Program-made: the position numbers and the translations under genes
The notes under the pieces: generated by a model
The model's input: the letters and a program-made list of their open reading frames with translations, nothing else
What the model was told of the DNA's origin: nothing
Database searches by the model: none
Part shown: piece by piece, positions 1-32,000 of the stretch
Position numbering within the stretch: the first letter of the stretch is position 1
Layout of the letters: each line of letters opens with the position of its first letter
DNA from: an archaeon
Lineage (GTDB): Archaea; Iainarchaeota; Iainarchaeia; Iainarchaeales; JANQMZ01
Assembly (NCBI GenBank): GCA_028279805.1
Contig: JANQMZ010000007.1
Location: 330,001-362,000, forward strand
Length of the DNA: 32,000 nucleotides
Direction: 5' to 3'

Positions 1-542
1 AAAAACACCTGCCTTTTGCCTTAGTGGATCTGGCAATAACCGTTGATTTGGGAATGGGATTTGAAGAAAGCATGGAAAAAGTTTCAAAAAAAAATTACGG
101 AATGGCAAGCAAAGAATTTTCAAAAATAGTTAAAAGTGTTAAAGAGAAAGGAGCTACACTTGAACAAGCTTTAAAGGAGATGAGCAGAAGAATTGATTCA
201 CTGAATGCAAGAAGAGTTGCATCACAGCTTGACCAGATTTATTTAATGAGTGACACAAAAGGAGGAGAACAGCTCAGAATTTTTGCAGCAGAATTGATGA
301 ATTCGCAGAAAAACCAGGCCAAAGCTTTTTCAGGAAAAACCGCCTTTTATGCACTATTGTTTGTGGCTTTTTCTGCTTTAGTGCCGGCATTATTTCAGGC
401 TTTCCTAGTGGCAGGCTCTCTTTTACTGGAAATAAATATTAAGCCATTGCAAGCTTTGGCTTTGATTATAGTGGGTTTTCCGGCTGCAAACATTTTAATT
501 TTAGGATTAATATGGAGCAAAACACCGGAGTTTTTGAAATGA
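1..542 (+). CDS. T2SSF-domain (TadB/TadC/FlaJ-like) pilus platform membrane protein, 5'-truncated by the window edge
   Basis: Frame 3 is open from nt 3 to the TGA at 540-542. The GTG at 24 in the track is only the first in-window start. A soluble helical segment (ATLEQALKEMSRRIDS...GGEQLRIFAAEL) is followed by hydrophobic helices (TAFYALLFVAFSALVPALFQAFLVAGSLLL; ALALIIVGFPAANILILGLIW), which is the T2SSF-domain layout. The stop overlaps the next ATG (ATGA). Confidence 0.55.
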   Translation, partial: KHLPFALVDLAITVDLGMGFEESMEKVSKKNYGMASKEFSKIVKSVKEKGATLEQALKEMSRRIDSLNARRVASQLDQIYLMSDTKGGEQLRIFAAELMNSQKNQAKAFSGKTAFYALLFVAFSALVPALFQAFLVAGSLLLEINIKPLQALALIIVGFPAANILILGLIWSKTPEFLK

Positions 543-1432
543 ATTTTGATATGAATGCACTGGACCTGTTTTCAAAAAAACTTGAATCAAACAACAAAAC
601 GCTTGAAGAATTTGCTGAAAAAAATTTATGGCTGTCTGTTTTTCTTGCACTGGTTACAGCCAGTCTTATGAGTTTTACAGGATTTGGATTGTTTGAAATT
701 GTTATGACCGCATTGTTTGCAATTGTTTTTGTTTTTGCGTTAAGCATCGGACTTGAAATTCAAAAATTTGAATCAAAAAAAGCATTAAAAGAAAAACTGG
801 TTGTGGATTTTTTGCTGGACGCATCAATAATGCCAAAAGGAACATCTTTTGAAAAAATTCTGGAAAATTCTTCAAAAGAATACGGGTTGCTGGGAAAAGA
901 ATTTGCAAAAGTTTATGAAATGATAAAAAAAGGGGCAAGCGTTGAAGAATCATTAAAAGAATTTAACAACAGGAATGACAGCAAGGTTTTGGAAAGAGTT
1001 GCAGAATTGTTGCTGATGTTTTATTCCTCAGGAGCAGATATGGCTGAATCTTTTAAAAAAACAGCCGAAGACATTTTAAAAACGCAGAATATTTTAAGCC
1101 AGAAAAATGCTTCAATTGTTGTTCAAAAATACACAGTTTTATTTGCAGGAGGATTAATTGTTCCGCTGGTTTTGGGTTTGCTGTCTTCAATGTCACAGGG
1201 TTTTGATTTTAATGCTTTAAATTTTTTATTTGAAACCAAAACCATTATGGAAAGAGAACAGCTTCTTGAAACACTTTTGCTTGCAAACAAAATATACATA
1301 GCAGAATACGCAATAATTGCAGGAACATTTTTGGGATTGCAGGAAAATTCTGTGGGAAAAGGAATATTGTACGGGCTTGTGCTTATACCCGTTGGATTAA
1401 TTGTATACTTTTTAGCAGGGAGTTTGATATAA
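539..1432 (+). CDS. T2SSF-domain (TadB/TadC-like) pilus platform membrane protein
   Basis: An N-terminal TM hairpin (LWLSVFLALVTASLMSFTGFGLFEIVMTALFAIVFVFALSIGL) is followed by a helical cytoplasmic domain (GASVEESLKEFNNRNDSKVLERVAELLLMFYSSGADMAESFKKTAEDIL). C-terminal TM helices complete a single T2SSF domain. I prefer the ATG at 539 because of the ATGA overlap with the upstream stop and GGAG at 527-530. The ATG at 512 is the longer alternative. Confidence 0.6.
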   Translation: MNFDMNALDLFSKKLESNNKTLEEFAEKNLWLSVFLALVTASLMSFTGFGLFEIVMTALFAIVFVFALSIGLEIQKFESKKALKEKLVVDFLLDASIMPKGTSFEKILENSSKEYGLLGKEFAKVYEMIKKGASVEESLKEFNNRNDSKVLERVAELLLMFYSSGADMAESFKKTAEDILKTQNILSQKNASIVVQKYTVLFAGGLIVPLVLGLLSSMSQGFDFNALNFLFETKTIMEREQLLETLLLANKIYIAEYAIIAGTFLGLQENSVGKGILYGLVLIPVGLIVYFLAGSLI

Positions 1433-1453
1433 AAAATAATTACACAAATTCTT

Positions 1454-1508
1454 GGACACGCCGGCGGACTCCGGCGACACGTCCGCAGGTGCTGTCTAAA
1501 GACAGCAC
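1454..1508 (+). other. GC-rich tandem hairpin element, either a structured RNA or a terminator-like element
   Basis: Hairpin 1 is GGAC-a-CGCCGG [cggact] CCGGCG-acac-GTCC at 1454-1484. Hairpin 2 is a perfect 8-bp stem, GTGCTGTC [taaa] GACAGCAC, at 1489-1508. This is the only strongly GC-rich patch in an AT-rich intergenic region between two + strand genes. A T-rich tract (gattttc) follows. Confidence 0.4.
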
Positions 1509-1569
1509 ATAAATTCAATTGATTTTCAAATAAATTTATTAATTGCTTTTGCGTAAGATATGTGATTTT

Positions 1570-2337
1570 ATGAAAATACAGCAGAATGGATTCGCAATTG
1601 AATTTGTTGAAAAAAAGAAAAAAAACATGCAGAATTATACTTTAATTGAGGGTTTTCCGGGAGCAGGCTTGGTTGGAACAATCAGTTCAAAGTTTCTGGT
1701 TGAAAAAATGGGTTTTGAAAAAATCGGTTTTGTTCATTCAAACGCATTTATTCCCATTATAAGAATTCATAAGGGAAAACCGATTAGGCCTATTCGCATT
1801 TATATTAATGATAAGCTGAAAATTGTTGCACTTGTTTCTGAGCAAATTATTCCCACATTGATTGTTGACAGGCTTGCAAAATCCCTGGTTTCATGGGCTG
1901 AAGAAAAAGGAATCAAAAGAGTCATTTCTTTGGCGGGAATAAAAAATGCTGAAGGCTCAAAAGAAAAAATTTACGGAATAAGCTGTTGTGCAAAAGAAAC
2001 CGATGACTTGTTAAAAAAACACAATGTTGAATTGATTGAAGAGGGAATTACCACAGGAGTTTCTGCAATGATTTTGCTGGAATTACAGGAAAACACAAAA
2101 ATTGACGGTTATTCTTTGCTTGGCAATGTCAGAATAGGGGCGGACTATGAAGCTGCTGCAAATGTTCTGGAAAAACTTGACGAAATTTTGGGACTTGAGC
2201 TTGACACAGAACCTTTAATGAAAGAAGCCAAGGAAACCGAAAAAGCTTTGTTAAAACAATTGGAACAAATAAAACAGACAAACAAAAATGTTGAACAAAT
2301 GCAGGGCAATATTCCAAGAACTCCTATGTACACTTAA
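1570..2337 (+). CDS. PAC2-family (proteasome assembly chaperone-like) protein
   Basis: The N-proximal motif YTLIEGFPGAGLVGTISSKFLVE...IPIIRIHKGKPIRPIRIY matches the PAC2-family signature (xLIEGxPGxGLVG...P.RIY) as I know it. Start is set at ATG 1570 (MKIQQ...), which is preceded by GTGAT at 1562-1566. The track's 1543 start is a TTG. The stop TAA (2335-2337) overlaps the convergent ribK stop within a TTAA. Confidence 0.75.
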   Translation: MKIQQNGFAIEFVEKKKKNMQNYTLIEGFPGAGLVGTISSKFLVEKMGFEKIGFVHSNAFIPIIRIHKGKPIRPIRIYINDKLKIVALVSEQIIPTLIVDRLAKSLVSWAEEKGIKRVISLAGIKNAEGSKEKIYGISCCAKETDDLLKKHNVELIEEGITTGVSAMILLELQENTKIDGYSLLGNVRIGADYEAAANVLEKLDEILGLELDTEPLMKEAKETEKALLKQLEQIKQTNKNVEQMQGNIPRTPMYT

Positions 2338-2987
2338 GCCGTTATTTTTATCCTGCTTCCATTTTTCAGTTTAAATTTTTCACGTAAATAATCCGGAGCA
2401 ATTAATTCCCCTGTATTTGATTTATGGGAAGACCTGTTCGGAATGATTAGAGCAAGGTCATCATAATTTTGAAGCCTGACTTTAAAACATTTTAACCCTC
2501 CGAATGTTCTTTTTTTATCCTTAAAACCTTTAATTTCAATTAAAGGCAATTTTTTTGAAAATTCTTCCAGTTCAAACTGGTTTGTTTTAAAATTTAAAGT
2601 TCCGGGAAAAGGCTTGAAGCCCAGATTTTTTTCAAACTGTTTAATGTACTGGGGCAAAGACATGTAATAATTACCTTCACCCAGACCGGATGAAACTTTT
2701 CCGGTTAAATTTAAAGCATTTGCATTTGAAGATAAAACTTTTTGCAGTTGATTAACATGATTTTTAATCAGGCTTGCCGATTTTTGTGTTAACATTAATT
2801 CTGTTCCGGCAAAACTCGGATTGCGTTCAATAAAACCGGATTCCTGTAATTCCCTTAACTTCCTGCTAATGGTTTGCTGGGAACAGTTAAATTCATGTGA
2901 TAATTCAATTGTGGAAGTTTCACATTTATTGTTTAAACCGCATTTTTGGGCCAAATACAATAATAAGCCAAAATTCTTTTGCCTCAT
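2334..2987 (-). CDS. ribK: CTP-dependent riboflavin kinase fused to an N-terminal winged-HTH domain (RbkR-type architecture)
   Basis: The C-terminal half GKVSSGLGEGNYYMSLPQYIKQFEKNLGFKPFPGTLNFK...IIPNRSSHKSNTGELIAPDYLREKFKLKNGSRIKI matches the archaeal MJ0056-type kinase motifs (SGLGEGxYxxSLPxY, GFxPxPGTLN, IAP..LRE.F.LK.G). The N-terminal ~90 aa (STIELSHEFNCSQQTISRKLRELQESGFIER) is a wHTH domain. Confidence 0.85.
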   Translation of the reverse strand: MRQKNFGLLLYLAQKCGLNNKCETSTIELSHEFNCSQQTISRKLRELQESGFIERNPSFAGTELMLTQKSASLIKNHVNQLQKVLSSNANALNLTGKVSSGLGEGNYYMSLPQYIKQFEKNLGFKPFPGTLNFKTNQFELEEFSKKLPLIEIKGFKDKKRTFGGLKCFKVRLQNYDDLALIIPNRSSHKSNTGELIAPDYLREKFKLKNGSRIKITA

Positions 2988-3028
2988 ACTAAAAAATGAG
3001 TAAATAATACTTAAAAATGTTTAGCTGT

Positions 3029-3205
3029 TCAGGCTACTTCTCTTTGCCCTTTTTGTCTTCTTTGCTTCTCATACTTAGCGTGAACTTCCCTTCCTTTGCT
3101 GGCCTGTCTTTGCAAACCTCTTTCAGGTTCAGTTCTTCTATCATTGGCGCCACCCCAAGTCAAATCTTTCCAAAGCCCCCTAAAAAAGTTTCTAACACGA
3201 CGCAT
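3029..3205 (-). CDS. Candidate small basic protein (58 aa), hypothetical and absent from the ORF track
   Basis: Hand translation gives MRRVRNFFRGLWKDLTWGGANDRRTEPERGLQRQASKGREVHAKYEKQRRQKGQREVA followed by TGA. The ATG lies 5 nt after the giant gene's TAA, with AAGGTAA spanning that stop as a possible SD. The ORF exactly fills the gap up to the ribK promoter. The listed + strand ORF 3017-3331 is S/F/L-rich and looks like its shadow. Confidence 0.3.
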   Translation of the reverse strand: MRRVRNFFRGLWKDLTWGGANDRRTEPERGLQRQASKGREVHAKYEKQRRQKGQREVA

Positions 3206-3210
3206 GAAAA

Positions 3211-6200
3211 TTACCTTAATTCAATTATTCTTTTTCTCACAAGCATTATTGATGAAAGCATTGCGGTAATTGTTATCAAAAGCATTACAATGTTTTCAGG
3301 CAAAGATGGCAGATTAAATGCACCTGACTGACCTCCGATTTGCCCGATGTTTAAAACATTTCCACCGGCTGTAGCTGTCACAGCCCCGTCAGGCCCAGCT
3401 GCAGTAACAGAACCGTTTCGAAATGCTTCAATTAAAGGAATTAACTGGCCGTTTTCAGCATACCATGAATTTGTTTCAGGGTCAAACCAGAAAGCCCCAT
3501 TCCTTCCCTGAGCTGAAGAAATCGTTTCAGGCGGGAAATTGTTATAGGTTATTGTAGGAACACCGTTCGGAGCAGAAAAATCAAGATTGTGTTCAGAACC
3601 GTCTTCACCTGTAATTTTTAAACCGTCAGGTGTCAGCACAGGCGGCAAAATAGGTCCGTCAAATTCTATTTCCCCGGTTTCTTTGTTTATTATTTTGAAT
3701 TTTTCAGTGCAAACCCCGTTTTCCAGATCAGAGTAAAAAACAAATCTTCTTGTAGGCGTATCAAAAATCTGGAAAGGTCCTAAATGTTCAATTGAATCAT
3801 TGAATGCATTGACTTTTGCAGCTGCCAAATCAGAACCCTGTATTGGCAATGCCTCCAGATTGAAAGCATTTTCACTGCATTGATTTTCGGGGTTAATAAC
3901 AGATTCTTCATTTAATCTTAAATCCCGAACATCTTCTGATGAAATTGTTGCTTTTGCATTCCTTTTCAACCATACAATTAACTGGTTTGAATCAGGCTTA
4001 AAAGTAATTGAACCGTTTTCAAACTGCAAAGAATTCATTAAACCTACAGGTGTTTCATCCAGGTCAAGCAAAACGGTTTCACGGTTTCCTTTAACAACAG
4101 CTTTAACCGCAGGACCTCTTACCAGTTGTCTAGGAGTTCCGTCGGCAACAATTAAATCTTCACCCGGCACAACTTTGACTGAGGGATGAGTGTCTGTAAC
4201 AATGCTTAAAGTTGTTCCGAACACCTCTGTCAAATCGTTTGAAGCAAAGCCAATTCCTGTTTGTTCTTCCACGCCAAGCTGTATGCAGTCAAGCAAATCT
4301 GAATCCAATACAAATGTTCTGGAAGATGTGTTCATTTCAAAAATAGGGTTTTCATGCCCGGGCAAAGAAGCCAAAGTGTATTTGTTGGGAATTTCTTTTG
4401 CTGCTGCCGGCAGATTATCAGAAACTAATCTTGATGCAACCTCTTCTTCTACAAGAATTTCACCAATTGAACCGTCTTCATTTAAAACATAAATTTGCCC
4501 TGTTTCAAGGTCAAAAACAATTCTTTCACCATCCGTGCCTGTTACAACTTCCTGCCCTTCCGTCCTGTATTCAGTGGGAGTTGCTTCTCCTTTAAACCAG
4601 AACATGAAAAGTTCCTGTGCTTGGGATAAGCCTTCGGCAAAACCGGTTGTTTTGACTGTGCCCTGAACAACTTTGTCTTTTTGATTTGTATTCAAAAAGT
4701 TTTCAACATCTTTTTTCAAGCCTTCCGCCTGTGAATTGGTGTAAGAATTTTCATCATCTGAAAACCATGAACTGACTTGCCCTGCAAAATCATCAAACTG
4801 TTCTGAAACAGCTTCTGTTGACAATTTTGATGAATCTTTTGCACTGCTTTTTGCAGGAGCAAACACATGAGTGTAATAGCCTCCGTGCACATCAACACAA
4901 TCATTTAATTTCGGAGCAAGCAAAGTCTGCTGTAAAGCTGTTAACAAAATTCCGGACCAGCCGAATGCAACATATCCAAGGCTTTCAGTTAAAGACAAAG
5001 CCAATCCTATTGTTGAAGGGTCTGCATTTTCAGGAAAATAACCATACGTTAATTCTTCCACAGCATCTTTGCATGTTTCCTTGTTGACAAGCCCGTCCCT
5101 TAAATTAATTTCACCCTGCCTTTCAGCATCATCTGAAATTTCACCTTTCAAATCCATATGCCTTGTAAAAGAAATCAAGGTTGAACCTTTTTCTCTTGCT
5201 TTTTCTGTTACAGTATCTTCAACTAAAAACATTTCAACCGGGCTTCCCGAATGAAATGCGGGTGAAATTGTTAACGCGTCAGGTTTTGCGACACTAATCG
5301 TACAATCCGAACAATCTTCTGAAGATGTTAAGTATAAAGCAACATTTTCAACTGTGTCCCTGCCTGTTCGGCCTGTTAAAAAATCGTAAACATTTTTTGT
5401 TGGTTCAAATTGTTCAGAAATATAATCATAAACCATGTCATAAGGCAAATGGTTTAAAATTCTGACAAACATGTCTCCCTGGTCTGAACCGGCTTGAGCA
5501 AAAAAGTCAACAAAAGCATCATTGTAAAGATTGGCATTTCCAACAGAAAAGCTTATTTTTTTCCATGAATCAGGCAATCTGAAAGCTGAAAAATCTTCAC
5601 CCAAAAATGCTCCTTTTTTAACCCACCACATTCCATAAGTGTTAAAAGTCCATTTTGCCCCGCCCCTCAAACTTGCATAATCTTTTAGTATTTCCTGCTG
5701 TTCCGCAATTGCTTTATCCAGAATGCTTGTATAACGCCTGCTCCCAAATCCTTTTTCTGCAACAGACTGAAACAATTCTTCACCGTTCCTTACACCTAAA
5801 AACCCGACATTATATCTCATTTCATCTCTTGTGTAAATATCTGCAAATTCTTCTGGGGATAACTTATGGGATGGTGTAAAATGAGCTTCAAAAATATCAA
5901 CATTTCCAATAACATCTTTTTCAATTTCATCAAGATTGTGGGGGGTGACCAAAATGTTTTCACCTTTTGCCGTTTTAATCATTAACTCTTTGTATTCAGG
6001 TAAACTTTTTCTCAAATCATCAATTGTTGCACCTTCACTTATTGCTTCTCCTTTTGCATTAGGTTCATACAAGATAAGGTTTCTGCCTTCCGAACCATAC
6101 CTTGCTTCAGGGTAAAGCCAGTCAGATGCTTCTCCTTTTGTAAAATACTGATCCAAAGGACTGTCAGATTTTAACATTGATTCCAAATCAATTACATTAT

Positions 6201-8082
6201 TTTCTGAAAGCTCCACTTTTGATTTTAATTTTTCCAAAGCATTGTTTGGAGTTAAATCGGATAATTTTACTTGTTCACCTGAATTTCTCAAATATTTTGA
6301 CAAAATGTTTCCCGATTCATCAACTTCAAGAACTGATTGAAGAGAATAAGTGCTTCCAAAATGCCCGTCCCTTAAAAATTTTTGTTCAATGTTCCACATT
6401 GCTCCAGTTGATTCCGATATTGGCAAAAAACTGTGATGAATTCCTTCCTGCCTGATGAAATAATTTTTCAAGCCATACGGTTCCCCTTTAAAAATCTGTG
6501 AAGCCGGAATATCCATTGCAAACGCATTGTCAAAACCACGCATTGCCTGAATTGCTTCCATTGAATAATTGATTCTTGCCTCTATTTCTTTAGGATGCCC
6601 TCTTGGAAAATCTTTCAAAATCTTTTTGTATTTTTGTTCAGCCAGGTTAAACATTGTTCCCTGTGTTCTTGTTATTCCCCTCAGGTCTTTTGCAAACTGG
6701 TACAATGCTTTTTTTGCTTTCGGGTCCTTTATTTTTGAAATGATTCCGTCGGGAGCATTAAATTCTTCAGTGAACCATTTTCTGAACTCTCCTCCTTTTA
6801 TTAAAACCATTCCGCCGGTGCCATGAGTCGGCTCACGCAATTTTGACAAAATTGGACTTAATTCAGGATACTTGTTTGCTAAATCCACAATTCTTCTCGC
6901 CCTGAAATCTCCCAAAGTAGGAAGCCCTTTTCCAACATCAAAACCAAGATTTTTAAAAACACTTTCAGCCTGTTCTATCGGAATATTAAGTTTTTCTGCC
7001 ATTGTTCTAGCGCTGGTACTGGCATCATTAATGTTATACAGCCTGGTGTTAAGCCTTTGAAGCAATGGCACCTGTTTTAACTGCCAAGGCCACAGCGAAC
7101 TTAATCCTTTTGAAGCTTCACCGGCTCTGCCCAGATACCCAAACAGTTTTCCAGCACCATTTAACAGCATTGGCGCTGTGCTGCTTATAACCATTTCAGC
7201 TGAAAACCATGAATTGTAATATTTGTCAAACAAGGAGTAAACTGATATGGAGCAATCGGATGTGGCACAATTTGTTTCAAAATAAGCATCAAAGTTTTTT
7301 GTTAAAACAGAATTTGAAATCAGGTTCAAAGGCTGTCTTTTAAAAGTTTGAACTGTAACCTGTTCAAGGTCTTCGTCTGCAAGCCTTTGTTCAACCTGTT
7401 CAAAATGTTCATCGTTTAAATTTGTTTGCTGCTGGAATTCTGTTGTAAGTTGTTGATATTCTTCCTCTGTTAAATCTCCCAAAGCATTTTCTCTTAAAGC
7501 GGGAACAAATTTTGACAATTCTTCTTTGATTGGTTTTGTATCAGCAATTATTCCGACTCCGGAATTTCTTAATTTTAATCTTTTTCCGGTAACCGGGCAG
7601 TTTTCTTCATCAATTTCATTGCATCTGCCCACACGCAGCGTATCAGTTAAAACAATTCCGTAAGCAAAAGGTCCGTCTATAAATTTGTCAGTTAAATGTG
7701 TTATTTCATTTACTTTTATTTTTTCATCCGGAACCGAAATGCTTACCGCTGAATCATCATCCAACGGAACAATAATGTCAGAGTTTTCAATTGAATCACG
7801 TTCTTCATTTGGTTCTGTTCCGGCGCCAATTTCTTCACCGGTAAAACCTGTTTCAAGCAAATCCAAAATGTTTTGGGCGTCCTGTTCTGATAAAGAATTT
7901 GTCTGGCATGCAAACCTTGCACTTATAACAGCCGGATTTGGATTATCATCTGCTAAAAAAATTTTTTCAGGAACCTGTTGCGGAAAACTTTGAGCATGGG
8001 TAAAAGCAAAAGCAAAGCTTGAGTTTAATAATAAAAATAAAACAAGCAAAACTGAAAATTTTTGGGCAAAATTTTTATTCAT
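3211..8082 (-). CDS. Giant secreted surface protein (1623 aa) with N-terminal signal peptide and C-terminal sortase-type anchor signal; no recognisable family
   Basis: The long ORF starts, in my call, at ATG 8082 (MNKNFAQKFSVLLVLFLLLNSSFAFAFTHAQS, a classic signal peptide, with AAGGT 8 nt upstream). The track's start at 8283 would overlap the upstream gene. The C-terminus is ...LPSLPEN-IVMLLITITAMLSSIMLV-RKRIIELR. An internal repeated Cys motif occurs as NCATSDCSISV and SSEDCSDCTISV. Confidence 0.85.
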   Translation of the reverse strand: MNKNFAQKFSVLLVLFLLLNSSFAFAFTHAQSFPQQVPEKIFLADDNPNPAVISARFACQTNSLSEQDAQNILDLLETGFTGEEIGAGTEPNEERDSIENSDIIVPLDDDSAVSISVPDEKIKVNEITHLTDKFIDGPFAYGIVLTDTLRVGRCNEIDEENCPVTGKRLKLRNSGVGIIADTKPIKEELSKFVPALRENALGDLTEEEYQQLTTEFQQQTNLNDEHFEQVEQRLADEDLEQVTVQTFKRQPLNLISNSVLTKNFDAYFETNCATSDCSISVYSLFDKYYNSWFSAEMVISSTAPMLLNGAGKLFGYLGRAGEASKGLSSLWPWQLKQVPLLQRLNTRLYNINDASTSARTMAEKLNIPIEQAESVFKNLGFDVGKGLPTLGDFRARRIVDLANKYPELSPILSKLREPTHGTGGMVLIKGGEFRKWFTEEFNAPDGIISKIKDPKAKKALYQFAKDLRGITRTQGTMFNLAEQKYKKILKDFPRGHPKEIEARINYSMEAIQAMRGFDNAFAMDIPASQIFKGEPYGLKNYFIRQEGIHHSFLPISESTGAMWNIEQKFLRDGHFGSTYSLQSVLEVDESGNILSKYLRNSGEQVKLSDLTPNNALEKLKSKVELSENNVIDLESMLKSDSPLDQYFTKGEASDWLYPEARYGSEGRNLILYEPNAKGEAISEGATIDDLRKSLPEYKELMIKTAKGENILVTPHNLDEIEKDVIGNVDIFEAHFTPSHKLSPEEFADIYTRDEMRYNVGFLGVRNGEELFQSVAEKGFGSRRYTSILDKAIAEQQEILKDYASLRGGAKWTFNTYGMWWVKKGAFLGEDFSAFRLPDSWKKISFSVGNANLYNDAFVDFFAQAGSDQGDMFVRILNHLPYDMVYDYISEQFEPTKNVYDFLTGRTGRDTVENVALYLTSSEDCSDCTISVAKPDALTISPAFHSGSPVEMFLVEDTVTEKAREKGSTLISFTRHMDLKGEISDDAERQGEINLRDGLVNKETCKDAVEELTYGYFPENADPSTIGLALSLTESLGYVAFGWSGILLTALQQTLLAPKLNDCVDVHGGYYTHVFAPAKSSAKDSSKLSTEAVSEQFDDFAGQVSSWFSDDENSYTNSQAEGLKKDVENFLNTNQKDKVVQGTVKTTGFAEGLSQAQELFMFWFKGEATPTEYRTEGQEVVTGTDGERIVFDLETGQIYVLNEDGSIGEILVEEEVASRLVSDNLPAAAKEIPNKYTLASLPGHENPIFEMNTSSRTFVLDSDLLDCIQLGVEEQTGIGFASNDLTEVFGTTLSIVTDTHPSVKVVPGEDLIVADGTPRQLVRGPAVKAVVKGNRETVLLDLDETPVGLMNSLQFENGSITFKPDSNQLIVWLKRNAKATISSEDVRDLRLNEESVINPENQCSENAFNLEALPIQGSDLAAAKVNAFNDSIEHLGPFQIFDTPTRRFVFYSDLENGVCTEKFKIINKETGEIEFDGPILPPVLTPDGLKITGEDGSEHNLDFSAPNGVPTITYNNFPPETISSAQGRNGAFWFDPETNSWYAENGQLIPLIEAFRNGSVTAAGPDGAVTATAGGNVLNIGQIGGQSGAFNLPSLPENIVMLLITITAMLSSIMLVRKRIIELR

Positions 8083-8153
8083 AAAAAAACCTTTTATTTT
8101 TGCTTTTTCTCCTATTCTAATAATATTCTCCTTTGTTTTTATTGTTAATGGGA

Positions 8154-8744
8154 TTAAGTGAATCCAAAAAATGTTAAAAAAAACAGGCCTTGTAACAGCC
8201 ACGGCGTTACAAATAACAAAATTATTGATACAAGTGTTGAAACAGCTAAAATTGCCAGAAAAAGCTGGACAAAATGAGGCCATTTGAATTTGTCTTTAAA
8301 AAAAGCCAAAAACAATGAACCCAGCAAAACAAAAGGCATTGTTAAAACCGTGTACATTGCTGAAATTAACAAAAGCCTTATTATTGAAAAAATGTAAAAT
8401 TCAGCTGTTAAACCTGTTTCCTGTGCAATTTCCTGCGGGTAAACCTGTAAAGGCGTTTCATTTAAAGCTGTTTGAAATGGTCCAAAAAACAATAAAATTA
8501 ATAAAACAAAAATTACAAAATAAACAAGCAAAGCAGAACTTTTAAGCCATGAAAGCTTGTATTTTTTCTGCAAATGCCTGAAAGGAATTGTTAAAAAAAG
8601 CACTAGAATAAAAACTGGAATTGTTAAAATGGCTGAACCTTTTAACAATGAAAAAACTGAAAACAAAGCATCAACAAAAGGGTTTAAAGCCATAAAAACC
8701 ATCAAAAGTATGAAAAAAGAACTATAAAAGGTTAAGGTTAACAT
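8154..8744 (-). CDS. Polytopic membrane protein, hypothetical
   Basis: The 196-aa product is almost entirely hydrophobic helices (about 6 TM by eye). It lies on the same strand 71 nt upstream of the giant gene, so co-transcription is likely. Confidence 0.6.
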   Translation of the reverse strand: MLTLTFYSSFFILLMVFMALNPFVDALFSVFSLLKGSAILTIPVFILVLFLTIPFRHLQKKYKLSWLKSSALLVYFVIFVLLILLFFGPFQTALNETPLQVYPQEIAQETGLTAEFYIFSIIRLLLISAMYTVLTMPFVLLGSLFLAFFKDKFKWPHFVQLFLAILAVSTLVSIILLFVTPWLLQGLFFLTFFGFT

Positions 8745-9201
8745 GAATTCAATGGAATGGCTTGGATTAATTTATTTGTTAACAGGGTCAACAGGAATTG
8801 GTTATTATTTTTTTACACTCTTAAATCCCGCAGCAGTTGAACTCGCAGAAGAATTAAAAATAGGCTGGGCAATTGTTCTAGGATTAATTTTTTCTTTTAT
8901 GGTGCTGGGATTAACACTTGCATTGCAGTTTTTTGGAATACATTCACAAATATTGTTTTTTTTAACAGCTGTACCGGTATTTTTAATTTTTTCAATTGCC
9001 GCTTACTGGAACGGCAGAAACATTGAATATGTTCCGATGTTAGAAGAAAAAAAAGAAAAAAAACCTGTTTTGGATGATAAAGAAAAAATTGTTCAAAAAC
9101 TAAAACAGGAAAAAGAAAAAACTGTTAAAAAAGATGATTCAAGCCTTAACGCAATTCTTAAAAATCTTGAAAACCTAAGAAAATCAAAAGAGGAAAAATA
9201 A
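8743..9201 (+). CDS. Membrane protein with a K/E-rich cytoplasmic tail, hypothetical
   Basis: Three N-terminal TM helices are followed by a charged tail (EEKKEKKPVLDDKEKIVQKLKQEKEK...). An alternative leaderless start at ATG 8752 lies about 26 nt downstream of TATAAAAG (8724-8731). The stop overlaps the next ATG (TAATG). Confidence 0.55.
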   Translation: MNSMEWLGLIYLLTGSTGIGYYFFTLLNPAAVELAEELKIGWAIVLGLIFSFMVLGLTLALQFFGIHSQILFFLTAVPVFLIFSIAAYWNGRNIEYVPMLEEKKEKKPVLDDKEKIVQKLKQEKEKTVKKDDSSLNAILKNLENLRKSKEEK

Positions 9202-9869
9202 TGGATGAAAAACAAAAAATGTATCCGCGCAGGTTACAAAGATTTTACAGGCGCGGAACAAAACCTGATGAAAAAAAAGCAAAAAAAATAGTAAAACATC
9301 TGGAAAAAAAAGTTCCTCAAAAAAAAGAAAAAGCAAAAAAAATTGCAATGAATGAAATTAAAAAATTCCGGGAACAAAATGAAAGATATCCAAGCGGGGA
9401 TGAAATGATGTTAATTTCTGAAAACATTTATGAACAAATAAAAGATGAACAAATTGAGAACAGAACAAGCAGTGAAACCGAAGCAGAACAGGTTGCAGAA
9501 CAATTGGAAGAAACAGGAATTGCAAAAGCAGTTTCAAAACAAAAACCAAGAGAATATTTAAGATTTAGTGAACGGCAGCAGCCAAAAGAAGAAAAAATTC
9601 CCGGATTGGAGAAAAAAAAAGAAGAAATTAAACCGTTGAAAGAAACAACACAAGAGACAAAAGAATTGGAATCAGAGCCAATTCCCGATGTTAAATCATT
9701 ATTAAAAGAAAAACCAGAAGAAAAAAAAACAGAGGAAATGGATGTAAAAAATTTGTTAAAAGAAAGCCAAACACAAAAAGAATCATCAATATCAGAATTA
9801 GAGGATAGCTTAAAGGAACTGGAAGGAATGGGTAAAAAGAAAAAAAAAGAAAAAACTAGTTCAGAGTAA
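9201..9869 (+). CDS. Highly charged K/E-rich low-complexity protein, hypothetical
   Basis: The 222-aa ORF is translationally coupled to the upstream gene. It has no TM segments and contains a repeated DVK[SN]LLKE motif. Its 3' end overlaps the convergent pilin-like gene by 14 nt. Confidence 0.5.
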   Translation: MDEKQKMYPRRLQRFYRRGTKPDEKKAKKIVKHLEKKVPQKKEKAKKIAMNEIKKFREQNERYPSGDEMMLISENIYEQIKDEQIENRTSSETEAEQVAEQLEETGIAKAVSKQKPREYLRFSERQQPKEEKIPGLEKKKEEIKPLKETTQETKELESEPIPDVKSLLKEKPEEKKTEEMDVKNLLKESQTQKESSISELEDSLKELEGMGKKKKKEKTSSE

Positions 9870-10602
9870 GATTTTGAAGTTCAGGACAGTTTAAATTGGA
9901 TGCCTGTAAAGCCTCTTTAATATCAGTTGAAGGCCACATTAAAAGGCTTGATAAAGCCCGAACATTTCTGGGATTTTTTGGATCAGTGTAATCAGGCAAA
10001 AAAACACTTAACTCGGGGGCCCTGGAAACCTCACCCACATGCCTTACAAAATTAACACGGATTGAATCAAGAGATTCATTTGAAGTGCAAAAAGAACCAA
10101 TGCGTAAAATATTCCGCCCACCGGGACTATCTTCATCTTCAACCGATAAGCCGGAGTAAAGAAAAATTATGACAAATTCTTCCAGCAATCTTTCATCTTC
10201 TTCAGATTTTTTCAAAGAATAAATATAGTAAAGGTAATCAAAATTTCTTTGAAAAGGAGACATAACCGTTTCAATATTGTTTTTAAGGCTTGTTTTTGTT
10301 GAATCCTTTAACCTTGAACCGTTTTTTTCAATTATAGCATAATCCTCCTTTAAAACAGCTAACAAATAATCAATTTCCTCTGATTCATTTAAAGACAAAT
10401 TGTCTCTTGCCGTAGAAGAATATAAAATTGTTTTTAGTGCGGATGTGGCAAACTCTGTGTTATACTGTTTAACAGTCTGAGTGGTTACAAGGGAACCATA
10501 ATTTGCAGTGTAAAAAAACATTAAAGTTGCCAGGCCTGAAATAATTATTAAAAAATACATTGCATCCGTTACAGATGCCTGACCTTTCCTGTTTAAAGCC
10601 AT
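9856..10602 (-). CDS. Class III signal peptide (archaeal type IV pilin-like) protein
   Basis: The N-terminus MALNRKG|QASVTDAMYFLIIISGLATLMFF has a short basic leader, a KG|Q cleavage-type motif and a hydrophobic helix. GGTGGTGG lies upstream of the ATG. It is the last gene of the pilus operon. Confidence 0.65.
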   Translation of the reverse strand: MALNRKGQASVTDAMYFLIIISGLATLMFFYTANYGSLVTTQTVKQYNTEFATSALKTILYSSTARDNLSLNESEEIDYLLAVLKEDYAIIEKNGSRLKDSTKTSLKNNIETVMSPFQRNFDYLYYIYSLKKSEEDERLLEEFVIIFLYSGLSVEDEDSPGGRNILRIGSFCTSNESLDSIRVNFVRHVGEVSRAPELSVFLPDYTDPKNPRNVRALSSLLMWPSTDIKEALQASNLNCPELQNLTLN

Positions 10603-11225
10603 GCAACCACCACCAGCAAAACAGGGCGAACAGCAAAACCTGTTTTGGTGCAGCCGGTTAAGCCATGCGGGTTTTCAATAACACCACATTTTAATTTGTC
10701 TTCAAAAGCAATCGGAAAAAATCTTACAAACAACGAATCTTCACTTGAAACAATATCCTTTTTTTGTAAAATTAAATTTTCTTCATCCGGAATATTTGAA
10801 CATTTAAATTTTTTAAGTTCATTTGAAGAATCAGCTCTTTCAAGAACTGAAATTGTTTCTGTTTTTCCGTCCGAAACAAGAATTTGAGTTTCATCTTTGT
10901 TTACAAGTTCTTTTGGATTAAAATTAAAATTTTGAGAGCCTATTTTTAAAGGAATGATAAAAGCTTTGAATGAAATTCCGGAAACAGTTACCTGGTTACA
11001 GGCTGTTTCAAACTCTGAAAAATCACGCAAATAAGAATCTCCTTTTAACACATTTGCAAGCCTTAAAACATCGGTGTTATTGGAAAAAGTTGCAGCTCCT
11101 TTTTGATAAACATTAAACGTGGAAGTAAAGGTTGAAAAAAAAATAACCAGAGCAAAAAGCAGCGGAATTAAACTGGGCAAATCGTCTCCAATAGGCCCCA
11201 GAAAACCTTTTTTGTTAAAATTCAT
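10593..11225 (-). CDS. Pilin-like or pilus accessory protein with a degenerate class III signal
   Basis: The N-terminus MNFNKKG|FLGPIGDDLPSLIPLLFALVIFF resembles the archaeal pilin N-terminal 'G..P.IG...L' type. GGAGG lies 8 nt upstream. The start overlaps the upstream stop (TAATG). Confidence 0.5.
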   Translation of the reverse strand: MNFNKKGFLGPIGDDLPSLIPLLFALVIFFSTFTSTFNVYQKGAATFSNNTDVLRLANVLKGDSYLRDFSEFETACNQVTVSGISFKAFIIPLKIGSQNFNFNPKELVNKDETQILVSDGKTETISVLERADSSNELKKFKCSNIPDEENLILQKKDIVSSEDSLFVRFFPIAFEDKLKCGVIENPHGLTGCTKTGFAVRPVLLVVVAWL

Positions 11226-11872
11226 TAATTTGCCTCCGTAAACACATCTGAAACAGTTCCCGATTTTTTAAAACATGAAGAATTTTCAAGTTCCCTGTCG
11301 GTTAAAACACTTGTAGCCAAAGCACTTCTTGCAACATCACATTGTTCGCTGTTGCACGGAACAATGTAAAAATTTTTTTCCCCTTCAAAATTTTCTTTAA
11401 CCAAAAACAAGGCATTTGTAGGGGGAAAAGCCTGAGGGTCAACATTTGTTTTTTCTTCAGCTGAAGAAATGCCCAAACTTGTTTCAGAATCAGCTTTGAA
11501 TAATTTTATGTTTGCATTTGTGCCAAGCCTGCCTGAAGCAATTGTTTTTTCAGGTTCATTTCTTTTTGAAATTGCCAAAACAATAAAATTTTGATTTTCA
11601 GTTTGTTCAATTTTTCTTATAGTCAGAATGTAAAACAATCTTTTGCCTCCGAAAAAAGACAAATTGTCGGGAACTGTTGTTGTGTTTTCACTGCATAAAC
11701 TCGGAGAATTTAAATGCAAAGAAAACTCGTTTTTTAATTCATCAATTAAATTGTCAGCTTCTCTTTCAGATAAAATGTCCTGAAAGCCAAAAGTAAAAAA
11801 AGCCAGGATTGAAAAAAGGGCAACAGCCAAAATTAGCAAATTAATTTTGCTTAAAGTAAAACCTGCAATCAT
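11225..11872 (-). CDS. N-terminally anchored pilus-operon protein, hypothetical
   Basis: The N-terminal helix is MIAGFTLSKINLLILAVALFSILAFFTF, with no clear KG|Q site. An AGGTGA SD lies 7 nt upstream. The gene is tightly packed in the operon. Confidence 0.5.
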   Translation of the reverse strand: MIAGFTLSKINLLILAVALFSILAFFTFGFQDILSEREADNLIDELKNEFSLHLNSPSLCSENTTTVPDNLSFFGGKRLFYILTIRKIEQTENQNFIVLAISKRNEPEKTIASGRLGTNANIKLFKADSETSLGISSAEEKTNVDPQAFPPTNALFLVKENFEGEKNFYIVPCNSEQCDVARSALATSVLTDRELENSSCFKKSGTVSDVFTEAN

Positions 11873-11884
11873 TTCAATTCACCT

Positions 11885-12418
11885 TTAACCTCTTTTGCAC
11901 ATTAAAACTTTTGGAAAAGACTGGGTTGTTGTAATATTTGACAACTGGTAAAATCCTTCTCTTACCTGCCCCTCATCATAAGGATTAACTTTTTCAAAAC
12001 CCTGAACACATTCAGCCCCGGAATCTGTTCTCTCAAAATTTGTCAGATAAGCAATGTTTACACATTTTCTGTCAGAATAACTCGGGCTTTCCGATTCAAA
12101 TTCCAAAAAAACACATAATTCTTTGGCTCCTTTGCAAATTCTTGAACACAAAGAAGTGTTGGCAACCTGTCTTAATTGAACTTCATAATTCTGAAAACAA
12201 CCTTCAAAAATAAAATCAATCTGAGGAGAAGCATTTAATCCGACTGTTTGTTCCAAGCCTGTTCTAAGTTCTTCAAGTTTTTTATCAGCTTTTGCAATAC
12301 ATTGCTGTTTTTCAAGTTCCTGCATTGCCTGCAATCCAAAAAAAATAACAAAACCCATTATTATTACTGCCACGAGTAATTCAAAAGGAGCTGACTCCTG
12401 TCCAGAACGGTTGAACAT
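11885..12418 (-). CDS. Class III signal peptide (archaeal type IV pilin-like) protein
   Basis: Start is set at ATG 12418, giving MFNRSG|QESAPFELLVAVIIMGFVIFFGL, which is close to the QxSxExxxL class III motif. The track's longer start at 12463 would overlap the upstream small gene. The ectodomain is Cys-rich. Confidence 0.7.
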   Translation of the reverse strand: MFNRSGQESAPFELLVAVIIMGFVIFFGLQAMQELEKQQCIAKADKKLEELRTGLEQTVGLNASPQIDFIFEGCFQNYEVQLRQVANTSLCSRICKGAKELCVFLEFESESPSYSDRKCVNIAYLTNFERTDSGAECVQGFEKVNPYDEGQVREGFYQLSNITTTQSFPKVLMCKRG

Positions 12419-12434
12419 GCAAAACAACCTTTTT

Positions 12435-12623
12435 TTAGTTTCCCGGATTTGAAACCTGTTCATTAAAAGTTTCTCTAACCTGCTGGCTTTGCTGAAACAT
12501 TGGCTTAATTACAGTAATAAGAATTAAAACAGCAATTGCCACTACCAAAATTAAATAAACAGAAGACCAGCTGCCCTGTGCTTTTTCTTCCTTAACAAAC
12601 TCTTTCAAATCCATCCAGTTCAT
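12435..12623 (-). CDS. Small (62 aa) pilin-like protein
   Basis: The sequence MNWMDLKEFVKEEKA|QGSWSSVYLILVVAIAVLILITVI has a longer leader than its neighbours, then a Q-G-S plus hydrophobic helix. TTAAATAG (12647-12654, minus strand) lies about 30 nt upstream. Confidence 0.5.
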   Translation of the reverse strand: MNWMDLKEFVKEEKAQGSWSSVYLILVVAIAVLILITVIKPMFQQSQQVRETFNEQVSNPGN

Positions 12624-12662
12624 AACCCATAATTAGAATAAAAGTGCTATTTAATGGTTACG

Positions 12663-12748
12663 AGAAAGAAAAAAAACAAAATTAAACTGCGAGCGCCAGC
12701 GAGCTAATGCCATTGTAAAATGGCATGTTCATAGCCGGAACACCGGCT
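12663..12748 (-). terminator. Hairpin pair plus oligo-T terminator after the candidate major pilin gene
   Basis: Read on the minus strand just after the TAA, the first hairpin is AGCCGG[tgtt]CCGGCT (12733-12748). The second is ATGCCAT[tttaca]ATGGCAT (12707-12726). These are followed by TTTAATTTTGTTTTTTTTCTTTCT, with the T8 run at 12669-12676. Confidence 0.55.
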
Positions 12749-13299
12749 TAAGCGTTTCTCAGGAAAACTCCGCAAACGGTTGTAGATGAATCAATATCCC
12801 CTTCATCAAAAACCGTGCCACATTCATTTGCCCATTCTTCTTCCAAAAAAGGAACTCCGCCAAAAACTTCCGGAGAAAACTGTGCTCTTTCATCACATAA
12901 AACAGTCATTTTAACCGAACGAGCATTACTGCTGTTATAAAAAATTGATTTTCCCAAAACACCTGAAAGAATTGTTTGATCTTCAAATAAATCCTTTAAA
13001 TCTCCCGGATGAACACAAATTTGTTCAAATCCAAGCCCGGCTGAAGATGAGTTTGCCAAAGCGGTTTGAGAAATTGAATCATCCCTGTTAAACTGAACAG
13101 CTGAATCAGTTGTTTTGGGAGAACCAGGTTTGTGCACCTGGCTTGTTATTAATTCAGCTGCTTTATCATCCGGGTTTCCCTGCCCCGGCAACTGAATTAA
13201 TCCTAAAATGTTGAATAAAATTGTTAAAATTGCAATTGCAACAATTGCTGAAATTAATAATCGAAAAGTTGCAAAAGCCTGTCCTTTTTGGTTTAACAT
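12748..13299 (-). CDS. Class III signal peptide pilin, candidate major pilin
   Basis: The N-terminus is MLNQKG|QAFATFRLLISAIVAIAILTILFNIL. The gene has its own TATA-like box, an AGGTGGA SD (13303-13309) and a downstream terminator. The ectodomain contains four Cys residues. Confidence 0.75.
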   Translation of the reverse strand: MLNQKGQAFATFRLLISAIVAIAILTILFNILGLIQLPGQGNPDDKAAELITSQVHKPGSPKTTDSAVQFNRDDSISQTALANSSSAGLGFEQICVHPGDLKDLFEDQTILSGVLGKSIFYNSSNARSVKMTVLCDERAQFSPEVFGGVPFLEEEWANECGTVFDEGDIDSSTTVCGVFLRNA

Positions 13300-13347
13300 T
13301 AATCCACCTGTTTTGACAATTTAAAAGGAAAAACTACTATTTAAAGC
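13300..13347 (-). promoter_or_regulatory. Internal promoter and RBS for the candidate major pilin
   Basis: The minus strand reads GCTTTAAATAGTAG...CAGGTGGATTAATG. The TTTAAATA-type TATA box (13337-13345) abuts the stop of the upstream pilin gene, about 38 nt before the ATG. The SD is a strong AGGTGGA. Confidence 0.45.
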
Positions 13348-13803
13348 TTACTGGCTTGAAGTAATGGGTTTGCCGAATGAAACAATGCATTGTTCCGAGC
13401 AATCCGAATCAGAGGACAAATGGCATAACAGGTAAATGTCTGACAGAATTCTTTTTTTAACTTCAATTCCGTTTGTTTTAACATCAAAATTGGCAATATT
13501 TTCAGATTGAAAAGATAAGCATTCTTTTGAAATTATCGTGTTTTGGGTAAAAAACGCTGTGTTGTAAAAACCTTCTTCCAAAAGCAAGTCATCAATTACA
13601 ATCGGGGAAGAGTTTTCAAAATCTTCAGGTGCCAGATTTTCAATTGCATTATGAAACCCGTCGGTTAACCTTTGCTCGCTTATATCCAAACGCAATTGTT
13701 CAAAATAAGTTATGGCTCCCGTTATTATTCCCAAAATAAATAATGCCATTATTATGCCGATTAAAAGGCGGTAACTTTCAAACTCCTGGCCTTTTTGATT
13801 CAT
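13348..13803 (-). CDS. Class III signal peptide (archaeal type IV pilin-like) protein
   Basis: The N-terminus is MNQKG|QEFESYRLLIGIIMALFILGIITGAI. The start overlaps the platform gene's stop (ATGA). The C-terminal part is Cys-rich (ECLSF...LLCHLSSDSDCSEQC). Confidence 0.75.
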   Translation of the reverse strand: MNQKGQEFESYRLLIGIIMALFILGIITGAITYFEQLRLDISEQRLTDGFHNAIENLAPEDFENSSPIVIDDLLLEEGFYNTAFFTQNTIISKECLSFQSENIANFDVKTNGIEVKKRILSDIYLLCHLSSDSDCSEQCIVSFGKPITSSQ

Positions 13804-16112
13804 CCCAAAAAGCCCCCTACCAAAATGTTTGAAGCAATAACAGCCACAACAAAAGTGATTAAGGCAATGGGAATATTTTTAGCCAGATTTAATTTGAACA
13901 GCAAGTCATTGTCTTCCTCAATGTTTGTTGTAAAATAAGTCATAATAATTACAAGTTCAAAAACATAAAAACCAACAATTAACAAAAACTGCAAAGGAGT
14001 TGTTAATGACTGGAACACTGCAGGATTCAAAATTCCTTCAAAGCCTCCGCCCAACCCGCCAAGGCTTTCTCCGGCTGTATCCAAAGCATTTCCGGATGCA
14101 AAATCTGTTCCTACGACAGAGGCAAGTGTTAAAATTACAATTTTTTGCAAAGCAGTTGTAATGCCCAAAACAGCAGGAGCAATAAAAATTGACATTGATT
14201 TCATCATGCTATTAACATCTGAAACCAAAATTCGCAAAGTTTCATTAACTTTTTGGGAATTTTCAAGCTGCAAAGACAAAGACATGACAGTTCTTGCCGC
14301 AACATTTACTCCAAGGCCGACAGAGTCAACCAATATTTTCATTCCGGAACGAATTATTTTGCTTGGCACATTAACCAATGCACCATAACGTGTGTCAAAA
14401 ATAGCTGTTTCAAAAGGCATTCCCATTAAAGCAATGTTATCCGAAATTTTTGCAAAAACTTTTTTTGAAATATTTAAATTAGGCAAAAAAGTCTGGGCAC
14501 GTTTTAATGCATCTTCAATCGGCTTGTTTTCACCCATGCGCGACGCAATAATATACAAAGAATCCTGAAATTCTTCCTCCAATTCAATTATTTCAAGTTG
14601 TTTTTTTCTTTTATAAATGTTTGAAAAATGCAAAAACAAAAAAGCCAGAACTGAAAAAGTTATAAGCAGGCCGAAAATAAAATTGTAAGGAGTTGTATCA
14701 TTCTGGTTCTGGAAAAAAAACTCTGATTTTTTTCTGTCCAGTTCCTGCTGAATTTCAGCATCATTCGCACCCGGATTAAATGCTTTTATTTCATTCCAGA
14801 CAGGGCCATTCCTGAAAAACTGGTCAGGCGGCAGGCCGGCTGTTTGAAGAACCTGTGCTTCTGATTTGTCAGGAGGCAAAAGATAAACAGGGTTTAAATC
14901 AGGCTCAGGATTCAAAAAAGTGGGAGGAAAGCCCTGAGAGGAAACAAAAAAAGATGCTCCCACCCCGACTATTAAAACAAACAATAACAAAAAACGCAAA
15001 TCCATTTTTCTTTTGCCTGTTGAAATTTTCCACTTGCCCGGCAAACCCGGAAACTTGTTTGAAATTTCAGGAGACTCATAAGTAGGAGGCCTTGATTTAA
15101 TTGTATGGCGGGCATACAAAAAAGCGGTTACAGGAATAATGATGTTGTATAATAAAATTAAAATTTCAGGACGAGCCAAAGCTTGTCCGGTGAAAGCAGA
15201 GCCAACAGGCAAAATAATAATTAAAATTAAAGGAAGCAAAACTCCCAAATAAAATAAGGTAATGGAAGGCTGTGACAAGTCACGGGCATATTGTTCCATT
15301 TTTTCTTTTGTTGATTCCAAAACAAATTCCATTGTTTTGTCCAAAACAGCGTAACGTTTTGCTTCAGTGTCCTCAATAACAGAGGAACGAATCATCATTA
15401 AAGCTTCTTTTAATTCTTCAGAATATTTTCCCCATCGGTAAGCTAAATCATCCAACCCCTCTGCCAGCGTGTTATAAACACCTATTTGAACATTCCATAA
15501 CAGCAAATTTAATTCATCTGCAATTCTGCCTCTGCCATGCTTGGCTGAAAATTCAATTGCTTTTTCCAGATTGGGAACAAGCTTTAAAGACATTGTCAGA
15601 TAACCGACAATTTCAGGAACATATGTTAATGCCCTGCGTTGTTCTGCTTTGGCTGCTTCATTCGGATAAGACTGAACAAAGTTTACAGTTACAAACAAAA
15701 CAATTACAGGAACAAAAAAAACATACAAAAAAGCCAAACCGCCTGCAACTGATTCAAAAATTGTAAAAACAGGGCCTGAAAAAGAAAGCAAAACAAGAAT
15801 TAAAGCAAAAACAATTGAAGCAATTGTAACAAGTTTTGCTGCAGCTGAAAACTGCTCCGGTTTCAAATCCCAGCCTAAAAAAGCAACAGCATTTCTTTGC
15901 TCATCCGAAAACTTTGCATTTTTTCCAAGAGCGGGGGAAAGCTTGTGTAAACGTTTGCAAAAATTTACAAAAGCAGGGTCAACTTTTTTTGTTAAGCCTG
16001 ATTCTTCTTCAAAGTCTCCTTCATCGGAAAAAGCAATGCCTTTGTAAATTTCTCCGGGAGAAAGCTTTTTGGGCGTTTTTTCAGCAATTTTTCTTCGGGG
16101 ATTTTTAGCCAT
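13800..16112 (-). CDS. FlaJ/TadC-like pilus platform membrane protein with two T2SSF domains (770 aa)
   Basis: There are two helical cytoplasmic T2SSF-type domains (…VPEIVGYLTMSLKLVPNLEKAIEFSAKHGRGRIADEL… and …DSLYIIASRMGENKPIEDALKRAQTFLPN…MGMPFETAI…). Each is flanked by TM helices. The gene lies immediately downstream of the ATPase. Confidence 0.8.
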   Translation of the reverse strand: MAKNPRRKIAEKTPKKLSPGEIYKGIAFSDEGDFEEESGLTKKVDPAFVNFCKRLHKLSPALGKNAKFSDEQRNAVAFLGWDLKPEQFSAAAKLVTIASIVFALILVLLSFSGPVFTIFESVAGGLAFLYVFFVPVIVLFVTVNFVQSYPNEAAKAEQRRALTYVPEIVGYLTMSLKLVPNLEKAIEFSAKHGRGRIADELNLLLWNVQIGVYNTLAEGLDDLAYRWGKYSEELKEALMMIRSSVIEDTEAKRYAVLDKTMEFVLESTKEKMEQYARDLSQPSITLFYLGVLLPLILIIILPVGSAFTGQALARPEILILLYNIIIPVTAFLYARHTIKSRPPTYESPEISNKFPGLPGKWKISTGKRKMDLRFLLLFVLIVGVGASFFVSSQGFPPTFLNPEPDLNPVYLLPPDKSEAQVLQTAGLPPDQFFRNGPVWNEIKAFNPGANDAEIQQELDRKKSEFFFQNQNDTTPYNFIFGLLITFSVLAFLFLHFSNIYKRKKQLEIIELEEEFQDSLYIIASRMGENKPIEDALKRAQTFLPNLNISKKVFAKISDNIALMGMPFETAIFDTRYGALVNVPSKIIRSGMKILVDSVGLGVNVAARTVMSLSLQLENSQKVNETLRILVSDVNSMMKSMSIFIAPAVLGITTALQKIVILTLASVVGTDFASGNALDTAGESLGGLGGGFEGILNPAVFQSLTTPLQFLLIVGFYVFELVIIMTYFTTNIEEDNDLLFKLNLAKNIPIALITFVVAVIASNILVGGFLG

Positions 16113-16116
16113 AAAA

Positions 16117-18402
16117 TCAGCCTTTTTCTGAAAGCACTTTTTTTACAAGAGATTTTTCAAACCATTGTTTCCATTCTTTTAAAACCTCATCATAATCAAC
16201 TTTGCCATGTTCATCAATCTGCCTTTGTTTTAACAATAAAAGTTTGTCATTTGCAACTGAAGTGTTTTCCGCTTCAAGCAGGTTTGGAATTTTATGCTTG
16301 TTTTTCATTTCAACCATAAAAGATTTTGAATTTCCACGCATGGTTATTTCTTTCCACATTTCACTTGTTGTCAAACCCGATGTTCTTGAAATTTTTTCAA
16401 ACAAAACACTTTTTTTAAAATTTTCTTCAAGCAATTCAAGCTTGTCTTTTTTTGCATCATATAACATTAAATCAAGCAAGCCGTCTTCCTGTTGAGGGTC
16501 ATCTGTCCAGTTTTTTCCAACCTCGGTTAACTGAACAACTCGTCTTTGTCTTTTCAAAGAACCTGCAAAACGAATCGGCCTTGCCACAACAATCAAATCA
16601 GTTGCCTTAAAACTTGTTGAAGGGACACCCAAATCATTAACAACTCTGTCCCAGACACTGTAAGCAGAATCACCATGAATTGTTCCCATTACAATGTTTC
16701 CGGCTGCACCAACTCTCATTGCTTCATACAAAGTTTTAGCTTCAGTGGAACGCACCTCTCCCAAAACCAGAGCAGAATCACCCAATCTTAAAGCGGTTCT
16801 TAAAGAATCTTCAGGGGAAACCTCTGTTTCAGATTTGCTTACACCAATTGGTGACCTTGTTTTTAATCTTTGAACATTAAAACCAATTCTTTTCATGTAC
16901 TCGGCAGGCAACTCCAGTGTATCTTCCTGTACAATTATTCTGGCGCTTTTCAAAATTTCCTGCATGCATGAACCAAGCAAAGAAGTTTTGCCTGAACCTC
17001 TGGAACCGGTTACAAGCATTGTTGCCTGATTGTCAATAAAAAAAGAAATTAATCCTGCTGCCATTGGATTCAAAAAATCAACATCAATAAACTGTGACAA
17101 CGTCCAGGGAGAAAGCTTGTGTAAACGAAAAGCAAAAGCTATGCCGTCCGGAGCCAAAGGCGGCCCAATAACTGCAACCCTTGTATCCAAGTCTTCCAGA
17201 TCCAAATCCAAAACAGGGTGAGCTTCATCAAAAGGCCTGCCGGACATCGCCCTCATTTTTGTAACCAAAGCCTGTGCTTCATTTTCGGTGTACATTACAT
17301 TTGTTCTGCATTGCCCGTAATCCGAATGCACTAAGTAAATGGGGTTTTGGCCAATGGGAGAATCCAGATAAATGTCTGTAATTTTTCTGTCTGATAATAA
17401 TATTTCAAGAATGCCATAACCAACAGTGTAACGGGCAACAATTGATGATAATTCTTTTATTTCTTCAGGGGTAAGCGAAATGTCATTTTGTTCCGCAATA
17501 TCCTTAATTGTGCTGCGGTAAATTCTTTCAAAATATTTTCTTGACTGTGCAACCGTGCTTAAAGAAGTTTTGCCCGGCTTGTATCCTGCAACAACTTCTT
17601 TTGCCTTGCTTAAAACAAAATATTTGTCAGGAGTTAAACTGTATTCAGGCGGGTTGATAAAGTAAAGGTTTTGGGTTTCATTCGGATGTTCAAAAATCTG
17701 TACATTGGAATTTAAAACATTGTAATCATCAAGCAGTACAAGTTTTTCATCATCACGAAATGTTAATCTTGCTCCGATAAAAGCAGGCTTTAATTCTGCT
17801 TCAAAAAAACTTTTATAAATGTCTTTTGTTTCAGGAACTTCTTTTAAAGATAATAAAAACTTTTTTGCTTTTTTGATTAATTCTGTCTGCTCAAAACTTT
17901 CCTTTAAATAATTTAAAGTCTGCAGGTAAACTTCAGCATCCTCTTTGTATTCTTCGGTTCCGTTTGCAATTTTTTCATTTTCTTTTGCAAATTCCTGCAG
18001 GCAAGTTAAATAAGACATGATCGGGTCAAACGAAATTAAATCATGTGCAATTCTTACAACAACTTTGTAGCGTCGTGCATAATCTGTTTCCTGTTCAGGT
18101 GTTTTTGATTTTCCCAAACGGGAATAACTCCACATGTTTTCAGATTCAAATTTTTGTTTTAATGCGGCTATCTCCGACAGCATTTGTGTCTGGTTTTCAT
18201 CATAAATTCTTTCATAAACATCTGACAAAATTATTTGGTCGGCATCAACTTTGTCCAAAACTGATAAAACGTGGTACATGCAATGCCGGTCATCAGCAAT
18301 TGAGGCACCATAAACACAGTCCTTGCATTTAAAGTATAATTTTTTTTTACCCGCGTCTTCTTTGACCTGGTAATCTCCTACCTTAAATCCGCCTATTTTC
18401 AT
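16117..18402 (-). CDS. FlaI/PilB/VirB11-superfamily type IV pilus assembly ATPase (T2SSE family), 761 aa with an N-terminal extension
   Basis: Walker A is VTGSRGSGKTS (16981-17013). The Asp box and Walker B are IIVQEDTLEL and SALVLGEVRSTEA. The His box is MGTIHG. A FlaI-like N-domain (YFINPPEYSLTPDKY) is present. A CAGGTG SD (18408-18413) lies 5 nt upstream of the ATG. Confidence 0.9.
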   Translation of the reverse strand: MKIGGFKVGDYQVKEDAGKKKLYFKCKDCVYGASIADDRHCMYHVLSVLDKVDADQIILSDVYERIYDENQTQMLSEIAALKQKFESENMWSYSRLGKSKTPEQETDYARRYKVVVRIAHDLISFDPIMSYLTCLQEFAKENEKIANGTEEYKEDAEVYLQTLNYLKESFEQTELIKKAKKFLLSLKEVPETKDIYKSFFEAELKPAFIGARLTFRDDEKLVLLDDYNVLNSNVQIFEHPNETQNLYFINPPEYSLTPDKYFVLSKAKEVVAGYKPGKTSLSTVAQSRKYFERIYRSTIKDIAEQNDISLTPEEIKELSSIVARYTVGYGILEILLSDRKITDIYLDSPIGQNPIYLVHSDYGQCRTNVMYTENEAQALVTKMRAMSGRPFDEAHPVLDLDLEDLDTRVAVIGPPLAPDGIAFAFRLHKLSPWTLSQFIDVDFLNPMAAGLISFFIDNQATMLVTGSRGSGKTSLLGSCMQEILKSARIIVQEDTLELPAEYMKRIGFNVQRLKTRSPIGVSKSETEVSPEDSLRTALRLGDSALVLGEVRSTEAKTLYEAMRVGAAGNIVMGTIHGDSAYSVWDRVVNDLGVPSTSFKATDLIVVARPIRFAGSLKRQRRVVQLTEVGKNWTDDPQQEDGLLDLMLYDAKKDKLELLEENFKKSVLFEKISRTSGLTTSEMWKEITMRGNSKSFMVEMKNKHKIPNLLEAENTSVANDKLLLLKQRQIDEHGKVDYDEVLKEWKQWFEKSLVKKVLSEKG

Positions 18403-18503
18403 TCAAGCACCTGAAACTGCTTAAAAAAGGGGTTAGGAATTATTAAACTTAACTTTAAAGCGGTTTTATCAGCAGGAATGCATGTTTTAAGGGAAAGTTA
18501 TAT
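18403..18503. promoter_or_regulatory. Divergent promoter region between the pilus operon and the + strand gene block
   Basis: This is a 101-nt AT-rich gap. For the minus strand, TTTAATAATTCC (18436-18447) lies about 40 nt upstream of the ATPase ATG. For the plus strand, TTATATA (18498-18504) lies about 27 nt before the in-frame ATG at 18528. Confidence 0.35.
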
Positions 18504-18944
18504 ATGAGTAAAAAGGCTTTTTTTAACATGAGAAAAAAACGCTGGCTGCCTGAATGGGTTGAACGATTGTTCAGTGCCGGAAAAAGAAGGGAAATGCTGA
18601 GAAGAAAAAACAAAGAACTTTTGGATAAAGCATTTAACTGGATTCCCCCCATGGAAGTCAGAGAATTAGACCATTTGTTTGAAACGGGCATACTGGCGTC
18701 TTATAAAGTCAGGGATTCCGCATTGCTTGAAAGGCTTCCCGTTGAAACCGTTACAGTTCACAGCGGAGAAAATGCAAGGAAAAAAGTGGAAAGAGTTTTA
18801 ATAAAAACCGGAACAAGTAAAATTGAAACAGGAGTAACGCTGGAGTTACCCGGATTAAAAATAATTCATTTATTTAAAACAGAACAAATTAATCCGGAAG
18901 CGATACCGGTTAAAAAACCAGCCGAAGAAGAATTTAAAATATGA
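18504..18944 (+). CDS. Hypothetical protein with a basic N-terminus
   Basis: The 146-aa ORF has no TM segment and no motif I recognise. The TATA-like TTATATA overlaps the listed ATG, so the real start may be the leaderless ATG at 18528 (MRKKRWLPEW...). Confidence 0.45.
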   Translation: MSKKAFFNMRKKRWLPEWVERLFSAGKRREMLRRKNKELLDKAFNWIPPMEVRELDHLFETGILASYKVRDSALLERLPVETVTVHSGENARKKVERVLIKTGTSKIETGVTLELPGLKIIHLFKTEQINPEAIPVKKPAEEEFKI

Positions 18945-19062
18945 TAAATTTAAATAAAAAAAATTAAACAAAATTAAAATTATAAGAAACAAAAAAAGGA
19001 AAAAGTGTTAAAAAAAAATTAAATGAAATGTTAAAATTGTTAAAAAAAACTGGTGTTGTTAA

Positions 19063-19596
19063 ATGTTTGAAAATTTTTTTAAAAAAAAGAAAAAATATCT
19101 GGAAAAAGAATCACCAAAAGCAAAAAAATTTTTGTTTATTTTTTTAATTGCATTTATTTTATTAAACTCGGTCTTATTGTTTGTTCCATTACAGGTTTTT
19201 GAATTACCGATTGCGCATCTGACTTTGTTTTATTTAACATTAAAAGGAATGCAGGGGCAAATTGTTTTACAGGAACCTGTTTTGATTTCAATGAGTTCAG
19301 GTTTGCAGATTATAATTTCTTATTTGTGCACAGGCTTAATGGAATTGTTTGTATTATGGGCAAGCATTATTGCTTCAATAGGCATAAGCATTAGAAAAAG
19401 AATTCTGGGCCTGGTTTTTGGCTTAATCGGGACGCAGATTTTTAATCTTATAAGAATTTTTATAACACTGGAATTTATTCTAAAATCAAACATTGACACA
19501 ATCGTTTTTGTGCATGATGTGCTGTTTAGGGTAACCCTTTTAGCTGTAATAGCAGGCTTATATGCAGCATGGTTTTACTGGGCAACAAGAGAATGA
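19063..19596 (+). CDS. Exosortase/archaeosortase-family membrane protein (short form, 177 aa)
   Basis: The protein is polytopic. It has the family's ordered motifs: Cys in SYLC(89)TGLMEL, Asn/Arg in IFNLIR(131)IFITL, and VH(151)DVLFR(156)VTLLAVIAGLYAAWFYW. The Cys-to-Arg spacing is 42 aa. GGTG lies upstream of the ATG. Confidence 0.65.
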   Translation: MFENFFKKKKKYLEKESPKAKKFLFIFLIAFILLNSVLLFVPLQVFELPIAHLTLFYLTLKGMQGQIVLQEPVLISMSSGLQIIISYLCTGLMELFVLWASIIASIGISIRKRILGLVFGLIGTQIFNLIRIFITLEFILKSNIDTIVFVHDVLFRVTLLAVIAGLYAAWFYWATRE

Positions 19597-19721
19597 AAAT
19601 ATTTTTATTCAAAGAATACCTTAGAATAACGCCTTTAAACAGCAGAAAAAGGATGAAAAAAAGAATTAAATAGTAATTTATTCATAAGTTAATGAGAACA
19701 GGTTAATAGTTGGTGTTCTGA

Positions 19722-22700
19722 ATGGTAATGGAACAAATAGGGCGGTTTTATGCAGGAATAGAGGAAAAATGGTATAATTTTGCCGATGCCCTTGAAAAAA
19801 AAGGAATTCCGTTAACCATTTATACAAATTTTTTGGAAGAAAAAGGCATTCCTTCACTGCCTTTTACGATAGGAACATTCATATTGCTTGTAGGAGTTTT
19901 TTACTTTTTTTTAATAATGAATGCGGGAATAAACCCAACATTGCAGTTAAGTGTTGTTGACCAGGTTGGCAATCCTGTTGGCGGAGTACAATTAAATGTT
20001 TCAGGCCCGGGATTTGATTCTTTTACAAGAAATGTGGGCAGCTCGGAATTATTGGCTTTGGCGCCGATGAATGTTGGTTCAGTTGTTACAATAAAAGCAT
20101 CAAAAGAAAATTATTCAAGCACAACACAGGAAATAAAAATAAGCGGGGAAACTCAGCCTGTTAAAATAGTTCTTGAAACAAATTTTAATCACATTGTGGG
20201 GCAGGCAAGCTTTGTTGATGCTGAAACAGGAACAGTTATAACAGATATTACTGGCGCAACTGTTACTGATGCGTTAGGCAGAACATACCGGGGCAGGGTT
20301 TCAGACGGAAAAGTTGTGTTTGCAAATGTTCCGGAAGGAGAAGAGCTTGACATTTTAATAACAACAAGAAATTATGAAGAATATGATAATACCATAAGCT
20401 TTTCTGAAAATGAAATTCCTGCAATTGAATTAATGCCAATACTGGCAGGCTTTGCGGCAAAAACAGATTTGTTAATAGAGGTAAGAGATGAAACGGGAGA
20501 ATTTGCAAAAAATGTTTTAATAAAAATTTTAAACGAATCAGGTGAAAGCATTTATGAGGAAGACTCGGAAACGGGAACGTTTCAGGCACAGCTTGACGAA
20601 AGAAAAATTGTTCAGATTGTCGTAGAAAAAGAAGATTACCTAATTTTTAATTCGGAACCGTTTACTTTGACAGGAGATGAAACACAGTACACTGTTAATT
20701 TAAGAAAAGGCGGGGAAAAATTAACGATTACTGTTGTAAACCAGGCAAGCACTCCTTTAAGCAATGCTTTTGTTGCATTGCACAATTTTGAAGGAAAATT
20801 TGTTGACAGCAAGGAAACAGGAATTGATGGCATTGCAGAATTTGCAAACCTTGACCCGAATTTGGCATATTTTGTGTCAGGCTCAAGATCAGGTTTTTTG
20901 GCTGAAAGAATGAACGTAGAACCTGCTAAAACTGAAAATGTTATTTTAAGGCTTGAAGGAATAAGCCCTGCCAATTCAGTTAATGCAAAAGTTTTTGTGT
21001 TTGAATCAGAGGTGTCACCGGCAAACAATTCAACTGTTTCATTTTTTGAAATAACTGAAGACAAGGAATTGCCTTTAGGGTTGCCTCCTGCAAGAACAAA
21101 CATTACAGGACTGGTTGAATTCAAAGTAAAACCTAATACAAATGTTTTGGTTAAGGCTCAAAGAGGTTTAATGGAATCAGAGGCAAGTTTTGTTCCCGAA
21201 ATTGGAAAAGAAAATGAAATCAGGATTATTTTGGAATTGCCCCCAACAATTACAAGGTTAAATTTTGTTGATGAAACAGGAAAACATCAGAAAGGTTCCG
21301 TGCTTATTACAACAGAATCGGGGGATACGTTGTTTGATGGAAAAATAGAGTCAGGAAAAATTTTGTTTAATTCTGATAATTACAAATCGGTTATTGTTAA
21401 CGTGGAATTGGAAGACGGAACAACTTACACTGAAAAACTTTTGATTGGAAATGAAAAAGAATTAAGTTTAACTGTTGCAGGGGAAAAAAATTCAGGAGCA
21501 AAACCGGAGTTAGAATTTTTGGGAATATTTAATGAACAGGGTCAAAAAGTTGAAGCAATTTCAAAAGAAAAGCCGTATTATTTAAAATTTAAAACAGTTT
21601 TTGCACCGGGAACAGCAAAAGCTGGACTGCATGTAAGGCTGGGTCCGGATTCAGTCAAATATGTTGACTCGCAGGGCATGGGAATTTTAGGATTTGATGC
21701 TGTAACGGGAAATTATTTTTTAGGCACAACTTATACTCCTGAACCTTTGCCGGGAAACGAATCAATTGACAAGCAAAATTCCGGTGGAAAAGAATCTTAC
21801 AACAAACTGGTTGAATTGTATTATTCTGAACCGAATGAAATTGAAATTGCAAAAATTAAGGTTCAGGCAAGACAGACTTTTGATGCAAAAGAATTTGATG
21901 TTCATTACAGGGCATGGGTTGAAACATCGGGAAAAATTTACAGAGAACCTCAGGATAAAGAACTTGGAAATGAAAGATTTTCATCAGTCAAGTCAGGGTT
22001 GTATGCTGAAACCCAGAGAACAAGTGTAAAAGTGTCTGAATCGCAGGTGCATTGCGGTGAAAACATTTGCGCAGATTATGTTTTTGTAGATGAGTCAGGA
22101 TTAGTGTTTGAAGAAAATGAATTCAAGCCTGTTCTGGGAAAAACTTATGCATTGCAAATGAATCTGAATTCGGGGCAAACTGTTACCCCGAGCGTTTTAA
22201 TTTCAACTGAAAAGCAGGAACCAAAAATTTTGTTTTCAAGTTACCAGGTTCAGGCTTTCGGAGCTTTTCCGGGAGGAGACGCAAAAAGAGTTGAATTAAG
22301 AGTTGAAGGTTTAAGGATTCTGGCAAATCAGGAAAGAAATGTCAGGGCATTTTTTAAAACAGATAATGCAGGTTCAAGTTTTGTTAATGTAAAAATTGCA
22401 TTAGGCGAAAACATTACAGAAAAAACATTTTACTTTAATGTTTCAAAACAAAAAGAATTTGAAATAGAAGTTGTTCCTGAAAAAATTTTCGTAGGAGACA
22501 ATTTTGTAATACTTTTAACAGATACTGAAACCGGAAGCTTGATTGAAAATGCAACAATACAACTGGAAACAACAAAAAATGAACTTGTAAGGACTGTAAT
22601 AGGAAACGGTTCAATTGACAGGGGTGCAGGCGGAAGATATTTGGTAAAAGAAGGAATGGGAATAGGAGAATACAGGGCAATAATTTCAGCACCTGAATAC

Positions 22701-25700
22701 AAAACAATTGAATATCCTTTGCTGATACTGGAAGAAGGTTTAATTGAACTGGCAGATGTTAAAATTTCTCTGGCTCACAGCCAGTCAAAATCAGGAGTAA
22801 ATGCTGTTTTGACAAATAAAAGCAAATTTTCTCTTGAAAATGTTTCAATTGAAATAAGAGAGGATTCACAATGGCCTGATGAGTTAAGATTAAAGCTTGT
22901 AACAGAACCTCAAAAAGTCGGGTCAAACGGGAAAGCAAGTTTCAGAATTGAAGCGGAATACACAGGAGAACTGGAGGAAAGGGCGTACGGAGAAGCTGAC
23001 CTGATTGCATCAGGTTTTATTGCCGGAAAATTTTACTCTCAAACAATTTCAAGAATAAGAGTTTCATACAATGAACAGTTTGATGCTGAATGTCTGGCTT
23101 TTGACAAAAAAAACATAGATGTTTCAATGCTGGGAATAACGGGGAACCAGCAAACAGTTTCGTTCAGGGCAACAAACAATTGCGGAAAACAATTGGAATT
23201 AAAGCCTGAAGTTTCAGGAGAACATTCGGATAAGGAATTAAGATTGCAGCCATCTGACATTATCATAAGGGCAGGGGAAGAAAAAGAATTTGATGTTGAT
23301 GTTTCAAACAGAATTAACCGTTACTATTCAGGACCAGAGGAAAGAAAATTCAGAGTTTATTACAGAAGCCCTCAGATAACAAAAGTTTTGGACATAAGAA
23401 TTTTACTGACTCACCCCTCATTTTCCCTGCAGACAAATGACAACATTGACGTATTTTTAAGCCCTGAAGAAGGAAGCTCAAAAGCAACAGGGCATGGAAA
23501 TCTTTTCATAAAAAATGTTGGTTCAAGAGCAATTGAAGCAATAAATATTTCACCAGGAGCAACCCAAAGCAATATTACCCTAAGAGTATTGCCAGTCGGA
23601 GGATTATACGGGCAAGGGTCACAGGCAGTTGGATTGCCACACCCTACAAGAGGAGCTGCAACAATTTTTGACATATTATCATTAGGCTCTTTTACTCCGG
23701 CAAAAACACCTTACCTGGAACCACAGGCACTGGCTTTCTCACCTACAAAAAGACCTGTTTACGGAGGATTAGATGTATCAACACAACAGTTGAGGCCCGG
23801 GGAACAAATCAATCCGCCGATGACAATTTACGCGGAAACAAGTGCATTAAAAACATTGCCACGGGAACCGCAAAAAAGAATTCTTGAAATTTCAGGAGTA
23901 ATTGACGGAAGAAGATATCCTTTGAAAACTGTTACAGTTTGGCTGCACGCATCATCACCACAATGCTTAAAGATTTTCGGAGCAAACAACAAGGCTTTCA
24001 GAAGCGGCGATTCTTCAGAGGGAAGCATCAGCCACAATATTGATATTAAAAATGACTGTGGGGAAGAAGTTAGAAATATTTCAATTGAACCTGAAAACTT
24101 TGGAGGAAACACATTCGAGTTGGTTCCGTTGGACACATCTTTTTTGAGACAGGGGCAAAGAGCATCATTTAAATTAATTTTAAAGAAAGGCTCGGATTAT
24201 TCAACTTTGGAAGGAAGAACTGAAACATTGTTTGTGAAAGGATTCCTTGTAAGAACTCAAAGATTTATTAAATCGGCCCCGATTAGCGGAATAATAATTG
24301 AAATAGGCCAAAAAGCGGAAGCAATCGGAAAAGCAACAAGCCCTGTCGCAATACCAGTATGTGAACTGCCAGAAGAAGACGGCTTGGCTGTCAAGTTTCC
24401 GGTAATTGCAAAAGGAAATGATTGTACAACAGGTTATTGTGATGCGGAACAGTTTTCAGAATTTTTACTTGAAAAACTTGACAACAAAGTTTCAGATGTT
24501 CAGAGAAAAATCAGGGCAGGTTCGGGAAATACTGCAAGCTTTGCAGGCTGTGACCCGACACAACCATTTTGCAGTTTTTCAAGCATGGGCGTAATATCGG
24601 CGCCTGTTTATTCATATTTCCAGAATGACTTGCTGAGCAAGGATGTAATAAAACATGTTCAGGATCAGGGCAGGTATAAAAGTGTTCAAAAAATGCAGCC
24701 TGAATTCAGGCAGGTTGACATTGAAAAATTAAACGCAAGCTTTACAATTAACCAGTTAATGATATCAGAAGTAATAAGAGGTTGTGGACGGTATGAATTA
24801 AGTTTTGACGGAGCTGTACAAAATGTCGGAGGCAAGCTGTTAGAAAACAACATTGTTTTACAGGTTAATGTTATCGGAAAAAGCCATACGGATGAATGCA
24901 ATCCTACAAAAATTCAGAACATTATGAACTTTTTGCCGCAGGATGAAGGCCTGACAACTCTTGACAGGAAAGGAACATGGCTTGGATTAATTCAGTATGA
25001 GTCAAGAAATGAAGGATTTAAGGAATTGGCTTCAGACTTGTCAAACACTTTGTTTGGAACTGAAACAGGCAGGACAACCACAGGAGCAACGGGAACAAAC
25101 AGATTGAATTTGGAATTAGGGGAACTGGAAGGAAACAGCATTGTAAAAATTGAAACAGACCAGCGTTCTGAAGAAACACCGCAGCCAAGAAATTCAAAAG
25201 TAATTTTAACAGATTTATATGCCCAAAGCTCTGAAGCTTACAGAAATGAAATCGGAAAAGAAGCGGGAAAAGCTTTGGCTGCATTAAAACAAAGCCAGAT
25301 TAAAGGTTGTATTGCACAGGATGAATCATACTTGTTGTTGGAATCAGCTGAAGATGTTGGCAATACAAAAATAACAGGACCAAAAGGATTACCTTTAACA
25401 ACTGCAGAATTTTGTTCAGCTTACAAAGTTGAAAGTTCTTTAATCGGAGGGGAAATAGAACTTGAAGCAAGCACTGAAACTGATCCGGTGCCGGGAATTG
25501 AAAACATTGTTTTAAAAAATTCAAACGGAGAAGAACTGGGAAACAATGGAAGCAATGTTTATACAACAGACAATGGCGTGCCGATAAGATTAAATGAAAA
25601 TGAGGAAACAGGGCAATTTGAATATGAATTCCAGTTATGTGTTGACGGAAAAGGACCTGTTGTGTTTGAAGCTCGTGACCAAAATGTTGCACTGCAGGCA

Positions 25701-27923
25701 AAAAGTGTTAAATTGCCTCAGGGCACTGAACCAAAAGAAATTGAATTGCTGGTTTGCGGAATCAATCCGACAGATTTGGTTAAAAAAGCTTCAACTGTTC
25801 AGCCGGGAACATATTATGCTGTTGCAATGTGGGAAGACGGTCCTGACAAGCTTGATGCAGGATTTATAGATGAAGCAGCTTTATCAGCTTACAGAAAAAA
25901 TGAAAGCGAATTTTCAGCAAGAGGAAATGCCCAACAGGTTGGAGTAAGCAGGCAATTGGACGGGAAAAAATACGCCGGAGTCGGAACATATTTTGCGGGT
26001 TGTACCGCCACATCATTGATTGCAGGAATGTGGATAAAAGGACCCGGAGATTTGGTTTTTGATTGTGTGATTCCGAGTGTCTGGGCAACTGCAGACATAG
26101 CATTAGACTTTGGAAGCTTTTATGATAATACGGTTAAACCTTTTTTGAGCCAGATCCCTTTGCTGGAAACCATTATTCCGGGAGCTGAAACTGAAAACAA
26201 TTTTGAAGAAACATTATTAGGACCGGGAAGAGCCGGTTTGAGCGCAAGGCTTGTAACACAATTGTTAAGTGACAACGCAACAGACGGAGCACAAAGGCTG
26301 GCAAATGTGGTGGTGGATGAATGGAACAATGCTCATTTGAATGACATTGTTAAAAACGCACCTAATGAAACATCAAGAGTTGATGCATTCAGAAACACTT
26401 TGAGAAGAAATACCGCTGAAGCTGCCGAAACAGCTTTGAGAAATGTTAAAAGCAGGAGAATAACAACGCCTGTGACAATGCGTAACAATATTGTCGAGGT
26501 ATCAAAAGATGCAATGCAAACCGGTTTGACTAAAACTCTTTCCAACAGAAGCGTAACCAATGGCTTGGCTCAGGCTGCAGAGTCAGCCGGAATAAAAGTG
26601 TTTACAGCCGGTTTGGGTGTTGCGACGGCAAGCCTGTTTGCATCAGCAGATGTTGCGAAAGAGGTTTCAAAAGGAACGCCGGAGGTTCTTAACGGAATTA
26701 CATTTGAAGATTTGACAAATAAAACCATTTCTGGGCAGCAAAGAGAAGCAAGAAGAAACGCTCTGCAGGTATTCAAAAACAATCAGAGTAAAATTATTGA
26801 TGACACAATAGCGGCTCTTCAAAAAGATGGACGAGTTGGAAAAGAACTGTTAAGTAAGCCGTTGGAAGAAGGTGGTGGGGAGACGCTTGAAGGATTTATA
26901 AGAAAAGAATTGCAAGAGAAGATTGGAAATTCTGCGGATAGCATAGATGTAAGACAAATTGAATCTGGAAGATATTCAAAATGGCAAGTTAACACAAAAT
27001 CATCAGAATTGACTGAAAGAATAGTGAATGAAAGCCTGGCAAAAGTTTCAAAGAATGAAAACGTTCAAAATGTTTTAAGGGAAAGCCTTTCAAGCCAGGC
27101 TCAAAAAGAATTAGGGCAGCAATTGTCAAAAGAATTTGATGAAGTTGTTGAAAGGATTTATCCAGAAGAAGCTGGAAAGCTGGCAAGAAATACTGCCAGA
27201 GGATTCAATTTAAGGCATTGGACACAAATAGCCAGAACAATGGGATTGGGCTTGTTTAAAGGAATTGGTTCTCAGACAGTTGGTTATGCATTGTGGAACT
27301 TGTATTGGACTAACGGACCGGGAGCAACACCATTGCAAGGCGGTGTTTTGGTTGACGGGGCATTTGTAAAAGGAGCTCCGGTACAAATTCAGATAACACA
27401 GCATGGAAAGAAAAAAATAGAATTTGTTCCTATTGATGAAACAATTAGCCCCGGGCTTGTTGAAACAATGAACCGGGATGTTCAGGCAAACAAATCGATT
27501 TTATGGCAGGATGAAGGAATATTCAAATGCAGTGATTATGGTGAAACAAAAGCAGGTTGTCTGCTGCTGGTTGACCCTGCAAGCCAGAGTGTAAGGCAGG
27601 AGTTTAATGAAACACAAGCATTTGTTTATTCAACAAATCTGGATGCAATAAACGGTGCAAGCGAATCTTACGGAGTAGAAGAAAATGAATTGCTTGCTGT
27701 TCTGTTAACAGATGCTGACACAATTAATGGTTGCTCAGTTCCAAGCAAAACATGGTACTTTGATTTGCAAAGCGAAGAAGACAGAACAGGAATAATTAAT
27801 TGTGTTGCTGGAAAAATGAATGCGGTTAATGGCAATTATGGCCAGTTGGGTTACAGTGTAAGTCAATTGAACACAATTTCATCTTTGTCAAAAGCTTTTA
27901 AGGAAGTAAATGCCTGTAGTTAA
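19722..27923 (+). CDS. Giant N-terminally anchored surface protein (2733 aa), no recognisable family beyond beta-sandwich repeats
   Basis: This is an uninterrupted 8.2-kb ORF with GGTG at 19712-19715. The N-terminal ~45 aa module is (WYNFADALEKKGIPLTIYTNFLEEKGIPSLPF), followed by a TM helix (TIGTFILLVGVFYFFLIM). Six ~85-aa CarboxypepD_reg-like modules come next. The rest is a long Cys-pair-rich region, then a helical C-terminal region with three hydrophobic segments. Confidence 0.9.
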   Translation: MVMEQIGRFYAGIEEKWYNFADALEKKGIPLTIYTNFLEEKGIPSLPFTIGTFILLVGVFYFFLIMNAGINPTLQLSVVDQVGNPVGGVQLNVSGPGFDSFTRNVGSSELLALAPMNVGSVVTIKASKENYSSTTQEIKISGETQPVKIVLETNFNHIVGQASFVDAETGTVITDITGATVTDALGRTYRGRVSDGKVVFANVPEGEELDILITTRNYEEYDNTISFSENEIPAIELMPILAGFAAKTDLLIEVRDETGEFAKNVLIKILNESGESIYEEDSETGTFQAQLDERKIVQIVVEKEDYLIFNSEPFTLTGDETQYTVNLRKGGEKLTITVVNQASTPLSNAFVALHNFEGKFVDSKETGIDGIAEFANLDPNLAYFVSGSRSGFLAERMNVEPAKTENVILRLEGISPANSVNAKVFVFESEVSPANNSTVSFFEITEDKELPLGLPPARTNITGLVEFKVKPNTNVLVKAQRGLMESEASFVPEIGKENEIRIILELPPTITRLNFVDETGKHQKGSVLITTESGDTLFDGKIESGKILFNSDNYKSVIVNVELEDGTTYTEKLLIGNEKELSLTVAGEKNSGAKPELEFLGIFNEQGQKVEAISKEKPYYLKFKTVFAPGTAKAGLHVRLGPDSVKYVDSQGMGILGFDAVTGNYFLGTTYTPEPLPGNESIDKQNSGGKESYNKLVELYYSEPNEIEIAKIKVQARQTFDAKEFDVHYRAWVETSGKIYREPQDKELGNERFSSVKSGLYAETQRTSVKVSESQVHCGENICADYVFVDESGLVFEENEFKPVLGKTYALQMNLNSGQTVTPSVLISTEKQEPKILFSSYQVQAFGAFPGGDAKRVELRVEGLRILANQERNVRAFFKTDNAGSSFVNVKIALGENITEKTFYFNVSKQKEFEIEVVPEKIFVGDNFVILLTDTETGSLIENATIQLETTKNELVRTVIGNGSIDRGAGGRYLVKEGMGIGEYRAIISAPEYKTIEYPLLILEEGLIELADVKISLAHSQSKSGVNAVLTNKSKFSLENVSIEIREDSQWPDELRLKLVTEPQKVGSNGKASFRIEAEYTGELEERAYGEADLIASGFIAGKFYSQTISRIRVSYNEQFDAECLAFDKKNIDVSMLGITGNQQTVSFRATNNCGKQLELKPEVSGEHSDKELRLQPSDIIIRAGEEKEFDVDVSNRINRYYSGPEERKFRVYYRSPQITKVLDIRILLTHPSFSLQTNDNIDVFLSPEEGSSKATGHGNLFIKNVGSRAIEAINISPGATQSNITLRVLPVGGLYGQGSQAVGLPHPTRGAATIFDILSLGSFTPAKTPYLEPQALAFSPTKRPVYGGLDVSTQQLRPGEQINPPMTIYAETSALKTLPREPQKRILEISGVIDGRRYPLKTVTVWLHASSPQCLKIFGANNKAFRSGDSSEGSISHNIDIKNDCGEEVRNISIEPENFGGNTFELVPLDTSFLRQGQRASFKLILKKGSDYSTLEGRTETLFVKGFLVRTQRFIKSAPISGIIIEIGQKAEAIGKATSPVAIPVCELPEEDGLAVKFPVIAKGNDCTTGYCDAEQFSEFLLEKLDNKVSDVQRKIRAGSGNTASFAGCDPTQPFCSFSSMGVISAPVYSYFQNDLLSKDVIKHVQDQGRYKSVQKMQPEFRQVDIEKLNASFTINQLMISEVIRGCGRYELSFDGAVQNVGGKLLENNIVLQVNVIGKSHTDECNPTKIQNIMNFLPQDEGLTTLDRKGTWLGLIQYESRNEGFKELASDLSNTLFGTETGRTTTGATGTNRLNLELGELEGNSIVKIETDQRSEETPQPRNSKVILTDLYAQSSEAYRNEIGKEAGKALAALKQSQIKGCIAQDESYLLLESAEDVGNTKITGPKGLPLTTAEFCSAYKVESSLIGGEIELEASTETDPVPGIENIVLKNSNGEELGNNGSNVYTTDNGVPIRLNENEETGQFEYEFQLCVDGKGPVVFEARDQNVALQAKSVKLPQGTEPKEIELLVCGINPTDLVKKASTVQPGTYYAVAMWEDGPDKLDAGFIDEAALSAYRKNESEFSARGNAQQVGVSRQLDGKKYAGVGTYFAGCTATSLIAGMWIKGPGDLVFDCVIPSVWATADIALDFGSFYDNTVKPFLSQIPLLETIIPGAETENNFEETLLGPGRAGLSARLVTQLLSDNATDGAQRLANVVVDEWNNAHLNDIVKNAPNETSRVDAFRNTLRRNTAEAAETALRNVKSRRITTPVTMRNNIVEVSKDAMQTGLTKTLSNRSVTNGLAQAAESAGIKVFTAGLGVATASLFASADVAKEVSKGTPEVLNGITFEDLTNKTISGQQREARRNALQVFKNNQSKIIDDTIAALQKDGRVGKELLSKPLEEGGGETLEGFIRKELQEKIGNSADSIDVRQIESGRYSKWQVNTKSSELTERIVNESLAKVSKNENVQNVLRESLSSQAQKELGQQLSKEFDEVVERIYPEEAGKLARNTARGFNLRHWTQIARTMGLGLFKGIGSQTVGYALWNLYWTNGPGATPLQGGVLVDGAFVKGAPVQIQITQHGKKKIEFVPIDETISPGLVETMNRDVQANKSILWQDEGIFKCSDYGETKAGCLLLVDPASQSVRQEFNETQAFVYSTNLDAINGASESYGVEENELLAVLLTDADTINGCSVPSKTWYFDLQSEEDRTGIINCVAGKMNAVNGNYGQLGYSVSQLNTISSLSKAFKEVNACS
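19941..21480 (+). repeat. Array of six divergent ~85-aa beta-sandwich (carboxypeptidase-regulatory-like) modules at the protein level
   Basis: There is a recurrent pattern of (V/I)x(V/F)xDxxGxP(V/L)xxAxVxL...(T/S)DxxGxxxFxxLxxGxYxxxxxxxGF-like strands. Examples are LSVVDQVGNPVGGVQLNV..., LIEVRDETGEFAKNVLIKI..., ITVVNQASTPLSNAFVAL... and LNFVDETGKHQKGSVLIT... Confidence 0.55.
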
Positions 27924-27939
27924 AAAAATGTGATTTAAA

Positions 27940-29670
27940 TTGAATGAAAAAGCGTTTAATCTTTTTACTGCGTTACTTTCATTCATTTTAATCATTTTAA
28001 CTGTTTTATTGTTGAATGCGATGCTTCAGGCTGAAGGCGATGCTCAAAGCATTTTGTCAAGCACAAGCGAACAGTCAAGGCTTGAAGCCGTGCTTGAACT
28101 GACAAGAGCTGATGCTTTGCAGATATTTAACCATGCAATGCGTGTTTCAATAGAAGAATATATGGCTCTGAATGAAATTACTTTTGAAAGGGATAAATGG
28201 CAGGATTGGGATGCATTAATTGAAGATGTAAGGGTTGGAAAATTCGGAGGGCAAAGAGAAGATGAAACTGAGACAACTGCTTTTGCAAGTTTAATGGCTT
28301 CAAATCTGGTCAGCCTGTATTCAAGTTCGGATTTTGGTGCTGTTGGCTCCTATGATATTTCAATTGATACAAAAAGCCAGAAAAACTTAAGGGACGCATT
28401 AAAAGATATTTTAACAGCAGATGATTCTTTTTTGCAGGTGGTTGGATGTGAAAATGGAAAAATTGAAACATGTGAAAAAGGCACTTTTTACCTGGAACTT
28501 GACATGAGTGTTTTGTCAGATGAAGATTATGAAACAAAAATTCCAAAAATTGTGTTAAAAGACAATTCAACAAGCAGAACAATACGAGACCCGGTTCTTC
28601 CAAAAACAAAAATAAGATTGTATGTTCCTCTGCGTTTGTTTAAAGCAATAGCTTATTCAAGGGCAATGGCTTTCAATGTGGATGCACTTGAAGTGAATAA
28701 TACTGTGGAAGATTACGGCTTGTTGTCTTTAAGAATGCATAACGAGTTTGACAGCATGGCGCTTGGCTTATGTGATCCGGGTTATTGTAAAGCAAGAACA
28801 AATCCTTATTATCCGCCCATATCAAAAAGTTCAACTGAAGCATGCCCGTTTAATGAACCGAGAGTAAATGATTATTATGAAAATAATCCGATAAGGCTTG
28901 ACCCAGATGAAACATTGTCATTTACAAATGTTTCAAAATATAATCCGACTCCGTCGGCAAGGGATTCAGGAAAACAGCTTGGCAATATTGTGATTGACAG
29001 AGCCTGCGAAATAGCGGAAAAACAATTTACACAGGTTGCTTACGGAGGAAAATCGTTGGAAGAATTGGCCGGTGAAACATTTGAATTAAAGGGAACAAGT
29101 GATTGTTCTTTCATCAGCAAAGCTGTTGCGGGTTCAAATTCAAGAATTTCAAAAAGAATAGCTGGAAGCGGAGGCTCAGGAGGAGGCGGAAGAAATGTTT
29201 CTGTGCAAAGGCCAAACCTTTCATTTGCAAATCCTAATTCAATTTGTCCTCTGAGTTCTGCACAGTTGGCTGACTCGCAGCAAATGGGCTGGGGTGGACT
29301 ATATTTTAATCCGAATACGGGAAAACATGAAAAGCCGGATACAAGCGGAATGATTTTTTTTAATGATGCGGATTTTGAAGATTTTGCGGAATGTGCACAG
29401 CTTGAAACTTTAAGAATAACAATAGAATTTCAAGAAAAAGATGAAAGGTATAAGGTAAGCGAGTCAGATTTGACTTACAAATTTGTTTTGGCAGACGATT
29501 ATGTTCCGTTTAATCCAAACATGGTTATTGGTGAGCCTGACGCAGCATGTTCTTTGCAGATGCCTTTCCCGTCACCAAATTATAATGAAAATGACTGGAC
29601 ATGCCGTTATGGCGGAAGCGCGGGAGGATTATCTGAAGGGGGAACAATAAGCGGATGTTATCCTGCTTAA
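27940..29670 (+). CDS. Large (576 aa) Cys-rich protein with a pilin-like N-terminus, hypothetical
   Basis: The frame opens after TGA at 27931-27933. The only start that retains the N-terminal helix is TTG 27940, preceded by GTGAT (27929-27933). The N-terminus is MNEKA|FNLFTALLSFILIILTVLLLNAML. A Gly linker AGSGGSGGGGRN is present. The product has many Cys residues. Confidence 0.7.
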   Translation: MNEKAFNLFTALLSFILIILTVLLLNAMLQAEGDAQSILSSTSEQSRLEAVLELTRADALQIFNHAMRVSIEEYMALNEITFERDKWQDWDALIEDVRVGKFGGQREDETETTAFASLMASNLVSLYSSSDFGAVGSYDISIDTKSQKNLRDALKDILTADDSFLQVVGCENGKIETCEKGTFYLELDMSVLSDEDYETKIPKIVLKDNSTSRTIRDPVLPKTKIRLYVPLRLFKAIAYSRAMAFNVDALEVNNTVEDYGLLSLRMHNEFDSMALGLCDPGYCKARTNPYYPPISKSSTEACPFNEPRVNDYYENNPIRLDPDETLSFTNVSKYNPTPSARDSGKQLGNIVIDRACEIAEKQFTQVAYGGKSLEELAGETFELKGTSDCSFISKAVAGSNSRISKRIAGSGGSGGGGRNVSVQRPNLSFANPNSICPLSSAQLADSQQMGWGGLYFNPNTGKHEKPDTSGMIFFNDADFEDFAECAQLETLRITIEFQEKDERYKVSESDLTYKFVLADDYVPFNPNMVIGEPDAACSLQMPFPSPNYNENDWTCRYGGSAGGLSEGGTISGCYPA

Positions 29671-29768
29671 ATCACATTTAAATATTATTAAAAGCTAAAA
29701 TTATCGATAAGTTAATATATTCTGAAAAAGAAATAATACTTAGTTAATAAAGTTATAAAGTGAAAGAA

Positions 29769-32000
29769 ATGCCTGAGGATAATTTTTACCGGAAAATTGA
29801 AAACAAGTATTATGATTTAATGGAATCAATTGACGGGAAAGGCATTCCTGTCTACAAAGTTATTGATTTTATTGAGGAAAGAAATATTCCGAGTTTTCCG
29901 GTTTTTATTGTATTTATTCTTGCATTGGTTTTAGGAATCGGCTTTTTGCTTTCAGGATTTTTGCAGCCTACTGTTCTTGTATCTGTTTCAGGCAACGGGC
30001 AAAAAATTTCACTGGCTAACGTGGAATTGGTTGTGGACGGGGAAATTTTTTCTTCAGGAACAACAGATGAATCCGGAAATGTTTTATTGGTTGCACCTTC
30101 GGAAAAAAATTTTTCAATACAGGTTTCAAAAGCCGGGTTTGAAGACAAAACTTTGAGAGGCTTACTGTCAGATGGAAGCACTGTTGATGTTGAATTGCTG
30201 GAAAAAATTGGAAGCAGAATAATTTCATTCAAGGACGATGAAACCGGTGCATTAATTGAACAGGATTTGGTTGTAACTTTTTATTGTTCTGATTCTGATT
30301 TTGAAACAACACGTGTTTTAAGTGACGGAACAATTGAACTTGAAAATGTTCCGGGGGATTGTGGCACACTGACTTTCAGGCAGATTGAAGGATTTGAATC
30401 TGGAACAACCTCAATTAATGTTAATGAAGCTGAATCTGAAATTGTTTTAAAAAATCTGGGCAGTACCGGAATTGCTGATGTAATAGTTACAGGTGAAGAT
30501 GGCTTGCCTGTTTTCGGGGCAACAGTTTCTCTGATGAGTACACAGGGAACAAAAAACGAGGAAGATGACATTGTGGAACAGGTAAGCGAAACAACACAGG
30601 CAGGGATTGCTTCATTTGAGTCTGTGCCTTTGTCAGATTATTATGTGATTGTGGCAGACGATGAACATGAACAAAAGAAAAGCGAGATTCAGAGCCTTTC
30701 ATTTGAAGCTTTAACGTTTAGTGTTTCTCTTGAAAAAACAAGTTCGGGAATTGTAAAAGTCAGAGTTAAAAATGCACAGAATGAATTGTTAAAAGATGCG
30801 CAGGTTAAACTTGTAAAAGAAGATGTGGAACATGATTCAGGCTTTACTGATGAATCTGGTACAGTGGAATTAAGGGTTAATGCTTCTTTGAATTATAATT
30901 TGATTGTTTCAAAGCAGGGATTTGCCGAGGCAAAAGTTTCAAATGTTTCAGTCGGGGAAGAATTTTATGAAATTAGTTTAACAAAAGCAACAGCTTCAAA
31001 CACTGCCAATCTGGTTGTAAAAGTTATTGATTCAGAATCAGATCCGGTGGAAAACGCAAAAATTTTGTTAAAATATGCGGATGGTGAAACCGCCGGAGAG
31101 CCTGTTATAACGGGAATTAAGGGAAAGGCAGAGTTTTTTGACGTGGCTCCGGGAAGATATTATGTTCACGCGGTAAAAGAAGGATTTGAAGGGGTAACCA
31201 CAAACGAGTTTTCCTTAAATGCAGGGCAACAGAAAACTGAAACATTTCAGTTAAAACTGGGTTTCGGGCAGATTGATGTAATTGTTTTAAACGATGACGG
31301 GGAAAAAATAAGCGGAGCAACAGTTAAAGCTTATGATTTTTATTCACAGCAACTGTTAGACGAAAAACTTGGAAGCGAGGGAACAGCATCCTTTAATTTA
31401 AGAGTTGACAGGCTGCCTTTTTTTGTTATAACCCATCCTGATTATTCTTCTTTTACAAGTGCAACATTAAAACCTGTTAAAGGATTAACACAGCAGAAAA
31501 AAGTTGAACTTGTAAAAAATGTTTCAGCATTAAAAGCAGAATTTTTAGGATTGTTTTTGAATGAACAAACTGAAAAATCCTTAAACCCGGGAACAAAATA
31601 CACTGCAAAAATGAGATTGCTTGTTCCTGAAACAAAAACATATTCAAAAGTCGGATTCTTTTTAAGAACAGGGGAAGGAGTTCTGAACAAAACAAACAAA
31701 ATGGAAGAAGACTCGGTTTTTATTAAAAATGTTAAAACGTCGGCAGACAGTTTGAGAAAAGGAATGTCTTATACGCCCAACAAAGGTTTTTCATCTGATG
31801 CTAAAAATTTAACATCAGGCAATGCAAAATGGGTTCAGATGGAATGGGAAATTCAGGGATTACTACCAAAAACAGGAGTGTTTGAAGTTGAAGCAGAAAT
31901 ACAGGTAAAAAGTGAGGCAAGCATAGGCGATTCCGCAAAAATTTCTTACAGAGGTTTCGGAATTTCAGGGAATACAATTGAAAGAAATCCTGTTGACAAT
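29769..32000 (+). CDS. Giant N-terminally anchored surface protein, paralogue of 19722-27923, 3'-truncated by the window edge (at least 744 aa)
   Basis: This ORF is not in the track because it runs off the window. My hand translation from ATG 29769 found no stop through 32000. The N-terminus MPEDNFYRKIENKYYDLMESIDGKGIPVYKVIDFIEERNIPSFPVFIVFILALVLGIGFL parallels the 2733-aa protein. Six beta-sandwich modules follow, then ALKAEFLGLFLNEQTEK, which corresponds to ELEFLGIFNEQGQK in the paralogue. Confidence 0.8.
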   Translation, partial: MPEDNFYRKIENKYYDLMESIDGKGIPVYKVIDFIEERNIPSFPVFIVFILALVLGIGFLLSGFLQPTVLVSVSGNGQKISLANVELVVDGEIFSSGTTDESGNVLLVAPSEKNFSIQVSKAGFEDKTLRGLLSDGSTVDVELLEKIGSRIISFKDDETGALIEQDLVVTFYCSDSDFETTRVLSDGTIELENVPGDCGTLTFRQIEGFESGTTSINVNEAESEIVLKNLGSTGIADVIVTGEDGLPVFGATVSLMSTQGTKNEEDDIVEQVSETTQAGIASFESVPLSDYYVIVADDEHEQKKSEIQSLSFEALTFSVSLEKTSSGIVKVRVKNAQNELLKDAQVKLVKEDVEHDSGFTDESGTVELRVNASLNYNLIVSKQGFAEAKVSNVSVGEEFYEISLTKATASNTANLVVKVIDSESDPVENAKILLKYADGETAGEPVITGIKGKAEFFDVAPGRYYVHAVKEGFEGVTTNEFSLNAGQQKTETFQLKLGFGQIDVIVLNDDGEKISGATVKAYDFYSQQLLDEKLGSEGTASFNLRVDRLPFFVITHPDYSSFTSATLKPVKGLTQQKKVELVKNVSALKAEFLGLFLNEQTEKSLNPGTKYTAKMRLLVPETKTYSKVGFFLRTGEGVLNKTNKMEEDSVFIKNVKTSADSLRKGMSYTPNKGFSSDAKNLTSGNAKWVQMEWEIQGLLPKTGVFEVEAEIQVKSEASIGDSAKISYRGFGISGNTIERNPVDN
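29967..31525 (+). repeat. Array of six beta-sandwich (carboxypeptidase-regulatory-like) modules at the protein level
   Basis: Examples are KVIDSESDPVENAKILLKYADGETAGEPVITGIKGKAEFFDVAPGRYYVHAVKEGFE and IDVIVLNDDGEKISGATVKAYDF...GSEGTASFNL. The number and order of modules match the paralogue. Confidence 0.55.

What the first reader, a model, noticed from the sequence alone, without database searches (positions are those of the whole stretch)
3211..32000. Window-scale cell-surface island: pilus operon flanked by three giant surface proteins, an archaeosortase and a pilin-like giant partner
By my coordinate sums, about 25.6 kb of the 32 kb encodes surface machinery. This comprises a 9-gene type IV pilus-like operon (8.5 kb), three giant proteins (4.9, 8.2 and at least 2.2 kb), a 576-aa pilin-like protein and an archaeosortase-family enzyme. 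None of the giant proteins matches a family I can name. This co-localisation is what one would expect of a dedicated attachment or host-interaction apparatus in a small-genome episymbiotic archaeon. That functional reading is inference.
Basis: partly seen in the sequence, partly recalled or inferred. Interest (0 to 1): 0.75.

Follow-up and report, generated by a model that had tools for sequence, protein, structure and literature searches.

The report
DPANN pilus–archaeosortase–giant surface protein island
This window from a small-genome DPANN archaeon (Iainarchaeota) holds a type IV pilus operon wired to a new small archaeosortase and a family of giant surface proteins. The arrangement is conserved across about 28 related genomes and is probably a cell-contact apparatus, though what it does is still inferred.

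Summary

- **Pilus operon:** nine genes, made up of a PilB/FlaI-type ATPase, a PilC/TadC-like platform and seven pilin-like genes.
- **Archaeosortase:** a 177-aa exosortase/archaeosortase-family protein with an invariant Cys-Arg-His.
- **Large proteins:** three giants and a 576-aa pilin-like protein.

I fetched 28 loci from Iainarchaeota/Diapherotrites genomes using the archaeosortase as query.
- A Giant2 homologue (2.0–2.9 kaa) lies directly downstream in 22 of 23 loci that have enough flank.
- The ATPase/platform/pilin operon lies upstream in 14 of 17.
- The 576-aa partner follows the giant wherever the contig reaches that far.

New findings:
1. Giant2 and Giant3 belong to a family of at least 796 protein clusters. 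It is defined by a roughly 42-aa N-terminal module ending in IPSFP plus a membrane helix.
2. Giant1 carries a conserved C-terminal FNLPSLP + helix + basic tail. This makes it the likely classical substrate of the archaeosortase.
3. Two Giant2 orthologues end in peptidoglycan hydrolase domains.

No S-layer family matches any of the giants. Function remains inferred, whether attachment or host contact, and an episymbiotic lifestyle was not tested. I rate this a new variant of known kinds (archaeal type IV pilus loci with large adhesins, and archaeosortase systems).

The parts
3..542 (+). C-terminal part of a TadC/T2SSF-like platform protein, cut by the window start. It belongs to a second type IV filament locus and lies outside the finding.
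   Evidence: PF00482 T2SSF, E 2.3e-6, 28 bits against a cut-off of 25.2. In the syntenic locus L035 a 580-aa T2SSE-like ATPase precedes it.
512..1432 (+). Second T2SSF-like platform protein of the same upstream locus.
   Evidence: PF00482, E 5.2e-9, 36.6 bits. Conserved in L035.
3211..8082 (-). Giant1, 1623 aa. It has a Sec-type signal peptide, a large ectodomain, and a C-terminal FNLPSLPEN + membrane helix + RKR tail. It is the candidate classical substrate of the archaeosortase.
   Evidence: ORF. No Pfam, NCBIfam or PDB hit. The tail motif FNLPSLP + helix + basic residues is conserved in all three orthologues, L013, L035 and L036.
8154..8744 (-). Six-helix membrane protein of unknown function, 196 aa, adjacent to Giant1.
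   Evidence: Hydropathy analysis. No family hit. A homologue sits next to Giant1 in L035, E 3e-11.
8743..9869 (+). Two small genes of 152 aa (two helices plus a Lys/Glu-rich tail) and 222 aa (Lys/Glu-rich). Role unknown and membership of the system uncertain.
   Evidence: A Lys/Glu-rich gene sits at the same position in L035, and there is a weak hit in L018.
9856..10602 (-). Pilin-like protein pil248. N-terminus: RKGQ, then a hydrophobic helix.
   Evidence: N-terminus conserved in six loci as KGQA[AS][IV]TDA.... No Pfam pilin model matches.
10593..11225 (-). Pilin-like protein pil210. N-terminus: KKG-FLGPIGDDLPSLIPL, then a helix.
   Evidence: GPIGDDLPSL[IV]PL is invariant in seven orthologues.
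11225..11872 (-). Pilin-like protein pil215. It has a very short leader, M-I-A-G|FTLSK, which resembles the bacterial G|FTL site.
   Evidence: ML-G-FTLSK[IL]NLLI is conserved in ten loci.
11885..12418 (-). Pilin-like protein pil192, 177 aa from the likely start. N-terminus: SGQESAPFELLVAVI...
   Evidence: KGQE[ES]APF[EQ]LLVAVI is conserved in 11 loci.
12435..12623 (-). 62-aa pilin-like protein (EEKAQ|GSWSSVY..., helix, KPMFQQSQ). Candidate major pilin.
   Evidence: Called as a gene. 45-67% identical in 12 loci at the same operon position. Coordinates. Small major pilins of about 70 aa are typical of clade-1 archaeal type IV pili (PMC4858521).
12748..13299 (-). Pilin-like protein pil183 (NQKGQAFATFRLLISAIVA...). 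This gene is often present as tandem paralogues in relatives.
   Evidence: KGQ[EA]FSxFKLLI[SA]AIVA is conserved in more than 20 ORFs.
13348..13803 (-). Pilin-like protein pil151 (NQKGQEFESYRLLIGII...).
   Evidence: Conserved in 14 loci.
13800..16112 (-). PilC/TadC/FlaJ-like polytopic platform protein, 770 aa, nine predicted helices.
   Evidence: PF00482 T2SSF, E 3.3e-3, 17.8 bits, below the cut-off of 25.2. Helices. 43-52% identical and always next to the ATPase in relatives.
16117..18402 (-). Type IV filament assembly ATPase of the PilB/FlaI/TadA family, 761 aa, with an N-terminal extension of about 290 aa that contains a Cys cluster.
   Evidence: PF00437, E 1e-19. FlaI model 139 bits, far below its cut-off of 550, and TadA model 129 bits. 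60-68% identical in relatives.
18504..18944 (+). 146-aa protein of unknown function. Not conserved at this position.
   Evidence: No family hit. Other loci carry different genes here.
19063..19596 (+). Mini archaeosortase/exosortase-family protein, 177 aa. It is not a member of any named subfamily.
   Evidence: TIGR04178, 26.3 bits against a cut-off of 23. XrtH, XrtX and ArtD models score far below their cut-offs. Homologues carry PF09721. C89, R131 and H151 are invariant in 14 sequences. AF2 mean pLDDT 87.5.
19722..27923 (+). Giant2, 2733 aa. It has an N-terminal 42-aa module ending in KG-IPSLP plus a membrane helix, then Ig-like repeats, then a helical C-terminal region and a divergent C-terminal domain.
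   Evidence: CarboxypepD_reg, E 1.9e-11. A homologue lies directly downstream of the archaeosortase in 22 of 23 loci. N-terminal module. C-terminal alignment to the SLT domain of L005.
27940..29670 (+). 576-aa pilin-like partner. N-terminus: NEKA|FNLFTALLSFILI.., with an N-terminal helix of about 75 residues, then a Cys-rich globular domain with no known fold.
   Evidence: 23 homologues, all from Diapherotrites or unnamed sources, with N-terminus [KR][AG]F[NT]LFTAL conserved. AF2 pLDDT 73.9 and pTM 0.73. No Foldseek PDB hit below E 0.89. It follows Giant2 in every locus that reaches that far.
29769..32000 (+). Giant3, a paralogue of Giant2. The first 744 aa of 2359 lie in the window. It has the same N-terminal module (ERN-IPSFP + helix) followed by CarboxypepD_reg repeats.
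   Evidence: PF13620, E 3.5e-34, three stretches. Full length is P0041. The same Giant2-partner-Giant3 order occurs in L030 and L034.

Best explanation
This is a conserved cell-surface island of an Iainarchaeota (DPANN) archaeon, built from two coupled modules.

**Module A: a type IV pilus machine**
- It has a PilB/FlaI-family ATPase and a PilC/TadC-like platform.
- It has seven small proteins with prepilin-type N-termini.
- Several of these carry KGQ, as in EppA-type pilins.
- The 62-aa protein may be the major pilin.

**Module B: transcribed divergently from the ATPase**
- A mini archaeosortase.
- A giant of 2-3.6 kaa. Positive-inside statistics suggest it is anchored by an N-terminal helix with its bulk outside the cell. 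The bulk is made of Ig-like repeats.
- A pilin-like protein of about 570 aa.
- In some genomes, including this one, a second paralogous giant.

**Giant1** has a Sec signal peptide and a C-terminal LPSLP + helix + basic tail. It is the probable substrate that the archaeosortase cleaves and re-anchors.

**Proposed mechanism**
- The pilus attaches to a surface or another cell, and may retract.
- The giants act as long-reach adhesins.
- The 576-aa pilin-like protein, and the conserved cytoplasm-facing N-terminal IPSFP module of the giants, connect the giants to the pilus machinery.
- In some lineages the distal end of the giant carries peptidoglycan hydrolases, which implies contact with bacterial cell walls.

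**What is shown and what is inferred**
- Shown: gene identities, conservation of the linkage, the motifs, and the taxon.
- Inferred: topology, substrate assignment, coupling to the pilus, and the adhesion or host-contact role.
For: **Component identities**
- T2SSE ATPase and T2SSF platform.
- Archaeosortase signature above its cut-off, with an invariant Cys/Arg/His.
- Prepilin-like N-termini conserved across loci.

**Linkage**
- Three look-ups through the archaeosortase gave the same layout.
- Among the 28 GTDB species loci, Giant2 lies downstream in 22 of 23 and the ATPase upstream in 14 of 17.
- The Giant2-partner-Giant3 triple recurs in L030 and L034.
- Giant1 is syntenic with the pilus operon in L035 and lies 8 kb from the archaeosortase in L013.

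**Giant family**
- 796 clusters match the N-terminal profile at E <= 1e-3. The match always falls at residues 1-130.
- Full-length members are 2.2-3.6 kaa.
- All 150 top representatives have [ILVM]P[SAT][FL]P plus a hydrophobic run of about 24 aa at a median position of 43.
- K+R averages 1.42 before the helix and 0.52 after it. The count is higher before the helix in 92 representatives and lower in 11, so the N-terminus faces inward and the bulk outward.

**Giant1 tail**
- FNLPSLP + helix + basic tail in all 4 orthologues.
- This is the tripartite layout that defines archaeosortase substrates (PMC6098224).

**Surface and contact role**
- Ig-like CarboxypepD_reg, Big_1 and SpaA-type hits.
- A VWA-domain giant in sister islands.
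- SLT domain at the C-terminus of the L005 orthologue: 40.5 bits against a cut-off of 21.3.
- NlpC/P60, Amidase_3 and Glucosaminidase at the C-terminus of P0127.

**Precedent**
- Archaeal clade-1 type IV pilus loci carry at least 5 minor pilins and two large predicted tip adhesins (PMC4858521).
Against: - No prepilin peptidase gene lies in the window, and no Pfam or NCBIfam pilin model matches any of the pilin-like proteins.
- The platform protein scores below the Pfam cut-off.
- There is no direct evidence that the giants touch the pilus. Adjacency could reflect co-regulation only.
- Peptidoglycan hydrolase domains occur in only 2 of roughly 100 giants examined.
- The window's Giant2 lacks the catalytic Glu-Ser of SLT, and the family profile's match to MltC is not significant (E 0.42).
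- Giant1 was found near the island in only three genomes.
- The archaeosortase is tightly linked to Giant2, which has no C-terminal sorting signal, rather than to Giant1.
- Giant-family members also occur without a pilus or archaeosortase nearby (L033 and L034).
- Iainarchaeota have been described as possibly free-living.
Confidence: 0.6

Rival explanations
1. Envelope biogenesis rather than a contact apparatus. The giants are the S-layer or cell-sheath proteins of this lineage. The archaeosortase anchors them, as ArtA anchors the Haloferax S-layer glycoprotein. The pilus operon is only a neighbour that has to pass through the same envelope.
For: - Giant1 has the architecture of an archaeosortase-processed S-layer glycoprotein: a Sec signal, a large ectodomain and a C-terminal motif + helix + basic tail.
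- Makarova et al. also note S-layer-like large proteins with C-terminal helices inside archaeal type IV pilus loci.
- The giants are large and rich in Ig-like repeats.
Against: - No S-layer family matches. The best is the SlaB model at 16 bits against a cut-off of 700.
- Giant2 and Giant3 have no C-terminal sorting signal.
- A dedicated pilin-like partner always follows Giant2.
- Murein hydrolase tips in two orthologues make no sense for a self-envelope in an archaeon.
- Having two to three divergent paralogous giants per locus is more typical of adhesins.
Confidence: 0.17
2. The giants are themselves giant modular pilins. The 42-aa N-terminal module is an unusually long class III (prepilin) leader. 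It is cut after [KR]G by a prepilin peptidase, and the IPSFP helix is then built into the pilus, probably at the tip together with the 576-aa pilin-like protein. The pilus would then display a 2700-aa adhesin.
For: - A conserved [KR]-G sits directly before the hydrophobic helix: G at position -1 in 98 of 150 and K/R at position -2 in 97 of 150.
- The N-in topology places this site on the cytoplasmic face, where prepilin peptidases act (PMC6098224).
- The giant is tightly linked to a pilus operon and a pilin-like partner.
- Modular pilins with grafted adhesive modules are known in bacteria (my own knowledge: Streptococcus sanguinis PilB/PilC).
Against: - Position -1 is Asn in 45 of 150 members, including the window's Giant3 (ERN|IPSFP). 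From my own knowledge, that would not be expected to be cleaved by a prepilin peptidase.
- The leader is far longer and better conserved than known prepilin leaders.
- Pro at positions +2 and +5 is unlike known archaeal pilins.
- No peptidase gene lies in the window.
Confidence: 0.2
3. The IPSFP + helix module is an N-terminal sorting signal read by the adjacent archaeosortase. The same enzyme would also read Giant1's C-terminal LPSLP + helix.
For: - The archaeosortase sits immediately upstream of an IPSFP giant in 22 of 23 loci.
- The motif [IL]PS[LF]P abutting a helix is shared by the Giant2/3 N-termini and the Giant1 C-termini. It occurs nowhere else in about 187,000 aa of ORFs from these loci.
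- It resembles known short Pro-containing sorting motifs such as PEP, PGF, PIP and VPXXXP (my own knowledge).
Against: - The predicted topology puts the giant's motif on the cytoplasmic side.
- The enzyme's Cys89, Arg131 and His151 sit near the outer ends of its helices.
- The helix runs in the opposite direction relative to the motif compared with all known substrates.
- Every described exosortase or archaeosortase signal is C-terminal.
Confidence: 0.12
4. The island has the same components but serves a free-living lifestyle. It would be used for adhesion to particles or biofilms and for scavenging cell-wall debris, not for interaction with a host.
For: - Iainarchaeota have been reported to have enough anabolic capacity to live freely (PMC10936187).
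- Hydrolase tips are rare.
- Type IV pili serve surface adhesion in many free-living archaea.
Against: - The investment is very large for a genome of about 0.85 Mb: about 26 kb in this window alone.
- The giant family is shared with Micrarchaeota. From my own knowledge, their cultured members depend on hosts.
- Giant proteins combined with pili recur in episymbionts (PMC8080830).
Confidence: 0.25

Closest known systems
Clade-1 (Methanococcus/Thermococcus Epd-type) archaeal type IV pilus loci, as described by Makarova, Koonin and Albers 2016 (PMC4858521)
   Same: - A PilB-type ATPase and a TadC-like platform.
- Five or more minor pilin-like genes.
- A very small candidate major pilin.
- Pilins with Gln after the Gly of the leader.
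- Two large proteins in the locus predicted to be adhesins.
   Different: - The large proteins here lack DUF2341 and are 3-5 times larger.
- They carry a unique N-terminal IPSFP module.
- An archaeosortase and a roughly 570-aa pilin-like partner are fixed parts of the locus.
- No EppA or FleN/MinD gene lies in the window.
- The ATPase is 761 aa with a long N-terminal extension.
- The host is a DPANN archaeon, a group not mentioned in that census (a term search of the paper found no DPANN, Diapherotrites or Iainarchaeum).
Archaeosortase systems ArtA-ArtE with PGF-, VPXXXP-, PEF- and PIP-CTERM substrates, and the small exosortases XrtH and XrtX
   Same: - The family signature, the Cys-Arg-His triad and a polytopic membrane protein.
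- A genome-encoded partner, Giant1, with motif + helix + basic tail.
- A size of about 160-200 aa, like XrtH, XrtX and ArtD.
   Different: - Scores are far below every named subfamily's cut-off: XrtH 28.5 against 86, ArtD 20.2 against 125.
- The candidate motif, FNLPSLP, matches no curated C-terminal sorting model.
- The system occurs in DPANN, whereas archaeosortases were described from a subset of Euryarchaeota.
- The gene is fixed next to a giant whose related motif is N-terminal.
Giant surface proteins plus type IV pili of ultrasmall episymbionts, e.g. Vampirococcus lugosii (CPR; PMC8080830). Nanohaloarchaeal SPEARE proteins are a further example, from my own knowledge.
   Same: - A small genome that invests heavily in pili and in membrane-anchored proteins of 1.4-4 kaa with adhesion-type repeats.
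- Lytic domains in some members.
   Different: - No sequence relationship was detected.
- Here the giants, a pilin-like partner, an archaeosortase and the pilus operon form one conserved cassette, and the giants share a defined N-terminal module.
- I did not test SPEARE homology.
[quoted passage not shown]
   Same: A short, highly conserved N-terminal segment lies on the cytoplasmic side, directly before a single helix, in a protein encoded with a type IV filament machine.
   Different: - There is no sequence similarity.
- The extracellular part is about 2600 aa rather than about 150 aa.
- The docking partner is unknown.
- This is an analogy for how the module might work, not a claim of membership.

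Membership tests
Type IV filament (type IV pilus-like) system | PilB/GspE/FlaI-family secretion ATPase | tested here: met
   PF00437, E 1e-19, 70.9 bits against a cut-off of 24.9.
Type IV filament (type IV pilus-like) system | PilC/TadC/FlaJ polytopic platform protein encoded next to the ATPase | tested here: inconclusive
   PF00482, 17.8 bits, below the cut-off of 25.2. In its favour, it has nine predicted helices, it overlaps the ATPase gene's neighbourhood, and it is 43-52% conserved next to the ATPase in all relatives.
Type IV filament (type IV pilus-like) system | Pilins with a class III signal: a short charged leader, Gly or Ala at position -1, then a hydrophobic helix | tested here: inconclusive
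   By inspection, all seven small proteins and the 576-aa protein have such N-termini, conserved across loci. No Pfam or NCBIfam pilin model matches, and FlaFind was not available.
Type IV filament (type IV pilus-like) system | Prepilin peptidase (PibD/EppA/FlaK) | tested here: not met
   No Peptidase_A24 hit among the window's proteins. The rest of the 853-kb genome could not be searched.
Archaellum | ArlH/FlaH, ArlF/G and archaellins next to ArlI/ArlJ | tested here: not met
   The FlaI model scores 139 bits against a cut-off of 550. No FlaH, FlaF, FlaG or archaellin hits in the operon.
Exosortase/archaeosortase family | Family signature domain | tested here: met
   TIGR04178, 26.3 bits against a cut-off of 23. 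10 of the 14 non-identical homologues carry PF09721.
Exosortase/archaeosortase family | Conserved catalytic Cys, Arg and His | tested here: met
   C89, R131 (within N128-x-x-R131) and H151 are invariant in 14 sequences at 40-55% identity. Catalysis itself was not tested.
Exosortase/archaeosortase family | Cognate proteins with a C-terminal motif + helix + basic cluster in the same genome | tested here: met
   Giant1 ends in FNLPSLPEN-IVMLLITITAMLSSIMLV-RKR. The same layout occurs in L013, L035 and L036. Only one candidate substrate was seen, because only the window was available.
Named archaeosortase/exosortase subfamilies (ArtA-E, XrtH, XrtX, XrtM, XrtG) | Score above the subfamily model's cut-off | tested here: not met
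   XrtH 28.5 against 86, XrtX 28.1 against 170, XrtM 25.3 against 125, ArtD 20.2 against 125, XrtG 18.2 against 103.
Clade-1 archaeal type IV pilus with PilY-like adhesins | Large locus-encoded proteins containing DUF2341 | tested here: not met
   No DUF2341 hit in Giant1, Giant2 or Giant3 at E <= 0.01.
S-layer proteins | A match to a curated S-layer family | tested here: not met
   No Pfam hit. The NCBIfam SlaB model scores 16.4 bits against a cut-off of 700, and only for Giant3. No PDB sequence match.
Peptidoglycan-hydrolase-tipped giant proteins | A recognisable murein hydrolase domain in the protein | tested here: not met
   The window's Giant2 has none. Orthologues do: SLT in L005, and NlpC/P60, Amidase_3 and Glucosaminidase in P0127. 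This is only 2 of roughly 100.
Modular type IV pilins (the giant as a pilin) | Gly (or Ala/Ser) at position -1 of a prepilin cleavage site, directly before the helix | tested here: inconclusive
   Gly in 98 of 150 and Asn in 45 of 150 family representatives. Giant2 has KG|IPSLP and Giant3 has RN|IPSFP.

The most novel reading that the evidence does not exclude
The IPSFP + helix module at the N-terminus of this giant family of at least 796 clusters may be a new kind of targeting signal. Two versions are open. In the first, the adjacent mini archaeosortase handles it, which would be the first N-terminal substrate class for the exosortase/archaeosortase superfamily. In the second, it docks the giants to the type IV pilus motor. 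Either way, DPANN archaea would deploy giant proteins of more than 2000 residues from a pilus machine as harpoon-like adhesins. Some would carry murein-lytic tips aimed at bacterial partners.
Probability: 0.15. Interest if true: 0.85.

Novelty: new variant of a known kind. Interest (0 to 1): 0.62.

Why it matters
How DPANN archaea recognise and hold on to other cells is largely unknown. Iainarchaeota have no cultured representative.

This cassette gives a concrete, conserved and testable candidate for that apparatus.
- It consists of a pilus machine, an unclassified archaeosortase with a candidate new sorting motif (LPSLP-CTERM), a pilin-like partner, and a large family of giant proteins with a diagnostic N-terminal module. 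That module can be used to find them in metagenomes.
- Murein hydrolase domains on two orthologues raise the possibility that some Iainarchaeota interact with bacteria rather than archaea.
- The family also extends archaeosortases into DPANN.
- It poses a mechanistic puzzle: why is an archaeosortase fixed next to a protein whose related motif is at the wrong end?

Tried and rejected
**Searches that gave nothing**
- Word-indexed homology search with the first 130 aa of Giant2 returned nothing, not even the protein itself. I replaced it with the exhaustive profile search.
- Sequence searches of Giant1, Giant2 and the 576-aa protein against the PDB: no hits.
- Foldseek of the AF2 model of the 576-aa protein against the PDB: nothing below E 0.89. 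A GspK-like or other known minor-pilin fold could therefore not be supported.
- Foldseek of the archaeosortase model: no match, and no solved relative appears to exist.
- Permissive Pfam and NCBIfam scans of the pilin N-termini, the giant N-terminus and the Giant1 tail found no pilin, class III signal or CTERM models.
- No tRNA genes lie in the window.

The lysozyme-like fold of that domain is therefore untested.

**Ideas considered and rejected**
- An archaellum: no FlaH, FlaF, FlaG or archaellins.
- The six-helix protein at 8154-8744 as the prepilin peptidase: it has no GxGD-type motif, by inspection.
- Widespread peptidoglycan hydrolase tips: a phmmer census found only two lineages.

**Literature**
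- Searches for Iainarchaeota/Diapherotrites with pili, archaeosortase or giant proteins found no description of this cassette.

Full report
**1. What is in the window**

ORF listing, translation and family scans give the following map.

Left edge, outside the finding:
- Two T2SSF-type platform genes lie at 3-542 and 512-1432. They belong to a second type IV filament locus that the window start cuts.
- Two archaeal housekeeping genes follow. One is a PAC2-family gene at 1543-2337. The other is a CTP-dependent riboflavin kinase with an HTH domain at 2334-2987, minus strand.

From 3211 onward:
- Giant1 is an ORF at 3211-8283, minus strand. Its likely true start is 8082, where a Sec-type signal peptide MNKNFAQKFSVLLVLFLLLNSSFAFA begins. 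The orthologues align from this point.
- A six-helix membrane gene lies at 8154-8744.
- Two small Lys/Glu-rich genes lie on the plus strand.
- A nine-gene minus-strand operon runs from 9856 to 18402.
- A 146-aa gene of unknown function follows.
- The 177-aa archaeosortase-family gene lies at 19063-19596.
- Giant2 lies at 19722-27923 (2733 aa).
- The 576-aa protein lies at 27940-29670.
- Giant3 starts at 29769 and runs off the window. Its full length is 2359 aa (P0041).

The corrections are minor.

**2. The pilus operon**

- The ATPase matches PF00437 (E 1e-19). It resembles FlaI and TadA models but falls far below their cut-offs.
- The 770-aa neighbour has nine predicted helices and a sub-threshold T2SSF match.
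- Seven small genes encode proteins with a short charged N-terminus, a Gly or Ala, and then a hydrophobic helix.

Their N-termini are conserved across 6-20 related loci each:

| Protein | Conserved N-terminal pattern |
|---|---|
| pil151 | KGQEFxxF[KR]LLIGAI |
| pil183 | KGQ[EA]FSxFKLLISAIVA |
| pil192 | KGQE[ES]APFELLVAVI |
| pil248 | KGQAA[IV]TDA |
| pil215 | MLG-FTLSKINLLI |
| pil210 | KG[FY]LGPIGDDLPSLIPL |
| 62-aa protein | EEKAQSEWxSVY...KPMFQQSQ |

- No curated pilin model matches any of them. Calling them pilins therefore rests on these features and on the operon context. This is the usual situation for archaeal pilins (PMC6098224).
- No prepilin peptidase gene lies in the window.
- There is no FlaH, FlaF, FlaG or archaellin, so this is not an archaellum.
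- The closest described system is the clade-1 archaeal type IV pilus. That system has at least 5 minor pilins, major pilins of about 70 aa, and two large predicted tip adhesins (PMC4858521).

**3. The archaeosortase**

- The 177-aa protein passes the generic exosortase/archaeosortase signature TIGR04178 (26.3 bits against a cut-off of 23). It falls far below every subfamily model, including XrtH, XrtX, XrtM, ArtD and XrtG.
- Its homologues carry PF09721.
- In an alignment of 14 sequences at 40-55% identity, Cys89 (YLCTG), Asn128-x-x-Arg131 and His151 are invariant.
- AF2 with this alignment gives a confident model: pLDDT 87.5, with four long helices and a small beta-sheet. No solved structure resembles it.
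- The Lys-rich N-terminus and the SIRKR loop place Cys, Arg and His toward the outer ends of the helices. From my own knowledge, this agrees with the topology generally predicted for the family.

**4. Taxon**

- Scanning one genome per GTDB species with the archaeosortase alignment returned 28 loci.
- All are MAGs labelled Candidatus Iainarchaeum, Diapherotrites or 'archaeon', except one labelled Micrarchaeota.
- Homologues of the 576-aa protein are labelled Diapherotrites wherever they carry a name.
- The window's own proteins occur on a 65-kb Logan contig and on an NCBI contig of 853,278 bp.
- The ATPase is 60-68% identical to those of Iainarchaeota MAGs.

**5. The linkage test**

Three neighbourhood look-ups through archaeosortase homologues showed the same order:
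- pilins, platform and ATPase on one strand;
- then archaeosortase, giant and a protein of about 567 aa on the other strand.

tblastn of all window proteins against the fetched loci gave these counts, after duplicates were removed:

| Linkage | Count |
|---|---|
| Giant2 homologue starting 68-4600 bp downstream of the archaeosortase, same strand (loci with at least 3 kb of downstream sequence) | 22 of 23 |
| ATPase upstream (loci with at least 4 kb of upstream sequence) | 14 of 17 |
| 576-aa partner after the giant | every locus whose contig reaches past the giant's end |

- The Giant2-partner-Giant3 triple recurs in L030 and L034.
- Giant1 is less tightly linked. It lies 8 kb upstream of the archaeosortase in L013.
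- In L035, a metagenome contig, Giant1 is fully syntenic with the window. That synteny includes the second T2SSF locus, PAC2, the six-helix gene and the pilus operon.
- Giant-family members also occur away from any pilus or archaeosortase (L033 and L034).

**6. The giants**

No Pfam, NCBIfam or PDB family describes them beyond Ig-like CarboxypepD_reg, Big_1 and SpaA-type repeats. The best-conserved part of Giant2 and Giant3 is the first 45 residues or so:

M-I-S-E-K-L-G-x-I-Y-x-x-I-E-D-K-[FW]-Y-x-x-x-D-x-L-E-x-K-G-I-P-V-Y-x-x-I-D-P-I-E-E-[KR]-[GN]-I-P-S-F-P, followed by a hydrophobic run of about 24 residues.

Family size and distribution:
- A two-sequence profile of this region, searched against 1.84 billion cluster representatives, found 796 proteins at E <= 1e-3 and 256 at E <= 1e-10.
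- The match always lies at the extreme N-terminus, and full-length members are 2200-3600 aa.
- Named members come from Diapherotrites and Micrarchaeota. They are annotated only as hypothetical or 'carboxypeptidase regulatory-like domain-containing'.

Motif statistics:
- All 150 best representatives have [ILVM]P[SAT][FL]P plus the helix at a median position of 43.
- Position -1 is Gly in 98 and Asn in 45.
- Position -2 is Arg or Lys in 97.

Topology:
- Positive charges are enriched before the helix. K+R averages 1.42 before it and 0.52 after it, and the count is higher before in 92 representatives against 11.
- The module is therefore most likely cytoplasmic and the 2600-aa body extracellular.

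Distal ends:
- The L005 orthologue lies directly downstream of the archaeosortase in an Iainarchaeum MAG. It ends in a bona fide SLT lytic transglycosylase domain (PF01464, 40.5 bits against a cut-off of 21.3).
- P0127 (locus L034) ends in NlpC/P60, Amidase_3 and Glucosaminidase domains.
- A phmmer census found no further cases among roughly 100 giants.
- The window's Giant2 C-terminus aligns with the SLT region of L005, but it lacks the catalytic Glu-Ser.
- The family profile's best PDB match is the SLT helix of MltC, at a non-significant E of 0.42.
- Sister islands also contain a 1434-aa VWA-domain protein.

**7. Giant1 and the sorting motif**

Giant1 ends in FNLPSLPEN, a helix, and RKRIIELR. 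The three orthologues end in:
- FNLPSLPEE + helix + RIRINKNKN;
- FNLPSLPPE + helix + RHAKRRAKKRRV;
- FNLPSLPEE + helix + RIKIQKDD.

This is the tripartite layout that defines archaeosortase and exosortase substrates, where each subfamily has its own motif (PMC6098224). No curated C-terminal sorting model matches it. I therefore propose Giant1 as a classical substrate, with LPSLP-CTERM as the cognate signal of this unclassified archaeosortase.

One observation remains unexplained.
- The same short motif, [IL]PS[LF]P abutting a helix, is what ends the Giant2/3 N-terminal module.
- In about 187,000 aa of ORFs from all loci, a P[SAFTG][FLIM]P motif followed by a helix occurs only in these two contexts.
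- The pilin-like pil210 has a related invariant DDLPSLIPL + helix.
- The giant's motif is predicted to lie on the cytoplasmic face and to precede its helix in the opposite membrane direction. Direct processing by an outward-facing archaeosortase is therefore hard to picture.
- Even so, the archaeosortase gene is fixed next to exactly these giants.

**8. The 576-aa partner**

- Its N-terminus, M-N-[EQ]-[KR]-[AG]-F-[NT]-L-F-T-A-L-L, is close to the bacterial prepilin G|FTL pattern. It is nearly invariant in 23 homologues.
- Eight Cys positions are conserved.
- AF2 with that alignment gives pLDDT 73.9 and pTM 0.73. The model has an N-terminal helix of about 75 residues followed by an alpha/beta globular part.
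- Foldseek finds nothing comparable in the PDB.
- It behaves like a large minor pilin, but I could not show this by fold.

**9. Most likely mechanism and rivals**

Best-supported reading (confidence about 0.6): this is a contact apparatus.
- A type IV pilus attaches and possibly retracts.
- The giants are membrane-anchored long-reach adhesins, and their conserved cytoplasmic module and pilin-like partner tie them to the machine.
- Giant1 is re-anchored by the archaeosortase.
- Some lineages arm the giant's tip with murein hydrolases.

Sub-hypotheses for the N-terminal module:

| Hypothesis | Confidence | Main point against |
|---|---|---|
| Long prepilin leader, making the giant a giant modular pilin | about 0.2 | Asn at position -1 in 30% of members |
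| N-terminal archaeosortase signal | about 0.12 | Predicted topology |
| PilN-like cytoplasmic docking peptide | not scored | Analogy only |

Rivals at the level of overall function:

| Rival | Confidence | Points for and against |
|---|---|---|
| S-layer or envelope biogenesis | about 0.17 | Giant1's architecture fits. The lack of family hits, the pilin-like partner and the murein hydrolases do not. |
| Adhesion or scavenging in a free-living cell | about 0.25 | Iainarchaeota have been called possibly free-living. |

**10. Novelty**

Three of the ingredients are already known:
- archaeal type IV pilus loci with large adhesins;
- archaeosortase systems;
- giant proteins combined with pili in ultrasmall symbionts.

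I did not find the following described in the searchable literature or in curated family libraries:
- the fixed cassette of pilus operon, mini archaeosortase, IPSFP giant and pilin-like partner;
- an archaeosortase lineage in DPANN with a candidate LPSLP-CTERM signal;
- the family of giants, at least 796 clusters, defined by the N-terminal module.

I rate this a new variant of known kinds. A minority reading, that the module is an N-terminal sorting or pilus-docking signal, would be categorically new if it proved true.

Noticed in passing
window 3-1432 (+); L035 758-3979: A second, separate type IV filament locus lies at the window's left edge. It has two T2SSF-type genes, and in the syntenic contig L035 a 580-aa T2SSE-like ATPase precedes them. 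The organism therefore has at least two such machines side by side.
   Followed up: partly
window 8154-8744 (-): A 196-aa six-helix membrane ORF is not called as a gene on the public contig, where two tiny ORFs are called instead. It is conserved next to Giant1 in L035 (E 3e-11). It has no family match and its function is unknown.
   Followed up: partly
window 12435-12623 (-): A 62-aa protein (EEKAQ-GSWSSVY..., helix, KPMFQQSQ) is 45-67% identical in 12 loci, which makes it better conserved than any other pilin-like gene of the operon. It may be the major pilin.
   Followed up: partly
window 16117-18402 (-), residues 1-290 of the ATPase: The pilus ATPase has a conserved N-terminal extension of about 290 aa containing a Cys cluster (CKDCVYGASIADDRHCMYH). 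This is a possible metal-binding or docking domain. It is absent from the Pfam T2SSE match, which covers residues 398-611.
   Followed up: no
L027 4141-7959 (-): In one relative the ATPase ORF is 1272 aa instead of about 760. tblastn aligns only 496 residues of the window ATPase to it. An insertion such as an intein is possible.
   Followed up: no
L005 10733-19444; L034 4763-14887 (P0127): Two Giant2 orthologues end in bacterial-type murein hydrolases: SLT in one, and NlpC/P60, Amidase_3 and Glucosaminidase in the other. Finding these in a DPANN archaeon hints at bacterial partners or prey.
   Followed up: yes
L015 1704-6008; L020 343-3792: In sister islands, proteins of 1149-1434 aa sit between the pilin genes. 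The L015 protein carries VWA domains, and both start with a hydrophobic N-terminal helix (MEQNTFRLAAYAIIAAVLL...). These are candidate modular-pilin-type adhesins.
   Followed up: partly
window Giant2 residues about 2100-2150 and 2530-2560; same region in P0053, P0058, P0075 and L004: A conserved, moderately hydrophobic, Cys-containing segment (e.g. GTYFAGCTATSLIAGMWIKGPGDLVFDCVIPSVW) lies inside the otherwise helical C-terminal third of Giant2-type proteins. It could be a membrane-inserting element.
   Followed up: no
window 10593-11225 (-), residues 8-30: The pilin-like pil210 has an invariant GPIGDDLPSLIPL directly before its helix. This echoes the [IL]PS[LF]P motif of the giants. I have no explanation for it.
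   Followed up: partly
L025 12398-19963; L023 2135-9196: Two relatives carry a different giant (2521 aa and 2353 aa) next to the archaeosortase. These have an ordinary signal-peptide-like N-terminus and no IPSFP module, so the giant slot is exchangeable.
   Followed up: no

What the first reader, a model, noticed from the sequence alone, without database searches (positions are those of the whole stretch)
19722..32000. Tandem paralogous giant proteins share a duplicated KGIP/IPS N-terminal module, a membrane anchor and exactly six beta-sandwich modules
Two features are seen directly in translation.
- The N-termini align as EEKWYNFADALEKKGIPLTIYTNFLEEKGIPSLPF+TM versus ENKYYDLMESIDGKGIPVYKVIDFIEERNIPSFPV+TM. 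This is a ~45-aa presumably cytoplasmic module with an internal (K/R)(G/N)IP duplication.
- Both then carry six ~85-aa CarboxypepD_reg-like modules and the same junction motif, ELEFLGIFNEQGQK at ~21505-21545 versus AEFLGLFLNEQTEK at ~31537-31580. Colinear similarity continues beyond this, for example TTYTPEP versus MSYTPNKG.

This N-in topology, with a stalk and a huge orphan ectodomain, is not one I can assign to a described family.
Basis: seen in the sequence. Interest (0 to 1): 0.75.

Follow-up and report, generated by a model that had tools for sequence, protein, structure and literature searches.

The report
Giant anchored surface proteins, DPANN archaeon
Two huge neighbouring genes of a tiny symbiotic-type (DPANN) archaeon encode related surface fibres that share an unannotated 45-residue N-terminal tag, one membrane helix and a fixed six-domain stalk, and they sit in a conserved gene cluster with a pilus motor, probably for gripping or attacking a host cell.

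Summary
Giant A (19722-27923, 2733 aa) and giant C (29769 to beyond the window, 2359 aa in full) are paralogs, colinear for about 1020 residues. Both have:
- a 45-aa N-module: helix, KGIP, helix, (K/R)(G/N)IPS(L/F)P;
- one membrane helix;
- six transthyretin-like beta-sandwich modules;
- a shared post-stalk domain of about 430 aa that opens with the EFLG(I/L)F junction.

The N-module matches no Pfam or NCBIfam model. It nevertheless defines a large family: 773 cluster representatives, always at residues 1-50, almost all 2000-3600 aa. Named sources are Diapherotrites/Iainarchaeum and Micrarchaeota. Stalk length is nearly invariant across 81 members.

The genes belong to a cluster conserved in distant genomes: type IV filament ATPase, platform and pilins; usually an exosortase-family protein; giant A; a ~570-aa pilin-like protein B; giant C; then one or two more giants.

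Some A-type orthologs end in peptidoglycan hydrolases. The window's A does not clearly do so.

My best reading is a set of N-in anchored, fixed-length surface fibres of a filament-linked host-contact apparatus, with the N-module as a retained cytoplasmic handle. The architecture is shown; the function is inferred. Large DPANN transglycosylase proteins have been noted in print, but I found no description of this module or cluster.

The parts
19722..27923 (+). Giant A, 2733 aa, A-type member of the N-module giant family
   Evidence: ORF, translation. Identical to P0001; full-length orthologs of 2700-3200 aa have E down to 1e-293.
19722..19862 (+). N-module of A (aa 1-47): helix 2-26, KGIP, helix 31-40, KGIPSLP
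   Evidence: AlphaFold2 model at pLDDT 94.8. The family profile finds 773 representatives with the match at residues ~1-50. The 14-residue repeat is shown.
19854..19919 (+). Single membrane helix of A (aa 45-66)
   Evidence: Kyte-Doolittle peak at 48-66. Modelled as a helix at 45-66.
19941..21479 (+). Stalk of six transthyretin-like / CarboxypepD_reg-like beta-sandwich modules of A (aa 74-586)
   Evidence: Iterated HMM finds six domains. Pfam PF13620 scores 44.6 bits against a 32.3 cut-off. Module 1 is modelled as a 7-strand sandwich whose Foldseek hits are transthyretin-like folds, carboxypeptidase regulatory domains, SpaC and SlaB.
21513..22769 (+). Post-stalk region shared with C (aa 598-1016), beginning at the EFLGIF junction
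   Evidence: BLASTP of A 598-1016 against C 591-1019 gives E = 2e-14. In 81 family members the domain starts 547-601 residues after the IPSF motif.
27339..27920 (+). C-terminal domain of A (aa 2540-2733), possibly a degenerate lysozyme/SLT-like remnant
   Evidence: Shared with 12 A-type orthologs. AlphaFold2 pLDDT is 73. Foldseek gives no significant hit; the best probabilities are g-type lysozyme 0.69, LytB and MltC. hhalign against family SLT domains gives probability 68% and skips the catalytic core.
27940..29670 (+). Protein B, 576 aa, large pilin-like protein conserved between giants A and C
   Evidence: The N-terminus is MNEKA|FNLFTALLSFILIIL. All 24 homologs start (K/R)(A/G)F(N/T)LFTAL and have no Pfam domain. 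It lies downstream of A in every related locus with sequence past A's end (L002/L003, L004-L009).
29769..32000 (+). Giant C (first 744 of 2359 aa), C-type paralog; continues beyond the window
   Evidence: Translation. The full gene is in L001 and equals P0038.
29769..29900 (+). N-module of C (aa 1-44)
   Evidence: P0038, E = 5.4e-17 against the family profile.
29895..29951 (+). Single membrane helix of C (aa 43-61)
   Evidence: Kyte-Doolittle peak of 2.93.
29970..31508 (+). Stalk of six beta-sandwich modules of C (aa 68-580)
   Evidence: Iterated HMM. Pfam PF13620 scores 117.5 bits over three stretches.
31539..32000 (+). Start of the post-stalk region of C, from the AEFLGLF junction
19063..19596 (+). 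Exosortase/archaeosortase-family membrane protein (177 aa) directly upstream of A
   Evidence: TIGR04178 scores 26.3 bits against a cut-off of 23. Orthologs upstream of A in L002 and L008 score 45.6 and 41.5 bits. tblastn also finds it in L007.
16117..18402 (-). Type IV filament ATPase (761 aa) with a ~400-aa N-terminal extension
   Evidence: Pfam T2SSE, E = 1e-19, at residues 398-611. A similar ATPase lies in the same cluster in L008.
13800..16112 (-). Type IV filament platform protein (770 aa)
   Evidence: Weak Pfam T2SSF hit. 50% identical to the platform gene upstream of the giants in L002.
9856..13803 (-). Six small pilin-like genes, several with (K/S)GQ class III-type N-termini
   Evidence: Translations. 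pil151 and pil183 have homologs in L002.

Best explanation
**What it is.** Giants A and C, plus a third paralog just past the window, are surface proteins anchored by their N-terminus with the N-terminus inside the cell. The organism is a DPANN archaeon, probably of the Diapherotrites/Iainarchaeum type. They belong to a widespread, unnamed family.

**Shown architecture.** From N- to C-terminus each protein has:
- a 45-residue two-helix module in which each helix ends in a KGIP-type proline turn;
- one membrane helix;
- a stalk of six transthyretin-like beta-sandwich domains, whose length is almost invariant across the family;
- a shared domain of about 430 aa;
- 1300-1700 residues that differ by paralog type.

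**Shown context.** The genes sit in a conserved cluster: type IV filament ATPase, platform and pilins; usually an exosortase-family protein; giant A; the large pilin-like protein B; giant C; and one or two further giants.

**Inferred mechanism.**
- The membrane helix acts as an uncleaved signal-anchor.
- The stalk carries the distal regions a fixed distance from the membrane. By my estimate from typical domain sizes this is roughly 20-25 nm, enough to cross the cell envelope.
- The distal regions bind, and in some lineages enzymatically attack, the envelope of a partner or host cell.
- The N-module stays in the cytoplasm as a handle. Its conserved hydrophobic stripe and the type-specific sequence of each paralog suit docking to a shared partner. 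That partner could be the other giants, held side by side in register, and/or the adjacent filament machinery.
For: **Paralogy and architecture**
- Shown: **Family**
- The module profile finds 773 representatives at E <= 1e-3. The match is always at residues ~1-50, and nearly all complete proteins are 2000-3600 aa.
- Short hits are fragments carrying the module, the helix and the start of the stalk.

**Fixed stalk**
- The post-stalk domain starts 547-601 residues (median 559) after IPSF in 81 members that share only about 25% identity.

**Synteny across distant genomes** (A-type orthologs 28-30% identical)
- Shown: - L008 is co-directional from the ATPase to the third giant.

**Pilin-like protein B**
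- B carries a prepilin-type (K/R)(A/G)|F(N/T)LFTAL N-terminus in all 24 homologs.

**Extracellular distal part**
- All 24 cysteines lie after the helix, mostly closely spaced.
- Among 21 A-type C-termini scanned, two end in SLT, one in NlpC/P60 and one in glucosaminidase. A further A-type ortholog in L009 carries SLT.

**N-in orientation**
- K/R bias is 1.5 on the N-side against 0.53 on the C-side.

**Type-specific module sequence conserved across genomes**
- Position 42 is G in 45 of 45 A-types and N in 20 of 30 C-types. The third type reads K(I/V)P...KV(V/I)PSF.
- This argues for a specific contact rather than a generic signal.

**Literature**
- Large DPANN transglycosylase proteins have been proposed to bind bacterial cell walls (PMC8204110).
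Against: - No experiment or dedicated topology predictor supports N-in, retention of the module, or any interaction with the filament machinery or between paralogs.
- The window's own A has no recognisable hydrolase. Its C-terminal domain is only faintly lysozyme-like.
- C-type and third-type giants have no enzymatic or known binding domain at all.
- Only about 4 of 21 scanned A-type C-termini carry a hydrolase.
- The exosortase-family gene is missing upstream of A in 2 of 6 loci. Its role is unexplained, because the giants lack any C-terminal sorting signal.
- The N-module is net acidic: 5.2 K/R against 8.0 D/E. This weakens the positive-inside argument.
Confidence: 0.55

Rival explanations
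1. The N-module is a long, cleaved leader. The giants would be processed just before the hydrophobic helix, either by the class III (prepilin) peptidase at K-G|IPSFP or at the small residue before F. The neighbouring type IV filament motor would then handle them as giant pilin-like subunits or tip proteins, much as the Sulfolobus bindosome handles sugar-binding proteins that carry class III signals.
For: - The giants are syntenic with a filament ATPase, platform and pilins, and they flank a genuine pilin-like protein B.
- K-G precedes IPSF in 45 of 45 A-type and 22 of 23 third-group members.
- Position 45 is a small residue (S/A/T) and position 46 is F/L/M, followed by a hydrophobic helix. This resembles the [AG]|F junction of B.
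- A helix followed by a beta-sandwich is also the archaeal pilin layout, by my own knowledge.
Against: - 20 of 30 C-type members, including the window's C, have N instead of G at that position. The third giants found in the loci read KV(V/I)PSF.
- The leader would be about 45 residues, structured and net acidic, unlike class III leaders.
- P at +2 and F at +4 do not fit the FlaFind-type motif as I recall it.
- The high sequence conservation of the module (Y10, E14, D22, E39 in more than 94% of members) is unusual for a discarded leader.
Confidence: 0.17
2. The N-module is only an export-modulating extension of a signal-anchor or signal peptide. It would be analogous to the extended signal peptide region of giant bacterial autotransporters, or to YSIRK-type signals. 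Its job would be to pace or target Sec translocation of very long proteins, with no partner in the filament system. The giants would be ordinary, independent adhesins or envelope proteins.
For: - The module is found only on very long proteins and always at the extreme N-terminus, immediately before the hydrophobic segment.
- There is no evidence of any binding partner.
- Beta-sandwich repeat adhesins are common.
Against: - Cluster order with the filament genes and protein B is conserved across genomes whose A-type orthologs share only ~28-30% identity.
- Each paralog type keeps its own version of the module across genomes.
- Stalk length is strictly conserved among paralogs. This suggests coordinated assembly rather than independent adhesins.
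Confidence: 0.18
3. The A-type giants are contact-dependent effectors of the polymorphic-toxin kind, comparable to CdiA. A long stalk would present a variable C-terminal cell-wall-degrading domain that is delivered to a bacterial target. The other giants would be accessory proteins.
For: - Different A-type orthologs carry different C-terminal peptidoglycan hydrolases: SLT, NlpC/P60 and glucosaminidase.
- Conserved glycine- and cysteine-rich hydrophobic motifs lie upstream of the C-terminus (seen in the sequences).
- PMC8204110 proposes bacterial cell walls as the target.
Against: - Most A-type members, including the window's, lack a recognisable hydrolase.
- No immunity-like gene is evident: the gene after A is always the pilin-like B.
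- There is no known pre-toxin boundary motif.
- In two cases the hydrolase is appended after a conserved C-terminal domain rather than replacing it.
Confidence: 0.1

Closest known systems
[quoted passage not shown] 2021, PMC8204110)
   Same: - DPANN-specific, up to ~3000 aa and predicted extracellular.
- A-type orthologs of the window's giant A (P0005, P0081 and the A gene of L009) carry a C-terminal SLT domain.
   Different: - The window's A has no SLT domain by Pfam.
- The paper does not describe the N-module, the six-domain stalk, the C-type and third-type paralogs, protein B, or the link to a filament locus.
- I could not check whether fam00969 is literally the same family.
Large Ig-rich adhesin-like proteins encoded in archaeal type IV filament loci (system 2 and subsystem 4G; bioRxiv 10.64898/2026.04.22.720090; Makarova et al. 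2016, PMC4858521)
   Same: - Very large beta-sandwich-rich proteins encoded beside an ATPase with an extended N-terminus, a single platform gene and several pilins.
   Different: - The proteins in those surveys are described with ordinary or class III signal peptides or C-terminal anchors.
- Here the anchor is N-terminal and preceded by a conserved cytoplasmic module.
- Three to four paralogs occur in series, together with a 570-aa pilin-like protein.
SlaB, the membrane-anchored stalk of the Sulfolobus S-layer
   Same: - A string of beta-sandwich domains that holds a surface structure at a fixed distance from the membrane.
- Module 1 of A gives a Foldseek hit to SlaB, 8qox_B. C gives a weak NCBIfam SlaB hit.
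   Different: - By my own knowledge SlaB is about 400-475 aa, is anchored by a C-terminal helix and has a coiled coil.
- There is no significant sequence relationship.
Extended signal peptide region (ESPR) and YSIRK-type signals of giant bacterial adhesins
   Same: - A conserved N-terminal extension found specifically on very long exported proteins. This comparison rests on my own knowledge.
   Different: - Those are bacterial, shorter, basic and part of a cleaved signal peptide.
- Here the module is about 45 residues, structured, acidic, and followed by a helix long enough to span the membrane.
Type IV pilins / class III signal peptide proteins
   Same: - Protein B has a typical (K/R)(A/G)|F(T/N)L... 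N-terminus.
- The giants have K-G five residues before a hydrophobic helix, followed by beta-sandwich domains.
   Different: - The giants' leader is ten times longer than usual.
- The glycine is replaced in most C-type members and in the locus-encoded third-type giants.

Membership tests
CarboxypepD_reg (Pfam PF13620) beta-sandwich repeats | Sequence match above Pfam's gathering score | tested here: met
   A scores 44.6 bits and C 117.5 bits against a cut-off of 32.3. An iterated HMM extends this to six modules in each protein.
CarboxypepD_reg (Pfam PF13620) beta-sandwich repeats | Transthyretin-like 7-strand sandwich fold | tested here: met
   Module 1 is modelled with seven strands at pLDDT above 90. 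Foldseek hits include 5-hydroxyisourate hydrolase and the regulatory domains of carboxypeptidases D, N and M, at probability 1.0 but E of only 1.7e-3 to 3e-2.
DPANN large lytic-transglycosylase proteins (fam00969, PMC8204110) | Very large (up to ~3000 aa) DPANN protein | tested here: met
   A is 2733 aa. Named relatives come from Diapherotrites, Iainarchaeum and Micrarchaeota.
DPANN large lytic-transglycosylase proteins (fam00969, PMC8204110) | SLT / murein transglycosylase domain | tested here: not met
   Pfam finds no SLT in A or C. The orthologs P0005, P0081 and the A gene of L009 do have it. The C-terminal domain of A aligns to the family's SLT domains only at probability 68% and without the catalytic core.
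DPANN large lytic-transglycosylase proteins (fam00969, PMC8204110) | Membership of the published protein cluster itself | not testable with these tools
   The sequences of fam00969 were not available. Full-length homology of A to the SLT-bearing P0005 (E = 5.6e-207) makes membership of the A-type likely.
Class III (prepilin) signal peptide proteins - applied to giants A and C | Short, basic leader ending in [KR][GA], then ~20 hydrophobic residues | tested here: not met
   The leader is about 45 aa, structured and net acidic. The window's C has R-N rather than K-G, and N occupies that position in 20 of 30 C-type members.
Class III (prepilin) signal peptide proteins - applied to protein B | Short leader, [KR][GA] then F, then a hydrophobic helix | tested here: met
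   B starts MNEKA|FNLFTALLSFILIILTVLLL. The pattern is conserved in all 24 homologs, several of which read KGFTLFTAL. Cleavage itself cannot be tested here.
Exosortase/archaeosortase substrates | C-terminal motif, then a membrane helix, then a basic tail | tested here: not met
   The only strongly hydrophobic segment in A is N-terminal. None of the 35 C-type and third-group giant C-termini inspected shows an obvious hydrophobic helix with a basic tail. A's own C-terminus, read, shows none either. The 1690-aa protein at 3211-8283 does have such a tail.
Exosortase/archaeosortase family (ORF 19063-19596) | Match to the TIGR04178 signature above its cut-off | tested here: met
   26.3 bits against a cut-off of 23. 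Orthologs score 45.6 and 41.5 bits. It reaches no named subfamily cut-off (XrtH, XrtX, ArtD).
HeH / SAP-like motif (Pfam Ish1) for the N-module | Sequence match to the family model | tested here: not met
   Only 2 of 14 modules hit Ish1, with a best E of 0.007, below any curated threshold.
Archaeal type IV filament 'system 2' locus (bioRxiv 10.64898/2026.04.22.720090) | ATPase with an extended N-terminus, a single platform gene, several pilins, and large adhesin-like proteins | tested here: inconclusive
   All four descriptive features are present: T2SSE at 398-611 of 761 aa, one 770-aa platform gene, six pilin-like ORFs and the giants. The arCOG and phylogenetic assignment that defines the system was not tested.

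The most novel reading that the evidence does not exclude
The N-module would be a docking tag that couples three or four paralogous giant proteins, in register, to a type IV filament motor and its large pilin-like protein B. Together they would form a previously unrecognised hetero-oligomeric surface organelle of DPANN archaea. Its fixed six-domain stalk would act as a molecular ruler across the envelope, and its tips would bind and breach host cells. This would be a new way for type IV filament machinery to deploy membrane-anchored giants rather than pilins.
Probability: 0.2. Interest if true: 0.8.

Novelty: new variant of a known kind. Interest (0 to 1): 0.6.

Why it matters
DPANN archaea are abundant, mostly uncultured and thought to live attached to other cells. 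The molecules that make contact with the host are largely unknown.

This family is large and takes up a striking share of the genome. In the source genome, about 21 kb of an 853-kb contig encodes three giants.

It has a simple sequence signature that can be used to find it in any metagenome. It is tied by conserved gene order to a pilus-type motor. In some lineages it carries bacterial-cell-wall hydrolases.

That gives concrete handles on three open questions:
- how these archaea attach;
- whether some target bacteria rather than archaea;
- what the divergent pilus systems of DPANN actually assemble.

The 45-residue module also merits a domain-family entry of its own. At present these proteins are labelled 'hypothetical' or 'carboxypeptidase regulatory-like'.

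Tried and rejected
**Searches that failed or were unavailable**
- The word-indexed protein search with the two N-termini found nothing, not even the query itself. This was a limit of the index. The exhaustive profile search then found 773 relatives.
With full-length A it found only three loci, and the source genome is not among the species representatives.
- PDB sequence searches with A, B and C returned nothing meaningful. The profile of the C-terminal domain hit MltC only at E = 1.8.

**Ideas considered and set aside**
- *HeH/SAP-like reading of the module.* The Ish1 hit is below threshold.
- *Giants as substrates of the adjacent exosortase-family enzyme.* They have no C-terminal anchor.
- *An IPSFP motif acting like PGF-CTERM.* With the large domain outside the cell, this motif would lie on the cytoplasmic side of the membrane. 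That is my inference.
- *The 146-aa ORF at 18504-18944 as a conserved partner.* It has no homolog in the related loci.
- *Short database hits as small proteins carrying the module.* They are fragments of giants.

Full report
**Setting**

The window is archaeal and AT-rich (GC about 0.36).
- It encodes a PAC2 proteasome-assembly protein and a CTP-dependent riboflavin kinase.
- On the minus strand lies a type IV filament locus:
  - a 761-aa ATPase, with its T2SSE domain at residues 398-611;
  - a 770-aa platform protein;
  - six small genes, several with (K/S)GQ-type pilin N-termini.
- On the plus strand follow:
  - a 146-aa ORF;
  - a 177-aa exosortase/archaeosortase-family protein (TIGR04178, 26.3 bits against a cut-off of 23);
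  - giant A (19722-27923, 2733 aa);
  - a 576-aa gene, B (27940-29670);
  - giant C (from ATG 29769, running off the window).

**Checking the observation**

- N-terminal similarity.
  - The N-terminal alignment is far beyond chance. The local score is 97 against 20.2 +/- 4.2 in 5000 shuffles.
  - It is the start of a 430-residue alignment with E = 1e-14.
- Membrane helix. Each protein has a single strongly hydrophobic segment right after the module.
- Six modules. An iterated HMM, seeded on the Pfam-detected CarboxypepD_reg repeats, finds six modules in each protein at nearly the same positions: A 74-586 and C 68-580.
- Junction and beyond. The two proteins are therefore colinear for about 1020 residues and then diverge.

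**The N-module**

- AlphaFold2 on residues 1-150 of A, with 42 family sequences, gave pLDDT 94.8. The model has a helix at 2-26, a KGIP turn, a helix at 31-40, a second KGIP turn, a helix at 45-66, and then a seven-strand sandwich.
- The sandwich matches transthyretin-like folds.
- A 155-sequence profile shows near-invariant Y10, E14, D22, K27, G28, P30, Y32, D36, E39, I43 and P44.
- It also shows a 12-residue unit, [LV]-D-x-L-[DE]-x-K-G-I-P-x-[YF], repeated at a 14-residue spacing.
- The conserved hydrophobic positions of helix 1 (6, 9/10, 13, 17, 20/21, 24) form a heptad-like stripe. This is my reading.
- Neither Pfam nor NCBIfam covers the module.

**The family**

- Full-length orthologs of A (25-30% identity, 2700-3200 aa) and C-like proteins (2400-2600 aa) all carry the module.
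- An exhaustive profile search of 1.84 billion cluster representatives found 773 proteins at E <= 1e-3 and 297 at E <= 1e-10.
  - The match always lies at residues ~1-50.
  - Complete proteins are 2000-3600 aa.
  - Short hits are contig-end fragments.
- Among members of at least 1600 aa, 45 resemble A, 30 resemble C and 23 belong to other types.
- Source names are 'hypothetical protein', 'carboxypeptidase regulatory-like domain-containing protein [Candidatus Micrarchaeota]', Diapherotrites and Iainarchaeum.
- In 81 members the post-stalk domain begins 547-601 residues (median 559; 5th-95th percentile 550-573) after the IPSF motif. Stalk length is thus tightly constrained despite low sequence identity.

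**Gene context**

- The source contig continues with the rest of C (2359 aa), a 150-aa membrane protein and a third giant. The third giant's module is a degenerate variant...ERIPVYKVIDPIDKVVPSF.
- Related loci from metagenomes and genomes keep the same order:
  - an exosortase-family gene, present in 4 of 6 loci where the upstream region is visible;
  - an A-type giant;
  - a B homolog of 566-624 aa;
  - a C-type giant;
  - one or two more giants.
- In L002 and L008 the filament platform and pilins, and in L008 also the ATPase, lie directly upstream. In L008 they run in the same direction as the giants.
- B is unannotated. All 24 of its homologs start with a short leader and (K/R)(A/G)|F(N/T)LFTAL, a prepilin-type N-terminus.
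- Each paralog type keeps its own version of the module across genomes:
  - A-type: KGIPLY..T(D/N)FL..KGIPS;
  - C-type: mostly ..RNIPSFP, or a shortened single-KGIP form;
  - third type: K(I/V)P...KV(V/I)PSF.
- The paralogs are therefore old, and each is separately constrained.

**Clues to function**

- The distal parts have no Pfam domains apart from beta-sandwiches.
- Among 21 A-type C-termini scanned, two end in SLT, one in NlpC/P60 and one in a glucosaminidase. A further A-type ortholog in L009 carries SLT. In P0081 and P0113 the hydrolase is appended after a conserved C-terminal domain.
- The window's A has only that conserved domain (residues 2540-2733):
  - AlphaFold2 pLDDT is 73;
  - Foldseek gives no significant hit, although the highest-probability matches are lysozyme-superfamily enzymes;
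  - hhalign to the family's SLT domains gives 68% probability while skipping the catalytic core.
- I treat this domain as inconclusive, possibly a decayed remnant.
- All 24 cysteines of A and of C lie after the membrane helix. K/R residues favour the N-side flank, 1.5 against 0.53. Both fit N-in topology with a large exterior, but they are indirect.

**Interpretation**

- Shown:
  - a widespread DPANN family of giant proteins defined by an unannotated N-terminal module, one membrane helix and a fixed-length six-domain stalk;
  - three or four paralogs per genome in a conserved cluster;
  - a large pilin-like protein in that cluster, and in at least three genomes an adjacent type IV filament machinery.
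- Inferred:
  - the giants are N-in anchored fibres that place type-specific distal regions at a set distance from the membrane, to bind and sometimes hydrolyse a partner cell's envelope;
  - the module is a retained cytoplasmic handle for co-assembly or docking.
- Rivals, with their evidence, are listed separately: a cleaved class III-like leader, a mere export-pacing extension, and a polymorphic effector.
  - The class III idea is weakened because the K-G is replaced by R/x-N in most C-type members, including the window's C.
  - The exosortase-family enzyme cannot act on the giants through a C-terminal signal, because they have none. A better candidate substrate is the 1690-aa protein at 3211-8283, which ends in a motif, a membrane helix and a basic tail.

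**Comparison with the literature**

- Castelle et al. 2021 noted proteins of up to 3000 aa with a lytic-transglycosylase domain in Woesearchaeota and Pacearchaeota. They proposed attachment to bacterial cell walls (PMC8204110; echoed in PMC10936187).
- A 2026 preprint on archaeal type IV filament systems notes that 'system 2' loci have ATPases with extended N-termini, a single platform gene and often large adhesin-like proteins.
- Makarova et al. described large surface proteins in archaeal pilus loci and divergent DPANN pilus islands.
- None of the papers I could search describes the N-module, the fixed stalk, protein B or the multi-giant cluster.
- I therefore rate this a new variant of a known kind, of moderate to high interest.

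Noticed in passing
window 3211-8283 (-): A 1690-aa ORF with no Pfam or NCBIfam hit.
- The true start is probably M68 (MNKNFAQKFSVLLVLFLLLNSSFAFA), which reads as a signal peptide.
- The C-terminus, NLPSLPEN-IVMLLITITAMLSSIMLV-RKRIIELR, is a motif plus membrane helix plus basic tail.
- That looks like a sorting signal, which would make this protein a candidate substrate of the exosortase-family protein at 19063-19596.
   Followed up: partly
window 19063-19596 (+): A small (177 aa) exosortase/archaeosortase-family protein directly upstream of giant A.
- It is conserved there in L002/L003, L007 and L008 but absent in L005 and L006.
- It reaches no named subfamily cut-off.
- Its substrate is unknown, and the giants lack a C-terminal signal.
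   Followed up: partly
window 27940-29670 (+): Protein B uses a TTG start. Its N-terminus is of the bacterial-type prepilin kind ((K/R)(A/G)|F(N/T)LFTAL, with T where bacterial pilins have E5) on a ~570-aa, cysteine-rich body that has no known domain.
   Followed up: partly
window 24-542 and 512-1432 (+): Two adjacent ORFs each carry a T2SSF domain. The first ORF's start lies almost at the window edge, so its true 5' end may be missing. Together they look like a split platform protein of a second type IV filament system.
   Followed up: no
giant A residues ~2085-2125 and ~2480-2510 (window ~25970-26100 and ~27160-27250): A-type giants share two moderately hydrophobic motifs rich in Cys and Gly. 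They read roughly Y(F/L)(G/A)xCxxxSxxCN(G/A) and CGxxxNxAG, and they flank a long low-complexity region. Their role is unknown, and they fall below the threshold for a membrane helix.
   Followed up: no
L002:20366 and L008:20057 (C-type giants of other genomes): These C-type orthologs have a shortened N-module with only one KGIP unit before the membrane helix (...EKWYVFSDWLEEKGIPVP-helix). The second helix/KGIP unit is therefore dispensable in some lineages.
   Followed up: no
window 9201-9869 (+): A 222-aa lysine- and glutamate-rich ORF with no family hit. It probably accounts for the AT-skew spike (0.44) in the 9-10 kb bin.
   Followed up: no
L001:27150-27602 (just beyond the window): A 150-aa polytopic membrane protein lies between giant C and the third giant in the source genome. 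It is not seen at that position in L002, L004, L008 or L009.
   Followed up: no
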